Shown here: piece after piece, positions 1-42,455 of the stretch
How the letters are laid out: every line of letters starts with the position of its first letter
How positions within the stretch are numbered: position 1 is the stretch's first letter
Source: an uncultured Candidatus Saccharibacteria bacterium
Lineage (GTDB): Bacteria > Patescibacteriota > Minisyncoccia > Phycocordibacterales > 2-02-FULL-43-11
DNA length: 42,455 bases
Direction: 5' to 3'
Assembly: GCA_964649625.1 (NCBI GenBank)
Contig: CAZYRJ010000002.1
Span: forward strand, 1-42,455
Notes under the pieces: model-generated
What the model was told of the DNA's origin: nothing
The model's input: the letters and a program-made list of their open reading frames with translations, nothing else
The model's database searches: none
Translations under genes and position numbers: made by a program

Positions 1-34
1 GCGGTCGAGATTCGAGCCCTCGTTTTGGAAATTT

Positions 35-1861
35 ATGGAAATACGAAACATAGCTATCATCGCCCACGTTGATCACGGCAAGACAACTCTTACCGATGCT
101 TTGATGCGCCAGACAGGCATGGTTGAGGAGGGCTTCACTATGGATACGAATTCACTCGAAAAAGAACGCGGCATCACCATATACGCGAAAAACGGCTCGC
201 TTTTTTGGCCTTCGACAGGCTCAGGCCGGGAAAAAACCAAGATCAATATTGTTGATACTCCAGGCCACGCAGACTTTGGTTCGGAGGTTGAGCGTGTTTT
301 GCGCGCGATCGACACCGTTCTTTTGGTCGTCGATGCCCAGGAAGGCCCGATGCCGCAGACGAGGTTCGTGCTCAAGAAATCCCTTGAACTCGGGTTGAAG
401 CCTATCGTCGTGATAAACAAAATAGATAAACCCGCGGCCGACCCCGCCCGCGTGCACGACGAGGTTCTCGAATTGTTCATCGAACTAGGTGCTTCCGATG
501 CTCAGATCGATTTTCCGGTCGTTTATGCCATCGGCCGCCAGGGTGTAGCCAAGAGAAAGCTGACCGACGAATCGAAAGATCTCTCGCCGCTTCTCGATCT
601 CGTTTTGGAATGGGTCAAACCAGCCGGAGCCAATAAAGACGCGCCGCTCCGGATGCAGCCATTCAATTTGGCGTATGACAATTTTTTGGGTCGCTTGGCC
701 GTATGCAAAGTTGAAGAAGGTTCAGTTATGTCCGGCTCGGAAGTTTACATAAAGGCCAAGGGCGAAGAAACCGTAAAGGGCAAAATAACCAAGATATTCA
801 CGTTCGAGGGAATGAAAAGGGTGGAATCGGAAAAAGCGGAGGCGGGAGACATCGTCATGGTCGCCGGATTGCCGACCATCTACATCGGAGAGACAATTTG
901 TACCGAAGAGAGTGCCGAGCCTTTGCCGGCCATTGGCATTGATGAACCAACGATTTCATTAAACTTCATGGTGAATGATTCGCCGCTAGGAGGTCGGGAC
1001 GGTAAGCTGGTCACGACGAGGCAGATAAGAGAAAGGCTCGAAAGGGAACTTGAGACACATGTCGGACTAAAAGTGGATTTTTCTCCGGGCGATTACTATG
1101 TGGTTTTCGGAAGAGGCGAATTGCATATCTCCATTCTTCTTGAGCAAATGAGACGGGAAGGTTATGAGGTCCAAGTATCCGAACCGAAAGTCATTCTGAA
1201 AGAAGAGAACGGCGTTAAACTGGAGCCCTATGAAGAAGCTGTGGCTGATGTTCGGAACGAAAACGTCGGAGATGTTGTGTCGGCTCTTTCAAGCCGCAAG
1301 GGAATGTTGACCCATCAATACGAGCACGAAGGCATGACAAGATTGATCTTCGAGATTCCCACCAGAGGATTGCTCGGTTATCGCAACGAATTCATCATCG
1401 CCACAAAAGGCGAGGGCATTCTGTCGTCGCGTTTTATCAAATTTCGTCCTTACTCGGGCGATATCGATAGGCATGCGTACGGCTCTATGATCTCAATGGT
1501 TGCCGGTAAGGCCGTGGCCTTCGCGCTTTGGAACCTTGAACAAAGAGGCACACGCTATATCGGGCCGGGTGAGGAAATTTACGAAGGCATGGTCATCGGT
1601 AATGTTTCCAAGGGCGACGATCTGGATGTTAATCCTGCCAAAGGAAAGCAACTTTCCAACATGCGCACTTCAAGTACCGATGAAGCGATTATCCTTAACG
1701 CTGCCTGGCCGCTCACGATAGAAAGGGGCTTGGAGGTCATGAAAAGCGACGAGTATCTGGAAGTTACTCCGAATCACGTCCGTTTGCGCAAGAAATACTT
1801 GAGCCAGATCGAGCGCGCGAGGGCCGCTAGAAAGGAGGCCAAAAGCAAAGACGAGGGATAA
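35..1861 (+). CDS. typA: Translational GTPase TypA/BipA
   Basis: 608-aa ORF. G-domain motifs AHVDHGKTT, DTPGHADF and NKID are followed by EF-G-like beta-barrel and C-terminal domains. Length and N-terminus are typical of BipA. Confidence 0.93.
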   Translation: MEIRNIAIIAHVDHGKTTLTDALMRQTGMVEEGFTMDTNSLEKERGITIYAKNGSLFWPSTGSGREKTKINIVDTPGHADFGSEVERVLRAIDTVLLVVDAQEGPMPQTRFVLKKSLELGLKPIVVINKIDKPAADPARVHDEVLELFIELGASDAQIDFPVVYAIGRQGVAKRKLTDESKDLSPLLDLVLEWVKPAGANKDAPLRMQPFNLAYDNFLGRLAVCKVEEGSVMSGSEVYIKAKGEETVKGKITKIFTFEGMKRVESEKAEAGDIVMVAGLPTIYIGETICTEESAEPLPAIGIDEPTISLNFMVNDSPLGGRDGKLVTTRQIRERLERELETHVGLKVDFSPGDYYVVFGRGELHISILLEQMRREGYEVQVSEPKVILKEENGVKLEPYEEAVADVRNENVGDVVSALSSRKGMLTHQYEHEGMTRLIFEIPTRGLLGYRNEFIIATKGEGILSSRFIKFRPYSGDIDRHAYGSMISMVAGKAVAFALWNLEQRGTRYIGPGEEIYEGMVIGNVSKGDDLDVNPAKGKQLSNMRTSSTDEAIILNAAWPLTIERGLEVMKSDEYLEVTPNHVRLRKKYLSQIERARAARKEAKSKDEG

Positions 1862-1893
1862 AAAACGGCCCTTGATGGGGCCGTTTTTTATTT
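1861..1893 (+). terminator. Rho-independent terminator after typA
   Basis: 7-bp GC stem ACGGCCC (1865-1871) / GGGCCGT (1878-1884), flanked by an A-tract and a T-tract. It starts at the typA stop codon. Confidence 0.7.
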
Positions 1894-1915
1894 GGACGGA
1901 CGAAAGCCCTCCTAA

Positions 1916-1944
1916 TTGACACCACATAATTTATGTTGTATACA
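1916..1944 (+). promoter_or_regulatory. Sigma70-like promoter
   Basis: TTGACA (1916-1921), 17-nt spacer, TATACA (1939-1944). The ATG at 1933 lies upstream of the -10, which favours the ATG at 1972 as the start. Confidence 0.5.
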
Positions 1945-1971
1945 CTGCATAGTTGTTCGAAGAAAAAAACT

Positions 1972-2445
1972 ATGACTAATCAGCCATGGGGTTGGCGTCA
2001 ACACGCACCCTACATCGTTGCGGTGGTCGGCCTGGTGCTGGCCGTAAAATTCGTTATCATACCGGGCGCTCAATATGTGAACGCCAAGCTCGACGCCTGG
2101 TTCAGGCGTCCGATCGTGGTTCAAGCCGTGCCGGATGTCAGGTCAAGCGGAGGTTCGGCGTATACTGAGTGGATGGTCGCGGCCCAAAATACCCTTCAGT
2201 CGGAGGCTCCAAATCCGCCGAAGGTCCAGCTCGCCCCGGAGGAGCCTGTGCCGGGGAAAGCGGTGGGTTTACCGTCCGTGTCGGCTGGCAATATCAAGCC
2301 GGTCCAACTTTATCCGGAATGGAACTTTCAAAAAAGGGAAGAGAGGGCATTAAGATCCATCCCGCAACATATGCTTACCCCCAAACATCGGGCGCGGCTC
2401 GAATATTTAGCCACCAACCCTCCTCCTTCGGGAGTCGCACAGTAA
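1972..2445 (+). CDS. Hypothetical single-pass membrane protein
   Basis: ORF track 1933..2445. The start was moved to MTNQPWGW because of the promoter position. One TM helix (YIVAVVGLVLAVKFVII) is followed by a Pro-rich tail. No recognisable family. Confidence 0.5.
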   Translation: MTNQPWGWRQHAPYIVAVVGLVLAVKFVIIPGAQYVNAKLDAWFRRPIVVQAVPDVRSSGGSAYTEWMVAAQNTLQSEAPNPPKVQLAPEEPVPGKAVGLPSVSAGNIKPVQLYPEWNFQKREERALRSIPQHMLTPKHRARLEYLATNPPPSGVAQ

Positions 2446-2463
2446 GTTTTTTGCCAAATAACT

Positions 2464-2486
2464 CGCGGATTATCCGCGGCTTTTTA
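2464..2486 (+). terminator. Rho-independent terminator
   Basis: CGCGGA (2464-2469) / TCCGCG (2473-2478) hairpin followed by GCTTTTT. Confidence 0.5.
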
Positions 2487-2527
2487 TTATTACAAAAGCC
2501 CCACCGTTAGTACGGGGGGGGTAGAGG

Positions 2528-2761
2528 TTATTGTTGCGATAGTTTTGAAAGGATGTAGAGCAGTACGATGCCGCCCACTACCATTCCCCAGAAGAACTTC
2601 TGATGCTTTTTTACCTGCCGGCTGGCTGGTCTTCCGATGGCTTTGGCAGCTCTTTTTGAAAGCTTAAGGTACTGGTTGTGCACGCCCGCCATTTTGGCGA
2701 CAAAAACCGAGGCGAACCACATGAAGGTCAACAAGACAAGAAAAGAAACTAAAGCGTCCAT
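2528..2761 (-). CDS. Small hypothetical membrane protein (two TM helices)
   Basis: 77-aa ORF with an ATG start. It has two hydrophobic helices separated by a Lys/Arg-rich loop. No family recognised. Confidence 0.45.
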   Translation of the reverse strand: MDALVSFLVLLTFMWFASVFVAKMAGVHNQYLKLSKRAAKAIGRPASRQVKKHQKFFWGMVVGGIVLLYILSKLSQQ

Positions 2762-2848
2762 CTTTAAGTTTTTTATAATAAAAAATGGCCACTGTCAATT
2801 ATAAATTCATATAATTTACGACTGAGTCTTTTTTATACGCGTCTTTTT

Positions 2849-2857
2849 TGCTATATT
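2849..2857 (+). promoter_or_regulatory. Extended -10 promoter of alaS (leaderless arrangement)
   Basis: TGcTATATT ends 7 nt before the alaS ATG at 2865. There is no SD in the gap. Confidence 0.5.
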
Positions 2858-2864
2858 GCTTCTC

Positions 2865-4634
2865 ATGAAATCGGAAGAGATAAGGAAACGCTTTTTGAAT
2901 TTCTTCGAGAAGCGCGGTCATAAGATCATTCCGTCGGCTTCGCTCGTTCCAGAGAATGATCCTTCGGTCCTCTTCAATACAGCCGGTATGCAGCCATTGG
3001 TTCCGTATCTTTTGGGCGAACCGCATCCGCTTGGCACCCGTTTGGCGGATGTTCAGAAATGTGTTCGGACGATAGACATTGATGACGTCGGCGATGCCAC
3101 TCATGCCACTTTTTTCGAAATGCTCGGCAACTGGTCGCTCGGCGACTATTTCAAAAAAGAAGCAATTGCCTGGAGCTATGAACTTTTGACCTCGAAGGAG
3201 GAAGGTTTCGGGCTTGACCCGAAGCGTCTTTATGTGTCTGTTTTTGCCGGTGATGAGACCTCGCCGCGGGATGAGGAATCGGCCAAGGTCTGGCTTGAGG
3301 CTGGTGTGCCCGAAAAACGTATCTATTATTTGGGCGCCGATAAGAACTGGTGGCAGTCGGGCGAAAATGGCCCATGCGGACCCGACTCCGAAATGTATTA
3401 CGATGTCACCCCGCGTGGACTCGGAGACCTGACGCGCGAACAATTTGTCGAAGCCGACAATAAGCGCGAGATTGTTGAGATATGGAACGACGTCTTTATG
3501 GAATTCCTAAAAAAAGACGGCAAGGTCGTCGGAAAATTGCCGAAAAAGAACGTCGACACAGGCGCCGGATTAGAGAGATTGTCGGTTGTCATCCAGAACA
3601 AAGACAACATATACGATACCGACCTCTTTGGCCCCATCATGGCCGAGGCCAGAAAACTTTCCGACGAGCTCCGAAGTCAAAGGATAATTGCGGACCATTT
3701 TCGCACGGCTGTTTTCATGATTTCCGATGGGGTGATTCCATCGAATACCGATAGAGGCTACATTTTGAGACGTCTTTTGCGACGGGCAATGATGCACGCG
3801 ACCGGAAATAATATCGGCGCGGAGAGCGTCTCCACCCTGGTCAACTCGATAGCCGATAAATACTCCGTTATTTACGAAAACGTTGGCTCCAAAAAGGAGG
3901 AGATAAAGAATGAGATCGTGTCGGAGCTCGTGGAGAGGTTTTCCAAGACCCTGGAAAGGGGGATCAGGGAGTTCGACAAACTGAGCGGAAAAGACATATC
4001 CGGTTTTGACGCGTTCACTCTTTTCTCAAGTTACGGGTTCCCTTTTGAGATAACTGAGGAATTGGCCAAGAAAAAAGGCATTAATGTGGACCGTAAAGGT
4101 TTTGAATCCGAATTCGCGAAACACCAGGAGCTTTCGCGCAAGGGCGCGGAACATAAATTCAAAGGCGGTCTCTCCGATACGAGCGATAAGGTCGTGCAAT
4201 ATCACACAGCCACGCACTTACTCCATCAGGCGCTTCGTGATATTCTCGGTTCCCATGTGGAACAGAAAGGTAGTAACATCACTGCGGAGCGGCTGCGTTT
4301 TGACTTTGCCCATTCTGCCAAGATGACACCCGAGGAGATCAAGAAAGCCGAGGGAATAGTCAACGAAAAGATAGCGGCCGCTATCCCCATGAATCGGGTT
4401 GTTCTTTCCAAGGACGAAGCGGAAAAAACCGGAGCGCTCCATTTTTTCGGCGAGAAGTATGGCGACCAGGTTTCCATATATTTTGTGGGGGACGATATCA
4501 AGACGGCTTATTCAAAGGAATTCTGCGGCGGCCCCCACGTTAAGAATACGAATGAGCTCAAAGGAACGTTCAAGATTAAAAAAGAAGAAGCTGTAGCTGC
4601 CGGCATCCGCCGCATCAAGGCGGTGCTTGAATAG
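2865..4634 (+). CDS. alaS: Alanine--tRNA ligase, compact form lacking the C-Ala domain
   Basis: The N-terminus MKSEEIRKRFLNFFEKRGH..PSASLVP..DPSVLFTNAGM is the class II AlaRS signature. Editing-site motifs HTATHLLHQALR and CGGPHV are present. The protein ends just after the editing core (..GIRRIKAVLE). The ATG at 2865 was preferred over the TTG at 2856. Confidence 0.92.
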   Translation: MKSEEIRKRFLNFFEKRGHKIIPSASLVPENDPSVLFNTAGMQPLVPYLLGEPHPLGTRLADVQKCVRTIDIDDVGDATHATFFEMLGNWSLGDYFKKEAIAWSYELLTSKEEGFGLDPKRLYVSVFAGDETSPRDEESAKVWLEAGVPEKRIYYLGADKNWWQSGENGPCGPDSEMYYDVTPRGLGDLTREQFVEADNKREIVEIWNDVFMEFLKKDGKVVGKLPKKNVDTGAGLERLSVVIQNKDNIYDTDLFGPIMAEARKLSDELRSQRIIADHFRTAVFMISDGVIPSNTDRGYILRRLLRRAMMHATGNNIGAESVSTLVNSIADKYSVIYENVGSKKEEIKNEIVSELVERFSKTLERGIREFDKLSGKDISGFDAFTLFSSYGFPFEITEELAKKKGINVDRKGFESEFAKHQELSRKGAEHKFKGGLSDTSDKVVQYHTATHLLHQALRDILGSHVEQKGSNITAERLRFDFAHSAKMTPEEIKKAEGIVNEKIAAAIPMNRVVLSKDEAEKTGALHFFGEKYGDQVSIYFVGDDIKTAYSKEFCGGPHVKNTNELKGTFKIKKEEAVAAGIRRIKAVLE

Positions 4635-4827
4635 CTCTTCTAATTCTGCTATTTTATTGGGCGGGTCTTTCATGGTTTCTTGCCTCCTTGCTGATAAACC
4701 AGCCGTTGAAGAGAACTGCGGAGAGAGACTCCTAGCCACAAAACTTTTCTCTTCAGTAACCATGACCCCGGCCGCCTTTGTCTAAGGCGGCCTCGTTACT
4801 AGCGCTTTTCGTTACAGAGCCATATTC

Positions 4828-4836
4828 TGGTATAAT
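4828..4836 (+). promoter_or_regulatory. Extended -10 promoter (leaderless arrangement)
   Basis: TGgTATAAT ends 6 nt before the ATG at 4843. Confidence 0.5.
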
Positions 4837-4842
4837 TTGCCC

Positions 4843-6108
4843 ATGGCTTTCTCATGGTTTAGCGGAAAAGGCAAAGAAAAAAACGCGGGCATACTTTTCG
4901 AGATATCTTCCTCAGGCGTGGGAGCTTCGATAGTTGTTTTTGAGACCGGAATAAAACCGACCGTCGTTTTTCAGTTCCGACAGACCTTTCCCGTCGAGTC
5001 ACGGTTGGACAACCGTAAATTTTTGCCGACAATGACCGAGGCTCTTTCCGTTACCGTCGGAGAGATCGCGGCCAAGGGCCTTATCCGCCTCGAATCATAT
5101 GCCGGTCGGAAGATCCCGATAAAGCGCATCATGTGCGTTTTTTCCTCGCCTTGGGATGTCTCAACGACTAGGGCTCTCCATTTCAAGTTCGAGCAGTCTT
5201 TCGTTATTAGTCCGACTTTCCTCAACGACGTTATCGCCTACGAAGGACGCAATTTTTTAGCGGCCGTTTCAAAGTCCAACAAAGATGCCGGCGAGCGCAA
5301 GCATATTCTGGCCGAGCGCGACATCTTGAAGACGGCCGTCAACGGATATCCCGTTCGCTACCCCACGGGACGTCAAGCCGATGATTTTGAGATGACTCTC
5401 TTTCTTTCTGCTTTACCGCAGGCGCTTAACCGGAGTGTTGAGCGCATCTGCCAGCGCCAGTTTCCCGATTCCGTAATTGAGCTTTATTCGGCGACCGGCG
5501 TATATTTCAGCGTGCTCCGGAGGATGGTTCCCGATGAACGAAGTTTTATCATTACCCATATCGGCGGTGAGACGACGGATGTTTCTGTGGTCAAAGATAA
5601 CGCCATTACTGAGACTATTTCGTTTCCGCTTGGCCGCAATTTCGTCATCCGGCGTTTGATGGAGGAGATCTCCGGAATTACGCCCTCAGTTGCGCTTTCA
5701 ATGATCAATGTCCATCAAAGCGGCGATGCCGCGCCCCGCATGTCCCAAAAACTTCAGAGCGTTCTTTCTCAGGTCGAGGCCGATTGGGTCGGGTTGTTTG
5801 CTGATTCAATGCATGATTTTGCAAAAGACTTTTTCCTGCCGACTAGGGTTTTCGTCCTTGCTGGAGACAACGCCGCCGGTACGTTTGCCGATCTAATAAC
5901 AAAACAAACCCTGCCGGTGCGCGGGCACGGTACGCCGCCTATTGTTGCCGAGGCGGTGAAGCCCGAGCTTTTCCACAATACCATTACTTGCGCGGCGGGA
6001 GAGGAGTGCGACCCGTTCCTTTCGGCTGAGATACTTTTTTTGAACTTGCAAAGCGCGGAGCAAAAAGTATATTTTGAAAGGCGGGGCAAGATCGAAGCTA
6101 AGACATAA
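4843..6108 (+). CDS. Actin-fold (ASKHA) ATPase-like protein, FtsA/PilM-like
   Basis: HIGGETTDVSVV matches the phosphate-2 motif (DxGGGTTD) of FtsA/PilM/MreB-type proteins. The N-terminal GILFEISSSGVGASIVV resembles the phosphate-1 hairpin but lacks the usual Asp. The ATG at 4843 was preferred over the TTG at 4837. Confidence 0.55.
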   Translation: MAFSWFSGKGKEKNAGILFEISSSGVGASIVVFETGIKPTVVFQFRQTFPVESRLDNRKFLPTMTEALSVTVGEIAAKGLIRLESYAGRKIPIKRIMCVFSSPWDVSTTRALHFKFEQSFVISPTFLNDVIAYEGRNFLAAVSKSNKDAGERKHILAERDILKTAVNGYPVRYPTGRQADDFEMTLFLSALPQALNRSVERICQRQFPDSVIELYSATGVYFSVLRRMVPDERSFIITHIGGETTDVSVVKDNAITETISFPLGRNFVIRRLMEEISGITPSVALSMINVHQSGDAAPRMSQKLQSVLSQVEADWVGLFADSMHDFAKDFFLPTRVFVLAGDNAAGTFADLITKQTLPVRGHGTPPIVAEAVKPELFHNTITCAAGEECDPFLSAEILFLNLQSAEQKVYFERRGKIEAKT

Positions 6109-6196
6109 AATTTTCTGTTCCAAAAGTATTCTAGGCAGAAAGGGCAAAATCTTTGTCCACAGCCTCCGCAAAGTGGCGTTCTATTACCAAGCTTTG

Positions 6197-6202
6197 TATA
6201 AT
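6197..6202 (+). promoter_or_regulatory. -10 element (near-leaderless arrangement)
   Basis: TATAAT, preceded by TTG, ends 8 nt before the ATG at 6211. Confidence 0.4.
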
Positions 6203-6210
6203 GAACCGGT

Positions 6211-7536
6211 ATGTCATTACCTCACAAGAAAAATTTTCTCCGAGACGTCTTGCCAAAGAGTGCCATTGAGAAGCCCGTTCGTCGGAGGCCTGTTGACGAC
6301 GAGCAGGAGGTTAAATACCACAAGATCGTCGAGCCGGCCGACTTGTACGTGGAAGAGAAGGCGGTTCATAAGGGGGGCGGCAAGTGGCAGATCTGGACCA
6401 TTGCTTCCCTCGCTGTTTTGGGGCTGACCGCCGCTATCTTTTATGTTTTTTCCAGTGCGGAAGTGGTTATAACGCCGCGCATTGACGAAGCGCGATTCAA
6501 CAATGATTTCAGGGCCCGTAAGGATGTCGTCATGGAGAATTGGAACGAGGGTTTGAGCTTTTCGGTAAACAAGATCGAGAATTTAGGTTCGAAAAGCGTA
6601 GCTGCTGACGGCGAGCGCATGCAACAAAAAAAAGCATCGGGAAAAATAACAATCTACAATGACTATTCGACGAAGCCGCAGAGACTCATAAAGAACACAA
6701 GGTTTGAAACTGCCGACGGCTTGGTGTACCGGATCGATCAGTCGATTGTTGTGCCGGGAAGTAAAGTGGAGAATGGCAAGACCGTTCCCGGCAGTGTTGT
6801 CGCGACTGTCTACGCGGATGAGCCGGGTACCAAATACAATATCGGCAGTACGACATTCAAAATTCCCGGTTTCAAAGGTGACCCGAAGTATGCCGGTTTT
6901 TACGGCAAATCTGACGCTCCGATGACCGGAGGCTTTTCCGGAGTCGCCAAGTATGTCTCCGATGCCAGGCAGCAAACGGTCCGTGCCGAGATCAGGAGCG
7001 AATTGGAAAAGCAGATCCTTTCAGAGGCACCGAAGAGTCTCAAACCGGGCAGTTTTATCCCGAAGGGCGCATATACGGTGGAGTTCGAATCTCAGCCGGC
7101 CCAACCAGCCGAAGGCGGAGCGGTGACCATTTCCGAAAAGGCCACGGTTACTATCTACACATTTAGGAATGAGAACTGGGATTCTTATCTAGCCCAGGCT
7201 ACTCCGTTCGCTTCGGCGATCGGCTCGAGCACCGTGATGATACAAAATCGCGACGAACTCAGCCTGGCTTGGAAATCGAGACCAACTGTTGATTCGCCGG
7301 AAATATCCTTCACGGTGAAAGGCAACGCCCGTTTCGTTTGGGTTCCGGATGGAGCGAAGCTGGCCAGCTCATTGGCCGGCAGCAAAAAGAGCGAGTTACA
7401 GAAAATTCTCGGTGATTACAGCGAAGTTTTGAGTGCTTCAGCCGCGTTAAGCCCATTTTGGAGCACTCATTTTCCAAAAGACCCGGTCAAAATAACCATC
7501 ACGACGAAGATCCCAGAATTTTCTCCAAAACGATAA
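6211..7536 (+). CDS. Membrane-anchored protein with a large extracytoplasmic beta-rich domain (possibly baseplate-J-like)
   Basis: 441 aa. A basic N-terminal tail is followed by one TM helix (WTIASLAVLGLTAAIFYVF). The segment ASGKITIYNDYS..LIKNTRFETADGLVYRIDQSIVVPG recalls, from memory only, the baseplate J/gp47-type pattern. Confidence 0.5.
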   Translation: MSLPHKKNFLRDVLPKSAIEKPVRRRPVDDEQEVKYHKIVEPADLYVEEKAVHKGGGKWQIWTIASLAVLGLTAAIFYVFSSAEVVITPRIDEARFNNDFRARKDVVMENWNEGLSFSVNKIENLGSKSVAADGERMQQKKASGKITIYNDYSTKPQRLIKNTRFETADGLVYRIDQSIVVPGSKVENGKTVPGSVVATVYADEPGTKYNIGSTTFKIPGFKGDPKYAGFYGKSDAPMTGGFSGVAKYVSDARQQTVRAEIRSELEKQILSEAPKSLKPGSFIPKGAYTVEFESQPAQPAEGGAVTISEKATVTIYTFRNENWDSYLAQATPFASAIGSSTVMIQNRDELSLAWKSRPTVDSPEISFTVKGNARFVWVPDGAKLASSLAGSKKSELQKILGDYSEVLSASAALSPFWSTHFPKDPVKITITTKIPEFSPKR

Positions 7537-7570
7537 TGGGCCGCATTTAACCGGTTTTGCACAGTCCGGT

Positions 7571-7600
7571 TTGACGTCGGTGCCTTATTTTTGGTAGACT
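7571..7600 (+). promoter_or_regulatory. Promoter of the infA / ribosomal-protein cluster
   Basis: TTGACG (7571-7576), 18-nt spacer, TGgTAGACT (7592-7600). The infA ATG lies 14 nt downstream with no SD. Confidence 0.5.
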
Positions 7601-7614
7601 GTTATCCTCATTAA

Positions 7615-7839
7615 ATGATAGAAGACGAGACTAAAAATAGTAAAAAAGAAACCTCCGGTCTCGTTGTTGAGGCATTGCCTGACGCCCTTTTTAGGGTGGA
7701 TATCGGGGATAGCAATATCATTTTGGCATATTTGTCGGGAAAGATGAGAATTCACCACATCAGAATTCTGGTTGGCGATAAGGTAAGGTTGGTGCTCGAT
7801 CCTTATGGAGGAAAAGGAAGGATTACAAGGCGCCTTTGA
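7615..7839 (+). CDS. infA: Translation initiation factor IF-1
   Basis: 74 aa. The S1/OB-fold IF-1 pattern is present: ..VVEALPDALFRV......ILAYLSGKMRIHHIRILVGDKV.L.L.PY....GRITRR. Confidence 0.9.
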   Translation: MIEDETKNSKKETSGLVVEALPDALFRVDIGDSNIILAYLSGKMRIHHIRILVGDKVRLVLDPYGGKGRITRRL

Positions 7840-7892
7840 CATTTATACCCCCTCGTGCTAGGTTGGTTACTGTCCTGTCTATAGAGCGGTAG

Positions 7893-7912
7893 GCCTGCCT
7901 GCGCAGGCAGGC
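7893..7912. other. Perfect 20-nt GC palindrome / hairpin
   Basis: GCCTGCCTGCGCAGGCAGGC, in the spacer between infA and rpmJ. Confidence 0.6.
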
Positions 7913-7915
7913 GCT

Positions 7916-7939
7916 AAAAAGCGGTTCAACGCTTTTTTT
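7916..7939 (+). terminator. Weak terminator or attenuator-like hairpin
   Basis: AAAAAGCG-GTTCAA-CGCTTTTTTT, with only 3 GC pairs. Confidence 0.4.
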
Positions 7940-7974
7940 GTTCGATAGAAGAAGCCAAATATTTTTCCAAACAA

Positions 7975-8091
7975 ATGCGCGTAAAAGCTTCAGTAAAAAA
8001 GATCTGTCCAAAATGCTCCGTAGTTCGACGCGGCCGCTCCATTTACATTATTTGTAAAGCCAACCCGAGGCATAAGCAGCGCCAGGGTTAG
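7975..8091 (+). CDS. rpmJ: 50S ribosomal protein L36
   Basis: 38-codon ORF that is absent from the ORF track: [38 protein letters not shown]. It has the L36 zinc-ribbon pattern (CxxC ... C..H) and the canonical position between infA and rpsM. Confidence 0.9.
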
Positions 8092-8118
8092 CCTTCACTG
8101 CTTTATTTATAAAAAATC

Positions 8119-8499
8119 ATGCGTATTCTAGGCATCACAATTCCAGACGAAAAAAGACTGCCTTTCGCTCTGCAGGTTCTTTACGGCGTCGGCCATTCGC
8201 GCGCTCTCGAGCTTCTCAACAAGGCCAACGTTTCGCCGGTTAAGAGACCGAAAGAGTTGACGACTGATGAGGAAAACGCTATCCGAAAGGCCATTGAAGC
8301 TTTTAAGATAGAGGGCGATCTTAAGCGCGAAGTCGGCGCAAACGTAAAACGACTCAAGGATATAAAATGTTACCGCGGTGTTCGCCACATTCGGGGATTG
8401 CCAGTTTGGGGTCAGAGGACAAAGACCAACTCGAGGACTCGAAGAGGGAATGCCAGAAAGACCATGGGTACCGGTCGCCGAGCGCTTGATAAAAAATAA
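8119..8499 (+). CDS. rpsM: 30S ribosomal protein S13
   Basis: 126 aa. The pattern is MRILG..IP..K....AL..IYGVG...A..L, with a basic C-terminus. Confidence 0.94.
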   Translation: MRILGITIPDEKRLPFALQVLYGVGHSRALELLNKANVSPVKRPKELTTDEENAIRKAIEAFKIEGDLKREVGANVKRLKDIKCYRGVRHIRGLPVWGQRTKTNSRTRRGNARKTMGTGRRALDKK

Positions 8500-8506
8500 T
8501 TAATGA

Positions 8507-8563
8507 TAGGCGCTAGGCCTTAGGCCCTAGGCGCTAGGAATATTCCTAGAGCCTAAAGCCTGG
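8507..8563. repeat. CTAG-rich heptamer array forming an imperfect hairpin
   Basis: TAGGCGC TAGGCCT TAGGCCC TAGGCGC TAGG, then AATATT, then CCTAGAG CCTAAAG CCTGG. Four direct TAGGCNN units face inverted CCTARAG units. The array ends 9 nt before the rpsK ATG. Confidence 0.75.
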
Positions 8564-8572
8564 ATCAAATAA

Positions 8573-8998
8573 ATGGGTAAGAAACGTTTAGTTACAACAG
8601 ATAGTCAGGAGGAAGGAGCCAAAAAAGTCTCGGGCGCGTCGCGTCGGAGGACTCTTTCGTACGGTACATTATATGTTCGTTCGACATACAATAATACGGC
8701 TCTCTCCATTGCCGATGAGAAAGGCAATATCGTTCTTTGGTCATCAAGCGGCGCGTTGGGTTTCAAGGGTGCAAAAAAAGGCACTCCTTTTGCCGCTGCC
8801 AAGGTGGGGGAGGCGCTCGCCGAGAAGGCTGGTCTGCTCGGCTTGAAGGAAATTTCTGTCGTTGTCTCCGGCGTTGGTTCTGGCCGGGAGTCGGCCATCA
8901 GAGGATTTATTTCCAAAGGCGTTAGCGTCCGAAAGATCAAGGATGCCACGCCTGTGCCGCATAACGGTCCCCGCGCCCCAAAGCCCCGCAGAGTTTAG
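8573..8998 (+). CDS. rpsK: 30S ribosomal protein S11
   Basis: 141 aa. S11 core: ..NNT...I.D..GN...W.S.G..GFKG.KK.TPFAA.... Confidence 0.94.
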   Translation: MGKKRLVTTDSQEEGAKKVSGASRRRTLSYGTLYVRSTYNNTALSIADEKGNIVLWSSSGALGFKGAKKGTPFAAAKVGEALAEKAGLLGLKEISVVVSGVGSGRESAIRGFISKGVSVRKIKDATPVPHNGPRAPKPRRV

Positions 8999-9003
8999 AA
9001 TAA

Positions 9004-9032
9004 ATGCAAAAATGCAAATATCAAGATGCAAA
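9004..9032 (+). repeat. Three ATGCAAA copies
   Basis: ATGCAAA at 9004-9010, 9012-9018 and 9026-9032, just after the rpsK stop. Confidence 0.6.
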
Positions 9033-9036
9033 ATGA

Positions 9037-9062
9037 CCTGTCTGCGTGCGTACACGCACAGG
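9037..9062. other. GC hairpin related to the 7893-7912 palindrome
   Basis: CCTGT-CT-GCGTG-CGTA-CACGC-ACAGG, a 10-bp stem with a 2-nt bulge. It shares the CCTGYCTGCG opening with the hairpin after infA. Confidence 0.55.
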
Positions 9063-9084
9063 CAAACAATGAAAAATGGAGAAA

Positions 9085-9157
9085 TTTTAGGATGAATTTA
9101 ATTTTGAATGTTAAGTTGTAATTTTAATTTTTGATGTTTTAATTTTAAATTTTTAAC
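9085..9157 (+). repeat. Very A+T-rich tract with reiterated TAATTTT(T)GA(A)TGTT / AATTTTAA units
   Basis: ..TAATTTTGAATGTT..TAATTTTAATTTTTGATGTTTTAATTTTAAATTTTT.., directly upstream of the rpsD GTG start. Confidence 0.55.
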
Positions 9158-9763
9158 GTGCAAATCAAATCAAAGTATAAAATTGCCCGAAGGCTCGGTC
9201 CGTCCGTTTTTGAAAAAACGCAGACCCAGAAATATGCCGCTCGGGCCAGCCGGAAGAAAGAGCCGCGGGGTATGCGCGGGATGACCGACTTTGGAAAAGC
9301 CTTACTCGAAAAACAAAGGGCTCGCTTCACTTATCTTATAAACGAGCGCCAGTTCAAGAGGTACGCCGAAAATGCAAATGCCGAGTCCAAGAAGAAACCC
9401 GAGGAGAGCCTTTTTGAAAAACTTGAAACACGGCTCGATAATACCGTCTATCGGATGGGCTTGGCCTCGACAAGATTGGCGGCTCGCCAGATGGTCAATC
9501 ACGGCCACATCCTAGTCAACGGCAGACGCGTTTCAATCCCTTCAGCCAAAGCCGAGGTTAACGATATCATTGCCATAGCGGCACGCAGCCGCGGTTCTAA
9601 ACTATTTGCCGGTCTCGTTGAAAAGGCGAAAGAATATAAACAGCCGGAGTGGGTCACGTTTGATATAGCGAAGTTCGAAGGCAAGGTTCTTTCTACACCG
9701 AAGCTCACGCCGACGGAACTGGCCTTCGATATTGCCGCCATTTTGGATTTCTATAAGAGATAG
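9158..9763 (+). CDS. rpsD: 30S ribosomal protein S4
   Basis: 201 aa with a GTG start. The S4 domain motif is RLDN.VYR.GLA.TR..ARQ.V.HGHI.VNG..V..PS. Confidence 0.9.
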
Positions 9764-9794
9764 ATTTATTAGTAGTTATCTTTTTGGTCATAAC

Positions 9795-10766
9795 ATGCCC
9801 GAAACAAAAATTGTACTGCCGTCCAAACCGCGCATCGTCAAGGAGGAGGAGAATTCCGCCACCTTTGAGATTGATGGACTTTATCCCGGTTACGGACATA
9901 CGCTCGGCAATTCTCTTCGCCGAATAATCCTTTCATCTCTTCCGGGCGTTGCCCCGACGGGCGTCAAGATCGATGGCGTCAATCACGAGTTCTCTACGGT
10001 TACGGGCGTGAAAGAGGATGTTATCCAGATAATTTTGAATCTCAAGAGGGTCATTATGAAGACCACGGCCGAAGGTGCTCAGACGCTCCGATTGAAAGTT
10101 AAGGGTACTAAAGACGTATCGGCTGGCGATCTTGAAGTTCCCGGCCAGATATCGATTTTGAACCCTGAACAGCACATAGCTACGCTAACCGACAAGAACG
10201 CCGCGTTAGATATCGAGATCACAGTCGAGGAAGGTCTTGGGTACGTATCGAAGGAGGCCCTCCGAAAAGATAAGGTCGCCATAGGCGATATCGCGCTCGA
10301 TGCCAGCTTTACGCCTATCCGCCGCGTCAATTACGAGGTGGAGAACATGCGCGTAGGCAACAGAACTGATTTCAACCGGTTGCGCCTTCATATCGAAACT
10401 AACGGTACGCTAACCGCGAAAGAAGCTCTGGAGCGCTCCATCAGGATAATGATCGATCAGCTCAAGGCTGTCGTTGGCTTCGAAGAGCCGATTATGGTCG
10501 CCGCCGAGCCCGAAAAGAACGATGCGCCGATCAAGCCGAAGGAAGAGGTCAGAAAAGAGATCGATCCGGAGATCCTAAAGACGCGCGTCGAAGCTTTGCA
10601 GTTGTCTTTGCGCACTCAAAATGCGTTGAACAACGCGAACATCCGGACTGTGGGCGGGCTAGCGAGAAAAAGCGAGGAAGATATTTTGGACATCGACGGC
10701 CTCGGTACCAAAGGCGTTCAGGAAATTAAGAAAGTATTGTCGGAACTCGGCATTAATCTTAAATAA
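9795..10766 (+). CDS. rpoA: DNA-directed RNA polymerase subunit alpha
   Basis: The ATG at 9795 (MPETKIV..) was chosen inside track ORF 9732..10766. NTD motif GYGHTLGNSLRRIILSSLPG and a C-terminal helix-hairpin-helix alpha-CTD (LSLRTQNALNNANIRTVGGL) are present. Confidence 0.92.
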   Translation: MPETKIVLPSKPRIVKEEENSATFEIDGLYPGYGHTLGNSLRRIILSSLPGVAPTGVKIDGVNHEFSTVTGVKEDVIQIILNLKRVIMKTTAEGAQTLRLKVKGTKDVSAGDLEVPGQISILNPEQHIATLTDKNAALDIEITVEEGLGYVSKEALRKDKVAIGDIALDASFTPIRRVNYEVENMRVGNRTDFNRLRLHIETNGTLTAKEALERSIRIMIDQLKAVVGFEEPIMVAAEPEKNDAPIKPKEEVRKEIDPEILKTRVEALQLSLRTQNALNNANIRTVGGLARKSEEDILDIDGLGTKGVQEIKKVLSELGINLK

Positions 10767-10780
10767 CGGGCATTTGGCTT

Positions 10781-10841
10781 TAGGCACTAGGCACTGGAAA
10801 ACAATCCTAACCTAGAGCCTAGAACCTAGAGCCTAGAACCT
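10781..10841. repeat. Second CTAG-rich heptamer array
   Basis: TAGGCAC TAGGCAC TGG, then AAAACAAT, then CCTAA CCTAGAG CCTAGAA CCTAGAG CCTAGAA CCT. The array abuts the rplQ ATG at 10842. Confidence 0.75.
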
Positions 10842-11189
10842 ATGAGATCAAAGTCAGCGAGAAAATTTGGGAGGGAAAATAAGGGGAGAAAGGCCCTGCT
10901 CCGGTCTTTGGTTATTGCCTTGTTCGAAAAGGGGGCGATAACGACTACCGTTGCAAAAGCCAAGGAGACCAGGCCGATCGCCGAAAAACTCATCACTTTG
11001 GGTAAGCGCGGCACTCTAGCTGATAAGCGCCTTATCGCCTCGAGACTCTCGCCTTTGTTAGTCAAAAAAGTTTGCAATGACATAGCTCCGACCTATAAGG
11101 ACCGACAGGGCGGTTACAGCCGCATTGTGAAGCTCGGCGTTCGAAAGAGCGACGGCGCTCCTATGGCTCGGATAATGCTCGTAAAATAA
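10842..11189 (+). CDS. rplQ: 50S ribosomal protein L17
   Basis: 115 aa. The pattern is ..R.LGR....R.ALLR.L...L.....I.TT..KAKE.RP..EKLITL.K. Confidence 0.92.
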   Translation: MRSKSARKFGRENKGRKALLRSLVIALFEKGAITTTVAKAKETRPIAEKLITLGKRGTLADKRLIASRLSPLLVKKVCNDIAPTYKDRQGGYSRIVKLGVRKSDGAPMARIMLVK

Positions 11190-11218
11190 TTGTAAAAACC
11201 TTTCCAATCGGTTAATAT
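11190..11218 (+). promoter_or_regulatory. Promoter of rplM-rpsI
   Basis: TTGTAA (11190-11195), 17-nt spacer, TAATAT (11213-11218). The ATG lies 9 nt downstream with no SD. Confidence 0.5.
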
Positions 11219-11227
11219 CGACATTCA

Positions 11228-11572
11228 ATGAAATACACGATCGACGCAGAGAATAAAGTTTTAGGGAGGATCGCCTCGGAGGCGGCCTGGGCTTTGCTTG
11301 GTAAAAATACTCCCGATTTCCAGAAGAACACCGTCGCTCAGGTTAATGTCGAGATCGTCAATGCCGGAAAAATGATCCTGCCGGAGAAAAAAATGGCCTC
11401 CGAGAAATATGCTTCGCATTCCGGCTATCCGGGCAGTCAAAAATTTACCACGAGACAGCAAGTCGTGGATAAGCACGGTATTGAGGGACTTCTTCGCAGA
11501 ACCGTTTACAAAATGCTTCCCAAAAATAAGCTTCAGGATATTCGCATAAAATCTTTGAAGGTCATCAAATAA
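11228..11572 (+). CDS. rplM: 50S ribosomal protein L13 (compact)
   Basis: 114 aa. The pattern ..IDA..KVLGRIAS.AA..L.GK..P.F.....V.V.I.NA.K, together with the adjacent rpsI, matches the conserved rplM-rpsI pair. Confidence 0.88.
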   Translation: MKYTIDAENKVLGRIASEAAWALLGKNTPDFQKNTVAQVNVEIVNAGKMILPEKKMASEKYASHSGYPGSQKFTTRQQVVDKHGIEGLLRRTVYKMLPKNKLQDIRIKSLKVIK

Positions 11573-11575
11573 AAC

Positions 11576-11986
11576 ATGCCCCCTAAACCAGCAACAAAAC
11601 AATATCTAAGAGCGATCGGCCGCAGGAATACGGCAACTACCTCAGGCCGCCTTAATCCGGCGACGAAAATGTCCTTTTCGTTGAACGGCAAGACCCTGGA
11701 GCAGTATTTTGGTACAGCCAATTTGCGGAGGATCGCGGAGGATGCGTTTAAAACCTCAAAGGTGGAAGGGTTCTATAACATCACGGCTATGATCAATGGC
11801 GGCGGCATCGTCGCTCAAGCCGAGGCTCTTCGGCACGGCATTTCAAGGGCCCTTCTCTTACAGGATGCGGATCTTCGCAAGAAGCTCAAGAAAGCCGGAT
11901 TCCTCAAGCGCGACCCCAGAATGAAAGAACGCCGCAAGTTTGGTTTGAAGAAAGCGAGGAAGGCTCCCCAATGGAGTAAGAGGTAA
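11576..11986 (+). CDS. rpsI: 30S ribosomal protein S9
   Basis: 136 aa. The S9 C-terminus is GGG...QA.A.RHGISRAL......LR..LK.AGFL.RD.R.KERKK.G..KARK.PQ.SKR. Confidence 0.93.
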   Translation: MPPKPATKQYLRAIGRRNTATTSGRLNPATKMSFSLNGKTLEQYFGTANLRRIAEDAFKTSKVEGFYNITAMINGGGIVAQAEALRHGISRALLLQDADLRKKLKKAGFLKRDPRMKERRKFGLKKARKAPQWSKR

Positions 11987-12010
11987 TTTCGACAATTTCC
12001 GCTCGATATC

Positions 12011-12110
12011 GGATTTGGACACACGTTTACGATAGCCTTCCGAAGTCCCGTACTGAAGTAATCTTCTGGTACTGGGACGAGAAAGATTCCCTCAGTGGAG
12101 TAAAAGATAA
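12011..12110 (+). pseudogene. Frameshifted relic of an rpsI (S9) 3' end
   Basis: 12090-12110 reads CCT CAG TGG AGT AAA AGA TAA (PQWSKR-stop). This matches the last 7 codons of rpsI (11966-11986) at 17/21 nt, and all four differences fall at third codon positions. Upstream, in another frame, GF...RSPVLK weakly echoes GFLKRDPRMK. The strong terminator follows the relic, not the intact gene. Confidence 0.55.
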
Positions 12111-12115
12111 AATAA

Positions 12116-12147
12116 ACTGCCCGGTCAAAGCCGGGCAGTTTTCTTTT
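12116..12147 (+). terminator. Rho-independent terminator
   Basis: 9-bp stem ACTGCCCGG (12116-12124) / CCGGGCAGT (12131-12139), followed by TTTCTTTT. Confidence 0.8.
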
Positions 12148-12170
12148 GATTCTGTGAAAAAACTTCGTTA

Positions 12171-12199
12171 TTGACGTTATCGTATAAACGTAGTATCAT
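12171..12199 (+). promoter_or_regulatory. Sigma70-like promoter of the 12273 orphan
   Basis: TTGACG (12171-12176), 17-nt spacer, TATCAT (12194-12199). Confidence 0.55.
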
Positions 12200-12272
12200 A
12201 AATGCGGATCAACAACACACTGGTTGGAACCAGAAATCGTTGTTTGATAACTGAAAAAAGGATACAACTCAA

Positions 12273-12941
12273 ATGGGTAAACCATCCTCTGTCTCTACTG
12301 GCTCTGCTCTCAATTTTGGAGCAGAGATGTTGAAGGTTCTGTCGCCAATCGTTCGCGAGATGTCACAAGGAGACATCGACTTCTGGAAGAAGAACCCGCG
12401 ACGCCTTCAATCAGAAGTACGTGCCCTACTCTTGACTAGCCGTCCGGAGATAGACCTCTGTTACCACACGAATGACTCGGTTATCCAGCCAGTGCTGAGT
12501 GAACTCGTTCCTGGAGTCAAGCCCATTAAGCTCAAGCCAGGTGCTTCGTTCGTTATCGGCTCACGGTGGCTACAAGACGCGGGTGACGAAACAGTGTTTT
12601 CGGTTGCCGTCTTAGTTTACGCAAACAACGAACGCGTAGATAACTGCGCGCAAGTCAACTTTGAGCAGACGTTCAATCCCACGGCTATCAAACTGCCGGA
12701 CATCCGAATCTCGCTTCGAAATTTGTTCGACTCACGACATGGCCAAGGTCGCACTGATTCGTTTAAAACAAGTATGGAGCTGATTGTTGAGATGCTCTTT
12801 GCTCGTTACGGTACTTTGCACGTATACCGTGCTGAATCGGCCACAGAGTCGCCAACACTCGAATTTGAGCTCCAATATGGTACATGGTTGGACTCCGCCC
12901 AGGTCTCATCCGAAGGATTTGAAGACGTATTTATCCTCTAG
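12273..12941 (+). CDS. Hypothetical protein (orphan)
   Basis: 222-aa ORF with AAGGA 10 nt upstream of the ATG. It has its own promoter and terminator. No motif recognised. Confidence 0.6.
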   Translation: MGKPSSVSTGSALNFGAEMLKVLSPIVREMSQGDIDFWKKNPRRLQSEVRALLLTSRPEIDLCYHTNDSVIQPVLSELVPGVKPIKLKPGASFVIGSRWLQDAGDETVFSVAVLVYANNERVDNCAQVNFEQTFNPTAIKLPDIRISLRNLFDSRHGQGRTDSFKTSMELIVEMLFARYGTLHVYRAESATESPTLEFELQYGTWLDSAQVSSEGFEDVFIL

Positions 12942-12961
12942 TTTACAAAATTTCCCTCAAG

Positions 12962-12988
12962 GCCGATACATTAAGTGTCGGCTTTTTC
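12962..12988 (+). terminator. Rho-independent terminator
   Basis: GCCGATA (12962-12968) / TGTCGGC (12976-12982), with one G-U pair, then TTTTT. Confidence 0.6.
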
Positions 12989-13030
12989 TAAGTCCAAATT
13001 GACCGAAAGCGATCCATCGCAGCTTTTTCA

Positions 13031-13066
13031 GTTGCAATATACTCACGGCCGTGAATATATTGCAAC
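13031..13066. promoter_or_regulatory. 36-bp near-perfect palindrome (candidate operator)
   Basis: GTTGCAATATACTCACGG|CCGTGAATATATTGCAAC has one mismatch between its arms. Its core TCACGGCCGTGA is a perfect 12-mer palindrome. The right arm overlaps the -35 of the downstream promoter. Confidence 0.65.
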
Positions 13067-13088
13067 TGTTTATGATAGAGAATACAAT
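13060..13088 (+). promoter_or_regulatory. Promoter of the PaaX-like gene
   Basis: TTGCAA (13060-13065), 17-nt spacer, TACAAT (13083-13088). The ATG at 13099 lies 10 nt downstream. Confidence 0.55.
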
Positions 13089-13098
13089 TTGTACTAAG

Positions 13099-13671
13099 AT
13101 GGAAAGAGAATTAAAAAATGCTTTAAGGAGAAAGAAAATTCAAAAGGCAATACTATACAGCTTAGCGGCAGCTGGGATGATGAGCGTTGCCGTTATGGTA
13201 CCAAATGCCTTGCAGATGCTGAAATTGTTTGACAAGCGCGTAATTAAGGATGGCAGAAAATACAACTTAGATAGATCACTTGATCGATTGCTATATCAGG
13301 GGCTGGTCAGATTTGAGAGAAATGCACATGGTAAATTTCTTCAATTAACACCTCAGGGTAATAGAGAGGTCGTTTATATCAAGCTGAACGAAAAGTTGAG
13401 AAATGATGTGAAAAAATGGGACGGGAAGTGGCGAGTTATTATTTTTGATATAAAAGAAGTTCGGCGAAGTGTACGGGACCAAATTCGGCATACGCTTAAA
13501 ACATTGGGTTTTATCAAATTGCAGCAAAGCGTATGGGTTTACCCTTATGATTGCGAAGATTTCATCACCTTATTAAAACTAGACGCTCGGGTCGGAATGC
13601 AGCTGATTTATATGATTGTCGAAAAGATAGAAAATGATAAAAAACTTCGCACTGTATTTGGGCTTAAATAA
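13099..13671 (+). CDS. PaaX-family-like / Cas2-fold-like putative transcriptional regulator
   Basis: The start was set at MERELKN inside track ORF 13051..13671. The N-terminal part looks like a winged helix (..LDRLLYQGLVRFERNAHGKFLQLTPQGNRE). The C-terminal part, WDGKWRVIIFDIKEVRRSVRDQIRHTLKTLGFIKLQQSVWVYP, resembles the PaaX C-terminal / Cas2-like ferredoxin-fold pattern. By eye the gene is richer in A+T than its neighbours. Confidence 0.55.
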   Translation: MERELKNALRRKKIQKAILYSLAAAGMMSVAVMVPNALQMLKLFDKRVIKDGRKYNLDRSLDRLLYQGLVRFERNAHGKFLQLTPQGNREVVYIKLNEKLRNDVKKWDGKWRVIIFDIKEVRRSVRDQIRHTLKTLGFIKLQQSVWVYPYDCEDFITLLKLDARVGMQLIYMIVEKIENDKKLRTVFGLK

Positions 13672-13695
13672 TATTCTTGTAGGTTTACCTAATGT

Positions 13696-13719
13696 TCACG
13701 GCCGTGCACATATTGCAAT
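13696..13719. repeat. Second, partial copy of the palindrome half-site
   Basis: TCACGGCCGTGCACATATTGCAAT matches 13043-13066 (TCACGGCCGTGAATATATTGCAAC) at 21 of 24 positions. The two copies are direct repeats flanking the PaaX-like gene. Confidence 0.65.
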
Positions 13720-13779
13720 GATTTGAAAAGGTGAACATCATTCCTGTCATGTATGATATGTAGCGTATGTATCAGGGAA

Positions 13780-13820
13780 CAATATTATCCTTGCTGGGAG
13801 CACAAGGAGTGCTAATATTG
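13780..13820. terminator. Hairpin between convergent genes (possible terminator)
   Basis: Outer arms CAATATTA / TAATATTG enclose inner arms TCCTTG / CAAGGA. The hairpin starts 5 nt beyond the stop of the minus-strand exonuclease gene. The T-tract is weak. Confidence 0.35.
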
Positions 13821-13825
13821 CCACT

Positions 13826-14401
13826 TTAAAAAGGCAGAGTGTGAGTCAAAACCGCTTCCGGTTTGGCTTCCCACTGCGAAGTATTGAGAGGGATTTCCTT
13901 TAAAACTTTGCCGTCTCTGTATTTCAAGTGGCCGTTCTTCATGGCGTAATCGTAAATATCTTTCGTTATCCTGACGTCTTCGATGCAATAATCGCGGACC
14001 TTTTCGTGCAGACCGTCTTTCCACCAGCGGGCCGCCAGAAGGCCATCGGCTGTCTTTTTTCGGCCGAGCGTCGCTTCGGCCAATGTGTCGAGCTTTATCC
14101 GCCGTCCCAAGCTTTTTTTTACTTCTTTCAAAATGTCGACACTTTTGATCTTAGTGAGGTCGCCCGAATAGTATTTATCCAACAGGGGAATGTCGAAATG
14201 ATCGGAATTGAATCCTATCAGTATGTCCGTTTTTTCGAGCAACGGCCAGAGCTTTCCAAGATCCTTCTCAAAGTAGCTCGTGTAGGCATCTGTCATCGAG
14301 TCATGGATACAGACCACGGCAATGTCCAACGAGGCCGGGTCGTTCGAGCCGGTTTCGTCAAAAAAGTTCTTTGTTTCGATATCGAATACTATTTTGCGCA
14401 C
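13826..14401 (-). CDS. DEDD-superfamily 3'-5' exonuclease (RNase H fold, PolB-exo/YprB-like)
   Basis: 191 aa with a GTG start. ExoI is FDIET, ExoII is GFNSDHFDIPLL and ExoIII is YCIEDVRITKDIY. Confidence 0.65.
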   Translation of the reverse strand: MRKIVFDIETKNFFDETGSNDPASLDIAVVCIHDSMTDAYTSYFEKDLGKLWPLLEKTDILIGFNSDHFDIPLLDKYYSGDLTKIKSVDILKEVKKSLGRRIKLDTLAEATLGRKKTADGLLAARWWKDGLHEKVRDYCIEDVRITKDIYDYAMKNGHLKYRDGKVLKEIPLNTSQWEAKPEAVLTHTLPF

Positions 14402-14547
14402 TTTAGTATTTCTATGGGTAAACCCGATCTGACTTCAAAGTCTTGTACTAAAAGTAATTTTTATTACCTAATCAATTCCCGAACCGGAAAATTTTTACAT
14501 CAGGATTTGACTTTTTGGGATTTCATTAGAAATTTAGATCAATTAGG

Positions 14548-15858
14548 TCAATTAGAAATTGCGTCCTTCAAAAACGCGCTGAGTTTATCGTCTGCCACAA
14601 CGGTCTCAACGCCAGAGGCGAGCTCTTTTATCTTCAGCGTTCCGCTTTTCACCTCATTCTCGCCTATGCAGACGATGTACGGAATGCCTTTTTTGTCGGC
14701 CGCTTTTATCTGGTCGCCGACTTTTCTTCCGGTCATGTCTACCACTGAGGCGACACCTTCAGCGCGCAGTTGGTCGGCAAGACGGTTCGCGTAGGCCAAC
14801 CCGGCCTCGTTTGCGAGGCAAATATCGATTTGGGCAGGATTTTTGAATGCGGGCAATAAGTTTCGGGTTTCCAAAACGTCGCGCATCGTGACATCCCCCA
14901 TGCCGAATCCCACAGCCGGCAGGGGATCAACCCCGAAGGCGGACAGGAGATTGTCATAGCGGCCGCCGCCAAAGAGCGCTCGGCGATTCTTGGGATTAGT
15001 ATCGAATATTTCAAAAACAATGCCCGTATAATAATCGAAGCCGCGCATGAGCGTTTGGTCGAATTGGACGTTGTGGACACCGCGGGATTCGAGGCTTGCG
15101 ATCAGTTTTTCCACGTCCGACAGAGCGGCCGCAAGGTTTTCGTTTTTCGGCAGATGGGACACGAATTCCTCGAAATTGGCCGAATCGAGGAGTGTTAGCA
15201 AAAGTTCATCCTTCTCGCCGATCGCTTCGGTTATCGCTTTTTTGAATTCCGGCTCGGCCATTTTGGCTTTTTTGTCTATCAGTCGGGCGATTTTCCGACC
15301 CAGCTTGTCGTCGAGGTTTAAATAATCCTCGATAACAAAGTTCATTATCTTGCGACTATTGACTCGGACAGTGAAGTCTTTATCGGTTAGTCCGAAAGCC
15401 GTCATGATTCGGTAAGCGAGGGCAATGATCTCGGCGTCGGCTTCCGTGTTAGCCACGCCGAAGAGGTCGCAGTTCAGTTGCCAGTGCTCCCGTAGGCGAC
15501 CGCGCTGAGGTTGTTCGTACCTGAATAAGTTGGGTATAGAAAACCAGCGGATGGGAATAGGGAGACTGCGCCGTCTCCCCGCGATCATTCTGGCGACGGT
15601 CGGCGTCATCTCCGGCCGGAGCGTAACTTCACGCTCGCCGCGGTCCTTAAAAGTGTAGGTTTGTTCGTTGACTAGCTCATCGCCGCTTTTTCCCCGGTAA
15701 AGTTCCGAAGGTTCAAGCACCGACGCGCCATACTCTTCGTAGCCGAAAAGGCGGGCCACTTTTTCCATGGTGTCGGTGAAATGACGAAAGACCAACAAAA
15801 CAAACGGATAAAAATCCCTCACGCCCTTATATGGCTCTAGAGACAGATCATTAGCCAT
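14548..15858 (-). CDS. hisS: Histidine--tRNA ligase
   Basis: 436 aa. Motifs seen: GVRDFYP, class II motif 2 region RYEQPQRGRLREHWQLNCDLFG, GGGRYDNL, and a C-terminal anticodon-binding domain. Confidence 0.93.
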   Translation of the reverse strand: MANDLSLEPYKGVRDFYPFVLLVFRHFTDTMEKVARLFGYEEYGASVLEPSELYRGKSGDELVNEQTYTFKDRGEREVTLRPEMTPTVARMIAGRRRSLPIPIRWFSIPNLFRYEQPQRGRLREHWQLNCDLFGVANTEADAEIIALAYRIMTAFGLTDKDFTVRVNSRKIMNFVIEDYLNLDDKLGRKIARLIDKKAKMAEPEFKKAITEAIGEKDELLLTLLDSANFEEFVSHLPKNENLAAALSDVEKLIASLESRGVHNVQFDQTLMRGFDYYTGIVFEIFDTNPKNRRALFGGGRYDNLLSAFGVDPLPAVGFGMGDVTMRDVLETRNLLPAFKNPAQIDICLANEAGLAYANRLADQLRAEGVASVVDMTGRKVGDQIKAADKKGIPYIVCIGENEVKSGTLKIKELASGVETVVADDKLSAFLKDAISN

Positions 15859-15865
15859 GCCTGAA

Positions 15866-15874
15866 ATTGTAGCA
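15866..15874 (-). promoter_or_regulatory. Extended -10 promoter of hisS (leaderless arrangement)
   Basis: The minus strand reads TGcTACAAT, followed by 7 nt and then the hisS ATG at 15858. Confidence 0.5.
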
Positions 15875-15985
15875 GAGCCGCTGAATAAGAAAAGTTTGCT
15901 TTACGCTATAAGTGTTCTCCTCTGAAAATTGCCGCGATAAGCTTGACATATAGGCCATCGTGATGTAGTTTACAAGGAGAGAAAG

Positions 15986-16378
15986 GTGCGCGAAATGAAA
16001 CTGATCCTATCTAAAGAAGACCTAAAGCCTGAGAATCGTCAGATTCCGCCAGCCAGCCCAACCTTTGACCAATTTACTCTGCCGGTGCAAAGGGCGCTGT
16101 TAGTGTCCAGAGTAGCCGAGTACGAAAACGGAGGGGGCGTTTCCACAATTCTCATTGTGCCCGATGACGTGATTCAGCGCTTCGCCGTCGATGACCGCGT
16201 CGAGTGGAGTGGCAAGTATCCCCAGGAAGATCTGAAGCGGTCATACGGTGAAGGCCCGTTTCAGGTCGTTGGCGTTTGTCTGGAGCCTGGACTCGTTTCT
16301 CACCCCGAGATCGTTACCGTGCTAGTTGGAGGCAAGCCCACTTCATTCTGTGGGGGGCACTTCAAGATCAAAACCTAG
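15986..16378 (+). CDS. Hypothetical protein (orphan)
   Basis: 130 aa. AAGGAG (15974-15979) lies 6 nt upstream of the GTG at 15986, with an alternative ATG at 15995. No motif recognised. Confidence 0.5.
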   Translation: MREMKLILSKEDLKPENRQIPPASPTFDQFTLPVQRALLVSRVAEYENGGGVSTILIVPDDVIQRFAVDDRVEWSGKYPQEDLKRSYGEGPFQVVGVCLEPGLVSHPEIVTVLVGGKPTSFCGGHFKIKT

Positions 16379-16399
16379 TTGACGCTGGGTTTTTTTATT

Positions 16400-16912
16400 T
16401 TACGGTTTAGGCGTGATGTTTTTTGACTGCAAATAGGTTGCGATTGGGGTCTGCTTTTCTACGGCGCTTAAGCTGAAATCGGCCAAAAGGATCAGATTGA
16501 AAAGGAATAGGCCGGCAATGACAGCGAGAACAACGCGGGTCGTGCGCGGCCAATTTTTCTTGCGTAACTCGTAAGGGATGATAATGGCCAGGATACTTAT
16601 GAAAAAGGGCGCTATGAGGTTGATGAGGAAGATGGCACCCCAAACCACGTTTTCAGGCGGAAGGGAGGCTGTTTTCAGGGAGAAAACTGTGCCGAAGGTA
16701 AAACGGACAGCCAGGAAAATATTGCTGGCGTAGAACATCGCGAAGTACAGAAAGAATATGAAGTAGAGCACAGCGATAAAAGACCTTGATTTTGGCTGAA
16801 AATAGTACTTAATGGCCGATTTGAAGTAAGAATCGGGGGCTTTCTGTGCTTCTCCATGGGACATAAAACTGCTCTTTCTGAGCAGCGTTATCCTGCCAGA
16901 TAGTCCACGCAT
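16400..16912 (-). CDS. Hypothetical polytopic membrane protein
   Basis: About 4 TM helices. The start is uncertain (TTG 16918, ATG 16912 or ATG 16864). Confidence 0.5.
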   Translation of the reverse strand: MRGLSGRITLLRKSSFMSHGEAQKAPDSYFKSAIKYYFQPKSRSFIAVLYFIFFLYFAMFYASNIFLAVRFTFGTVFSLKTASLPPENVVWGAIFLINLIAPFFISILAIIIPYELRKKNWPRTTRVVLAVIAGLFLFNLILLADFSLSAVEKQTPIATYLQSKNITPKP

Positions 16913-17153
16913 TGGCAATGGCTACCCCTGGCATTGAAATGCGGCGTCTTCATTTTGTATTCATACTTGTGTAGGTATAATGGCCGCAGCTGTTAGATAG
17001 AAATTAGACAGAAAACAGGTCACCGATGCGTCAGAATCCTTTAGTAAGTTTGAATATTTCAGGAATTTGTTTGCTTTTGAACTTCATTGTAACAGCATAT
17101 AAAGATGAAACGTTTATTAAGAAGGAAAAGGTCGAGATGATTTAAACTGCGGG

Positions 17154-17219
17154 GCCCCTTGCCCTCCCATCGGTCTTTGATGAGCTGATACAAAAGGCCG
17201 GAAAGGAAGGGCAAGGGGC
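17154..17219 (+). promoter_or_regulatory. Long-range stem in the leader of the ECF sigma gene
   Basis: Perfect 12-bp stem GCCCCTTGCCCT (17154-17165) / AGGGCAAGGGGC (17208-17219), extendable by CC/GG across a 1-nt bulge. The 3' arm contains the only purine-rich SD-like tract (GGAAAGGAAGGG). It ends 12 nt before the ATG at 17232. Confidence 0.5.
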
Positions 17220-17231
17220 AACCTAGTCTTC

Positions 17232-17837
17232 ATGATATTGGATAAAGAACTTACAGAATTCGATATGACTTTCGCCGATGTGCCCGATGAAGTGATCTTC
17301 GCGGCATCGTTGAAGAACCCGGTTTTGTTCGAGGTCATCGTCAATCGATACAAGAAGGCATTTTTAAGGAAGGTCGCTCCGGTCGTGGCACCGATGGGCG
17401 GCTTTTCAGGGGCCGAGGACGTAGTCCAGGAGGCATTCGTAAAAATGTACGTCAAAGGCCATTCGTTTAGTCCGCGCGGTACAGGCTCGTTCAAGTCATG
17501 GGCATACGCCGTCCTCATGAACACATGCTATAGCGCGTACAGAAAGGCTCACAGGGAAAGGACGGTTTCGATCGACGAACATGAGGATATCGTGGCTTCC
17601 ATACCAATAGAAGAAGAGCCCGCAGAGAGCAAGTTTTCCTTCGATTTTGCGATTTCCCTCATCGGGAAGTTGCCGGATACCTTGCGCAGGGCAGCCGAGT
17701 GGTATTTCCTCAAAGGCAAAAGCCATCGAGAGATAGCTTCGCTTGAGAGGACCACCGAAGGTGCCATACGCACGAGGATTCACCGCGCCCGGGAGATAAT
17801 GAAAAAACTGGGACGCGATTCGGAAAACAAAAATTAA
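17232..17837 (+). CDS. RNA polymerase sigma factor, ECF (sigma-70 group 4) family
   Basis: 201 aa. Region 2 is EDVVQEAFVKMY..F......FKSWAY.V..N. The region 4 HTH is LPDTLRRAAEWYFLKGKSHREIASLERTTEGAIRTRIHRAREIMKKL. Confidence 0.8.
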   Translation: MILDKELTEFDMTFADVPDEVIFAASLKNPVLFEVIVNRYKKAFLRKVAPVVAPMGGFSGAEDVVQEAFVKMYVKGHSFSPRGTGSFKSWAYAVLMNTCYSAYRKAHRERTVSIDEHEDIVASIPIEEEPAESKFSFDFAISLIGKLPDTLRRAAEWYFLKGKSHREIASLERTTEGAIRTRIHRAREIMKKLGRDSENKN

Positions 17838-17906
17838 CAAAACAGCTTTTCTCATCCGCGAGTTTCTACGTTATTGATAATCACCTCTAAAAAGATGAGT
17901 TTTAAG

Positions 17907-17934
17907 TTGCGAATTTAATTTTCGGTAGTATATT
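17907..17934 (+). promoter_or_regulatory. Promoter (leaderless arrangement)
   Basis: TTGCGA (17907-17912), 16-nt spacer, TATATT (17929-17934), then 7 nt to the ATG at 17942. Confidence 0.5.
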
Positions 17935-17941
17935 TATTGAA

Positions 17942-18346
17942 ATGTTTATCTTTATGCCTCCCGAACATCTACAACCGAGTAGTGATTTCAATGCTCGCGT
18001 AATGAGAAGGGTTCGGGTGATCTACTACGCCAGAAAAGTCGTAAACCCCTTCGTGGTCGAGTCGTTCGGTTTGATCATTTTAGGGGGTGCGACGGCAAAG
18101 TTCGTATCATTCACTAACGTCTTCACGAACTCACCTTCTTTTGTAAATGTTGCTGAGACCGGCCGTTTTTGGACCACGGCATGGCAATCAACGGAATTTC
18201 CGACCCAAGGTCTATCTGTCGCGATGATAATCTTGACGGCCGCCCTTTGCATCCAAGCCGCTAGATTGATAAAGACAGCCAGACAGAACAGGATTTTGAC
18301 CTCAAAGATTTCTCCTCTAATGGTCCGCAAGGAAGTTCAGGTTTAA
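17942..18346 (+). CDS. Membrane protein, putative anti-sigma factor
   Basis: 134 aa located immediately downstream of the ECF sigma gene. It has a short cytoplasmic N-terminus and 2-3 TM helices. The assignment rests on position only. Confidence 0.45.
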   Translation: MFIFMPPEHLQPSSDFNARVMRRVRVIYYARKVVNPFVVESFGLIILGGATAKFVSFTNVFTNSPSFVNVAETGRFWTTAWQSTEFPTQGLSVAMIILTAALCIQAARLIKTARQNRILTSKISPLMVRKEVQV

Positions 18347-18420
18347 ATAACAGGTAAAGCGGCTCAGTAAAGGTCATTTTTATCCGATCCAATCAGTGCG
18401 GGACGCGCCGACGCGCCGCA

Positions 18421-18449
18421 TTGATTTTTGTTACCACTTATGTCATAAT
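18421..18449 (+). promoter_or_regulatory. Sigma70-like promoter with extended -10
   Basis: TTGATT (18421-18426), 17-nt spacer, then -10 CATAAT (18444-18449) preceded by TGt (18441-18443). Confidence 0.55.
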
Positions 18450-18499
18450 GCGAACAGTTCAACCACTACCGATAAACCAGAAAACGGAAAGGACCTTCA

Positions 18500-19291
18500 A
18501 TGAAATTCTGTTTGCCTGTATCGACGCTCCAAGCGCGCCGATTAAGGACCACATTTCGGCTGGCCAAAGCCGCCGGATTCGACATTGTCGAGCTTCTCCT
18601 CGCAGGGTGGATACTTAAGAACCCGATCGAAGCCGCAAAAATGGCCGTGGAGGAAGGGTTCAAAGAGATCCGATTCCATCAAGCATGGACCGAAGTCACG
18701 AGTTCAGAACAGCAGCGTCTTATGCGCATCCTGTGGCAACTTCTTACTAAGGCAGGATGGCTTCCCAAGCCAGGTTCGACGTTTTGGGAAATGGTTCCGG
18801 CTTTAACTCCTGGCGACACTGTTGTCTATGCCGATGAAATGCTTGAGCATGAACTGATGTCGAACCATTGCGTTCAGACCATGTCCACGCTTTCGGATGG
18901 CGAGTTTAAGATGGCGCGGAGCGAATTCGATCAGCGAATGGTTATATCGAAACAGCGGGTGGTATTCGATACCTACCACGACCTACATTATCGCCCCAAC
19001 GGGGAACGGATACTGCGCGAATCCAGCCGTCGCGTGCTTCTCGGATTGTTATTCGCCGATCTTGAGGCCTTAAAGGACAAGATCTGTGAGATCCACGTCC
19101 AAGACTGGTCGTTGCGCAACGGCCGGAGCGTTTGGCCGGGAACAGGCGATCTGCCATTACCGGAGTTCATGCCAGAAATAGCCCAATCGGGAAGGGACGG
19201 CCTGATCATCACGCCCGAGACGAAGTTGTTCCGGCCGACGGCCGACAAGCTGAAGCGTCTCCTCGGCGATACCCAAGATCTTTTGAGTTGA
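18500..19291 (+). CDS. Xylose-isomerase-like TIM-barrel protein (sugar phosphate isomerase/epimerase / AP-endonuclease-2 family-like)
   Basis: 263 aa. The N-terminal ..AKAAGFDIVEL and the C-terminal EIHVQDW..GRSVWPGTGDLPLPEF...AQSGRDGLIITPE fit the family pattern. SD GGAAAGGA lies 6 nt upstream. Confidence 0.5.
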   Translation: MKFCLPVSTLQARRLRTTFRLAKAAGFDIVELLLAGWILKNPIEAAKMAVEEGFKEIRFHQAWTEVTSSEQQRLMRILWQLLTKAGWLPKPGSTFWEMVPALTPGDTVVYADEMLEHELMSNHCVQTMSTLSDGEFKMARSEFDQRMVISKQRVVFDTYHDLHYRPNGERILRESSRRVLLGLLFADLEALKDKICEIHVQDWSLRNGRSVWPGTGDLPLPEFMPEIAQSGRDGLIITPETKLFRPTADKLKRLLGDTQDLLS

Positions 19292-19296
19292 ACCCG

Positions 19297-19328
19297 AAAG
19301 CCCCGACAAAAATCGGCGGCTTTTTCTT
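19297..19328 (+). terminator. Rho-independent terminator
   Basis: AAAGCCCCGA-CAAAAA-TCGGCGGCTTTTT, a 7-bp stem with one bulged C. Confidence 0.6.
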
Positions 19329-19355
19329 GACTTTAATTGAGGATCTGATTAGGTA

Positions 19356-19925
19356 ATGCAGAGAAGATGGACATTACGGCGATATATGAAAAAAACAATT
19401 GTTCTTAAGCGAACGTTTCCCATTCGGGTCGGTGTCTACAACTCAGCCGACGGATATCTTCGGGCGCTGAATGAGTACGGAATGCGCGTAACTTCGAAGG
19501 TCGTGGATCTTCTAGGAGACGAGCGTCAAGACCGGAAATTTTTCCGGCAAGCGCATGAGGATGTCACGCTTGGAGACGTTTCGGTGGATGAGCTAGGTCT
19601 GCCCAACAATGCCTTGTATGGCGACATTCTTTTTGAGGGTATGGGTCGGCGGGTGATTTGGCAAGGGAAAATGTTTGTCTTATCCAAGGCTTTGCCGGAA
19701 GATGGGCTCGAACTCCGCTTAACTTATAAGACTCAGCCAAAAGACGAATGGTTACGCATTGCAATGGATGGGGTAGAGCATCCGATGGGCAATAAGATGA
19801 TCCTGAGGGTCGTCCATGGTCAGAATGGCATTTTGTACCTGGACACCGATGATGGCGGCGACCCGGATGACCCCTTCGATGATCATGTGCGGTTCATTTG
19901 GCGCTTGATACCTCAGGCTTCGTAA
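19356..19925 (+). CDS. Hypothetical protein (orphan)
   Basis: 189-aa ORF with an alternative in-frame ATG at 19386 (MKKTIVLK). It has an acidic C-terminal patch, DTDDGGDPDDPFDD. No family recognised. Confidence 0.5.
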   Translation: MQRRWTLRRYMKKTIVLKRTFPIRVGVYNSADGYLRALNEYGMRVTSKVVDLLGDERQDRKFFRQAHEDVTLGDVSVDELGLPNNALYGDILFEGMGRRVIWQGKMFVLSKALPEDGLELRLTYKTQPKDEWLRIAMDGVEHPMGNKMILRVVHGQNGILYLDTDDGGDPDDPFDDHVRFIWRLIPQAS

Positions 19926-19959
19926 ATGAAGGGGCATCCGGAGGCGTGATCCACGCATG

Positions 19960-19986
19960 GCCGCTTAACTTAGAGCGGCTTTTTTG
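19960..19986 (+). terminator. Rho-independent terminator
   Basis: GCCGCT (19960-19965) / AGCGGC (19974-19979), followed by T6. Confidence 0.6.
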
Positions 19987-20000
19987 TAGCTCAGTTGTTG

Positions 20001-20028
20001 TTGACACGATTTAGGAAATTGTTATCCT
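20001..20028 (+). promoter_or_regulatory. Sigma70-like promoter
   Basis: TTGACA (20001-20006), 16-nt spacer, then -10 TATCCT (20023-20028) preceded by TGt (20020-20022). Confidence 0.45.
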
Positions 20029-20070
20029 TGCGCGAGGGTAATTTTCTTAAGTTCATCGACATGACTGACT

Positions 20071-20955
20071 ATGACAAAATCATCTATTTTTTTCGGGGCC
20101 GTTTTATGCCTGGCCGGTTGTCAAAAACCTCCATCGAACAACAATTTTAATGTTGGGCAAACTGATCGAGTGACCATTGAACAGATCGAGTCGTCATTCC
20201 TCCATCTCGGCGAGCGGCTTGAGCCGGAAATCACCAAGATCGGCGATCCAAAGATCCGTGAAGAGCTGCGTTTACCGTTCGATGTCGTTAAGGTCAACTT
20301 GACCAACGAATACCGCGACTTCCGTAAATTGGAGGAACTTGCCCAAAAAATGCCAGACAGGATGGTCAAGCAGGCTAACATTAATTACTTCAGTTTTCGT
20401 TTCAACCCGCACTCCGTCGGTGTCGCGGCCAGTTTCGTGCCGATCGAGAGATGTGTGTGCATCGACTCGACCTTTGATACGAACAATATCTTTGATCTGG
20501 TCGTGCTATATCACGAATTGAGACATGTGGTGCAGGACACCCTCCATCGAGTTTCTATAAAAACCGACCGAGACTTTGAGCAGTACCAAAATTTCTTGAC
20601 TGCCAAGGCGGGCGAAAAGACCAGGATTCTTCTGGTCGACGAAACAACGGCCTACGCCTACGAGTTGGAACTGCTGAACCTGATCTCAAAGGGACAGCTA
20701 AAAACGCAGGCGTCAGATCCTGGTTTTAATGGAACCTGGTTCAGGAGCCAGTTTGCGATTCGAGATGATCAGTTGGGGGTGGCGGACGTCCTTGCTGAGC
20801 TTTCTGTGCTCTACTTTCCGGAAGGTCTCAGGCAGAGTGCTTTACCTAAACAGTTTGTCCGTAGAGTGGCGGAGAGGTATTGGCAAATGGGTTACGATCT
20901 GTTCATCTTGCATCAGGGGCAATACCACAGGGTAACCGACGATAGTTTTAGATAG
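20071..20955 (+). CDS. Putative lipoprotein with an HExxH zinc-metallopeptidase motif
   Basis: The signal peptide carries a lipobox (FFGAVLCLAGC). There is a single HExxH in VVLYHELRHVVQD. The rest of the protein is unassigned. Confidence 0.55.
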   Translation: MTKSSIFFGAVLCLAGCQKPPSNNNFNVGQTDRVTIEQIESSFLHLGERLEPEITKIGDPKIREELRLPFDVVKVNLTNEYRDFRKLEELAQKMPDRMVKQANINYFSFRFNPHSVGVAASFVPIERCVCIDSTFDTNNIFDLVVLYHELRHVVQDTLHRVSIKTDRDFEQYQNFLTAKAGEKTRILLVDETTAYAYELELLNLISKGQLKTQASDPGFNGTWFRSQFAIRDDQLGVADVLAELSVLYFPEGLRQSALPKQFVRRVAERYWQMGYDLFILHQGQYHRVTDDSFR

Positions 20956-20974
20956 ACCTGAGTCTAAATTCGAG

Positions 20975-21007
20975 CCGCCTCGATTGCCTGAAGGCGGTTT
21001 TTATTTT
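20975..21007 (+). terminator. Rho-independent terminator
   Basis: CCGCCT (20975-20980) / AGGCGG (20992-20997), then TTTTTATTTT. Confidence 0.65.
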
Positions 21008-21146
21008 AGAGTTATGTTTATCAATCCCGTTAGAAGCCGCTTCGCGACGGAAATTCGTAGCTATAATTTATATATGTTGAACTCATTTATTCGTAATAGG
21101 CCGGAGCGATTCGCAGTAGAGCGAAGCGTTTCCTGTTTCTAGCGGG

Positions 21147-22142
21147 ATGAAAATCCTGATCGCTACGGGCATTTATCCGCCGGATATAGGCGGACCGGCA
21201 CGCTATGCCAAAGAGTTAGCCGACGCGGTCAAAGGACTGGGTCACGAGGTGAAAGTTTTGCCGTATCGTTTGGAGCGCAAGTTGCCCTTCGGCATACGCC
21301 AGCTCTGGTATCTAGCTCGATGCCTATTCGCGGCTTCTTCGGCGGATGCTATCATCGCGCTTGATACGGTTAGGGTCGGGTTCCCGGCCGTCGTCGCATC
21401 GTTTTTGATGGGAAAGAAAGTGGCGGTTCGAACCGGTGGTGATTTTCTTTGGGAAGCCTATCTTGAACGAACCGGCTATGAATTGCCGCTTCCGGCGTTC
21501 TATAAAATAATGCCGCCCTTATCGTTTCGAGAGCGGATCATTCAAAAGATCCACCAGTTTCTCTTGGATTACACCGATTTCATGGTGTTCAGTACGGCTT
21601 GGCAGAGAGATATTTGGTTGAGTTTTTACACGATATCCGAAATAAAAGTCCGTATCATTGAAAATTGTTATCACCCGAAACGACAGAATCCCACTCCCGA
21701 TAAAAAGATATTTCTGGGCTCGGCTCGCGATATCGTCATGAAGAATCTGGATAACATCAGGGAAGCCTTTGCTGATGCCAAGAAGAAAATGCCTGAACTC
21801 GAATTGGACCTTAACCCTTACCCGCCCAAAGAATATGATGAAAAATTGAGGACGTGTTACGCGGTCGTTATCGCATCGCTCGGCGATATCAGTCCGAATT
21901 CCATAATTGAGGCGGTTTCTTTCAATAAACCGTTTATCCTGACGAAATACAACGGAATCGAAAAACGGCTAGGGGGCGCGGGTATAATAGTCGACCCGCT
22001 TGATACCCGCGGAATGGCCGAAGCTTTTTTGAAGCTCTCTAAGAAAGACGAATACGACAAGGAGCTCCAAAAGGTCAGGAAGATAACTTTTACTCACTCT
22101 TACGAAGAGATCGCTAAAGAATTTCTAAATTTATTCGTCTAG
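21147..22142 (+). CDS. GT-B fold glycosyltransferase (GT4-like)
   Basis: 331 aa. The N-terminus MKILIATGIYPPDIGGPARYAKELA is typical of GT4. The C-terminal half resembles the nucleotide-sugar binding domain (..IIEAVSFNKPFILTK..G......GIIVDP). Confidence 0.7.
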   Translation: MKILIATGIYPPDIGGPARYAKELADAVKGLGHEVKVLPYRLERKLPFGIRQLWYLARCLFAASSADAIIALDTVRVGFPAVVASFLMGKKVAVRTGGDFLWEAYLERTGYELPLPAFYKIMPPLSFRERIIQKIHQFLLDYTDFMVFSTAWQRDIWLSFYTISEIKVRIIENCYHPKRQNPTPDKKIFLGSARDIVMKNLDNIREAFADAKKKMPELELDLNPYPPKEYDEKLRTCYAVVIASLGDISPNSIIEAVSFNKPFILTKYNGIEKRLGGAGIIVDPLDTRGMAEAFLKLSKKDEYDKELQKVRKITFTHSYEEIAKEFLNLFV

Positions 22143-22143
22143 C

Positions 22144-23277
22144 ATGGCAAAGCTCATCTTTATCGGCAGTGATAGGAATATTTTCCAAGAGGGGAGCGCT
22201 GTTCGCTCTCGCATGGTCGAATACGGGACGCTTTTTGACGAGTTGCACGTCATTGTCAATACGCGCGGGTTTAAGAAACAAGAGCGGTTGTCAGGCAACG
22301 TCGTCGCTTATCCGACAGGCTCTGTTTCAAGATGGCTTTACCCTTCGGACTCGGCCAAGATAGCGACAAATATAATTGCCACAGATCCGCTAGGCGAGTG
22401 GGTCGTAAGCGCCCAGGATCCGTTCGAGAACGGACGCGCCGCCCTTAAGGTCTGCCAAAAAACGGGCGCGAAATTACATGTGCAGGTCCATGTCGATTTT
22501 CTTTCACCGTTCTTCAGAAAGGAGTCGCTTCTCAATACGCTGAGACTGCTTATTGCGAGAAAAGTGCTGGCCGCGGGAGACGGGATTCGCGTCGTTTCGC
22601 CGCGCATAAAGGAATCCATAATAAGCAACGGTAGGTACAAGCTTAAGGCCGAACCGGCCGTTTTGCCCATCTATTCGGAATTCAACGGCCAGGCTGACCC
22701 GTTTTCTTTCAAAACCATCCATCCTGAGTGGAATTTTGTCATTCTTATGGTCGGCCGGATCGAGCCGGAAAAAAATTATCCGCTGGCTCTTAGGGCCCTC
22801 GCCGAAGTTACGAGGCGGTATCCGAAAGTCGGCCTGGCTGTGATCGGGGGCGGCCGAAAAATGCAGAGTGTGAGACGCATGGCGAAAACCCTTGATCTCG
22901 ACAAAAATGTCATTTTTTTGGGGCCAATTTCCGATCCGGCCCCATACTATAAAGGTGCTGACCTGTATCTTCATACGGCCAATTATGAGGGTTATGGGCT
23001 GACCTTGACCGAAGCCGCACTATCCGGTCTGCCTATTATTTCGACCGATGTTGGTTCGATCGGCTGGCTCTTCAAGCAAGGCGAGACGGCTCTCGTTTGT
23101 GAGCCGCAAAACGCCGCTTGTCTATCCAAAGCGTTGCTCAGAATGATAGAAGATAGCGGCTTCGCGGAAAGGTTGCGCATAGGAGCACGTTCTTCGCTTT
23201 TGGAACAGCTACCCAAAGACCGCGCCGAGTATTTAAAAATGTATAAAAACAACCTTCTAAGCTGTTTAAAAGTTTAG
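22144..23277 (+). CDS. Glycosyltransferase family 4
   Basis: 377 aa. Motifs seen: VGRIEPEKNY, YEGYGLTLTEAALSGLPIISTDVGS, and an EX7E-type C-terminal domain. Confidence 0.8.
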   Translation: MAKLIFIGSDRNIFQEGSAVRSRMVEYGTLFDELHVIVNTRGFKKQERLSGNVVAYPTGSVSRWLYPSDSAKIATNIIATDPLGEWVVSAQDPFENGRAALKVCQKTGAKLHVQVHVDFLSPFFRKESLLNTLRLLIARKVLAAGDGIRVVSPRIKESIISNGRYKLKAEPAVLPIYSEFNGQADPFSFKTIHPEWNFVILMVGRIEPEKNYPLALRALAEVTRRYPKVGLAVIGGGRKMQSVRRMAKTLDLDKNVIFLGPISDPAPYYKGADLYLHTANYEGYGLTLTEAALSGLPIISTDVGSIGWLFKQGETALVCEPQNAACLSKALLRMIEDSGFAERLRIGARSSLLEQLPKDRAEYLKMYKNNLLSCLKV

Positions 23278-23324
23278 GCACCTTCACAACTGTGCCTTTG
23301 TCAGGTAAAATATTTTTTCACCCA

Positions 23325-24212
23325 ATGAAAACCGCAACAATAGTCAAACCGAAGATCAAATTAAAAAAGCCTCTGATCGGCTTCATTGGCCAAGGTTTCA
23401 TCGGCAAAAATTATGCGGATGATTTCGAGAGCCGAAAATATCCGGTCCTCCGATATTCGCTCGATAAACAATTCCTCGCCAATAAGGATAAGATCAGGGA
23501 TTGCGATATTGTTTTTATCGCAGTACCGACGCCGTCCACGCCGGAGGGTTTCGATGACAGCATCATCCGTTCCGTCATGAAGCTCATAGGCAAGGGCAAG
23601 ACGGCGGTAATAAAATCAACCATCGTGCCAGGCACGACCGAATCAATCCAGAAACAGAACCCGAATATCTACGTGTTGCATTCACCGGAATTTCTGACGG
23701 AAAAAACGGCTCGAGAGGACGCTACTCATCCCAATAGGAACATCGTTGGTATCCCAATCTCGAACGATGAATTTAGGGGTAAGGCAGAAGCGGTTATCTC
23801 GGTCCTACCCAGGGCGCCCTATTCTGTCGTAACCCAAGCTAGAAATGCTGAGCTTACAAAATATGGCGGCAATATCTGGTTCTACTTCAAGGTCATCTAT
23901 ATGAATATGCTCTACGACCTTTCCGCTAAAGTTGGCGCCGATTTTGAAGCTATCCGTGAGGCCATGGCCGCGGACCCAAGAATCGGTCATTCTCATCTCA
24001 ATCCCGTTCACCAGGGAGGCCGCGGAGCGGGGGGTCACTGTTTCATCAAGGATTTCGCCGCTTTTGCTGAGATATACGAGAGAGAAATGAAAGATCCCCT
24101 CGGTGACGATGTTCTGAAAGCATTGGCTCAAAAAAATATTTCTCTGCTTTTGAAAAGCCACAAAGATACTGACTTACTCAAAGGGGTGTACGGCGCAGAA
24201 ATCGGCAAATAA
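23325..24212 (+). CDS. UDP-glucose/GDP-mannose dehydrogenase family protein lacking the C-terminal domain
   Basis: The start was set at MKTATIV inside track ORF 23292. The Rossmann motif is IGFIGQGFIGK. FIAVPTP and KSTIVPGTT are present, and the catalytic-Cys context is GGHCFIKD. The ORF ends about 50 aa after that Cys, where family members normally have a UDP-binding domain of about 100 aa. Confidence 0.65.
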   Translation: MKTATIVKPKIKLKKPLIGFIGQGFIGKNYADDFESRKYPVLRYSLDKQFLANKDKIRDCDIVFIAVPTPSTPEGFDDSIIRSVMKLIGKGKTAVIKSTIVPGTTESIQKQNPNIYVLHSPEFLTEKTAREDATHPNRNIVGIPISNDEFRGKAEAVISVLPRAPYSVVTQARNAELTKYGGNIWFYFKVIYMNMLYDLSAKVGADFEAIREAMAADPRIGHSHLNPVHQGGRGAGGHCFIKDFAAFAEIYEREMKDPLGDDVLKALAQKNISLLLKSHKDTDLLKGVYGAEIGK

Positions 24213-24243
24213 GCCACATAACAGCGCTGAAAATTTTCGCTCT

Positions 24244-24735
24244 ATGAACGACACAAATAAATTAGATTCTCTAGCAGAGGTCGTCAGAATGGTTTGGCCT
24301 CGACTGTTGCCTTTGTATGGTCGCTACCGGACACTCGCCAATTACCTTATCTCCGGAAGTACCGGCGCGTTCGTCAACCTCTTTTCTCTTTTCATCCTGA
24401 CACATATTTTCCGGTTGTGGTATTTGCTTTCGTCTGTTTTAGCTTTTCTCTTGGCTTTCGGCTTCAGTTTTTTTCTGCAAAAACACTGGACGTTCAGAGA
24501 CCATTCGAATGATGGCGTTCACAAACAGATGTCACTCTTTATGGCGGTATCATTGATAAATCTGGGAGTTAATACGGCACTTATGTACTTTTTTGTGGAC
24601 ATAATTGGAAAAACTTATTTCCCGAACTATTATGATCAGACCCTTTGGTACCTACTCTCTCAGTTTGTGGCCGCCGGTCTCATCGCCATTGAGAGTTTTT
24701 TTGTCTACAGGGCGTTTATTTTCAGGAGAGCTTGA
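24244..24735 (+). CDS. GtrA-family membrane protein
   Basis: 163 aa with 4 TM helices. The motif is YLISGSTGAFVNL.....L......WYLLS...AF.....FSFFLQKHWTF. Confidence 0.72.
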   Translation: MNDTNKLDSLAEVVRMVWPRLLPLYGRYRTLANYLISGSTGAFVNLFSLFILTHIFRLWYLLSSVLAFLLAFGFSFFLQKHWTFRDHSNDGVHKQMSLFMAVSLINLGVNTALMYFFVDIIGKTYFPNYYDQTLWYLLSQFVAAGLIAIESFFVYRAFIFRRA

Positions 24736-24771
24736 ATTGGCTAACTCTTCTGTTTCAAGGCGGGGATAGTT

Positions 24772-24780
24772 GGGGGGGGG
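24772..24780. repeat. G9 homopolymer in an intergenic spacer
   Basis: Nine consecutive G residues in the 174-nt spacer between the GtrA-like gene and the next GT4 gene. Confidence 0.9.
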
Positions 24781-24846
24781 TGCGACTTTCAAAAGGCAGG
24801 ATTTGTTTTGCCGGATCCAGACTCTGCGAAATGTCTCAGTTAGCGC

Positions 24847-24868
24847 TCGCGCAAAAGCGCGGTTTTCT
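24847..24868 (+). terminator. Small terminator-like hairpin
   Basis: CGCGC-AAAA-GCGCG, followed by GTTTTCT. Confidence 0.45.
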
Positions 24869-24909
24869 ATGCTTAACAACAAGCCTGATTCCGTATATGC
24901 TTTAGTTAA

Positions 24910-25983
24910 ATGAACAAAACAGACATTCGACTGCTTATTGTCACTCAAATTGTAGACCAAAACGACGACGTTTTGGGTTTTTTTCACCGTTGGCTTGAGG
25001 TGTTTTCGAATAAGTTCGAAAGAATTAGCGTGGTTTGTCTCAAGAAGGGAGAAAATAGCTTGCCCAAAAATATCTCGGTCTATTCTCTTGGAAAGGAAAA
25101 TAATGAATTAGGCATTAGGAAGAAAGAATTATGGAGTAGGCTCAAATACTCATTGAAATTTGTACGATATATCGTACAAAAAAGAAAAGATTATGACAGG
25201 GTTTTCGTCCACATGAACCAGGAGTATGTATTACTTGGAGGACTTTTGTGGAAATTGATGGGTAAAAAAATAACGATGTGGAGAAATCATCAGGCCGGTA
25301 ATTTTCTGACCAGGATTGCGGTTGTTCTTTCCGATAAAGTTTTTTGCACTTCGCCATCAGCATTTGTCGCCCAATTTAAAAAAACAGTTATCATGCCCGT
25401 TGGAATAGATACGAACTTTTTTCAAGCGAGTGGTTCCGCGATTGAGCCCGCTACTATTCTGTTTTTTGGCCGGATGGACAAGATAAAAAGACCCGACCTT
25501 TTTATCGACAGCCTAGAAATTTTGCGAAAGAGAGGTCAGATATTTCGTGCCGAGATAGTCGGTAATGCGACAAATATTTCTTTTATGGAAAAGCTAGCCA
25601 TTCAGATCGATAGGTGCGATTTAACTGATCAGGTAAAACTATTGCCCGGACTGCCATACATCCGATCAGCCGACATGTATGGACATCACGAGGTTTACGT
25701 CAATTTGACTCCGGACGGCAGTATGGACAAAACGATCATCGAAGCAATGGCTTCGGGAGTTTTGCCGGTTGTCACCAATTCTTTCTTTAAGAATAAAATT
25801 GACGATCATTTTGTAACTGGCGATGAACCAAGCGCGATTGCCGGTCATATTTCGAGAATTTTAGCGATGACACCGGCCGAAAAACAAGGACACAGGGATC
25901 GGCTTCGCCAATATGCCGTCAAAAACCATTCACTGAATTTATTAGCCGATGGGTTGGCGGATGAGCTCCAATTTCTTAAATGA
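24910..25983 (+). CDS. Glycosyltransferase family 4-like
   Basis: 357 aa. Motifs seen: FFGRMDKIKRPDLFI and ..DGSMDKTIIEAMASGVLPVVTNS. Confidence 0.7.
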   Translation: MNKTDIRLLIVTQIVDQNDDVLGFFHRWLEVFSNKFERISVVCLKKGENSLPKNISVYSLGKENNELGIRKKELWSRLKYSLKFVRYIVQKRKDYDRVFVHMNQEYVLLGGLLWKLMGKKITMWRNHQAGNFLTRIAVVLSDKVFCTSPSAFVAQFKKTVIMPVGIDTNFFQASGSAIEPATILFFGRMDKIKRPDLFIDSLEILRKRGQIFRAEIVGNATNISFMEKLAIQIDRCDLTDQVKLLPGLPYIRSADMYGHHEVYVNLTPDGSMDKTIIEAMASGVLPVVTNSFFKNKIDDHFVTGDEPSAIAGHISRILAMTPAEKQGHRDRLRQYAVKNHSLNLLADGLADELQFLK

Positions 25984-27137
25984 AAAATACGTTGTCTCTG
26001 TGTCACAAAGAACATTTAATGAAATCAACCGAAGGTTCGGTATTGTTTTTAGTTAATAAACTCAAGCGCGGCGGCGCAGAGAAAGTTTTCATGAACCAAG
26101 CCAGCTATTTAGCCGGCCGCCATGCTATTTACTTGGCCGCCGCTCTTCCTTCGTCATCGGCCGACAATTATCTTATAGATTACGGCATGAACAGGGAGGA
26201 TGTATTTTTTTGCGATTTCAAAAACTTTTTCGACTTGGGCGCTTTTTGGCGCCTGCGGCGTTTCGTAAGAAAGCGAGATATCAGAGTTGTCTATTCAACT
26301 CTGGAATTTTCAAATGTTATATCGCGGTTGCTAAAGATATTTTCACCGTCAATCCGAGTTATTATTCGAGAATCCGGCATGGCTTTCAGAAAGCCGCCGA
26401 TGGTTAAACTTCTGGACATCATCCTTAATTTCTTGGCTTTTAGAATTGTGGCAGTATCCGCTGCGGTCCGAGACAGTCTGGCCGATTATCAACATTTACA
26501 TGCGCATAAATTTGTTATCATAGAAAACGGCGTGCCCGTATTGCCTTATGAAGTAGTGGCGGGCCTTCGAGCGGATGTTTTTCGGAAAGGTTTGCAAATT
26601 TTGCATGTTGGTTCAATGAATAACGGCAACAAAGGGCATGCCGAGCTCATTGATGTTTTCAATTCATTGAGCGACGAGTTGTTGGCGAACGTGAGCCTGA
26701 CTTTTGCCGGTGATGGAAATTTGCGCTCCAGTCTGGAAGCAAAAGCCAGGAAGACCAAAAAACCCGACAAAATAATTTTTGTGGGCAACTTAACCGGCGG
26801 TCAAATGAAAGCTCAGTATTTGTCAGCAGATATTTATATCTTAAATTCCAAAAACGAAGGATGTCCTAACACCGTCTTGGAAGCCATGTCTTACGGTTTG
26901 CCGGTTTTATCGACTAGGGTTGGCGGGGCGACGGAAATCATTGAAGACGGCAAATCCGGCATTTTGGTTCCAGTTGGCGATAAAGAGGCTATGCGGGATG
27001 CCATTCGGAATTTATTGACGGACGAATCGCTACGCCACGAAATGGGCAAAGCGGCGGTTCTGCGGATACGCGACAAATATACATTGGAAGGCCAAATCTC
27101 TAAGCTTGCGCCACTTCTTGGAGTCCGGATGAAGTGA
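25980..27137 (+). CDS. Glycosyltransferase family 4
   Basis: 385 aa. An ATGA overlap with the upstream stop suggests translational coupling. Motifs seen: KRGGAEKV and NSKNEGCPNTVLEAMSYGLPVLSTRVGGATEIIEDGKSGILV. Confidence 0.8.
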   Translation: MKNTLSLCHKEHLMKSTEGSVLFLVNKLKRGGAEKVFMNQASYLAGRHAIYLAAALPSSSADNYLIDYGMNREDVFFCDFKNFFDLGAFWRLRRFVRKRDIRVVYSTLEFSNVISRLLKIFSPSIRVIIRESGMAFRKPPMVKLLDIILNFLAFRIVAVSAAVRDSLADYQHLHAHKFVIIENGVPVLPYEVVAGLRADVFRKGLQILHVGSMNNGNKGHAELIDVFNSLSDELLANVSLTFAGDGNLRSSLEAKARKTKKPDKIIFVGNLTGGQMKAQYLSADIYILNSKNEGCPNTVLEAMSYGLPVLSTRVGGATEIIEDGKSGILVPVGDKEAMRDAIRNLLTDESLRHEMGKAAVLRIRDKYTLEGQISKLAPLLGVRMK

Positions 27138-27149
27138 ACATTATTCTAG

Positions 27150-27155
27150 TATAAT
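27150..27155 (+). promoter_or_regulatory. -10 element (leaderless arrangement)
   Basis: TATAAT ends 7 nt before the ATG at 27163. Confidence 0.45.
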
Positions 27156-27162
27156 CAAAGAT

Positions 27163-28152
27163 ATGAAATTGGTAGTTACTGTTGATACTGAGGCGGATAA
27201 TCAATGGCAACATCGCCCCGAAATTAGTCTCAAAAACATCGTATTTTTGGAAAGGTTCCAGAAAGTCTGCGAGCAATACGGTTTTCCCCCGACATATTTG
27301 ATTACGTATGAAGTCGCGACGGACGAGAAGGCGGTAAGTCTTTTGTCGTCGTGGCAAAAACGGGGTGTTGCTGAAATTGGTGCTCACCTTCACCCCTGGA
27401 CCACACCCCCAGAGAATGGAGTGGCGGGTCCGGATGGAAAAATAGAGCATCCTTTTCCATCAGAGCTTCCGTATGACTTGTTGGAGAATAAACTTAAATC
27501 TTTGTCGAGGGCGATTCACGAAAGTTTCGGTATTAAACCTGTAAGTTATCGCGCCGGACGTTGGGGCATGGATGAGAGGCAGCTAAAAATTCTTAAAGAC
27601 CTTGGTTTTAAGGCTGATTGTTCGCTGACGCCGAAAGTTGACTGGCGAAGAAACATCGGGGCCAAGGGCGGCCGAGGCGGCAAAGATTGGCGATCGGCCA
27701 GCGTTTATCCTTACTATCCGTCAGAGTGCAACATTTTTTTGGCCGAGAATGATAAGAGGTTGCTTGAGGTGCCGATGACTGTTTTATATACCGGAGTTTG
27801 TTGTCGGGAGAAATCCGCTCTGTGCAGAATAATGAGCCGGTTACCCGAGAGTTTTCCCAAAAAAGTTCTCAATCGGCTGTTTTTCAAAAGAAAATGGTTG
27901 CGCGTTTTTCCGAAGAGCGAAATCGGTCATTGGCGCGGGATTTATGATTCGGCGAAACTAAACAATTTGCCGGTTATGGAATTCATGATCCATTCTTCCG
28001 AATTGATGCCAGGCGGCAGTCCGAGTTCCAAGACGGAGAGCGACGTCGATGCGGTGTATAAAAATCTTGAAGCAATGTTCACCTTATTCAGGGATCGCGG
28101 CGTGCAGGGTGTCACCTTGGGTCAATTTGCTGATTGGTTTAACAGTAATTAA
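27163..28152 (+). CDS. Polysaccharide-deacetylase-superfamily protein (WalW/ArnD-like)
   Basis: 329 aa. The N-terminal MKLVVTVDTEADNQW and GAHLHPW resemble the DxD/His metal-site pattern of the deacetylase beta/alpha-barrel superfamily. Confidence 0.55.
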   Translation: MKLVVTVDTEADNQWQHRPEISLKNIVFLERFQKVCEQYGFPPTYLITYEVATDEKAVSLLSSWQKRGVAEIGAHLHPWTTPPENGVAGPDGKIEHPFPSELPYDLLENKLKSLSRAIHESFGIKPVSYRAGRWGMDERQLKILKDLGFKADCSLTPKVDWRRNIGAKGGRGGKDWRSASVYPYYPSECNIFLAENDKRLLEVPMTVLYTGVCCREKSALCRIMSRLPESFPKKVLNRLFFKRKWLRVFPKSEIGHWRGIYDSAKLNNLPVMEFMIHSSELMPGGSPSSKTESDVDAVYKNLEAMFTLFRDRGVQGVTLGQFADWFNSN

Positions 28153-28159
28153 TTTTCGC

Positions 28160-30019
28160 ATGTGCGGAATTTTAGGAACAGACGGAAGGTTATTTTCAAA
28201 CGAAAAAAAGGTTTTCGAACGGGCTTTTTCCGCGCTCAATCACCGCGGACCGGATGATTCCGGCATCTTCAATGACGATTCGGTTTGTTTGGCGCATAAG
28301 AGACTTTCCATACTGGATCTTTCTCAGGGCGGACATCAACCGATGGCGACACCGGATGGCCGGATCCGTATTATTTTTAACGGCGAAATTTATAATTTTA
28401 AAGAGTTAAGAGCGGATCTGATCACAAAGGGCCGCGCTTTTAAAAGTGCCACCGACACGGAGGTTATTTTGTACGGATATGCGGAATACGGCACCGCTTT
28501 TTTCTCCAGAATGCGCGGTATGTGGGCTTTTGCTATTTATGATAATACTGCCCAAAAAATAATTCTTAGCCGCGATTATTTCGGAATAAAGCCGCTGTAT
28601 TATTCGTTCGAGCATGACTTATTCAGTTTTGCGTCCGAGATTAAAAGCTTGGTTCGGCTGATTCCAAAAGTTACGCCGAACAGCGATTTATACTATCAAT
28701 TTTTCAACCTTGGATATTTTATGCCGCCCCACACATGCTTCAAGGAGATAAAAAAGATCCAGCCTGGGGAAATAGTGACTTTTGACTCGAAAAAAAGAAC
28801 TCTTGAACACGGTTATGTCGGCTTTTTGGGGGCGACGGGCAGAATAGAGGAATTGACGTTTCAAGAGGCTGTTGATCTTGTCGATACGACCCTTCGGGAT
28901 TCACTGATCCATCACTATATTTCCGATGTGCCGGTAGGCCTTCTCCTTTCCGGAGGCACTGACTCTTCGCTTCTGGCAGCTATGTCGAAGGCAGTCGGGA
29001 AATCGCCGGTCGCATATAATCTGGATATACTAAATAGCTCCGACGCTTACTACGCCGAGAAGATCAGCAAACATCTGGGTTTAACTTTAGTGCGGGGTGA
29101 AATGCCCGAAGCGAAACTCGAAGAACAATATCAAAAGGTCTGGGAAATATTGGATGAACCGTTGGCTGATTATTCAATCATACCGACATCTCTCATTTAT
29201 TCTCACGTAGCCGGCAAATCAAAAGTGGTTTTGAGCGGCGAAGGAGGAGATGAACTTAGCGGCGGTTACTTAAGACATATTAAGTTTGCGGACTTGAGTC
29301 GGCTTGAGCCGAAAAACACACTCTGGAGGATATTTGACGTAGCGGCGAGTGGGAACAGTGCGTCGGCTATAAAATATTTTAACCCATTAATTCAGCGCGT
29401 GAGAAACTTCGTCCAAGATAAATTCGGTAATGATGCTATCGCGGCGTATTTGGCGCATTCCCGAACCATTGACTATCCGATCAAGCGAGAGAGACTTCAG
29501 TCCGATATGTACGATTTTTTCAGTTCTTTTCCTTTCGGAAATAGCGGCAAAAACCCGCTCGGCTTGTTTTTCGATCGCTTTTTGGCTTTACCCAACGATC
29601 TAATGTATAAGACTGATATTGCGTCCATGATGTATTCGATCGAAGCCAGGGTGCCTTTTTTGGACAAAGTTTTATTTGAAACCGTTCTCACTCGTTTGCC
29701 GTCTAAATATTGCCTATCGCCGGAGTATTCAAAGAAAATACTATTAAAAAAGGTTTTGGAAAAATATTTGCCCGCTGAACTCGTCGAAAGGCCGAAAAAA
29801 GGTTTTGGTTTTTCATTTCACCGATATCATTTTAAATCGTTCAGATCTGATTTGGACAAAGCTCTGAGGTTCCATCAGTCGAAAGCCCAAGCTTTCGGTC
29901 TCGGTGGGGCCATGGCTGGTTTGTTAGCGCCTGAAAATGGCGAGCTACTGACGAAAAAATATTCTGCCTTCGCTTTCGCACTGGTTTCAAATTGGAGGGT
30001 TTTTAAGACCTTAATATGA
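28160..30019 (+). CDS. Asparagine synthase (glutamine-hydrolysing) family amidotransferase
   Basis: The start was set at MCGILG (Ntn Cys2) inside track ORF 28049. The GATase-II domain shows HRGPDD and RLSILD. The synthetase PP-loop is LLSGGTDSS. Confidence 0.88.
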   Translation: MCGILGTDGRLFSNEKKVFERAFSALNHRGPDDSGIFNDDSVCLAHKRLSILDLSQGGHQPMATPDGRIRIIFNGEIYNFKELRADLITKGRAFKSATDTEVILYGYAEYGTAFFSRMRGMWAFAIYDNTAQKIILSRDYFGIKPLYYSFEHDLFSFASEIKSLVRLIPKVTPNSDLYYQFFNLGYFMPPHTCFKEIKKIQPGEIVTFDSKKRTLEHGYVGFLGATGRIEELTFQEAVDLVDTTLRDSLIHHYISDVPVGLLLSGGTDSSLLAAMSKAVGKSPVAYNLDILNSSDAYYAEKISKHLGLTLVRGEMPEAKLEEQYQKVWEILDEPLADYSIIPTSLIYSHVAGKSKVVLSGEGGDELSGGYLRHIKFADLSRLEPKNTLWRIFDVAASGNSASAIKYFNPLIQRVRNFVQDKFGNDAIAAYLAHSRTIDYPIKRERLQSDMYDFFSSFPFGNSGKNPLGLFFDRFLALPNDLMYKTDIASMMYSIEARVPFLDKVLFETVLTRLPSKYCLSPEYSKKILLKKVLEKYLPAELVERPKKGFGFSFHRYHFKSFRSDLDKALRFHQSKAQAFGLGGAMAGLLAPENGELLTKKYSAFAFALVSNWRVFKTLI

Positions 30020-30032
30020 AATATTCAAGACA

Positions 30033-30758
30033 ATGAAACAATATTTTTTACCTTCGTTGTTATTCAAGAAGAAGTGGGTTTGGTTCGCCGAGCCGAAGGA
30101 CATTTCCGATGCGGATTCAGTGACGTATTTTTCCTACGATGATGTCGAAGCGCCGGGTTTTCGGAAAAAAGAGGGTTGGACGACCGTGATAGAACTGTTC
30201 AAGCCGGAGGAGGAGATCTGGAGGGCTATGCGCCCCCGCTTTATCGCGGAACAGATCCAAAAAGGGCAGCGCAAGGGTATCGTGGTGAAGCAGGACAATA
30301 ATTGGGCAGGTTTCCGCGAGCTTTACCGCTCATTCAGGGAGCACAAAGGCATTCCAAAGGATGACGAAAGTCTGTTCGAAAAGCACGGCTTGAACTTCTC
30401 GGCCTATTTACACGGCGAGTTGCTTTCATCCGGTGTTTTTATAACCGATCGCCAACATATCAGGGCTTGGGCGTTGGCATCGAAAAGGCTCGATGGCCTT
30501 GACGGCAAGAAAAAGGATATTGTCGGACAGGCCAACCGGCTGCTCATCTGGGAGGCGATAAAATACGGCAAGCGCGAGGGAATGCTTCGTTTCGACCTCG
30601 GCGGCATAGCATTGGAAGAGAACGGCGTAATGCCGCCTCTAACTATTTTCAAAGAAGCATTCGGCGGCGCAAGGCTAAAAAACTACTACTATTCAAAAGT
30701 TTACTCGCCGGTGCTCAAAGCCGTCCGTGCGGCAAAAAAATTTCTTCAAAGAAGGTAA
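30033..30758 (+). CDS. FemAB-related / GNAT-fold acyltransferase-like protein
   Basis: 241 aa. The pattern ..W.....R..I....K.G.......F..LY....E.KG.........F... with a C-terminal ..A...LIWEAIKYGKREGMLRFDLGGI resembles the FemAB-family half-domain. Assignment is tentative. Confidence 0.45.
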   Translation: MKQYFLPSLLFKKKWVWFAEPKDISDADSVTYFSYDDVEAPGFRKKEGWTTVIELFKPEEEIWRAMRPRFIAEQIQKGQRKGIVVKQDNNWAGFRELYRSFREHKGIPKDDESLFEKHGLNFSAYLHGELLSSGVFITDRQHIRAWALASKRLDGLDGKKKDIVGQANRLLIWEAIKYGKREGMLRFDLGGIALEENGVMPPLTIFKEAFGGARLKNYYYSKVYSPVLKAVRAAKKFLQRR

Positions 30759-30792
30759 GTGCTACAATAGATAGAACTCATCTCACAATAAG

Positions 30793-31911
30793 ATGTCCCT
30801 TATCGAAAAATTGCCGACCGCTTCGGTTGCCAAAGTGCAAAAAGGCAAGGATTTTTTTGTGCGAAATGAGCGGTTGGTATCGTTCGTGGCTTTCGTGGCC
30901 GGATTCATATTCGATGGCCTGACTTTGATATACGTCAGTCTGCACGAAGCTGCCGTTATCCTCGGGCTATATCTGATCGTTATCGCGCTCGGCATTATCG
31001 TCTTCAACGCGGTCGGTGTCCGCAATATTCAAAATCCCTACATTGTGCGATTTTCGCGGCTGATACCTTACATAATCCAGTTCATGTTCGGAACGCTGCT
31101 TAACGCGTCCTTTATTTTTTATACGGCTAGCGCTCAGCTTTCCATCAGCTGGCCGTTCATACTCTTTTTGGCGGCTATCGTTCTCGTCAACGAGGTCTTT
31201 CACAAGCGCCATCAAGTATTGACCTTCCAGCTCGCGATCTTTTTCGTATCCACTTTCTTATACTTGGCTTTCGCCGTGCCTCTCTATTCGGGGAAGATCG
31301 GCGACGAAATTTTTCTCCTTAGCGGCAGTCTTAGCATTTCCGCCCTCGTTGTGCTCGGGGCGGTTCTCTCGAGCGCGGCCAAAGAGCGTTTTTACGAGAA
31401 GCGCAGAACGAGGATCGTCGTGATCGGCGCTATATATCTTCTCATTAATATCGCTTACTTCTACAACTTGATCCCTCCGATTCCGTTGGCCCTTAAGGAC
31501 GTCGGTGTTTACCATTCGGTTCTTCGGGTAGGCGATCATTACAACGCCAAATATGAGGAGAGCCGCGCGACATTCTGGAGGAGAGAAGCCTTGACCGTTC
31601 ACGTCGTTCCGGGCGAGTCAGTTTACATATTCAGCGCTATTTTCGCGCCGGCTGATCTAAAAGTGCCGATCTATCACGAATGGTTCCATTACAACGAGAC
31701 CGCGAAAAGATGGGATAGCGAGAACAAGCTGCCTTTTTCGATAATCGGGGGCCGCGACGGCGGTTATAGGATCTATTCGCTCAAATCGAATATTTCACAG
31801 GGTAAATGGAAGGTCGATATCACAACGGGGAGCAGCCAGCATTTGGGCAGTATCGCGTTTCGGGTCGAACGGGTCGCGGAGAAACCGCTTTTGGCAGAGC
31901 GAGAGCTGTAA
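30793..31911 (+). CDS. Polytopic membrane protein with a C-terminal soluble beta domain (DUF2914-like?)
   Basis: 372 aa. About 6 TM helices are followed by a domain of about 130 aa ending GKWKVDITTGSSQHLGSIAFRV. The family name is recalled, not verified. Confidence 0.5.
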   Translation: MSLIEKLPTASVAKVQKGKDFFVRNERLVSFVAFVAGFIFDGLTLIYVSLHEAAVILGLYLIVIALGIIVFNAVGVRNIQNPYIVRFSRLIPYIIQFMFGTLLNASFIFYTASAQLSISWPFILFLAAIVLVNEVFHKRHQVLTFQLAIFFVSTFLYLAFAVPLYSGKIGDEIFLLSGSLSISALVVLGAVLSSAAKERFYEKRRTRIVVIGAIYLLINIAYFYNLIPPIPLALKDVGVYHSVLRVGDHYNAKYEESRATFWRREALTVHVVPGESVYIFSAIFAPADLKVPIYHEWFHYNETAKRWDSENKLPFSIIGGRDGGYRIYSLKSNISQGKWKVDITTGSSQHLGSIAFRVERVAEKPLLAEREL

Positions 31912-32023
31912 CTGATATACTTGAAAACATGAAATTTATCATCACTGTTGATGTTGATGCACATTGACCGAATTCGCGGAATCTTTCAAGAAAAAAGGCC
32001 GTACTGCGTAAAGGGCCGTTTCT

Positions 32024-32032
32024 TGCTATCAT
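32024..32032 (+). promoter_or_regulatory. Extended -10 promoter (leaderless arrangement)
   Basis: TGcTATCAT ends 6 nt before the ATG at 32039. Confidence 0.5.
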
Positions 32033-32038
32033 TTTAAG

Positions 32039-32890
32039 ATGTCCGAGGGAGAAAGACTGACAACCGAACAATATTGGGATTCGGTATATAAGGAGCCTCC
32101 AAAGAAGGCTTTTTCTATTACCAAAACAGTAGGCGACCTTCTAAAAAAAGTTTTCGGTTCGCGTATCAAGAATTACAGCGAATACATCCTGTGGACCAAT
32201 CTGTACCAAAAGTATCTGCCGAAAGGCGAGGGCCTGAAGATCCTGGAGGTCGGGTCGGCGCCTGGCTGGAACCTGGTAAAATTCCACAGGCAATTCGGCT
32301 ATGCGCCTTACGGTATCGAGTACGCGCCGCATGGCGTCGAAGAAAATCGCCGCCAGTTCAAGGCGGCCGGCTTGAACCCTCAAAATGTCATTCAAGCCGA
32401 TTTCTTCGAGGACAAATTATATCTTCGCTATGCGAATTATTTTGACCTCGTCGAGTCGGGCGGGTTCATCGAGCATTTCACTGACGTCCCCCCTGTTGTG
32501 CGCCGGCATATTGACCTATTGAAGCCAGGAGGAACGCTGATAATCATCATTCCTAACTTCAGGGGTTTAAATAATAAGTTGTTCGGTTATTTTAATCCTG
32601 AGGTTTTAAAAATGCACAACTTGGAGATCATGAAACTCGACAATTTCAGAAAGACTTTTGCCGCCCTGGGTTTAGAAGAACAGTACGCCAACTACTACGG
32701 CACTTTCAATTTCGGCATGTTCAACACTGCAGGCAGCGGATTCAAATACTATCTGCACAGATTCCTAATAAGATTTCAAGTCATATTAAATATATTCTTT
32801 ATTCTCCTTTTCAAGAACAAGGGGTGCGAAACACGATGGACGAGCCCATATCTCATATATATCGGCGTAAAACCGAAGAATAAAGAATAA
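32039..32890 (+). CDS. Class I SAM-dependent methyltransferase
   Basis: 283 aa. Motif I is ILEVGSAPG, the post-I acidic residue is present, and LKPGGTLIIIIPN follows. The C-terminal tail is hydrophobic. Confidence 0.72.
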   Translation: MSEGERLTTEQYWDSVYKEPPKKAFSITKTVGDLLKKVFGSRIKNYSEYILWTNLYQKYLPKGEGLKILEVGSAPGWNLVKFHRQFGYAPYGIEYAPHGVEENRRQFKAAGLNPQNVIQADFFEDKLYLRYANYFDLVESGGFIEHFTDVPPVVRRHIDLLKPGGTLIIIIPNFRGLNNKLFGYFNPEVLKMHNLEIMKLDNFRKTFAALGLEEQYANYYGTFNFGMFNTAGSGFKYYLHRFLIRFQVILNIFFILLFKNKGCETRWTSPYLIYIGVKPKNKE

Positions 32891-32903
32891 TGAATTAAGG
32901 AAT

Positions 32904-33275
32904 ATGGAAGGAAAAAAAAGAAAAATATCGATCCTTGTTCCTTACCGTCGCACTGGACACGATGTTGCCGTCTTTTTTGGCGGCGGCGCGGAAGGCCAGG
33001 AAAACCCCGAGCAGGCGCTAATTAGGGAAATTAAGGAAGAACTGGATTTCGAACCGCTCGGCAACAATTTCTTTCGGAAGTACGAATTCGAGGGTAGTAT
33101 TAAGCATATTTTTATCATTGGGGTTGAAGAAAGTTTTGATACGAAAATAACGATATTAGAAGGGCAGTACGGCCGATGGTTCAACCGATCTGAAGTAGAG
33201 GAAGAACCGAAACTGATCGAAGAAGATAAGATTGTTCTCAGAGATTTATATCGATATCTGTTGATGAAGAAATGA
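32904..33275 (+). CDS. Small Nudix hydrolase
   Basis: 123 aa. GGGAEGQENPEQALIREIKEELDF fits the Nudix box Gx5Ex7REUxEExGU, except that the last Gly is absent. Confidence 0.6.
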   Translation: MEGKKRKISILVPYRRTGHDVAVFFGGGAEGQENPEQALIREIKEELDFEPLGNNFFRKYEFEGSIKHIFIIGVEESFDTKITILEGQYGRWFNRSEVEEEPKLIEEDKIVLRDLYRYLLMKK

Positions 33276-34387
33276 AATTAGCCTACATAGCTAACGTCCG
33301 GATGCCGACGGAGAAAGCCCACGGCGTTCAGATCATGGAGATGTGCGCGGCGTTCGCGAGTGCCGGGGCAGAGCTGACGCTCGTCGTTCCTTGGCGGTTC
33401 AATAAGCTTAAGGCCGATCCGTTCCAGTATTACGGCGTGCCGAGGAGCTTCAAGATCGTCAAGGTGCCCGCCCTTGATGTTCTGCCGGTTCTTCGCGGTC
33501 GGATAGGTTTCCTAATAGAGCAGTTCAGTTTTTATGTAATAGCCAAGCTGTATGTCCGCTCGAGTAAATTTGACGCTATTTACGGCCGTGATGTCGTTGC
33601 CCCCCTATTTTTCAAAGATTCGTATTTCGAGGTTCATAATATGCCGGAACGTCAGGGAAAGCTTTTTGGGTGGGTAATCAACCGTGCTAAACATCTGTTT
33701 CCAGTTACCGGCCATCTCAAGGATGCATTGATCACGGCCGGGGCTCCGACGGGGAAGATCACTGTCGTGCCCGATGGTGTCAATTTAAGCATGTTCCAAA
33801 ATCGGCCCGAGAAGGAAGCGGCGAGGGAGAGGCTAAACTTGCCCGTCGATAGGAAGATAGTCGTTTACACCGGCAGTTTCTACCTTTACTCATGGAAGGG
33901 TGTGGATGTTCTCCTCGAAACATCAGGTTATTTTTCCGCCGATACGCTTTTTGTACTGGTCGGAGGTGACGAAAAAGAAATCGCGGATATCAAAAAAAAA
34001 GGAGTCGGTCCAAACGTCAGATTGGTTCCGCACCGCCCGCATCATGAGGTTGCCGGGTACTTGGCAGCCGCCGATGTCTTAGTCCTCCCCAATAAAACAG
34101 GGTCCCTTCACTCCGAAAGATACACTTCTCCGCTCAAACTTTTCGAATACATGGCCTCGGGAGTGCCCATAGTGGCCAGTCATTTGCCGTCAATTTGCGA
34201 AGTCCTAAACGAGAATAATGCTTTTTTGGTAACGGCCAATTCGCCGGAACGTTTGGCGGCCGGCTTGCGGATGGTTCTTCTTGATGCGAGAGGGTCGAGG
34301 GAGAGAGCCGACCAGGCTTTGAAGGACGTAAAGAAGTATTCCTGGGATGAGCGGGCAGTTACGATTATTAATAAGCTAGACTGCTAG
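33272..34387 (+). CDS. Glycosyltransferase family 4
   Basis: 371 aa with an ATGA overlap with the upstream gene. A GT-B N-terminal domain is followed by ..YTSPLKLFEYMASGVPIVASHLPSICEVL. Confidence 0.78.
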   Translation: MKLAYIANVRMPTEKAHGVQIMEMCAAFASAGAELTLVVPWRFNKLKADPFQYYGVPRSFKIVKVPALDVLPVLRGRIGFLIEQFSFYVIAKLYVRSSKFDAIYGRDVVAPLFFKDSYFEVHNMPERQGKLFGWVINRAKHLFPVTGHLKDALITAGAPTGKITVVPDGVNLSMFQNRPEKEAARERLNLPVDRKIVVYTGSFYLYSWKGVDVLLETSGYFSADTLFVLVGGDEKEIADIKKKGVGPNVRLVPHRPHHEVAGYLAAADVLVLPNKTGSLHSERYTSPLKLFEYMASGVPIVASHLPSICEVLNENNAFLVTANSPERLAAGLRMVLLDARGSRERADQALKDVKKYSWDERAVTIINKLDC

Positions 34388-34463
34388 TTCTCCGTTTTAT
34401 ATTTAAAACGCCGGTAAAATTGCGCTGGCTTAAAGCTTGTTTTCACGGTAAACTGGACCGCAA

Positions 34464-35162
34464 ATGAAAAAAATTTCTGTAGTCATACCCGTTCATAACG
34501 AACACGCCACTATAAGCCAAATTATAGATAAGGTTAAGCGGGTGCCAATGTCCGGCATCGAAAAAGAGATCATCGTTGTCGATGACTGTTCTACGGACGG
34601 CACCCGGGATGTGCTGAAGCAAATCTCGGGTATAAAAGTTTTGATTCACGAGAAGAATCTCGGCAAAGGCGGTGCGATGAAGACCGGTTTTAAGAACGCC
34701 TCGGGGGACATTCTCATTCCGCAAGACGCCGATTTGGAGTACGATCCGAACGACTTACCCGCTTTGATAGCGCCGATCTTGCGCGGAGAGAGTCAGGTTA
34801 CAAACGGCGTACGGCTTCAGCCTAAAAATGATCATAGGCGCCTCTCGCCGTCTTACTGGGCTCATTGGGCGGGGAATAATGCCATCACGTGGCTGACTAA
34901 CATCCTTTTTCTGCATTATTCAAAAGAGTACGAAGGCTGTTACAAAGCCTTTACAAGAGAGATCATCGATTCGATACACGTCGACACCAATAACTTCGAT
35001 TTCGATAACGAGCTCATTTGCAAGATCTTAAAAAAATGCCACAAAGTGATAGACGTGCCGATTCGATATTACCCCCGCGGCTACGAAGAAGGTAAGAAAA
35101 TAAATTGGAGACACGGTTTTCTGATCCTGTGGACCATTTTCAAGACCCGTTTCACCGATTGA
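34464..35162 (+). CDS. Glycosyltransferase family 2, DPM1/ArnC/GtrB-like (polyprenyl-phosphate glycosyltransferase type), no TM tail
   Basis: 232 aa. Motifs seen: ISVVIPVHNE, IIVVDDCSTDGT, NLGKGGAMKTGF and DADLEYDP. Confidence 0.82.
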   Translation: MKKISVVIPVHNEHATISQIIDKVKRVPMSGIEKEIIVVDDCSTDGTRDVLKQISGIKVLIHEKNLGKGGAMKTGFKNASGDILIPQDADLEYDPNDLPALIAPILRGESQVTNGVRLQPKNDHRRLSPSYWAHWAGNNAITWLTNILFLHYSKEYEGCYKAFTREIIDSIHVDTNNFDFDNELICKILKKCHKVIDVPIRYYPRGYEEGKKINWRHGFLILWTIFKTRFTD

Positions 35163-35228
35163 TCTTCAGCTTCACTTCCAATTATCTTTTTGCTATTGTT
35201 TATCATTATCATTGAAATACGCATCGAT

Positions 35229-35660
35229 ATGGATAAAAAGGTTATGTCAAAGCCGATTCTCATCGCTCGAGACAACAGGGGTATCATCGAAAAACTGGCA
35301 GATGGGAATTACCGCGCCGTGCTTCGGATCACTTCGAAGAAAGGAACGGTTCGCGCCAATCACTATCACAAGATAGGTTCGCACCTTTGCTACCTGGCTT
35401 CCGGTCAAATCGAATATGTCTGGCGCGACACGGTGGACGAAAGCGATCCTGTTCAAAAAAAATTAATCAAACCAGGTGATCTTTTCTTTTCTCCGCCCAT
35501 GGTGCCTCATGCCATGCATTTTCTGGAGGATTCCGAGTTTTATACTTTTGAAACGGCCGATACCAGGAAGGATCAAGCCGCTTACGAAAACGATCTGGTC
35601 CGCGTAAATTTGGTTGAGCCTGAAATTCCACTCATCGCTGACATAAAAAATGGCAAATAA
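35229..35660 (+). CDS. Cupin-fold sugar-nucleotide enzyme (WxcM/FdtA-like ketoisomerase or 3,5-epimerase-like)
   Basis: The start was set at MDKKVMSKP (alternatives TTG 35190 and ATG 35244). Motifs seen: RDNRG......G......I.S.KG..RANHYHK and ..PPMVPHAMHF. Confidence 0.55.
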   Translation: MDKKVMSKPILIARDNRGIIEKLADGNYRAVLRITSKKGTVRANHYHKIGSHLCYLASGQIEYVWRDTVDESDPVQKKLIKPGDLFFSPPMVPHAMHFLEDSEFYTFETADTRKDQAAYENDLVRVNLVEPEIPLIADIKNGK

Positions 35661-36906
35661 AGCCGCGAGAAAATTTTTTAGGGAAAGGAGCGACTGCCGT
35701 CTCTGCGGCAGTCGCCGTCTTATTGCCTTGTGGCAGTTCGGAAAAACTCCGCTTGCCAATTCATATCTAAAAAAAAGCGAGTTAAAGAGGAAAGAGGTCG
35801 AAGCGCCGCTTAATATCGCCCGCTGTCAGAGCTGCAATTTGGTCCAGCTTACCACGGTCGTCGATCCGAAAGTGCTTTTCTCCGACTATCTTTATGTTTC
35901 CTCCACGTCTCCAAAGTTCGTGGCGCACTTTAAGGCTTATGCCCGTTCGATATCAGAGCGCTTCGATGTGACTAAAAAAGATCTGGTCGTGGATGTGGGG
36001 AGCAATGACGGCATACTGCTTAAACATTTCGCCGAGCTAGGTGTGAATATTCTGGGCATCGATCCGGCGGAAAACGTGGCCGAAATGGCCAACAAGCGCG
36101 GCCTCCGGACTTTAGCAGTTTTTTTTAACCAAGCTGTAGCTAAGGATATTCGACAGCAGTACGGCCCAGCAAAGATCATAACGGCCAATAATGTTTTTGC
36201 GCACACCGATCAGGTCAGAGATTTTGCCGTTTCGGCCAAGGAGTTACTGGCTGAGGACGGAGTTTTTGTGTTCGAGGTGCAGTATCTTAAGGATTTGATC
36301 GAGCAGAATTTATTTGACATTGTCTATCACGAGCATCTTTGCTATTACCACTTGACGCCGCTTGCGCCTTTTTTTTCGTCGATCGGTCTTGAAGTATTCG
36401 ATGTTCGGCGCATGGAAGTTCACGGCGGGTCGCTTCGGGTTTTTGTCGGTAGATCAGGGAAACATTCGATTTCGAAAAATATCGGCGAATTCCTGAAACG
36501 GGAGAAATATCTCAACACTTCGAAGCCTTACCGCGCTTTCATGAGGCGGATCAAAGCAAACGAAAAAAAGCTTAGAAAACTGCTTAAGACCATCAAAAAA
36601 GCCGGCAAAAGGGTTGTCGGCTATGGCGCGCCCGCTAAGGCGACGACCTTAAGCTATGTGTTCAAATTGACGGGCAAGGATCTGGAATATATTGTTGACG
36701 ATGATAAAAAGATAAAGCAGGGACTGTTCATGCCCGGTACACATATTCCAATTCGGCCGCCCGAAGCGCTTTACAGTGATCAGCCCGATTATTGTTTGGT
36801 TCTGGCTTGGAATTTTGCGGCTTTGATCGTCAAAAACCACGAACGTTTTACAAAACAGGGTGGCAGATTTATAATCCCGGTACCGTCACCTAAGATAATA
36901 AGCTAA
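35650..36906 (+). CDS. NDP-sugar C-methyltransferase (TylCIII/NovU type)
   Basis: 418 aa. An N-terminal Cys4 zinc ribbon (CRLCGS...CQSCNLVQL) is followed by the SAM motif VVDVGSNDG and a C-terminal C-methyltransferase domain. Confidence 0.78.
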   Translation: MANKAARKFFRERSDCRLCGSRRLIALWQFGKTPLANSYLKKSELKRKEVEAPLNIARCQSCNLVQLTTVVDPKVLFSDYLYVSSTSPKFVAHFKAYARSISERFDVTKKDLVVDVGSNDGILLKHFAELGVNILGIDPAENVAEMANKRGLRTLAVFFNQAVAKDIRQQYGPAKIITANNVFAHTDQVRDFAVSAKELLAEDGVFVFEVQYLKDLIEQNLFDIVYHEHLCYYHLTPLAPFFSSIGLEVFDVRRMEVHGGSLRVFVGRSGKHSISKNIGEFLKREKYLNTSKPYRAFMRRIKANEKKLRKLLKTIKKAGKRVVGYGAPAKATTLSYVFKLTGKDLEYIVDDDKKIKQGLFMPGTHIPIRPPEALYSDQPDYCLVLAWNFAALIVKNHERFTKQGGRFIIPVPSPKIIS

Positions 36907-36915
36907 AACTAAAAT

Positions 36916-38043
36916 ATGTCAGTAAAAATCGTAAGGCAGGATATTGCGGCCATTGCCGAGGGACTTAAGCACGAAGCCAAAAAATTCGAAGGAAAGACAA
37001 TATTGATCAGCGGCGGAGGCGGTTTTTTAGGCAAATACATCGTTGGAACGCTGTGCTATTTAAACGACAAAGTCCTATCAAAGCCGTGCCGCGTAATTTC
37101 CGTTGATAATTTCATAACCGGCCGCGCCCACCCGCACTTCAATTATAAGGGGCGGAGTGACATTATCGAGGTTTGGGGGGATGTTACTCATCCACTTCCG
37201 ATCCGAGAACCGGTGCATTACATCTTGCATGCCGCCGGTCTCGCATCTCCCGTCTACTACAAAAAGTTTCCTCTGGAAACCATAGATAGCGCTATCTTGG
37301 GCGTTAGGAATTTACTGGAGCTCGCTAAGGCCAATGCGGATAATTTGGAGGGCTTTGTTTTCTTCAGTTCGAGTGAGATCTATGGTGATCCGGACCCGAG
37401 TGCCGTGCCTACGCCGGAAACTTATCACGGTTACGTCTCTTCGATCGGTCCGCGCGCCTGTTATGACGAATCGAAACGGTTAGCCGAGACTGTAACGACG
37501 GTTTACGTGGAGAAGTATGGTCTTTCCGCCAAGATTGTCAGACCGTTCAATGTTTTTGGTCCAGGCATGGGGCATGATGACCGCAGGGTTTTGCCAATGT
37601 TTGCTTTCAGGGCGCTCAATAAGCGGCCTATTCCTGTTCACGGTGATGGTCATCAGACTCGTACTTTTTGTTATATCACCGATGCTACCACGGGGTTTCT
37701 AAAAGTTTTGGTGAACGGGAGGCCTGGCGAAGCTTACAATATCGGCAACTCCGACAACGAAATTTCCATGAAAGATCTCGCTGAGCTTTTTGTGGATTTG
37801 GAGGGGGGCCGATCGAAAGTCGAACTCATACCTTATCCGTCCACTTATCCGGCCGGAGAACCACAGCGCCGATGCCCTGATCTAACTAAGGTAAAAAAAG
37901 AACTCGCTTTTCAACCGAAGGTTTCCCTTAGGACGGGTCTTAGGCGGTTCATTGACTGGTGCCGGAGCGAAGATATGTACAAAGAAAAACTCATCAAAGT
38001 ACTGCCGAAAACGCCGGCCATCAAAAAACACGCCAGAATTTAA
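36916..38043 (+). CDS. SDR-family NAD-dependent sugar-nucleotide decarboxylase/epimerase, UXS/ArnA-C-terminal-like
   Basis: 375 aa. Motifs seen: ILISGGGGFLGKY and SSSEIYGDPDPSAVPTPETYHGYVSSIGPRACYDESKRLAET. The second parallels the UDP-glucuronate decarboxylase signature (YGDP..HPQ.E.YWG.VNPIG.R.CYDEGKR.AE). Confidence 0.8.
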   Translation: MSVKIVRQDIAAIAEGLKHEAKKFEGKTILISGGGGFLGKYIVGTLCYLNDKVLSKPCRVISVDNFITGRAHPHFNYKGRSDIIEVWGDVTHPLPIREPVHYILHAAGLASPVYYKKFPLETIDSAILGVRNLLELAKANADNLEGFVFFSSSEIYGDPDPSAVPTPETYHGYVSSIGPRACYDESKRLAETVTTVYVEKYGLSAKIVRPFNVFGPGMGHDDRRVLPMFAFRALNKRPIPVHGDGHQTRTFCYITDATTGFLKVLVNGRPGEAYNIGNSDNEISMKDLAELFVDLEGGRSKVELIPYPSTYPAGEPQRRCPDLTKVKKELAFQPKVSLRTGLRRFIDWCRSEDMYKEKLIKVLPKTPAIKKHARI

Positions 38044-39020
38044 TGATCACATTAGCCATCATCGGAGTTGGGAATTGGGGAAAGAACATCCTTTCGACTT
38101 TGGCAACCCTTCCGCATGTGAAGGTCGGATATCTCTGCGACCCCAACCGATCGCTATCCGCAACTTTGACGAACGCCAAGATAGTCGGTCATTGGAAAGA
38201 ATTATTGGAGAGCGGCCTTGACGGTGTCGTCATCGCCACGCCGCCTTCGACCCATGCTTCCATAGCCATTCCTTTTATAAAAAAAGGTGTAGCTGTGTTT
38301 GTGGAAAAACCGATGACCGAAGGGTTGAGCGATGCCAAAAAGCTCTTTGAAGCCTCAAAAAAGGCGAAGGCGCCAGTCATGGTCGGCCACATCCACCTTT
38401 TCAACCCGGCTTATATTGCTTTAAAAAAAATCGTTCGGGAATTGGGCGGTATACGCCTGATCCGCACCTCGGCAGGAAATTATGGACCTTTTCGCGATGA
38501 TTTTTCGGCTCTTTGGGATTGGGCGCCGCATGATGTGGCCCTTGTATTGGATTTGCTCGAGGCGATGCCCAAAACGGTCTCGGCTTGGGGAGATTGTATA
38601 TACCGTTCTAAGACTGATCTATATGAGACGGCCCAATTGAGGATGACATTTTCGAACGGGGTGGCCGCTACGATCCGCGTTTCATCACTGGATCCAATAA
38701 AAAACAGGGAAGTTACCGTGCTGGCAGGGCAGGGGCTTGTCCGATTCGATGACATCGCCGATAAAAAAGTCGCGCTCTACAAAAATTTCGCCCCAGATTT
38801 CCGTAAGAAGGGCAATTTAAATCCGAGAGAAGCCGAGATAATCTACCCCCGTGTTTCGCCGGAAAAGCCGCTTGAGGAGGAGCTAAGAGTTTTTATCGAT
38901 GCCATCCATAACAAAACAGAACCGGTCTCAAACGCGGAATTAGGATACAAAGTGGTTCGGAGCTTGGATGCGGCGGACCGTTCCATTGCCCAAAAAGGTA
39001 AAGAAATTTCTTTATTGTGA
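38043..39020 (+). CDS. Gfo/Idh/MocA-family oxidoreductase
   Basis: The start was set at MITLAIIGVGNWGKN, with a TAATG overlap with the upstream stop, inside track ORF 37959. It has a Rossmann N-terminal domain and VFVEKPM. Confidence 0.78.
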   Translation: MITLAIIGVGNWGKNILSTLATLPHVKVGYLCDPNRSLSATLTNAKIVGHWKELLESGLDGVVIATPPSTHASIAIPFIKKGVAVFVEKPMTEGLSDAKKLFEASKKAKAPVMVGHIHLFNPAYIALKKIVRELGGIRLIRTSAGNYGPFRDDFSALWDWAPHDVALVLDLLEAMPKTVSAWGDCIYRSKTDLYETAQLRMTFSNGVAATIRVSSLDPIKNREVTVLAGQGLVRFDDIADKKVALYKNFAPDFRKKGNLNPREAEIIYPRVSPEKPLEEELRVFIDAIHNKTEPVSNAELGYKVVRSLDAADRSIAQKGKEISLL

Positions 39021-39028
39021 TCGCTCCA

Positions 39029-39059
39029 AAAATTCTAATACAAAATTTCTTAGAATTTT
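39029..39059. terminator. A+T-rich hairpin between convergent genes
   Basis: AAAATTCTAA (39029-39038) / TTAGAATTTT (39050-59), a perfect 10-bp stem. It overlaps the stop codon of the minus-strand gene. Confidence 0.45.
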
Positions 39060-39625
39060 CCTGATTTTCGGCGGGTGCTGATGAGCGCGAGGTACTTTTT
39101 CCGAAGCCCAAGAATGTCGATGATCGGAAAAAGGAAAGTCAAAATAATGTCAGTTATGGCTTCTCTCGGGCGCGGAATTCCGGAGGTAATGTAGTGTTTG
39201 GCCTTGACGGCCTCAGTAATGCAGAGCCAGCGGACGCGCAGGTAGTGAGTGGCGGTTGAAATGATTATCAGGTCAGCCTTTTTTTCGGCGGCGATTGCCT
39301 TGGCTATCTGGAGTTGCCCGATAGTGTCGAAGCCGCGGCGCTCGATCGAAACATTTTGAGCGCCGAGTTTTTTTAAAGCCTCAACATAATAATCAGCTTC
39401 AGCCCTTGACCCTTTAATGTGAACCGCGCTTAAAACCAAAATTTCGGGTGAGCCGCCGTGCTCTAAAATTTTTTTCTCCAAGTCAACCGACAAAAGGCAA
39501 GTTTTGTACCAATCCTGTTTTTCCAAAAGGCCAACTCGGCCTTTGTGCGGGCTTTTCGTGAGAGGAAGTATTACAAACCTATTTGCCACGCAAACAGTAT
39601 ACAAAAAACGAGTGATTTTAGTCAC
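39050..39625 (-). CDS. DUF218/YdcF-like protein, paralogue 1
   Basis: 191 aa. Motifs seen: ILPLTKS..KGRVG....DWY, IIISTATHYLRVRWL (compare the DUF218 pattern vTs.yH..Ra) and GIPRPREAITD. Confidence 0.5.
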   Translation of the reverse strand: MTKITRFLYTVCVANRFVILPLTKSPHKGRVGLLEKQDWYKTCLLSVDLEKKILEHGGSPEILVLSAVHIKGSRAEADYYVEALKKLGAQNVSIERRGFDTIGQLQIAKAIAAEKKADLIIISTATHYLRVRWLCITEAVKAKHYITSGIPRPREAITDIILTFLFPIIDILGLRKKYLALISTRRKSGKF

Positions 39626-39631
39626 TCGTGC

Positions 39632-40186
39632 CTACCATCTTCCTACACTCCTTTCGGAGAATCGTTCTCTCTGTCCCAAGAGATCGATGATGGGCATCGC
39701 TAGCCACATCGCAATGTCCGTTACGGCTTCATAAGGCCGCGGGATTCCGAACACCGCAAAGTGGCCCGCGCCTTTTCCCCGGAACAGGTATCGGACGCGC
39801 GGATAGTGGAGCCAGGTGGAAATTACAATTAATTGTTCGCCCTTCTCCTTTGCCTCTCGTAGAGCCCATGTCATCTGACTAATGGTATCGTGGCCAACGC
39901 GAACCACTTCGTAACGATCCTCTCCGATTTCGAGCCTCTCGAGCACACGGCAGTAATTTTCTGCTTCCGACGGCTGTCCTTTTTCTTGTACGGCGGACAA
40001 GATGACGATTCGAGACGGGCTCAAATTGTCCTGAATTCGGAGAGCTTTAATCAGGCCCCGGTACCAATCTTGCCATCTTTCGGGACCAACTCTGCCTTTC
40101 TCCCAGGCGCTCTTCGTGAGCGGTAAGATCATGTATTTTTTCAAAAAGTAATCCTTTGTTCGGTTCCTCTCGACCAGAAGGTACAT
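39632..40186 (-). CDS. DUF218/YdcF-like protein, paralogue 2
   Basis: 184 aa. It is clearly paralogous to 39050..39625, sharing ILPLTKS, GRVG, QDWY, ILSAV, HDTI, LIVISTWLHYPRVRYL, FGIPRPYEAVTD and PIIDLLG. Confidence 0.5.
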   Translation of the reverse strand: MYLLVERNRTKDYFLKKYMILPLTKSAWEKGRVGPERWQDWYRGLIKALRIQDNLSPSRIVILSAVQEKGQPSEAENYCRVLERLEIGEDRYEVVRVGHDTISQMTWALREAKEKGEQLIVISTWLHYPRVRYLFRGKGAGHFAVFGIPRPYEAVTDIAMWLAMPIIDLLGQRERFSERSVGRW

Positions 40187-40249
40187 TACATGTTCATTAT
40201 TGTCAACACACGGAAAAAGAAGCCTAGTGCTAGAATTGTTTTCATTCAG

Positions 40250-41578
40250 ATGAAAACAAACCCAAAAAATATTTTGGCCCTGATCCTTGTCGGGGCATTT
40301 CTATTTTCCATCGCGTACGCATTTTATTTCAGGATTGAACCTACGGTCGACGCCGACGCTTATGACGCGATAGCGATCAATTTAGTTGCCGGAAACGGCT
40401 ATGTCGAAAATACGGAAATTCCATTAGCCGAGGATTCGGCCATTGGCCGTGTCGGCCCAGGGTATCAATTTTTTCTTTTCCTCGTCTATAAGATCTTCGG
40501 TCATCATTACCCAGTCGTGTGGATGATCCAGGCTTTGCTTCACGTGTTGACGGGCGGTATGTTATTTCTCATCGCCTCCAAACTTTTCAAAGAACGGGGA
40601 CAATGGATCGGGCTCATAGCAACTGCGCTATATATATTTTTTATAGATGTTATTCAGATGAGCGCCATGCTCATGACAGAAACGCTCTTCCTGTTCCTGA
40701 CCGCGTTGTCAATATATTTCTTCGTTCTATTCTACGAGCGGCCGAGCAAAGCTAACGCCTTGCTCCTTGGTGTTGCCACAGCGCTTTGCATTCTAACCCG
40801 ACCGACCGCGCTCCTTTTATTGGTGATGTATCTTATTTTTGCCGTATCGAAGAAATATTTTGTCCAGGCGCTTATTCTCGCCTTATGCTTCACTTTCATA
40901 ATCGGGCCTTGGACTTCAAGGAATTACCGCGTTTATGATCGGTTCATCATGACGACGGCCGCGGGCGGTTATGACATCTGGGTTGGCAATAATCCGGAAG
41001 CGAGCGGTGAATTGGAAGCGTCGGCCACCATCACGGCATATCTCGACAATTACGGAGTCGAAGCGGCGGATAAAAAGGGGATTGAGGAAGTAAAGAAATT
41101 CATACTGACCGAGCCTTTGAACTTCATCAGGCTTCAGCTTATTAAAACGTCAATATATTTCAGCGCGGCACGGCCCTCGGCTTTCTGGTTCCATCTCTCC
41201 GGGACGTCAAAAATGGCGACCGTCGTGCTCTCGAGTATTTTTGCTTTTGTTACGTTCGCTTTAGGGTTTGCCGGGTTGTGGCTCGCGTTCAAGAAGCGCG
41301 GGATTTTCCGGTGGTTGGCCGCCTTGACGCTTGCCGCTCCGGTTGCCGTCATCCCTATCATAGTGGAGACGCGATACAGGTTTCCGATATACCCATTGAT
41401 GGCGCTATTCGCGGCGTACTTTGTGCATGAGATATATCAAAGCCATCGGGCAACAGGGAAATTCGCATGGACACGAGAGCTCAAGATATTCGCCGTTACG
41501 GCCTCGGTCGTGATGCTTAATACGGTTTTCGACGCCTGGCGGAACTTTGATGTCGTTAAGGATAAGCTCGGCCTATGA
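40250..41578 (+). CDS. GT-C fold membrane glycosyltransferase (GT39/GT83, ArnT/PMT_2-like)
   Basis: The start was set at MKTNPKN, where TGcTAGAAT (40228-40236) lies 13 nt upstream (track start 40190). There are about 11 TM helices. The first extracytoplasmic loop, DADAYDAIAINLVAGNGY, is typical of ArnT/PMT-type enzymes. Confidence 0.7.
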   Translation: MKTNPKNILALILVGAFLFSIAYAFYFRIEPTVDADAYDAIAINLVAGNGYVENTEIPLAEDSAIGRVGPGYQFFLFLVYKIFGHHYPVVWMIQALLHVLTGGMLFLIASKLFKERGQWIGLIATALYIFFIDVIQMSAMLMTETLFLFLTALSIYFFVLFYERPSKANALLLGVATALCILTRPTALLLLVMYLIFAVSKKYFVQALILALCFTFIIGPWTSRNYRVYDRFIMTTAAGGYDIWVGNNPEASGELEASATITAYLDNYGVEAADKKGIEEVKKFILTEPLNFIRLQLIKTSIYFSAARPSAFWFHLSGTSKMATVVLSSIFAFVTFALGFAGLWLAFKKRGIFRWLAALTLAAPVAVIPIIVETRYRFPIYPLMALFAAYFVHEIYQSHRATGKFAWTRELKIFAVTASVVMLNTVFDAWRNFDVVKDKLGL

Positions 41579-42455
41579 AATTATTGATCAAAACCAAAGA
41601 GTTCCTCGTCTATCATAAATTTATAGTTATTGCCGCGTTATTTTTGGTGCTTTTGATCGAAGCGCCGCTCCTCTATTTTCCCTATTACGCCGGGGAAAGA
41701 TATCAAGGCATCAACATCGCGCATTTTGGTACCGACGAGCATTATTATTTGACGAGGGCGAAAGAAGTGCTCGAAGGCAGGAATTTGGGCCAGCCGGCTC
41801 TTGCCGAATGGAAGGAAAAACAGGATCCGACCTTTTCTTCGATAGAAGCCGTGGTACTTTTCCCGTTGCGTTTATTGAAAATGGCCGACCGTGTCGATGT
41901 TGTAACTCTCTACAACTTCTATAACGCGGCAGCCATTTTTGCCATCATCATGCTGATATACGCTCTCCAATTTTCCATATCCGGGAATCGCTTATTGGCG
42001 GCGGCAACGGCCCTTTTTGTGGTCGGCGGCTATTCGATTGTCTACAACAAAGGCTTATTCTACGAAGATTTCAATATTTATGGTCGGTCCGTTATACCCT
42101 GGGGAGCACTGATTCCTTTTTATATAATGCTCAATTTGCTATACCTGGGGGTTTCGAAAGCCAAAACGGGCTGGATAATCGCCGCGGGGTTAGTTTTCGG
42201 CTTTCTTTTCTATGATTATTTTTACGCCTGGACCCTTTCGCTCTCTCTTTTGGCGGCTATGGCCGTAAGTTACATAGTCTTTAAACAGGCTAAGGTGGCC
42301 AAATCGATTGCTATATCTCTTTGTTTGGGAATAGTTCTTGGCTTGCCGGTCCTTTTCGGCATGCTCGAATTGTACAGATCGTCCATGGGGGAGCAGTTGT
42401 CGTACTTTTTGATGTCTTCGGCAGGCCGGACAGCCGTATTCAGTAAAATCGGTTT
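41575..42455 (+). CDS. Polytopic membrane protein, 5'-partial view (runs off the window)
   Basis: Absent from the ORF track because there is no stop in the window. My translation runs from the ATG at 41575, which has an ATGA overlap with the upstream stop: MKLLIKTKEFLVYHKFIVIAALFLVLLIEAPLLYFPYYAGERYQGINIAHFGTDEHYY... The frame is open to 42455 and has many TM helices. It may be a second GT-C enzyme or a polymerase-like protein. Confidence 0.55.
   Translation, partial: MKLLIKTKEFLVYHKFIVIAALFLVLLIEAPLLYFPYYAGERYQGINIAHFGTDEHYYLTRAKEVLEGRNLGQPALAEWKEKQDPTFSSIEAVVLFPLRLLKMADRVDVVTLYNFYNAAAIFAIIMLIYALQFSISGNRLLAAATALFVVGGYSIVYNKGLFYEDFNIYGRSVIPWGALIPFYIMLNLLYLGVSKAKTGWIIAAGLVFGFLFYDYFYAWTLSLSLLAAMAVSYIVFKQAKVAKSIAISLCLGIVLGLPVLFGMLELYRSSMGEQLSYFLMSSAGRTAVFSKIG

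Follow-up and report, generated by a model that had tools for sequence, protein, structure and literature searches.

Prophages e14 and phage 21 integrate into icd of E. coli and restore the 3′ end of that gene. In fungal mitochondria, atp6 of Allomyces has received a mobile-ORF insertion with a C-terminal duplication, the ORF carried being that of a homing endonuclease. The rtT (RttR) repeats of the E. coli tyrT operon are 178-bp units that each end in a copy of the tRNA-Tyr 3′ end, and PATEs are non-autonomous IS200/IS605 derivatives related to the REP/RAYT group. Streptococcal ICEs and IMEs use the 3′ ends of rpsI and rplL as integration sites (PMC4701971, PMC7168690), and REP/REPIN elements and GTAG-tagged palindromes are described together with the RAYT (TnpA_REP, Y1 HUH) transposases (PMC3733652, PMC3479197, PMC8266576).

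The locus considered here shares traits with each of these systems. It lies in a window of 42,455 nucleotides, the whole stretch of DNA that was analyzed, which belongs to a 1.25-Mb MAG of 108 contigs (G000; its rpsI locus is L001), and it was compared with a sister genome (G003) and with more distant relatives. We put the probability at roughly 0.7 that positions 12090 to 12110 are the outer arm of an rpsI-end duplication around an ORF-less hairpin insert of about 91 nt, which would belong to a family of tiny gene-end-duplicating elements of Parcubacteria/CPR bacteria. The features are as follows.

11576 to 11986, forward strand: intact rpsI (ribosomal protein S9), an ORF of 136 amino acids (Pfam Ribosomal_S9, E = 3.4e-35).
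11955 to 11986, forward strand: the live, inner arm of the duplication, which continues the rpsI reading frame through codons (A)RKAPQWSKR to TAA.
11987 to 12044, forward strand: left part of the ORF-less insert, starting with TTTCGACAATTTCC (11987 to 12000), from comparison with relatives.
12045 to 12078, forward strand: conserved "type B" hairpin, GTCCCGTAC-TGAAG-TAAT-CTTCT-GGTAC-T-GGGAC, from folding and comparison with the sister genome; with its flanks, ACGAAG-hairpin-CGAGAAAG.
12078 to 12110, forward strand: outer copy of the rpsI end, CGAGAAAGATTC CCT CAG TGG AGT AAA AGA TAA, from sequence comparison and polarity statistics.
12114 to 12151, forward strand: intrinsic terminator of the rplQ-rplM-rpsI unit (12-bp stem at 12114 to 12141 with 7 GC pairs, then a T run).
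12152 to 13825, forward strand: separate insertion of about 1.6 kb outside the feature, from comparison with the sister genome, holding a promoter-like site (12171 to 12199), an orphan gene (12273 to 12941) and a PaaX_M/Cas2-like gene (13099 to 13671).

The outer PQWSKR-stop is genuinely homologous to the 3′ end of rpsI. The live tail at 11966 to 11986 reads CCC CAA TGG AGT AAG AGG TAA, and 12090 to 12110, which begins after a gap of 103 nt, matches it at 17 of 21 positions, all four differences being synonymous third-position changes, as the original prediction had stated, and all of them transitions. When both strands of the whole 1.25-Mb assembly were scored, the outer copy was the sole 21-mer with at most 4 mismatches to the rpsI tail, the runner-up having 5. 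The homology spans 11955 to 11986 versus 12078 to 12110 with one 1-nt indel: upstream, CGAGGAAGGCT-CCCC... (from 11955) aligns to CGAGAAAGATTCCCT... (from 12078) with 8/12 identity plus the indel, which puts the outer copy out of frame upstream of PQWSKR, where it also shows an A-to-F change. A further proposed echo of S9, GF...RSPVLK, did not survive scoring, with a best local score of 23 against 21.6 ± 3.2 in shuffles, 34% of which scored as high. The terminator does lie downstream of the second copy, as predicted; it starts 4 nt past the outer stop, and empty relatives place theirs at a similar distance from their single stop.

The outer copy is untranslated, having no start codon and an in-frame TGA at 12054 to 12056. 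A small ORF ending in PQWSKR was rejected, given that its frame opens after the TGA at 12054 and runs for 17 codons with no ATG, GTG or TTG and no SD. Nor did we find support for an intron, a translational bypass or read-through that would connect the gene with the outer copy, an idea prompted by the latter's coding appearance: rpsI ends in a stop of its own, the outer copies of both this genome and locus L020 contain indels, and no ribozyme or intron family was matched. A diversity-generating retroelement (VR/TR pair) would confine the changes to adenines of the template copy and vary the target protein; here the four differences (C/T, A/G, G/A and G/A) are silent and the S9 tail is invariant.

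The insert between the copies has two parts. Its start, TTTCGACAATTTCC, is a degenerate likeness of an antisense-to-tail module, YTTRC-GACA-nTGnGG (TTTGCGACAnTGnGG), that occupies the same position in relatives. In the spacers of this genome (rpsI, fusA, HIT and rplL), RNAduplex pairing with the tail was no better than in shuffles (p = 0.06 to 0.96), and we therefore claim no antisense "guide" for it. The type B hairpin that follows folds at −18 kcal/mol (z = −3.9), its 3′ foot directly adjoining the outer tail copy, and 11960 to 12155 as a whole also folds better than shuffles (z = −3.9). Searches of the spacer against Rfam gave nothing at gathering score (the best were His_leader at 23 bits, GA 49, and U12 at 24 bits, GA 53), and the loci of 11 relatives likewise had no Rfam match.

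The sister genome has a homologous rpsI insert with its own outer copy and terminator, from which the equivalent of 11990 to 12028 is missing. The hairpin foot and its 5′ flank ACGAAGTCCCGTA are identical in the two genomes, the upper stem is swapped with compensation, and GGAC.AGAAA is also kept between the two rpsI inserts. Because the foot next to the outer copy has been kept between genomes whose synonymous sites are saturated, the plain relic that was originally proposed does not describe this region well; the outer copy is not simply decaying. In the sister genome, the gap and rplL sites are filled as well, rplL with a perfect 16-nt antisense of its own tail, and its outer rpsI and rplL copies are still perfectly coding. 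Such coding outer copies fit a neutral relic poorly unless gene conversion or re-acquisition is frequent, and the outer copy could be functional. The filled rpsI, gap and rplL sites common to the two genomes suggest old vertical inheritance. In G001 and G002, rpsI and rplL are both empty.

Comparison with the sister genome also separates the duplication from the DNA behind it. The original prediction had noted the orphan/PaaX-like segment immediately downstream and had asked whether 12148 to 13720 is an insertion relative to related genomes. The segment is an insertion relative to the sister genome, where exo and hisS directly follow the rpsI terminator, but a separate one, because that genome has the duplication without the segment; what lies between the copies is only about 90 nt. 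The PaaX_M-like gene is a member of a family of 13 paralogues in this genome. Both the segment's absence from the sister genome and this paralogue family could be cited for a one-off scar of illegitimate or homology-facilitated recombination, tied to the arrival of the orphan/PaaX-like island. We consider such a scar very improbable, since the sister genome has homologous insert, outer copy and terminator and no island, and since the same architecture is found, without an island, at distant rpsI loci and at five other genes of this genome. The earlier idea of a recombination or integration event thus holds insofar as a homologous end was probably displaced and fails as a single accident, the layout being found at many loci and in many genomes.

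Within this genome, the layout is repeated at the 3′ ends of fusA (IIEKRK*), HIT (13 codons, including AGC to TCG) and rplL (VELK*), and, together with a CCCGTAS...STACTGGG hairpin, at the 5′ ends of gap- and clp-like genes. The type B hairpin, being too short and information-poor for a covariance model, was sought by a motif regex with a folding filter. The hairpin-foot regex had four short matches in 1.25 Mb (rpsI, fusA, and the 5′ ends of the gap-like and clp-like genes) and one tRNA-linked variant; each of the four short matches lies between two copies of a gene end, its hairpin adjoining the outer one, and the z-scores of the type B hairpins range from −3.9 to −5.3. At 5′ ends, the strand of the hairpin that is conserved runs antisense to the gene; motif orientation tracks the geometry of the duplication and not transcription. 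A tail match with at most 4 mismatches was present within 400 nt downstream of 13 of 4,483 ORF ends, several of which are further real cases, and tail echoes of at least 5/7 amino acids numbered 9 against 1.1 in a tail-permuted control. By blastn-short, four spacers of this genome have no primary sequence in common, only the hairpin-foot motif.

Across Parcubacteria, about 10% of rpsI loci are filled (about 16 to 17 of 173 distinct loci), scattered over the tree, each with live tail, stop, hairpin spacer, second tail and terminator in that order. Similarity between the copies stops at the stop codon in every filled rpsI case. Inserts are 27 to 150 nt everywhere, and repeats are 12 to more than 60 nt long. 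In 13 rpsI cases, the codons that differ between the copies are 37 synonymous against 6 nonsynonymous, with 9/7/41 changes by codon position, which bears out the earlier claim that both copies evolved as coding sequence; the serine codon family (AGY versus TCN) was switched between copies in 7 cases, and roughly half of the cases have an outer copy with indels and nonsynonymous changes. We are thus dealing with a recurrent, multi-locus, multi-genome type of insertion. Chance similarity, or an assembly artefact in the form of a strain-variant chimera, might be suggested by a MAG in 108 contigs and by synonymous-only differences such as two co-assembled strains would show, but it has hardly any standing against a match that is unique genome-wide, a spacer unlike the rpsI flank of any variant, and the recurrence of this arrangement, homologous spacers included, in MAGs and metagenome contigs that come independently from different studies.

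These data also bear on which copy is native. Compared with 156 empty loci, and with related elements treated as independent, the live tails of filled loci are skewed both in serine codons (13 AGY versus 2 TCN; p = 0.002) and in stop codons (11 TAG versus 6 TAA; p = 0.013). The codon use of the outer copies equals the empty-locus background. At fusA, which is filled in this genome and empty in its sister despite a 92% identical EF-G C terminus, the spelling favors the outer copy as native by only 4:1. On these sequence comparisons, the live inner tail probably came with the insert and the outer copy would be the displaced native end, the polarity that the original prediction had also favored. 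Neither the genome nor the metagenome collections contained a close filled/empty rpsI pair (>75% S9 identity), the best relatives reaching at most 74%.

A second spacer core (type A, covariance model R1) is found at rpsI in relatives and is multi-copy, mostly 3′ of tRNA genes. Its helices covary, with compensatory changes in 10 of 25 pairs. With the R1 model, a genome yields at most 11 matches (E ≤ 1), some 4 to 6 of them strong, mostly just 3′ of tRNA genes, where the order is tRNA end, loop or terminator, antisense, core and second tRNA end. It also matches 9 other rpsI loci at 45 to 93 bits and has copies elsewhere in this genome (C71, C4 and C57). Two further observations fit the polarity given above: the antisense pairs better with the live copy than with the outer copy in 11 of 13 cases, and one genome (G016) has two cores in tandem with three tails of rising decay. 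The rpsI insert of this genome gave no R1 match at E ≤ 0.01. It resembles the type A elements in that a direct duplicate of the gene end follows the core, with the similarity breaking off where the gene does, and differs in its simpler core, a single REP-like hairpin, and in having vestigial antisense only. Given that it has no R1 match, no significant antisense and no common primary sequence, its membership in the family rests on architecture, position and a short motif.

Another reading is that the repeats are attL and attR of a tyrosine-integrase element at the rpsI 3′ end, nearly all of which would since have been deleted (CIME-like). Elements of this kind are marked by a directly repeated gene 3′ end and a surrogate end, and the direct repeats are present here (11955 to 11986 versus 12078 to 12110), the related core lies mainly at tRNA 3′ ends, and the order of tail, loop and antisense resembles a core-type site with inverted arms; rpsI and rplL are moreover known ICE/IME targets (PMC4701971, PMC7168690). 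Yet the repeats enclose no integrase or other ORF at the tRNA loci or in any of the roughly 17 rpsI cases, and each genome has one Phage_integrase (PF00589) match, which is Xer-like and on another contig. Inserts of only 27 to 150 nt, repeat lengths from 12 to more than 60 nt and the presence of the same hairpin at 5′ gene ends are equally hard to reconcile with it, and the covariation of the hairpins indicates a single-strand fold and not a protein-binding duplex. We therefore hold an att remnant to be quite improbable.

A less remote alternative, although still an unlikely one, is a host-beneficial RNA or DNA module of the 3′ UTR (or 5′ UTR) that is vertically inherited and selected, with hairpin and second tail functional and not mobile; the outer copy may serve as a decoy for antisense, sparing the real gene end, or may stabilize the transcript. 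The conserved hairpin foot and flank in the two sister genomes despite saturated neutral sites, the intact coding of the sister's outer rpsI and rplL copies, the position within the transcription unit upstream of the terminator and the folding of 11960 to 12155 would all suit such a module, and REPs are thought to work as RNA elements 3′ of genes (PMC3733652). Against it, filled loci are spread no differently from random labels: on an L13+S9 tree the filled state requires 13 changes, compared with 12 to 14 for shuffled labels. Also adverse to a host module are the filled and empty fusA sites of the two sister genomes, the antisense hairpin strand of the 5′-end cases with its orientation set by duplication geometry, outer copies with indels and nonsynonymous changes in roughly half of the cases, and serine codon-family switches beyond any pairing constraint. 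Near-identical inserts also occur in distant hosts, the inserts of loci L048 and L216 being 81% identical against an identity of 41% at the third positions of rpsI and of 59% between the S9 proteins.

We thus return to a family of gene-end-duplicating elements as the preferred reading. Many loci, in many genomes, show the duplication, hairpin and core are conserved and covary, and sites exist in filled and empty states. Under this reading, insertion would take place exactly at conserved gene ends, 3′ of rpsI, fusA, rplL, HIT and tRNAs and 5′ of gap- and clp-like genes. A complete gene end on the near side of the insert would keep the gene whole, and the outer copy, cut off by the insertion, would cease to be translated and slowly decay. 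It is possible, if somewhat short of probable, that the filled allele spreads between lineages through DNA uptake and ordinary homologous recombination, with the gene body acting as left arm and the outer tail copy as right arm; repeated re-sampling of functional tails would explain why differences are synonymous only. Occasional gene conversion between the two copies is likely.

For the first insertion at a new gene, the best candidate is a single-strand-DNA enzyme acting in trans, because the hairpin is REP-like and bears GTAG/GTAC and because this genome holds 10 RAYT-like Y1 (HUH) genes. Matches to the RAYT-like family (PF01797) number 10 in this genome, 8 in its sister and 1 to 5 in other genomes; those of this genome include ORFs of 223 to 245 amino acids on C22, C11, C57, C27, C17 and C19. 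No type B hairpin was found beside the RAYT-like genes of this genome, whose flanks carry other repeats (CTACAAGG... and GGGGATAAG-type). A bolder version, of which we are doubtful, is that the inserts form a hitherto undescribed class of mobile elements, protein-less and retargetable, with a conserved single-strand hairpin or core on which the abundant RAYT-like Y1 (HUH) enzymes of these genomes would act in trans; the elements would insert with precision at the boundaries of highly conserved genes and tRNAs, copying or carrying the gene end, and that end would then be both a repair patch and a portable homology arm for crossing species by natural transformation.

The genomes of CPR bacteria are minimal, which makes the end of every essential gene precious. 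An insert able to lodge harmlessly within, or at the extreme end of, rpsI, fusA, rplL, gap, clp and tRNA genes would represent either very economical genome parasitism or domesticated regulation. If the outer copy is a homology arm, the inserts mark, and possibly carry, recombination between distant CPR lineages. If a Y1/HUH enzyme is involved, REP/RAYT biology would extend to long, templated target duplication, and such handling, if real, would be a simple model from nature for inserting DNA at gene boundaries without a scar. In practice, gene callers, tools for finding att sites and counts of pseudogenes can all be led astray by these duplications, in thousands of MAGs.

A full-text literature search found no published description of gene-end-duplicating hairpin inserts of CPR bacteria, and this kind of insertion is apparently undescribed. 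Like the rtT repeats and the mycobacterial MIRUs, the inserts are small, ORF-less and placed behind a tRNA or gene, with the last 19 or so nucleotides repeated or gene ends preserved at operon junctions. They differ in being either confined to one locus, as rtT is, or not known to have an antisense or hairpin core, and we know of no evidence that either targets protein gene ends across phyla. An IS200/IS605-derived PATE or MITE was rejected, the inserts having a single hairpin, at the right end only, instead of hairpins or TIRs at both ends, and a duplication of 20 to 60 nt instead of none or 2 to 10 bp. The likeness to atp6 of Allomyces lies in the insertion within the last codons of an essential gene and in a foreign, silently re-spelled end that preserves the gene's function and leaves the original stranded downstream; unlike that insertion, ours have no ORF.

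With ICEs, IMEs and their integrase-less derivatives, the CIMEs, the inserts have in common a gene-end direct repeat that brackets DNA and a surrogate end with silent differences, and their targets are those of ICEs and IMEs (rpsI, rplL and tRNAs). They depart from ICEs and IMEs in their length of 27 to 150 nt, in the absence of an ORF or an integrase from every copy and in their variable repeat length, as well as in their covarying single-strand hairpin or core, the antisense target copy that many of them contain and their occurrence at 5′ gene ends.

To the REPs they are close in being imperfect palindromes of 30 to 46 nt with GTAG/CTAC in the stem foot (GTAC in the rpsI copy), in lying just outside coding regions, mostly past stop codons, and in combining a variable upper stem with a conserved foot; as in REP/RAYT systems, RAYT-like PF01797 genes are abundant in the same genomes. 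In the motif CCCGTA[G/C]...[G/C]TAC(T)GGG, GTAG/CTAC is placed 3 nt inside the foot, whereas the REP tag, GTAG or CGTC, is at one end of a 20- to 40-bp palindrome. In a REPtron the REPs flank their cognate RAYT gene; the RAYT-like genes here are flanked by other repeats. Finally, REPs are high-copy elements with no neighboring gene-end duplication (the word "duplication" is absent from PMC3733652), whereas the inserts described here number about 5 per genome, each bracketed by 20 to 60 nt of duplicated gene end.

The rpsI gene of the window is followed by a second, untranslated copy of its own 3' end, reading PQWSKR-stop at +103 nt from the stop of the live gene:

11576-11986, + strand: rpsI, with last codons CCC CAA TGG AGT AAG AGG TAA
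12090-12110, + strand: outer copy of the rpsI tail, CCT CAG TGG AGT AAA AGA TAA

The two tails agree at 17 of 21 nt and, as the original prediction held, differ only silently, all four differences being synonymous third-position transitions. The outer copy is the sole 21-mer within four mismatches of the rpsI tail on either strand of the 1.25-Mb, 108-contig assembly, and no further match with three or fewer mismatches occurs elsewhere in the window. Since homology continues upstream across a 1-nt indel (CGAGGAAGGCT, from 11955, matches CGAGAAAGATT, from 12078), the repeat is about 32 nt long, and 5' of PQWSKR the outer copy departs from the rpsI reading frame. The terminator does lie beyond the outer copy (stem 12114-12141), as had been noted; a frame-shifted S9 echo proposed further upstream (GF..RSPVLK) scores no better than shuffles.

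When every ORF end in this genome was checked for a downstream echo of its own tail, nine echoes of at least five of seven residues were found, compared with 1.1 in a permuted control. The identities of the genes concerned were confirmed by Pfam where tested, and the clear cases besides rpsI are the following:

Contig C1, reverse strand, stop at rc 40815 (+ ~4722), outer end at rc 40924 (+ ~4613): fusA, echo IIEKRK-stop at +88 nt, four synonymous differences
Contig C45, + strand, stop at 4249, second copy at ~4292-4330: HIT-family gene, echo of 13 codons (KFGQPKNYKSKK-stop) at +60 nt, silent differences only, including AGC to TCG
Contig C37, + strand, stop at 8432, outer end at 8521: rplL, echo VELK-stop at +68 nt, differences not tallied

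The live fusA (EF-G) end reads ..AAGIIEKRK-stop and the outer one ..VASIIEKRK-stop, the four synonymous differences falling in the final 21 nt and a 3-nt deletion higher up; the spacer that separates them forms a CGCGTAG..CTATCGGG hairpin. The 42-nt HIT-family spacer holds a GTTGCAGAA..TTCTGCAAC hairpin, with a terminator beyond the second copy, and the rplL tail GGKVELK-stop is echoed as SGWVELK-stop. No primary sequence is common to the four spacers (rpsI, fusA, HIT, and rplL). Elsewhere in the genome, a 45-nt sequence (CACGCACTCCGGCGGCATTAATCGCTTCGCTCTTATGCCACCGGCA; contig C3, + strand, ~32290-32500) recurs exactly, as a tandem-type repeat, at a distance of 180 nt; it adjoins an N run at the contig end and probably reflects a break in the assembly caused by the repeat, not a duplicated gene tail.

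The rpsI and fusA spacers share a hairpin foot, CCCGTA[G/C]...[G/C]TAC(T/C)GGG, which defines what we call the type B hairpin. A search of the genome with this pattern and a folding filter returned four short matches, and at all four sites the gene end is present in two copies, one on each side, the outer one adjoining the hairpin:

3' end of rpsI
3' end of fusA
Contig C22, + strand, 12826-12974, hairpin at 12906-12934: gap-like gene, 5' end; the 40-nt repeat runs up to the start codon
Contig C23, reverse strand, hairpin at rc 6269-6306: clp-like gene, 5' end; the 21-nt repeat takes in the ATG

All type B hairpins fold much better than shuffles (z scores of -3.9 to -5.3). At the two 5'-end sites the motif strand is antisense to the gene, so element orientation tracks the geometry of the duplication, not transcription, which speaks for a role at the level of DNA rather than RNA. 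The displaced start copy at these sites retains a good -10 box, 6 to 7 nt upstream of the ATG; since the insert precedes the live start, the promoter of the latter must be within the insert or reading through it.

Loci containing rpsI were collected from 40 genomes of relatives and from contigs of GTDB genomes and of metagenomes (80 each), and 173 distinct ones, all from Parcubacteria/Paceibacterota and with Candidatus Taylorbacteria as the nearest named relatives, had sufficient downstream sequence. About 16 to 17 of the 173 are filled, that is, they carry a second S9 tail and stop 27 to 150 nt beyond the real stop, directly before the terminator, and in all of them the tail similarity stops at the stop codon. 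In the final seven codons of 13 filled cases, synonymous differences affect 37 codons and nonsynonymous ones 6, the differences at codon positions 1, 2, and 3 number 9, 7, and 41, and in seven cases one copy has an AGY serine codon and the other TCN. Around half of the outer copies show decay, for example replacement of Q by H/Y/L or of R by C, or indels, the last in locus L020 and the window's genome. The serine family switches, together with similarity that ends exactly at the gene boundary, suggest that functional gene ends were sampled independently for the two copies, one of which would therefore have come from another lineage. Chance similarity or an assembly artefact is excluded by independent assemblies. 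A conserved, hairpin-bearing, ORF-less insert recurs at gene boundaries with two gene-end copies around it, and filled and empty states are scattered among relatives: a quick, low-resolution tree of 140 loci (L13+S9) requires 13 changes of the filled state, versus 12 to 14 with shuffled labels. No close filled/empty rpsI pair was found in the genome and metagenome collections searched.

The sister genome G003, of the same genus (S9 identity, 74%), has a homologous rpsI insert in which ACGAAGTCCCGTA (5' flank and foot), GGAC (3' foot), and the adjoining AGAAA are conserved and 39 nt of the window's left part are missing; the upper stem is wholly different, yet pairing is retained. The outer copy is intact, (T)RKAPQWSKR-stop. 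A host 3'-UTR module under selection would account for a hairpin foot kept across saturated divergence and for the intact outer copies of G003, and we consider it unlikely. As for the recurrent insert, G003 is also filled at the gap 5' end, where the copies are 31/31 identical, and at rplL (locus L232), where the 16 nt directly past the stop are a perfect antisense of the gene's tail and the outer GGKVELK-stop is intact; fusA is empty in G003 despite a 92% identical EF-G C terminus. Two other relatives (G001 and G002) are empty at both rpsI and rplL.

The original prediction had pointed to the orphan and PaaX-like segment downstream of the rpsI duplication as a possible insertion. In G003, an exonuclease gene and hisS stand directly past the rpsI terminator, 1.7 kb closer than in the window's genome, and the segment (12152-13825) is therefore an insertion relative to G003, as suspected, but a separate one, unrelated to the duplication, since G003 has the rpsI insert without it. 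An island-linked recombination scar is thereby contradicted. The PaaX_M/Cas2-like gene (13099-13671) has about 12 further tblastn matches (28 to 46% identity, some partial) on 12 other contigs, a large family for a 1.25-Mb genome, and homologues near rpsI in eight other Parcubacteria loci. A good sigma-70-like promoter, TTGACG-17-TATCAT (10/12; 12171-12199), is found immediately past the rpsI terminator and upstream of the orphan gene (12273-12941), a homologue of which is absent from every fetched locus.

A larger core (type A), GGGGGTCGGGGAAAC..GTTTCCCCGTGGAGGAAGG..TTGGAAAACCGnGGGTTTCCAA, occurs in nine rpsI loci of relatives. Its helices covary, with compensatory changes in 10 of 25 pairs, and no Rfam family matches it. 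Our covariance model of this core, R1, finds up to 11 matches per genome at E<=1 (about 4 to 6 strong), most of them immediately 3' of tRNA genes, in the order tRNA end, loop (often a terminator), antisense of the tRNA end, core, and second tRNA end. The layout is the same at rpsI, with the reverse complement of the tail, YTTRC-GACA-nTGnGG, coming after the stop. In 11 of 13 instances this antisense is a better pairing partner for the live copy than for the outer one; at rpsI in the window a degenerate TTTCGACAATTTCC occupies the antisense position, and its pairing with the tail is not significant. One relative (G016) has two tandem cores past rpsI and three tails of increasing decay. The inserts of loci L048 and L216 are 81% identical, loops included, versus 41% at rpsI third positions and 59% for the S9 proteins, which points to horizontal movement. 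The window's genome has three R1 copies (E 6e-11 to 9e-4), none with an adjoining tRNA gene by ARAGORN:

Contig C71, 11-96, - strand: R1 copy
Contig C4, 15373-15467, - strand: R1 copy
Contig C57, 3008-3079, + strand: R1 copy, with GGGGATAA repeats adjoining and a RAYT-like gene 1.5 kb off

In a Campbellbacteria MAG (L013/L078), the rpsI tail, the terminator hairpin, and a perfect 19-nt inverted tail copy form one long hairpin around the terminator; no clear outer direct copy was found at this rpsI, and the arrangement may represent the element in a partial state or in another one.

Codon use in rpsI tails (counts come from related elements and hence are not independent)
Empty loci (156): Ser AGY:TCN 55:68; stop TAA:TAG 106:49
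Live tails, filled loci: Ser AGY:TCN 13:2 (p=0.002); stop TAG:TAA 11:6 (p=0.013), both versus empty loci
Outer copies: Ser AGY:TCN 8:5; stop TAA:TAG 12:3, indistinguishable from empty loci

This skew of the live tails and the antisense spelled like the live copy favor the polarity originally predicted, in which the native end would have been displaced to become the outer copy, while the live one would have arrived with the insert. A filled/empty fusA pair favors the same polarity, only 4:1. In the simplest route, a filled allele would be taken up as DNA and recombine homologously, the gene body providing the left arm and the outer copy the right; after every such transfer, the recipient's own gene end would stand as the new outer copy. 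Within-population transfer or gene conversion would fit identical or mosaic copies (gap in G003; rpsI in G003, whose left 16 nt are identical), and a first insertion at a new gene would call for a different mechanism.

Matches to PF01797 (Y1/HUH, RAYT-like) are abundant, numbering 10 in the window's genome, 8 in G003, and 1 to 5 elsewhere. Most of the ten lie in intact 220- to 245-aa ORFs (contigs C3, C22, C13, C11, C57, C9, C27, C17, and C19), and some of the genes have inverted repeats of their own (CTACAAGGTCCAACCTTGTA on C27; TGGGGATAAGTCCAATT-type on C22 and C57); none of the PF01797 genes of this genome is flanked by the type B hairpin. Tyrosine recombinases number one per genome and are Xer-like. 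That the inserts, which lack any integrase-bearing relative, are remnants of a classical integrase element seems to us very improbable. The literature searched gave no published description of gene-end-duplicating hairpin inserts in CPR bacteria, and REPs are not known to duplicate gene ends. The foot of the type B hairpin resembles GTAG-tagged REPs (PMC3733652).

Follow-up and report, generated by a model that had tools for sequence, protein, structure and literature searches.

In REP/RAYT systems a single small gene lies between its own cognate palindromic repeats, with one repeat sequence per gene lineage and more solo copies in intergenic regions. In small insertion sequences (IS200/IS1-size) the transposase promoter is located in the left end. 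In CRISPR adaptation Cas2 has a largely structural role. PaaX of E. coli and Pseudomonas (PDB 8a39, 3l09), a repressor that responds to phenylacetyl-CoA, is composed of the domains PaaX_N, PaaX_M and PaaX_C. The operator of E. coli PaaX is TGATTC-N27-GAATCA (39 bp), and the protein autorepresses by occupying its own promoter (PMC9493321). The gene described here stands between two copies of a palindrome of its own, and the arrangement probably represents a selfish, mobile module of the REP/RAYT kind in which a dimeric autorepressor binds the site on either side, as judged from sequence comparison. No account of this gene-between-own-palindromes layout was found in a full-text literature search.

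The window is the whole stretch of DNA that was analysed, 42,455 nucleotides of contig CAZYRJ010000002.1, deposited as an uncultured Candidatus Saccharibacteria bacterium and treated here as coming from an ultra-small member of Candidatus Taylorbacteria. Neighbours of the gene in the window are rpsI, an ORFan, a 3'-5' exonuclease and hisS. The mini-PaaX gene (13099..13671, plus strand) encodes a protein of 190 aa, and together with the ORFan it belongs to an accessory segment (12147..13826) that is absent in genome G003 of the same genus, where ~215 bp separate the rpsI terminator from the exonuclease stop. The ORFan (12273-12941, 222 aa) gave no matches in a homolog search. The exonuclease gene (13826-14401, minus strand) is convergent with the cassette, and its intrinsic-terminator-like hairpin (13788..13808, minus strand) forms the right-hand limit of the cassette slot.

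The window protein is a mini-PaaX, neither a true PaaX nor a CRISPR Cas2. It consists of a recognition helix (residues ~54-66), a wing (70-83), a linker helix (85-102) and a Cas2-like PaaX_M domain (105-190). The match to PaaX_M (PF20803) covers residues 105-175 with 70.6 bits (1.2e-19; cut-off 24). The AlphaFold model, weak at residues 31-57 (pLDDT <50), contains a winged helix (helix 54-66, two-strand wing) and a ferredoxin-like domain, and its top Foldseek matches are E. coli PaaX 8a39, with 137 columns aligned, and Rv0674. Residues 58-152 of the family profile align with PaaX 55-146. PaaX is thus the source of the best structural and profile matches, and shares with mini-PaaX the order of a winged helix followed by a Cas2-like PaaX_M. 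Unlike PaaX with its 316 aa, the protein terminates at residue 190 and lacks the ligand domain PaaX_C; neither PaaX_C nor PaaX_N was matched in Pfam, and the PaaX equivalog TIGR02277 scored 36.1 bits against a cut-off of 264.55. No paa genes adjoin mini-PaaX.

The sequence-only reading had described a hydrophobic N-terminal segment, a winged-helix-like region and a Cas2/PaaX-like C-terminal domain. AlphaFold, Foldseek and Pfam bear out the latter two, with PaaX_M as the matching profile in place of PaaX_C and Cas2, but a separate hydrophobic module was not supported. By pattern match to the PaaX N-domain, the hydrophobic segment most likely represents helices 1-2 of the winged helix. A membrane anchor at hydrophobic residues 17-42 was considered and is probably not present; the stretch fits the H1/H2 pattern of the PaaX winged helix, and the flanking basic residues give no clear topology.

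With Cas2 and VapD the C-terminal domain has in common the ferredoxin-like fold (beta-alpha-beta-beta-alpha-beta, residues 111-186), the hhhF/YDI strand-1 motif and an SVW/SVF strand, and Cas2 chains are among the Foldseek matches. D117, which does not vary among 105/105 family members, occupies the position of the catalytic Asp of Cas2, where strand 1 ends; at this position E. coli PaaX and Rv0674 have Ser/Glu and Val/Thr. A true Cas2 or CRISPR protein was rejected, since the scores stay below the curated cut-offs (PF09827, 19.1 vs 23.8 in Pfam; TIGR01573, 23.3 vs 24.5 in NCBIfam) and the genome has no cas1: a Cas1 (PF01867) search of the whole genome gave no match, whereas control genomes did match. 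Defence-system models produced the weak Cas2 match only. Mini-PaaX further differs from Cas2/VapD in its fusion to a winged helix, and in that its 'repeats' lie 653 bp apart, dyad to dyad, and enclose the gene itself.

The upstream palindrome, a putative operator, is located at 13031..13066 (GTTGCAATATACTCACGG|CCGTGAATATATTGCAAC, dyad 13048|13049). Its 36 bp contain a sole mismatch (C13042/A13055), as had been noted from the letters, and a repeat search extended the arms to 20 nt (13029-13068, 95% complementary). By our own arithmetic, palindromes of 18+18 nt with at most one mismatch are expected ~3e-5 times per 42 kb of random sequence. Both halves follow one plan: a TTGCAA outer box (13032-13037 and 13060-13065), then a linker under less constraint, then part of the centre CACGG|CCGTG, with the core CGGCCG. 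The predicted promoter (13060..13088, plus strand) combines TTGCAA as -35 (13060-13065), inside the right palindrome arm, with TACAAT as -10 (13083-13088) at a spacing of 17 nt, and leaves 10 nt between the -10 and the ATG at 13099. It is present as first read; its 9/12 match to the consensus is by itself at chance level (3 promoter-like sites vs 3.2 in shuffles). The short distance from -10 to ATG and the lack of a Shine-Dalgarno sequence upstream of 13099 point to a near-leaderless mRNA. An alternative in-frame ATG at 13072 is preceded by a geometrically identical pair, TTGCAA-18-TATATT (13032-13061). As with PaaX, the presumed operator is long and two-fold symmetric, with outer boxes far apart and on the same scale.

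The partial repeat reported earlier behind the gene belongs to a degenerate full palindrome (13684..13719, dyad 13701|13702) that begins 13 nt past the stop codon. Twelve of its 18 arm pairs are kept; the distal half (13702-13719, CCGTGCACATATTGCAAT) is well preserved and the gene-proximal half degraded. The better-matching stretch, TCACGGCCGTGCACATATTGCAA (13696-13718), is 91% identical to 13043-13065. Matches to the motif number 3 in the window, against 0.01 expected. The gene is A+T-rich, as it had appeared by eye: its G+C content of 38.1% lies at the 2.3rd percentile of 1,045 genes (genome G+C 48.3%). In a promoter/terminator scan the gene itself lacked an intrinsic plus-strand terminator.

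The genome of 1.25 Mb contains 13 mini-PaaX paralogs (28-49% identity), all with a G+C content under the genome median and nearly all situated between two copies of their own distinct palindrome; the exceptions are a few for which one palindrome copy was found or the contig end was reached first. Some 57-60 palindromes in ~13 classes were counted, of which ~24 flank paralogs and ~35 are solo. The solo palindromes are of the same classes as the paralog sites; each class has 2-6 copies, every one of them in a gap between genes called with confidence. Some solo classes (e.g. ...AACCTTGTTGCTATAG...) have no cognate paralog in the assembly. Further diverged paralogs beside the solo palindromes were sought and rejected, as an HMM built from the 13 paralogs returned exactly 13. 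A tblastn search (E up to 10) around the solo sites recovered no gene remnants; a weak match on C21 is located inside an FtsH ORF and was treated as spurious. Many sites are perfectly symmetric across all 18-21 positions, beyond the typical need of an operator. The long perfect arms and the orphan solo classes may reflect a hairpin or cruciform role or a mechanism that homogenises the arms.

Patescibacteria genomes are tiny and their known regulators few, yet this one keeps 13 self-referential gene-plus-sites modules. In a phylum so poor in regulators, mini-PaaX might constitute an ordinary family of host transcription factors that command small regulons via the solo palindromes, the flanking pair providing autoregulation and control of the neighbour. 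This is quite unlikely. The solo sites do fall into paralog classes of a few intergenic copies each, and some stand upstream of genes (80 nt ahead of murA, 301 nt ahead of nusA), but as a whole they are not promoter-enriched: ~8 lie between convergent and only 3 between divergent genes, and the downstream sites mostly face convergent neighbours, as in the window. Copy number within one genus runs through 0, 1, 2, 6 and 13, and in the complete genome RAAC4_OD1_1 (693,530 bp, single contig) the only good sites are the pair that flanks the gene. Host regulons also fit poorly with related species that carry different classes in the same intergenic slots.

The bracketed layout is a trait of the family, which numbers at least 1,700 clusters at 50% identity. 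Among Patescibacteria homolog loci, 71/80 have a significant repeat common to their two flanks, in nearly every case a palindrome of this kind, at a median dyad-to-dyad distance of 695 bp; further copies of repeat and gene thus exist well beyond the window. The geometry of an autorepressor, first proposed for the window alone, recurs in the family: of the 78 loci whose upstream site was scored, 10 have the dyad exactly 27 nt ahead of the start of the protein match, and many others have it ~45-60 nt ahead. Symmetry, and likewise the identity between upstream and downstream copies, is highest 2-5 and 10-18 nt from the dyad, lower at 6-9 nt and down to background at 20. Such a footprint fits two protein contact zones, not a uniform hairpin stem. 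The centre hexamers are limited to C[G/T][A/G][C/T][A/C/G]G types. An asymmetric core (CGACCG or CGGTCG) occurs in 54 of ~150 scored sites; the window core CGGCCG is symmetric. No orientation rule was found for the asymmetric cores (11 inverted vs 8 direct; 9:2 within the inverted class, not significant).

Palindromes might act independently of any protein, as cruciforms or hairpins, as RNA terminators or stabilisers, or as a promoter for a small or antisense RNA. Very long arms that are often perfect (18/18), class-variant changes that are compensated symmetrically and a gene without its own plus-strand terminator would suit such structures. There is only a slight chance that they account for the sites: no T-runs flank the palindromes, unlike the true terminator-type repeat of the genome (AAAAAGGGGAGTCC...CCCCTTTTT), the upstream copy overlaps the promoter and therefore lies outside the transcript, the symmetry dips 6-9 nt from the dyad, and specific residues of the protein predict specific bases. 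The earlier suggestion of an antisense or small RNA started from the downstream copy found no support. The -10-like hexamer of this copy, CATCAT, is a weak match that the promoter scan did not call, and an Rfam scan of 11900-14500 returned no known RNA family, only sub-threshold noise.

Residues and bases co-vary across the family, residue 143 tracking the dyad hexamer and residues 55 and 59 the outer box. D143 goes with CTATAG (33/33), K with CGATCG, N with CGACCG and Q with CGGCCG. K123 is paired with C at DNA position 4 (35/39) and R59 with G at position 14 (32/40); position 17 is T with E55 and A with Y55. The window protein (Y55, R59, R123, Q143) agrees with its own site (A17, G14, T4, CGGCCG), and three loci outside the derivation of the rules obey them as well. 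A phylogenetically controlled test of residue 143 against the centre provided only 4 well-supported independent pairs (p ~0.25), none contrary. Within the family, variation falls on the winged helix and conservation on the Cas2-like domain, just as the outer boxes vary and the centre is conserved. Residues 55 and 59 for the outer box and 123 and 143 for the dyad may thus make up a compact recognition code, and with the latter two at the dyad the Cas2 fold would be put to use in reading sequence. Mini-PaaX is set apart from PaaX by its conserved dyad core in covariation with residues of the Cas2-like domain, by the invariant Asp, by the sites on both sides of the gene and by the multi-copy, patchy, cassette-like distribution.

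The favoured model is that of a minimal PaaX-type DNA-binding protein, made of a winged helix and a Cas2-like domain without the ligand-binding PaaX_C, that would sit as a symmetric dimer on its own ~36-38-bp palindrome. The variable recognition helix would read the outer box (TTGCAA here), 10-18 bp from the dyad, and one face of the conserved Cas2-like domain, formed by the helix 1 N-terminus together with the beta2-beta3 turn, would read the conserved centre (CGGCCG here). Binding to the upstream site, which takes in the -35 of the near-leaderless promoter, would repress the gene. The second site, past the stop codon, would be bound by the same protein and may loop with the upstream one; alternatively it may insulate the unit as a roadblock.

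The same protein could instead be a mobility or processing enzyme, a new class of autonomous mini-element on the Cas2 fold, widespread in Patescibacteria. The winged helix would set a Cas2-like dimer on the dyad, where the D117 pair together with D108, R112 and R126 would bind metal and nick or cleave DNA in duplex, hairpin or cruciform form. Excision, insertion, the copying of solo palindromes and local recombination or rearrangement would be driven in this way. Such an activity is unlikely, although several observations point towards it: D117 is invariant here and different in PaaX and Rv0674, residues 123 and 143 probably share a domain face with D117 according to fold topology, and by covariation this is the face that meets the dyad. 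The restricted centre hexamer, the IS-like geometry of one end site over the promoter and the other past the stop, the solo copies and hotspots, and one cassette at a synteny breakpoint would also be in keeping with an enzyme. Against it count the largely structural role of Cas2 in adaptation, the absence of any known transposase or recombinase motif, and paralogs that are old rather than recent identical copies. Target-site duplications and excision footprints were not found, asymmetric centres follow no orientation rule, and the invariant Asp could serve folding or metal-mediated binding. If the Cas2-like domain were catalytic, the family would bear on the origin of the CRISPR adaptation protein Cas2 and would offer a free-living, sequence-specific DNA-acting relative of it.

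In the model of a self-regulated cassette, the gene and both sites would form a self-contained accessory unit without cargo and, in some genomes, without any other target. As judged from related genomes the cassette is accessory. The window cassette is missing from the syntenic site in three same-genus genomes (G003, G004, G002), so that the gene is deviant in synteny as well as in composition. Sites corresponding to two G003 cassettes are empty in G000 (C35, C37). One shared locus holds different cassettes, G000:C31 and G003:C19, with 45% amino acid identity and unrelated palindromes; the closest relative of the G000:C31 cassette (77%) is found elsewhere in G003 and has a related palindrome. 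The slot past the exonuclease stop is empty in some relatives and in others filled by solo palindromes (at least 6 classes) or by cassettes (3 different ones). A protein look-up found the identical cassette gene in only two other assemblies and returned no record for the exonuclease protein; metagenome relatives are at most 82% identical. Presence, absence and replacement at shared loci support the initial suggestion of a module that moves as a cassette, and cassettes would accordingly be gained, lost and replaced between related genomes, presumably as units. 'Mobile' could here stand for turnover by recombination and not for active transposition. The cassette unit contains no transposase or recombinase, no target-site duplications were identified at the divergence of the available relatives, and the two empty sites examined in G000 show no footprint. 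A solo palindrome as the 'empty site' was considered and rejected, because the empty sites C35 and C37 in G000 and the G003 equivalent of the window site lack a palindrome.

Symmetric arms about a 6-bp core that is often asymmetric, in both direct and inverted relative orientations, recall lox or dif sites. A host tyrosine or serine recombinase might excise, invert or integrate cassettes at solo sites, mini-PaaX being an accessory or specificity factor only, and the existence of solo sites and of a locus with different cassettes would agree with this. It is nevertheless very unlikely, because the arms, wholly different from one cassette to the next, co-vary with the protein that each encodes and could not be read by a single host recombinase. 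Moreover, the two empty sites have no solo site, the upstream and downstream copies are each internally symmetric instead of left/right hybrids (C51), and no recombinase gene is linked to the cassettes.

A putative autorepressor cassette multiplied in this genome to 13 cassettes of differing specificity and ~35 solo palindromes may be likened to a selfish REP/RAYT-like or IS-like module. With REP/RAYT it shares the single small gene between cognate palindromes, the one repeat sequence per lineage and the intergenic solo copies. Mini-PaaX is, however, unrelated to the HUH/Y1 (IS200-like) transposases, Pfam indicating only PaaX_M and a weak Cas2, and its structural matches are to PaaX and winged-helix proteins; it has few solo copies (2-6 per class in this genome, 0-1 in two complete genomes), and its upstream copy doubles as the putative operator of the gene. 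The unit of ~0.7-0.8 kb, an end site, one gene and an end site, resembles a small IS, as does its presence/absence polymorphism between related genomes; with the upstream end overlapping the promoter, an end-binding protein would autoregulate. Unlike a small IS, the cassette has no transposase fold or motif, each end is a full palindrome, and the copies in the genome are anciently diverged, with different ends and no target duplications identified. Since the cassettes mark variable slots, one of them at a synteny breakpoint, they may shape genome plasticity.

In public records many members of the family are annotated as 'CRISPR-associated endonuclease Cas2' or as 'PaaX', and the palindromes can mislead CRISPR and Cas annotation. 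Palindromes are often found near contig ends, which is consistent with their breaking assemblies.

The mini-PaaX gene at 13099-13671 (forward strand) is preceded by the palindrome GTTGCAATATACTCACGG|CCGTGAATATATTGCAAC at 13031-13066, which reads directly from the sequence as 18+18 nt with one mismatch (C13042/A13055). A repeat search of the window extends its arms to 20 nt at 95% complementarity, and by our own calculation 42 kb of random sequence would contain about 3e-5 such palindromes. Within the right arm is a predicted -35 element, TTGCAA (13060-13065, forward strand), followed 17 nt later by a predicted -10 element, TACAAT (13083-13088, forward strand), 10 nt before the ATG at 13099. 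The promoter scan of the window is by itself not significant, with three consensus sites versus 3.2 in shuffles. Downstream, the copy TCACGGCCGTGCACATATTGCAA at 13696-13718 is 91% identical to 13043-13065 and forms part of a degenerate palindrome (13684-13719, 12 of 18 pairs) in which the half farther from the gene is well preserved; the dyads lie 653 bp apart. The palindrome motif has three matches in the window versus 0.01 expected. The gene has a G+C content of 38.1% versus 48.3% for the genome, which places it at the 2.3rd percentile of 1,045 genes. Palindrome, promoter in its arm, partial repeat downstream and A+T-richness are all found, so that every descriptive claim of the sequence-only reading holds. 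An in-frame ATG at 13072 is an alternative start; a TTGCAA-18-TATATT pair within the palindrome precedes it with identical geometry, including the 10-nt spacing, but the N-termini of homologs favor the start at 13099. Such a pair occurs on either strand of 13032-13065, giving the appearance of face-to-face promoters.

The 190-aa product had been assigned a PaaX/Cas2-like fold, and the HMM search bears this out, with 70.6 bits (cut-off 24) against Pfam PaaX_M, 'PaaX central Cas2-like domain'. An AlphaFold model from a 61-sequence alignment (mean pLDDT 74, >88 across most of the C-terminal half) runs from a long helix at the N-terminus through a winged helix (recognition helix at residues 54-66, two-strand wing) and a linker helix to a beta-alpha-beta-beta-alpha-beta domain. 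Foldseek ranks E. coli PaaX (8a39, E 2.7e-5) and Rv0674 (3kfw) highest, followed by stand-alone winged-helix proteins and Cas2 chains; PaaX also ranks first in a profile search of PDB sequences. The winged helix and the Cas2/PaaX-like domain of the sequence-only reading are retained. Its hydrophobic N-terminal segment matches in pattern helices 1-2 of the PaaX winged helix, in a region where the model is weak (residues 31-57), and probably belongs to that winged helix rather than to a membrane anchor. Assignment as the PaaX equivalog was rejected: the NCBIfam score is 36 (cut-off 264.55), no PaaX_C domain was found in the Pfam search, and no paa genes lie near the window cassette. Cas2 membership was rejected as well, since both the Pfam match and the NCBIfam score (23.3 versus 24.5) fall below cut-off and the genome contains no cas1.

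The window's genome (1.25 Mb in 108 contigs, 96.6% complete) was searched for other copies of the gene and its repeat. It encodes 13 paralogs, 28-49% identical to the window protein, and an HMM built from these 13 retrieved no more from that genome. Most have a long palindrome directly upstream and a second copy of the same palindrome directly downstream; for a few, a single copy was found or the contig ended first. The palindrome sequence changes from paralog to paralog. A genome-wide scan yielded about 57-60 palindromes of the same architecture (15-21-nt arms around CTATAG, CGATCG or CGGCCG), all intergenic, between confidently called genes. About 24 flank paralogs, and about 35 are solo sites apart from any paralog, in the same sequence classes at 2-6 copies per class. 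Three solo sites (contig:position C6:8864, C8:6197 and C10:21894) resemble the window's class, TTACAAA...CACGGCCGTG...TTTGTAA.

The bracketed layout recurs widely in the family, which comprises 1,726 clusters at 50% identity (exhaustive search, E up to 1e-10). Among 80 homolog loci from named Patescibacteria (Taylor-, Nomura-, Kaiser-, Campbell-, Ryan-, Vogel-, Zambryski- and Tagabacteria, and RAAC4_OD1), 71 have a significant repeat shared by the two 250-nt flanks, upstream and downstream; in nearly all cases it is a locus-specific palindrome. The median dyad-to-dyad distance is 695 bp. A complete Campbellbacteria genome has the cognate palindrome at both flanks and at one solo site. In RAAC4_OD1_1 (693,530 bp, single contig) it occurs at the two flanks only, which implies that the module can be entirely self-referential.

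Promoter overlap also recurs in the family, in two arrangements. Of 78 loci whose upstream site was scored, 10 have the dyad exactly 27 nt ahead of the point where the protein match starts; there the palindrome end GTATG includes the start codon and the -10 box is inside the arm, so that the transcript would be leaderless. Many others place the dyad about 45-60 nt upstream, over the -35. The window cassette follows this second pattern: its dyad precedes the ATG by 50 nt and the arm contains the -35, in agreement with the autorepressor geometry first proposed. This is the arrangement of classic promoter occlusion and predicts repression, as reported for PaaX, which represses its own gene by occupying its promoter (PMC9493321).

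Several lines of evidence suggest that the protein reads its own palindrome. Across 60 cassettes (one gene between two copies of its palindrome), two zones, 2-5 and 10-18 nt from the dyad, stand out by high arm symmetry and high upstream/downstream identity; both measures dip at 6-9 nt and reach background at 20 nt. The dyads were picked with positions 4-19, which inflates absolute symmetry there, and the upstream-versus-downstream identity profile has the same shape. Two contact zones per half-site would be easier to reconcile with a bound protein than with a uniform hairpin stem. Hairpin or cruciform DNA, or a process that homogenizes the arms, may also play a part, since numerous sites show perfect symmetry and there are symmetric variants with no cognate paralog. 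The scale resembles that of the E. coli PaaX site, TGATTC-N27-GAATCA, a two-fold site of 39 bp (PMC9493321).

Residues and bases also covary. Residue 143 (x in LQxSVW, in the beta2-beta3 turn of the Cas2-like domain) tracks the hexamer at the palindrome center: D with CTATAG (33 of 33), K with CGATCG, N with CGACCG, Q with CGGCCG, and H with CGACCG or CAGGGG. Residue 123, at the N-terminal end of helix 1 in the Cas2-like domain, covaries with DNA position 4 (nt from the dyad; K with C in 35 of 39). Recognition-helix residues 52-61 track positions 11-18 of the outer box, with R59 at G14 (32/40), E55 at T17 (21/25) and Y55 at A17 (17/22). The window protein (Y55, R59, R123, Q143) agrees with its half-site CCGTGA.TATATTGCAAC at all four positions. 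Within its genome, eight D paralogs have CTATAG wherever a site was scored and four K paralogs have CGATCG; the window's is the sole Q paralog, with a CGGCCG site, and its 65%-identical relative in the same-genus genome G003 also pairs Q with CGGCCG. Three cassettes found later beside exonuclease genes, outside the derivation of the rule, obey it (Q-CGGCCG, K-CGATCG, H-CGACCG). A tree that leaves these columns out shows about 13 changes of center type, with only four independent pairs on supported branches, so that a formal sign test of the residue-143 link is not significant. Conservation differs between the two domains of the protein: mean majority frequency is 0.49 in the variable winged helix and 0.69 in the conserved Cas2-like domain, which mirrors the variable outer boxes and conserved center of the palindromes. 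Residue D117 occupies the position of the catalytic Asp of Cas2 and is invariant in 105 of 105 family members, while true PaaX proteins have lost it; from the fold topology it should share with residues 123 and 143 the face predicted to meet the dyad. On this ground an enzymatic function of the protein stays a candidate, though an unlikely one.

Within the genus, cassette copy number is 13, 6, 2, 1 and 0 per genome, and it ranges from 0 to 7 across 26 other families of the order. From the rpsI terminator to the exonuclease stop, the window has 1.84 kb, holding an ORFan (12273-12941) and the cassette, versus about 215 bp in G003; G004 and G002, of the same genus, also have no cassette beside the exonuclease gene. 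In the reciprocal comparison of the six G003 cassettes with the window's genome (G000), one pair, G003:C11 and G000:C45, is a true ortholog at the same site (83% aa identity), with outer box ATACGTTAA and center kept and the linker drifted. For two others the syntenic G000 sites are empty, with no palindrome left and no footprint. Another shares its locus with the cassette on G000:C31 and is only 45% identical to it, with an unrelated palindrome; the closest relative of the C31 cassette (77%) lies elsewhere in G003, at a synteny breakpoint, with a related palindrome. Protein similarity thus tracks palindrome similarity, not genomic position. The cassette on G003:C16 sits exactly at a synteny breakpoint, its left flank matching G000:C22 and its right flank G000:C19. 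The slot past the exonuclease stop was compared in 80 metagenomic relatives of that gene and is usually empty; otherwise it holds solo palindromes of at least six classes (+44 to +180 nt) or full cassettes of three kinds in either orientation. Upstream of murA, G000 and G003 carry solo palindromes of different classes.

Such presence, absence and replacement at shared loci support the proposal that the unit moves as a cassette. The unit contains no transposase or recombinase, and no gene remnants were found beside solo sites. Lox-type site-specific recombination might be suggested by an asymmetric core, CGACCG/CGGTCG, in 54 of about 150 sites from many family members; the relative orientation of upstream and downstream cores is however mixed (11 inverted, 8 direct), which counts against simple lox-type logic. 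On balance, the best explanation seems to be a dimeric mini-PaaX autorepressor that would occupy its two flanking cognate palindromes, gene and palindromes together forming a self-contained accessory cassette that would be gained, lost and replaced; this favors the self-regulated mobile module of the sequence-only reading.

The protein would share with PaaX the winged helix, Cas2-like dimer domain, long two-fold operator and probable autorepression, but it differs in the missing PaaX_C, the score far below the equivalog cut-off and the lack of paa context. REP/RAYT systems and small insertion sequences are jointly closest in layout (gene, flanking repeats, scattered solo copies), the latter also having an end that overlaps the transposase promoter, but their proteins are unrelated to mini-PaaX. 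No description of such a module was found in the searchable full-text literature. With 13 cassettes and about 35 solo sites, the window's genome is an unusually rich case, and it contributes a hotspot, a replacement of one cassette by another at a shared locus, and a check of the recognition code on loci outside its derivation.

The 222-aa ORFan in the same accessory slot has its own Shine-Dalgarno sequence, a terminator-like hairpin (about 12961-12990) and, unlike the cassette gene, normal G+C (49.9%). It has no Pfam or PADLOC match, no homolog among 5.8 billion proteins except a partial self-copy from another assembly, and is missing from all four same-genus genomes. Elsewhere in the window's genome, a second multi-copy repeat family, AAAAAGGGGAGTCCTTTAAAGGACTCCCCTTTTT (e.g., C1:2407-2450, C10:21771-21820, C19:8953-8986), often lies near mini-PaaX palindromes and looks like a bidirectional intrinsic terminator spread in the manner of REP elements. 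A third palindrome family, CTATTCTCTAATTCGCGCGAATTAGAGAATAG, has five copies with a CGCGCG center (C3:30362, C5:28039, C13:4532, C18:8992, C24:11240), and no gene was found to go with it. Some solo palindromes are embedded in larger repeats of 100-200 bp. Those of one class lie in repeats of about 190-207 bp, 84-87% identical (C14:73/C28:7926, C16:18131/C100:1671), which continue past the palindrome on a single side, are oppositely oriented with respect to neighboring genes, and could represent a composite MITE-like unit or a small transcript. Two or three palindromes of different classes cluster within 100-500 bp of each other (C43:101-592, C93:2146-2496), and many lie <200 bp from contig ends, which suggests assembly breakage by palindromes. 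The FtsH gene (C21:14769-19315) is a 1,515-aa ORF with two large, intein-like inserts that interrupt its AAA+ and protease regions.

Follow-up and report, generated by a model that had tools for sequence, protein, structure and literature searches.

A candidate C-methyl-branched pentose module in a cell-envelope glycan locus of a Parcubacteria-group bacterium

To our knowledge, all characterised members of the TylC3/TcaB9/MtmC family of sugar C-methyltransferases (C-MTs) use dTDP-4-keto-6-deoxyhexoses, and the known enzymes need the 4-keto group. In L-mycarose synthesis, this family (TylC3) works with a cupin (TylK), an SDR (TylC2) and a Gfo/Idh/MocA oxidoreductase (GFO; TylC1). Separately, GlcA decarboxylases can release a 4-keto-pentose for further tailoring, including into a branched chain (PMC10338323). 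Here, we describe a locus at positions 21147-42455 in which these elements stand side by side. The window, i.e., the whole stretch of DNA analysed, is an entire contig of 42,455 bp, and the locus is truncated at its right end because the contig stops there; the features given below are on the forward strand unless stated otherwise. The host is a tiny uncultured CPR bacterium (Candidatus Taylorbacteria, Parcubacteria group), in line with the CPR-like host proposed in a first-pass annotation. The gene calls in the locus are real, with all previously claimed genes present, some of them shifted by a few codons, and their family calls hold. We read the region, with a probability of roughly 0.55, as a cell-envelope glycan locus of three cooperating blocks: a module for a UDP-C-methyl-branched pentose, a lipid-carrier route and a GT4-rich block. 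The earlier interpretation of an Arn-like branched-sugar locus is partly supported: it keeps its UXS-type SDR, its GT2, the conserved Asp of its GT-C and its co-conservation, while its Ugd and ArnD counterparts are weak or not supported.

The cupin, TylCIII-type C-methyltransferase and Gfo/Idh/MocA genes placed around a decarboxylase by the first-pass annotation are all borne out by Pfam and PDB or profile matches. The C-MT (35650..36906; Methyltransf_13, 68 bits; Methyltransf_14, 168 bits) matches MtmC (4rv9, 323 bits) and TcaB9 (255 bits) over its full length, and its Cys4 zinc motif and NxxxH and YxEH motifs align with theirs; because of these full-length matches and aligned catalytic motifs, it can be regarded on sequence grounds as a genuine sugar C-methyltransferase. 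The extended SDR (36916..38043) is a predicted UDP-glucuronate 4-oxidase/decarboxylase of a UXS-like clade that is abundant in CPR, with motifs SSSE, YDESK, FNVFGP and QTRTF kept in 12 orthologues. Its best PDB match is human UXS1 (hUXS1) at 199 bits, followed by a second at 112 bits, RmlB at about 90 and ArnA at about 60. The PDB ranking and motifs thus agree with the UXS/ArnA-C-terminal-like assignment rather than with a plain epimerase, and a 4,6-dehydratase is excluded by the hUXS1 versus RmlB scores and by SSSE at the site where 4,6-dehydratases, true RmlB included, carry TDE.

The GFO (38043..39020; Pfam), a putative keto-reductase or 3-dehydrogenase, truly starts at ATG 38043, overlapping the SDR stop as TAATG. 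It scores 159 bits against the uncharacterised 3c1a, 133 bits against the UDP-GlcNAc 3-dehydrogenase model NF040723 (under that model's cut-off) and 47 bits against the UDP-GlcNAc 3-dehydrogenase 7bvj, so that its nearest named relatives are 3-dehydrogenases, not 4-ketoreductases. The RmlC-like cupin (35229..35660, alternative start TTG 35190), a putative NDP-keto-sugar epimerase/isomerase, matches Cupin_2 under the Pfam cut-off; a profile comparison recovers RmlC 2b9u/1wlt (29 bits, E 4e-6) as well as the Cap5F cupin domain, and R30, G31, H58, H60, Y132 and E133 are invariant across 14 orthologues adjoining C-MT genes. Overlapping stop and start codons, claimed for the whole cassette, are found at two of the three junctions (cupin/C-MT, 11 nt; SDR/GFO, 1 nt), the C-MT and SDR being spaced by 9 nt.

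Gene-neighbourhood conservation is extensive. The C-MT and UXS-like SDR genes stand next to each other in a further 21 CPR-bacterial and archaeal loci (L001-L012, L015, L020, L022, L027-L030, L032 and L033), spanning two deep C-MT clades with only 35% identity between them, and a GFO comes after the UXS-like gene in L001-L003, L005, L007-L011, L027 and L029-L033. Furthermore, L013 has a C-MT 60% identical to that of the window and, after 28 nt, a bona fide ArnA-CTD-type SDR, which scores 478 bits against NF008872, the model for bifunctional UDP-4-keto-pentose/UDP-xylose synthase (cut-off 294), and 377 bits against ArnA, with an aldo-keto reductase in place of the GFO. Such a non-orthologous replacement in the SDR slot argues for a UDP-4-keto-pentose as the substrate of C-methylation, and it directly backs the earlier suggestion that a C-methyltransferase stands where ArnB would be; the absence of an ArnB-type aminotransferase and of a formyltransferase is likewise upheld by a Pfam and NCBIfam scan of the long window ORFs. 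In all other C-MT contexts, too, a 4-keto-generating SDR adjoins the C-MT, for instance RmlB in L012, an FnlA-like enzyme (404 bits) in L029 and a CDP/dTDP-glucose dehydratase-like enzyme in L017. In L030-L032, the triad is immediately preceded by a gene for a GalU-like nucleotidyltransferase, which suggests a UDP-linked pathway.

With respect to the lipid-carrier side, a soluble GT2 of 232 aa (34464..35162) is the predicted catalytic half of a polyprenyl-phosphate sugar synthase of DPMS/ArnC/AglJ type. No hydrophobic segment is found in it; among solved structures it is closest to the DPMS of P. furiosus (PfDPMS 5mlz, 69 bits) and to ArnC (60, 55 and 54.5 bits), and NCBIfam returns AglJ (107 bits), ArnC (61) and PpgS (56). 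A GtrA-family four-helix membrane protein (24244..24735; PF04138, 76 bits) appears to be its counterpart, in that the two correspond to the halves of a single GT2::GtrA fusion in Kaiserbacteria (L029:15212-16300): the entire GT2 aligns with residues 2-230 at 36% identity, the GtrA with residues 244-358 at 37%, and the fusion gene adjoins a PMT_2 gene near the cassette. The ArnC/DPM1-like label of the GT2 is therefore well placed among polyprenyl-phosphate glycosyltransferases by NCBIfam, PDB and this fusion. The GtrA call also stands, while a dedicated flippase role is weak given matches to both GT2 and GT4 fusions: the protein may instead supply the membrane part of a DPMS-type synthase split over two genes, or serve a GT4 in that capacity.

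The GT-C glycosyltransferase (40250..41578, longest ORF start 40190; PMT_2 46 bits, PMT 22 bits) has at least eight hydrophobic segments and a loop VDADAYD after TM1, in which the conserved Asp is kept; D36, Y38 and N44 are invariant across four divergent CPR GT-Cs. The PMT_2 protein encoded downstream of the L032 cassette shares 31% identity with it. As previously noted, an ATGA overlap at 41575-41578 translationally couples it to a second polytopic membrane protein (41575..42455), cut by the contig end, which has no Pfam match. In L030-L032, the region downstream of the cassette encodes a small GT2 and then a membrane protein of 571-581 aa, to which this second polytopic protein is 26-28% identical (E 1e-10). 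Wzx, Wzy, ABC transporter and priming phosphoglycosyltransferase, also claimed to be absent, find no match among the long window ORFs in the Pfam and NCBIfam scan.

The Ugd-like dehydrogenase of the first-pass annotation holds only in part. The short UGDH (23325..24212) has the NAD-binding and central family domains (PF03721, PF00984) and a GGHCFIKD Cys motif, matching TIGR03026 over positions 71-279 of 413; the UDP-binding C-terminal domain (PF03720) is absent, and a full-length UGDH is not found in the window. It belongs to a large, CPR-specific and CPR-wide family of 280-330 aa (57-71% identity), and its AF2 model (pLDDT 93) retrieves UGDH in Foldseek (TMq 0.77, TMt 0.51). The link is to GT4 genes rather than to the cassette: a GT4 30-43% identical to GT4c (24910..25983; Pfam), its conserved partner, lies within one or two genes 3' of it in L011, L024/L025/L026, L029 and L033. 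Similarly, the proposed ArnD/WalW-like protein (27163..28152) has a CE4, or NodB-like, deacetylase fold by AF2 (pLDDT 93.8) and Foldseek, with a Pfam match at E=0.02 only and more than 2000 homologues, those named being mostly from CPR bacteria. Its top structural matches are putative polysaccharide or peptidoglycan deacetylases (3rxz, E 8e-10; HP0310), ArnD (8t0j) ranking fifth (E 4e-8, TM 0.49/0.58), so the model points to a generic rather than specifically ArnD-like protein, one without an obvious role because the pathway has no N-formyl group.

These two genes lie in the GT4-rich block (21147-34387), which also comprises five GT4s together with amidotransferase, methyltransferase and NUDIX hydrolase genes. 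GT4a (21147..22142; Glyco_trans_1_4, 34 bits) shares 29% identity with the GT4 portion of a fused GtrA::GT4 protein from L024, GT4b (22144..23277; Glycos_transf_1, 118 bits) has orthologue-like copies in L011 and L024, GT4d (25980..27137; Glycos_transf_1, 126 bits) probably starts later than its ORF (NCBI call, 26019), and copies 34-37% identical to GT4e (33272..34387; Pfam) occur close to the cassette in L011, L027 and L029. The AsnB-type glutamine amidotransferase (28160..30019, probably starting at 28160 as in the NCBI call) scores 390 bits against TIGR01536 (cut-off 267), its second-best model being an XrtA/PEP-CTERM amidotransferase. It is followed by a small protein only faintly similar to FemAB/GNAT (30057..30758; FemAB E=0.007 only, no NCBIfam match), probably starting later as in the NCBI call, a polytopic protein with a C-terminal DUF2914 (30793..31911; PF11141, 44 bits; about seven hydrophobic segments), a class I SAM methyltransferase (32039..32890; Methyltransf_23/11), for which L011 and L012 have weak relatives close to GT2 and GT-C genes, and the NUDIX hydrolase (32904..33275; PF00293, 36 bits). 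Two DUF218 proteins are encoded on the reverse strand (39050..39625, PF02698 27 bits; 39632..40186, PF02698 22.5 bits), the former 39% identical to one beside the cassette in L011.

The strongest competing account, tentative in our view, is a mosaic glycan island in which Leloir GT4 or GT2 enzymes consume the branched UDP-pentose in the cytoplasm, the GT2, GtrA and GT-C forming an unrelated three-component side-chain system with a common sugar. About a third of the loci have the cassette without GT2 or GT-C genes; in Saccharibacteria and Andersenbacteria (L001, L003, L008-L010) it sits amid housekeeping genes with no GT2, GtrA or GT-C nearby. In L030-L032, a GT4 lies directly 3' of the GFO, and therefore a cytoplasmic glycosyltransferase could use the UDP-sugar directly; GT4s also flank the triad in L027, L029 and L033. 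The window GtrA is 10 kb from the GT2, surrounded by GT4 genes, and 41.5% identical to the GT4-fused GtrA domain of L024, and the membrane components of other loci belong to the same families at only 24-37% identity and are not orthologous to those of the window. Nevertheless, the window GT2 immediately precedes the cassette, in the same orientation and with a gap of about 30-66 nt. GtrA, GT2 and PMT_2/TM2-like genes also occur around the cassette in L011, L028, L029 and L030-L032, the small GT2 and PMT_2/TM2-like genes within a few kb of the triad, and L012 and L022 have a small GT2 and an unclassified polytopic family at such distances.

We consider it unlikely that the cassette follows a mycarose-like route, acting on an NDP-4-keto-6-deoxyhexose from an RmlB/Gmd/FnlA-type dehydratase encoded elsewhere, with the SDR as a 4-ketoreductase or as a UDP-xylose maker for another use. 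The shared Tyl families, the dTDP-sugars used by the best solved C-MT relatives, the presence in L013 of a Gmd gene 2.3 kb before the C-MT and a true RmlB (TIGR01181, 439 bits in L012, above cut-off) directly upstream of cupin and C-MT in Levybacteria-type loci (L012, L014, L022), with no UXS-like orthologue found beside the C-MT in L014, would all suit such a route. However, dehydratase and RmlA are absent from the window and from within 10 kb in most triad loci, a 2,3-dehydratase that could give a TylC1-type GFO its 3-keto group is lacking, the SDR resembles UXS specifically and not RmlD/TylC2, L013 has an ArnA-type decarboxylase in the SDR slot, and the GalU-like gene upstream of the triad in other loci points to UDP-sugars. 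Less probable still is a GFO-first order, in which an ordinary UDP-xylose synthase supplies UDP-xylose, the GFO oxidises this or another UDP-sugar at C3, the C-MT methylates beside the 3-keto group and the cupin is a keto-isomerase. The 3-dehydrogenase relatives of the GFO would suit it, as would the invariant HxH motif of the cupin, presumably a 3,4-ketoisomerase-like feature. This order conflicts with the 4-keto requirement of the C-MTs known to us, with the triad lacking a GFO in L028, L012 and L022, and with L013, where the enzyme is of the ArnA/RsU4kpxs type, for which release of the 4-keto product is known, and is accompanied by an aldo-keto reductase, not a GFO. It does draw on the fact that the keto or reduced product of a UXS-type enzyme is not deducible from sequence (PMC10338323).

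Returning to the three-block reading, we infer substrate identities, methylation position, the sequence in which cupin and GFO act and the sugar loaded by the GT2 from the gene families, motifs, synteny and fusions observed here. In the nucleotide-sugar module (34464-39020), the UXS-like SDR would supply UDP-4-keto-pentose, the C-MT would methylate it, at C3 by analogy with TcaB9 and MtmC, the cupin would set or isomerise a neighbouring stereocentre and the GFO would reduce the remaining keto group, yielding a UDP-C-methyl-branched pentose. The GT2 and GtrA, as a split DPMS-type enzyme, would load a sugar on polyprenyl phosphate, and gene proximity suggests that this is the methylated pentose rather than another sugar. 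Once translocated, the sugar would be passed to an extracytoplasmic acceptor other than lipid A by the PMT_2 GT-C, the polytopic protein coupled to this enzyme, or both. Assembly and tailoring of the underlying glycan, perhaps one that contains uronic acid and is amidated, probably fall to the GT4-rich block. The pairing of a C-MT with a UDP-glucuronate decarboxylase thus predicts a previously undescribed methyl-branched five-carbon sugar, probably exported on a lipid carrier.

The window (42,455 bp) is one entire contig from a MAG of Candidatus Taylorbacteria (Parcubacteria group, Patescibacteria/CPR), in agreement with the CPR-like host suggested by the first-pass annotation; the products of the genes at 27163 and 36916 match NCBI Candidatus Taylorbacteria records at 100% identity, and the same locus is also present in a second assembly, GCA_016188445.1. 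Housekeeping genes (BipA, AlaRS, ribosomal proteins S13, S11, and S4, RpoA, HisRS, and a sigma factor) are found in positions 1-21,000, and the glycan locus (21147-42455) reaches the contig's right end, so that its downstream content, possibly including an exporter or a priming enzyme, is unseen. Among the ORFs scanned (Pfam/NCBIfam), none matches Wzx, Wzy, an ABC transporter, or a priming phosphoglycosyltransferase, as reported at first pass. That annotation had described an Arn-like polyprenyl-phosphate-sugar/GT-C locus with a C-methyltransferase replacing ArnB and an exported branched-chain sugar as the proposed product. The observation itself holds, with every gene named there recovered by Pfam, NCBIfam, and PDB sequence searches and two structure predictions, and the interpretation is supported in part. 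Scans of the window for tRNAs and Rfam families found none, and promoter and terminator scans for operon definition gave counts no different from those of shuffled sequence. GC content is ~0.43 in 12000-14000 and 24000-26000, versus about 0.48-0.50 in the rest of the window. We also observe a PaaX_M (Cas2-like domain) protein at 13051-13671 and, in the 4837-7536 region, two large ORFs (423 and 441 aa) with no Pfam family or just a faint GlxA beta-barrel match.

The best-supported part of our reading is a module of a decarboxylase and a C-methyltransferase. With respect to the former, an SDR encoded at 36916-38043, ranking against solved structures in the PDB places hUXS1 first (199 bits, 37% identity), followed by the next match at 112 bits, RmlB enzymes at ~90, and ArnA at ~60. 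The top NCBIfam model is dTDP-glucose 4,6-dehydratase, at 112 bits (cut-off 365); no plain UXS model is among the NCBIfam matches, in which PRK11908 and ArnA are the only decarboxylase models listed. When 12 orthologues were aligned with hUXS1, three canonical-length UXS-like proteins, and one true RmlB, the motifs GGGGFLG, SSSE, YDESK, and QTRTF were kept across all 12, RmlB having TDE instead. FNVFGP is likewise conserved in this clade, which is also set apart by an N-terminal extension and by three short insertions. The SDR thus displays the sequence features of the UXS family: GxxGxxG, the S/T...YxxxK triad, Ser-Glu (not Asp-Glu) after the catalytic Ser/Thr, and the conserved Arg as applied in PMC10338323. 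Since hUXS1 leads the PDB ranking and the motif is SSSE rather than TDE, a 4,6-dehydratase, the grouping that would have spoken against the first-pass reading, is rejected. The SDR is probably a UDP-uronate decarboxylase, a prediction made from sequence; neither sequence, structure, nor active site tells whether the product set free by an enzyme of this kind is the 4-keto-pentose or UDP-xylose (PMC10338323).

The C-methyltransferase (35650-36906) aligns from end to end with MtmC (323 bits) and TcaB9 (255 bits), with PF08421 (68 bits) and PF08484 (168 bits) each above cut-off. It has the N-terminal Cys4 zinc, SAM-binding, and C-terminal Methyltransf_14 domains of the TylC3/TcaB9 family, and the zinc-binding CxxC...CxxC, NxxxH, and YxEH motifs align with those of MtmC and TcaB9; we take the residues of these motifs to include the catalytic His, Glu, and Tyr. 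An exact look-up found no identical protein on record. Upstream lies a cupin (35229-35660), whose profile, built from 14 orthologues, matches RmlC at 29 bits (E 4e-6) and the Cap5F cupin domain at 24 bits, generic cupins of the oxalate decarboxylase type scoring equally; R30, G31, H58, H60, Y132, and E133 are invariant among the 14. Downstream lies a Gfo/Idh/MocA oxidoreductase (GFO; 38043-39020), whose best named relative in NCBIfam is the archaeal UDP-GlcNAc 3-dehydrogenase model (133 bits, below cut-off) and whose best PDB structure, 3c1a, is uncharacterised. Overlapping stop and start codons had been described on both sides of the decarboxylase. The ATG of GFO at 38043 does overlap the SDR stop (TAATG), whereas the C-methyltransferase and SDR genes are separated by 9 nt. 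Between GFO and the GT-C gene, two tandem DUF218 genes (39050-40186) lie on the minus strand and are divergently transcribed; DUF218 genes are also found beside the cassette in L011 (14914-15426, 39% identity) and L033 (19198-19839), two of the homologous loci compared below.

Homologous loci were gathered from a C-methyltransferase scan of species-representative genomes (22 loci) and by exact look-up of six UXS-like homologues and one homologue of the short UGDH (ten more). The cassette is co-conserved in related genomes, the C-methyltransferase immediately adjoining a UXS-like orthologue (49-77% identity) in 21 further loci (L001-L012, L015, L020, L022, L027-L030, L032, and L033), often with overlapping start and stop codons and mostly with a GFO gene after the UXS-like gene, while the cupin is restricted to one C-methyltransferase clade. 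The C-methyltransferases that adjoin UXS-like genes form two deep branches with about 35% identity between them, indicating that the pairing is either old or assembled more than once. GalU-like nucleotidyltransferase genes directly upstream of the triad of C-methyltransferase, SDR, and GFO in L030-L032 argue for UDP-linked sugars. In two of these loci (L030:6475-8751 and L032:6134-8784) the GalU-like gene (183 bits) is accompanied by inositol-monophosphatase/CysQ-like and CPDase/2H-phosphoesterase-like genes, also directly upstream of the triad, a set that may constitute an alternative precursor route.

The most telling result of this comparison, at the level of sequence, comes from L013 (9989-13155), which encodes the closest relative of the window's C-methyltransferase (60% identity). 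The SDR gene 28 nt downstream of it is not UXS-like; its product scores 478 bits (cut-off 294) with the bifunctional UDP-4-keto-pentose/UDP-xylose synthase model and 377 bits with ArnA, and an aldo-keto reductase takes the place of GFO. Two types of UDP-GlcA decarboxylase in one slot is the pattern expected if the C-methyltransferase requires a UDP-4-keto-pentose. L013 further holds Gmd, ManC-like, and Wzy_C-TPR genes and a ThDP-dependent E1-like pair from 18248. Two other contexts agree with a rule in which a C-methyltransferase goes with a keto-sugar SDR: a distant C-methyltransferase in L017 is preceded by a CDP/dTDP-glucose dehydratase-like gene, and a second one in L029, a closed Kaiserbacteria genome (4432-8777), lies among FnlA-like (404 bits), RmlD-like, and WecB-like genes. 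The latter context predicts a C-methylated 2-acetamido-2,6-dideoxyhexose, and CPR surfaces may therefore often carry C-methyl sugars.

A real rival, at least for the cupin-containing clade, is a route through a 6-deoxyhexose instead of a keto-pentose. A true RmlB (439 bits, above cut-off) is encoded directly upstream of the cupin and C-methyltransferase genes in L012 (8584-9585), L014 (7635-8642), and L022 (8447-9562), from two Levybacteria MAGs and one MAG labelled Gammaproteobacteria, and L014 has no UXS-like orthologue beside the C-methyltransferase. In these three loci, a WecC/TviB-like dehydrogenase gene also has a UXS-like gene of canonical length as its neighbour, an arrangement reminiscent of the UDP-GlcNAcA decarboxylase (UDP-XylNAc) pair. 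The family set of the window points the same way as the RmlB genes, since cupin, C-methyltransferase, SDR, and GFO are also the families of TylK, TylC3, TylC2, and TylC1 in L-mycarose synthesis, where a cupin epimerase, an SDR, and a GFO-family reductase accompany the C-methyltransferase. The C-methyltransferases of L-mycarose, D-tetronitrose, and D-mycarose synthesis (TylC3, TcaB9, MtmC, and KijD1) are likewise of one family with ours, with aligned catalytic motifs. However, those pathways belong to antibiotic clusters, start at dTDP-4-keto-6-deoxyglucose (RmlA/RmlB), and usually need a 2,3-dehydratase, whereas the window is a primary cell-envelope locus of a CPR bacterium in which the adjacent generator is of the UDP-GlcA decarboxylase type. 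The 6-deoxyhexose route also fits poorly with L013, where a decarboxylase-type SDR fills the same slot, as if a UDP-4-keto-pentose were needed. On balance, we favor the view that the C-methyltransferase acts on the keto-pentose product of the SDR, with somewhat less confidence than we have in the decarboxylase itself.

A second serious alternative concerns the last steps, in which the UDP-sugar would be used directly in the cytoplasm. Cassettes of Saccharibacteria and Andersenbacteria lie among housekeeping genes such as infB, and GT4 genes flank the cassette in several loci, which together make direct use a serious alternative to export on a lipid carrier. For the lipid-carrier route, the window offers a GT2 (34464-35162), a GtrA-family protein (24244-24735), and a GT-C (40250-41578). 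The GT2 (232 aa, no hydrophobic segment) has P. furiosus DPMS 5mlz (69 bits, residues 3-211) and then three ArnC structures as its best solved relatives, and AglJ, ArnC, and PpgS as its best NCBIfam models, all below cut-offs. It aligns over its full length with residues 2-230 of a 362-aa Kaiserbacteria fusion protein (L029:15212-16300; 36% identity, E 2e-47), residues 244-358 of which match the window's GtrA (37% identity, E 3e-25). The gene for this fusion adjoins a PMT_2 gene and lies 4 kb from C-methyltransferase, UXS-like, and GFO genes; a like GT2::GtrA fusion, also adjoining a PMT_2 gene, is found in L028 (2111-3244). The GT2 therefore appears to group with polyprenyl-phosphate transferases, as the first-pass reading had supposed, and, judged from these alignments, GT2 and GtrA look like a split DPMS-type synthase. 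P. furiosus DPMS (5mlz) has its catalytic domain followed by a GtrA/DPMS-type membrane domain (PF04138), as in the L028 and L029 fusions, with its halves joined, whereas in the window they are separate genes 10 kb apart.

GtrA (PF04138, 76 bits, cut-off 26) may have another partner, as it shares 41.5% identity with the GtrA domain of a GtrA::GT4 fusion in L024 (1778-3301). GtrA domains fused to GT2 (L028 and L029) and to GT4 (L024) suggest a membrane or lipid-binding module for glycosyltransferases, not just a flippase; the flippase role of GtrA is itself a proposal only (PMC11127046). The GT-C protein (PMT_2, 46 bits, cut-off 26) has at least 8 hydrophobic segments and appears to have kept the acidic residue expected of a GT-C fold, with VDADAYD after TM1 and D36 invariant in four divergent CPR homologues. 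A sequence search of the PDB found no solved relatives, and the protein is 31% identical to a PMT_2 protein encoded two genes past GFO in L032. Coupled to it through an ATGA overlap, as first noted, is a second polytopic ORF from 41575 (TM2), homologous to ~575-aa membrane proteins behind a small GT2 in L030-L032 (L030:13849-15564; L032:17457-19202). This family is without a Pfam model, and near the cassette its genes repeatedly come immediately behind one for a small GT2 or a GT-C; with its long first loop bearing GTDEHYY, it may be an unclassified GT-C. A YfhO-like identity for TM2, of the kind present in L011, was rejected, as the two show no similarity and TM2 matches this different family. 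L011 itself encodes, within 8 kb of the triad, DUF218, GtrA, GT2, methyltransferase, PMT_2, and YfhO-like proteins.

Three-component Pol-P-sugar systems (GtrA/GtrB/Gtr*, CsbB/GtcA/YfhO, and mycobacterial PpgS/Rv3789/Rv3779) have a GT-C fold and a lipid-linked donor as hallmarks (PMC11127046). All their components (a GT2 synthase, a small GtrA-family protein, and a GT-C with its acidic residue) are predicted in the window, which by sequence qualifies as such a system. The locus differs in that its three genes are not adjacent but up to 17 kb apart, and in that soluble GT2 and free GtrA, which L028 and L029 encode as fusions, are separate parts of the synthase. It further differs in that a module predicted for an unusual branched sugar lies beside the GT2, whereas known systems move common sugars, among them Glc, Gal, GlcNAc, GalN, and Rib/Ara. 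From proximity and the fusions, we infer that GT2, GtrA, and GT-C may act together on one sugar. A lipid-carrier route for the branched sugar is plausible, if inferred; that the branched sugar is the one routed through these three proteins we hold only tentatively, at somewhat worse than even odds.

With respect to the supply of uronic acid, the Ugd-like gene (23325-24212) does not stand as Ugd: PF03721 and PF00984 are present and the UDP-binding domain PF03720 is absent, with a score of 133 bits against TIGR03026 (cut-off 190). All of 32 homologues retain GGHCFIKD, K179, and N183, and we take the Cys of this motif, the Lys, and the Asn to be the catalytic residues of the central domain. The best-scoring homologues among 5.8 billion proteins searched are 280-330 aa long with 57-71% identity, fall into >100 clusters of like length, and, where named, are all from CPR; close homologues are all equally short. 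The structure model is confident and, in Foldseek, aligns with UGDH structures at TMq 0.77 and TMt 0.51, covering about half of the target. A pseudogene or truncation is rejected on the number of same-length clusters and on this model. The short UGDH occurs with the triad in one locus in the window, L011 (2120-2992), L029 (333-1223), and L033 (3512-4378), and one particular GT4 follows it within one or two genes in these four and in L024 (8001-8945), where a full-length nucleotide-sugar dehydrogenase is encoded as well. The fixed GT4 partner and the coexistence in L024 point to a role other than, or beyond, supplying the decarboxylase, and the Ugd analogy is weak.

The ArnD analogy is weak as well. 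The protein at 27163-28152 does have the CE4/NodB-type fold, and the likeness to ArnD that had been proposed is at fold level only (Foldseek rank 5, TM 0.49/0.58, 10% identity). Its sequence profile against the PDB reaches only E ~0.2, and a structure search was needed; the model (pLDDT 93.8) has putative polysaccharide/peptidoglycan deacetylases as nearest structures. The surroundings contain a block of five GT4 genes (Pfam; within 21147-34387) and an AsnB-type amidotransferase (from 28160) that scores above its NCBIfam cut-off. In 27163-30758, the CE4-fold protein, the amidotransferase, and a faint FemAB-like protein are encoded side by side among GT4s whose best NCBIfam models are PEP-CTERM/XrtA-system glycosyltransferases. 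This set recalls exosortase-type EPS loci, with all matches below cut-offs.

Taken as a whole, the locus is Arn-like in logic and is not an Arn pathway. It would share with Arn the conversion of a UDP-uronic acid to a UDP-4-keto-pentose that is tailored at the keto stage, and the loading of a sugar on polyprenyl phosphate by a GT2 for transfer outside the membrane by a PMT/ArnT-type GT-C. ArnC ranks high among solved relatives of the GT2, as ArnD does among structures similar to the CE4-fold protein, and the decarboxylase of L013 is of the ArnA-CTD type. In contrast, the tailoring is C-methylation, the GT2 lacks the membrane helices of ArnC, and the window's decarboxylase is UXS-type, an ArnA-type enzyme filling that slot only in L013. 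In accordance with the first-pass annotation, the ORFs scanned with Pfam and NCBIfam include no ArnB (no DegT/DnrJ/EryC1 or other aminotransferase) and no formyltransferase domain; ArnE/F are likewise missing from them, with no SMR/EamA-type pair found and a GtrA-family protein present instead. Lipid A is presumed absent from the CPR host. The nearest precedents for a branched pentose from the UDP-4-keto-pentose node are eurekanate of everninomicin (EvdS6, AviE2; PMC10338323) and apiose, made by UDP-apiose synthase (UAXS; PMC5607165), both of which start from UDP-GlcA and pass through the 4-keto-pentose. The branch is made by ThDP-dependent two-carbon transfer in eurekanate and by ring contraction in one enzyme in apiose, whereas a SAM-dependent C-methyltransferase is used in neither.

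Our reading, in its most far-reaching form, is that CPR (Parcubacteria, Saccharibacteria, Andersenbacteria, Levybacteria, and Kaiserbacteria) and some archaea would make an undescribed UDP-C-methyl-branched pentose by means of a UXS- or ArnA-type UDP-GlcA decarboxylase, a C-methyltransferase of the TylC3 type, and a reductase (GFO or another), that lineages such as Taylorbacteria would use a polyprenyl-phosphate carrier and a PMT_2 GT-C to display it on the surface, and that a CPR-specific two-domain short UGDH would supply the uronic-acid chemistry. We give this reading in its entirety a probability of roughly 0.45. It joins two known elements, UDP-GlcA decarboxylation (UXS, ArnA, and EvdS6) and TylC3-type C-methylation, in a combination that we did not find described: full-text literature searches on such C-methyltransferases and on CPR glycosylation, in a collection that covers few subscription journals, returned no description of the pairing.

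The cell-surface chemistry of CPR/Patescibacteria, which live attached to host cells, is almost unknown, and a conserved, compact module of three or four genes points to one concrete, assayable sugar. The split and fused GT2/GtrA pairs, together with the short UGDH family, provide handles for annotating CPR envelope genes. If the reading is true, TylC3-type C-methylation would extend from the dTDP-6-deoxyhexoses of antibiotics to the UDP-pentoses of primary envelope glycans, and the UDP-4-keto-pentose node would gain a fourth kind of tailoring besides the amination seen in Arn and calicheamicin, the ThDP-dependent branching of eurekanate, and the reduction that gives xylose, with a new sugar predicted for these poorly known organisms.
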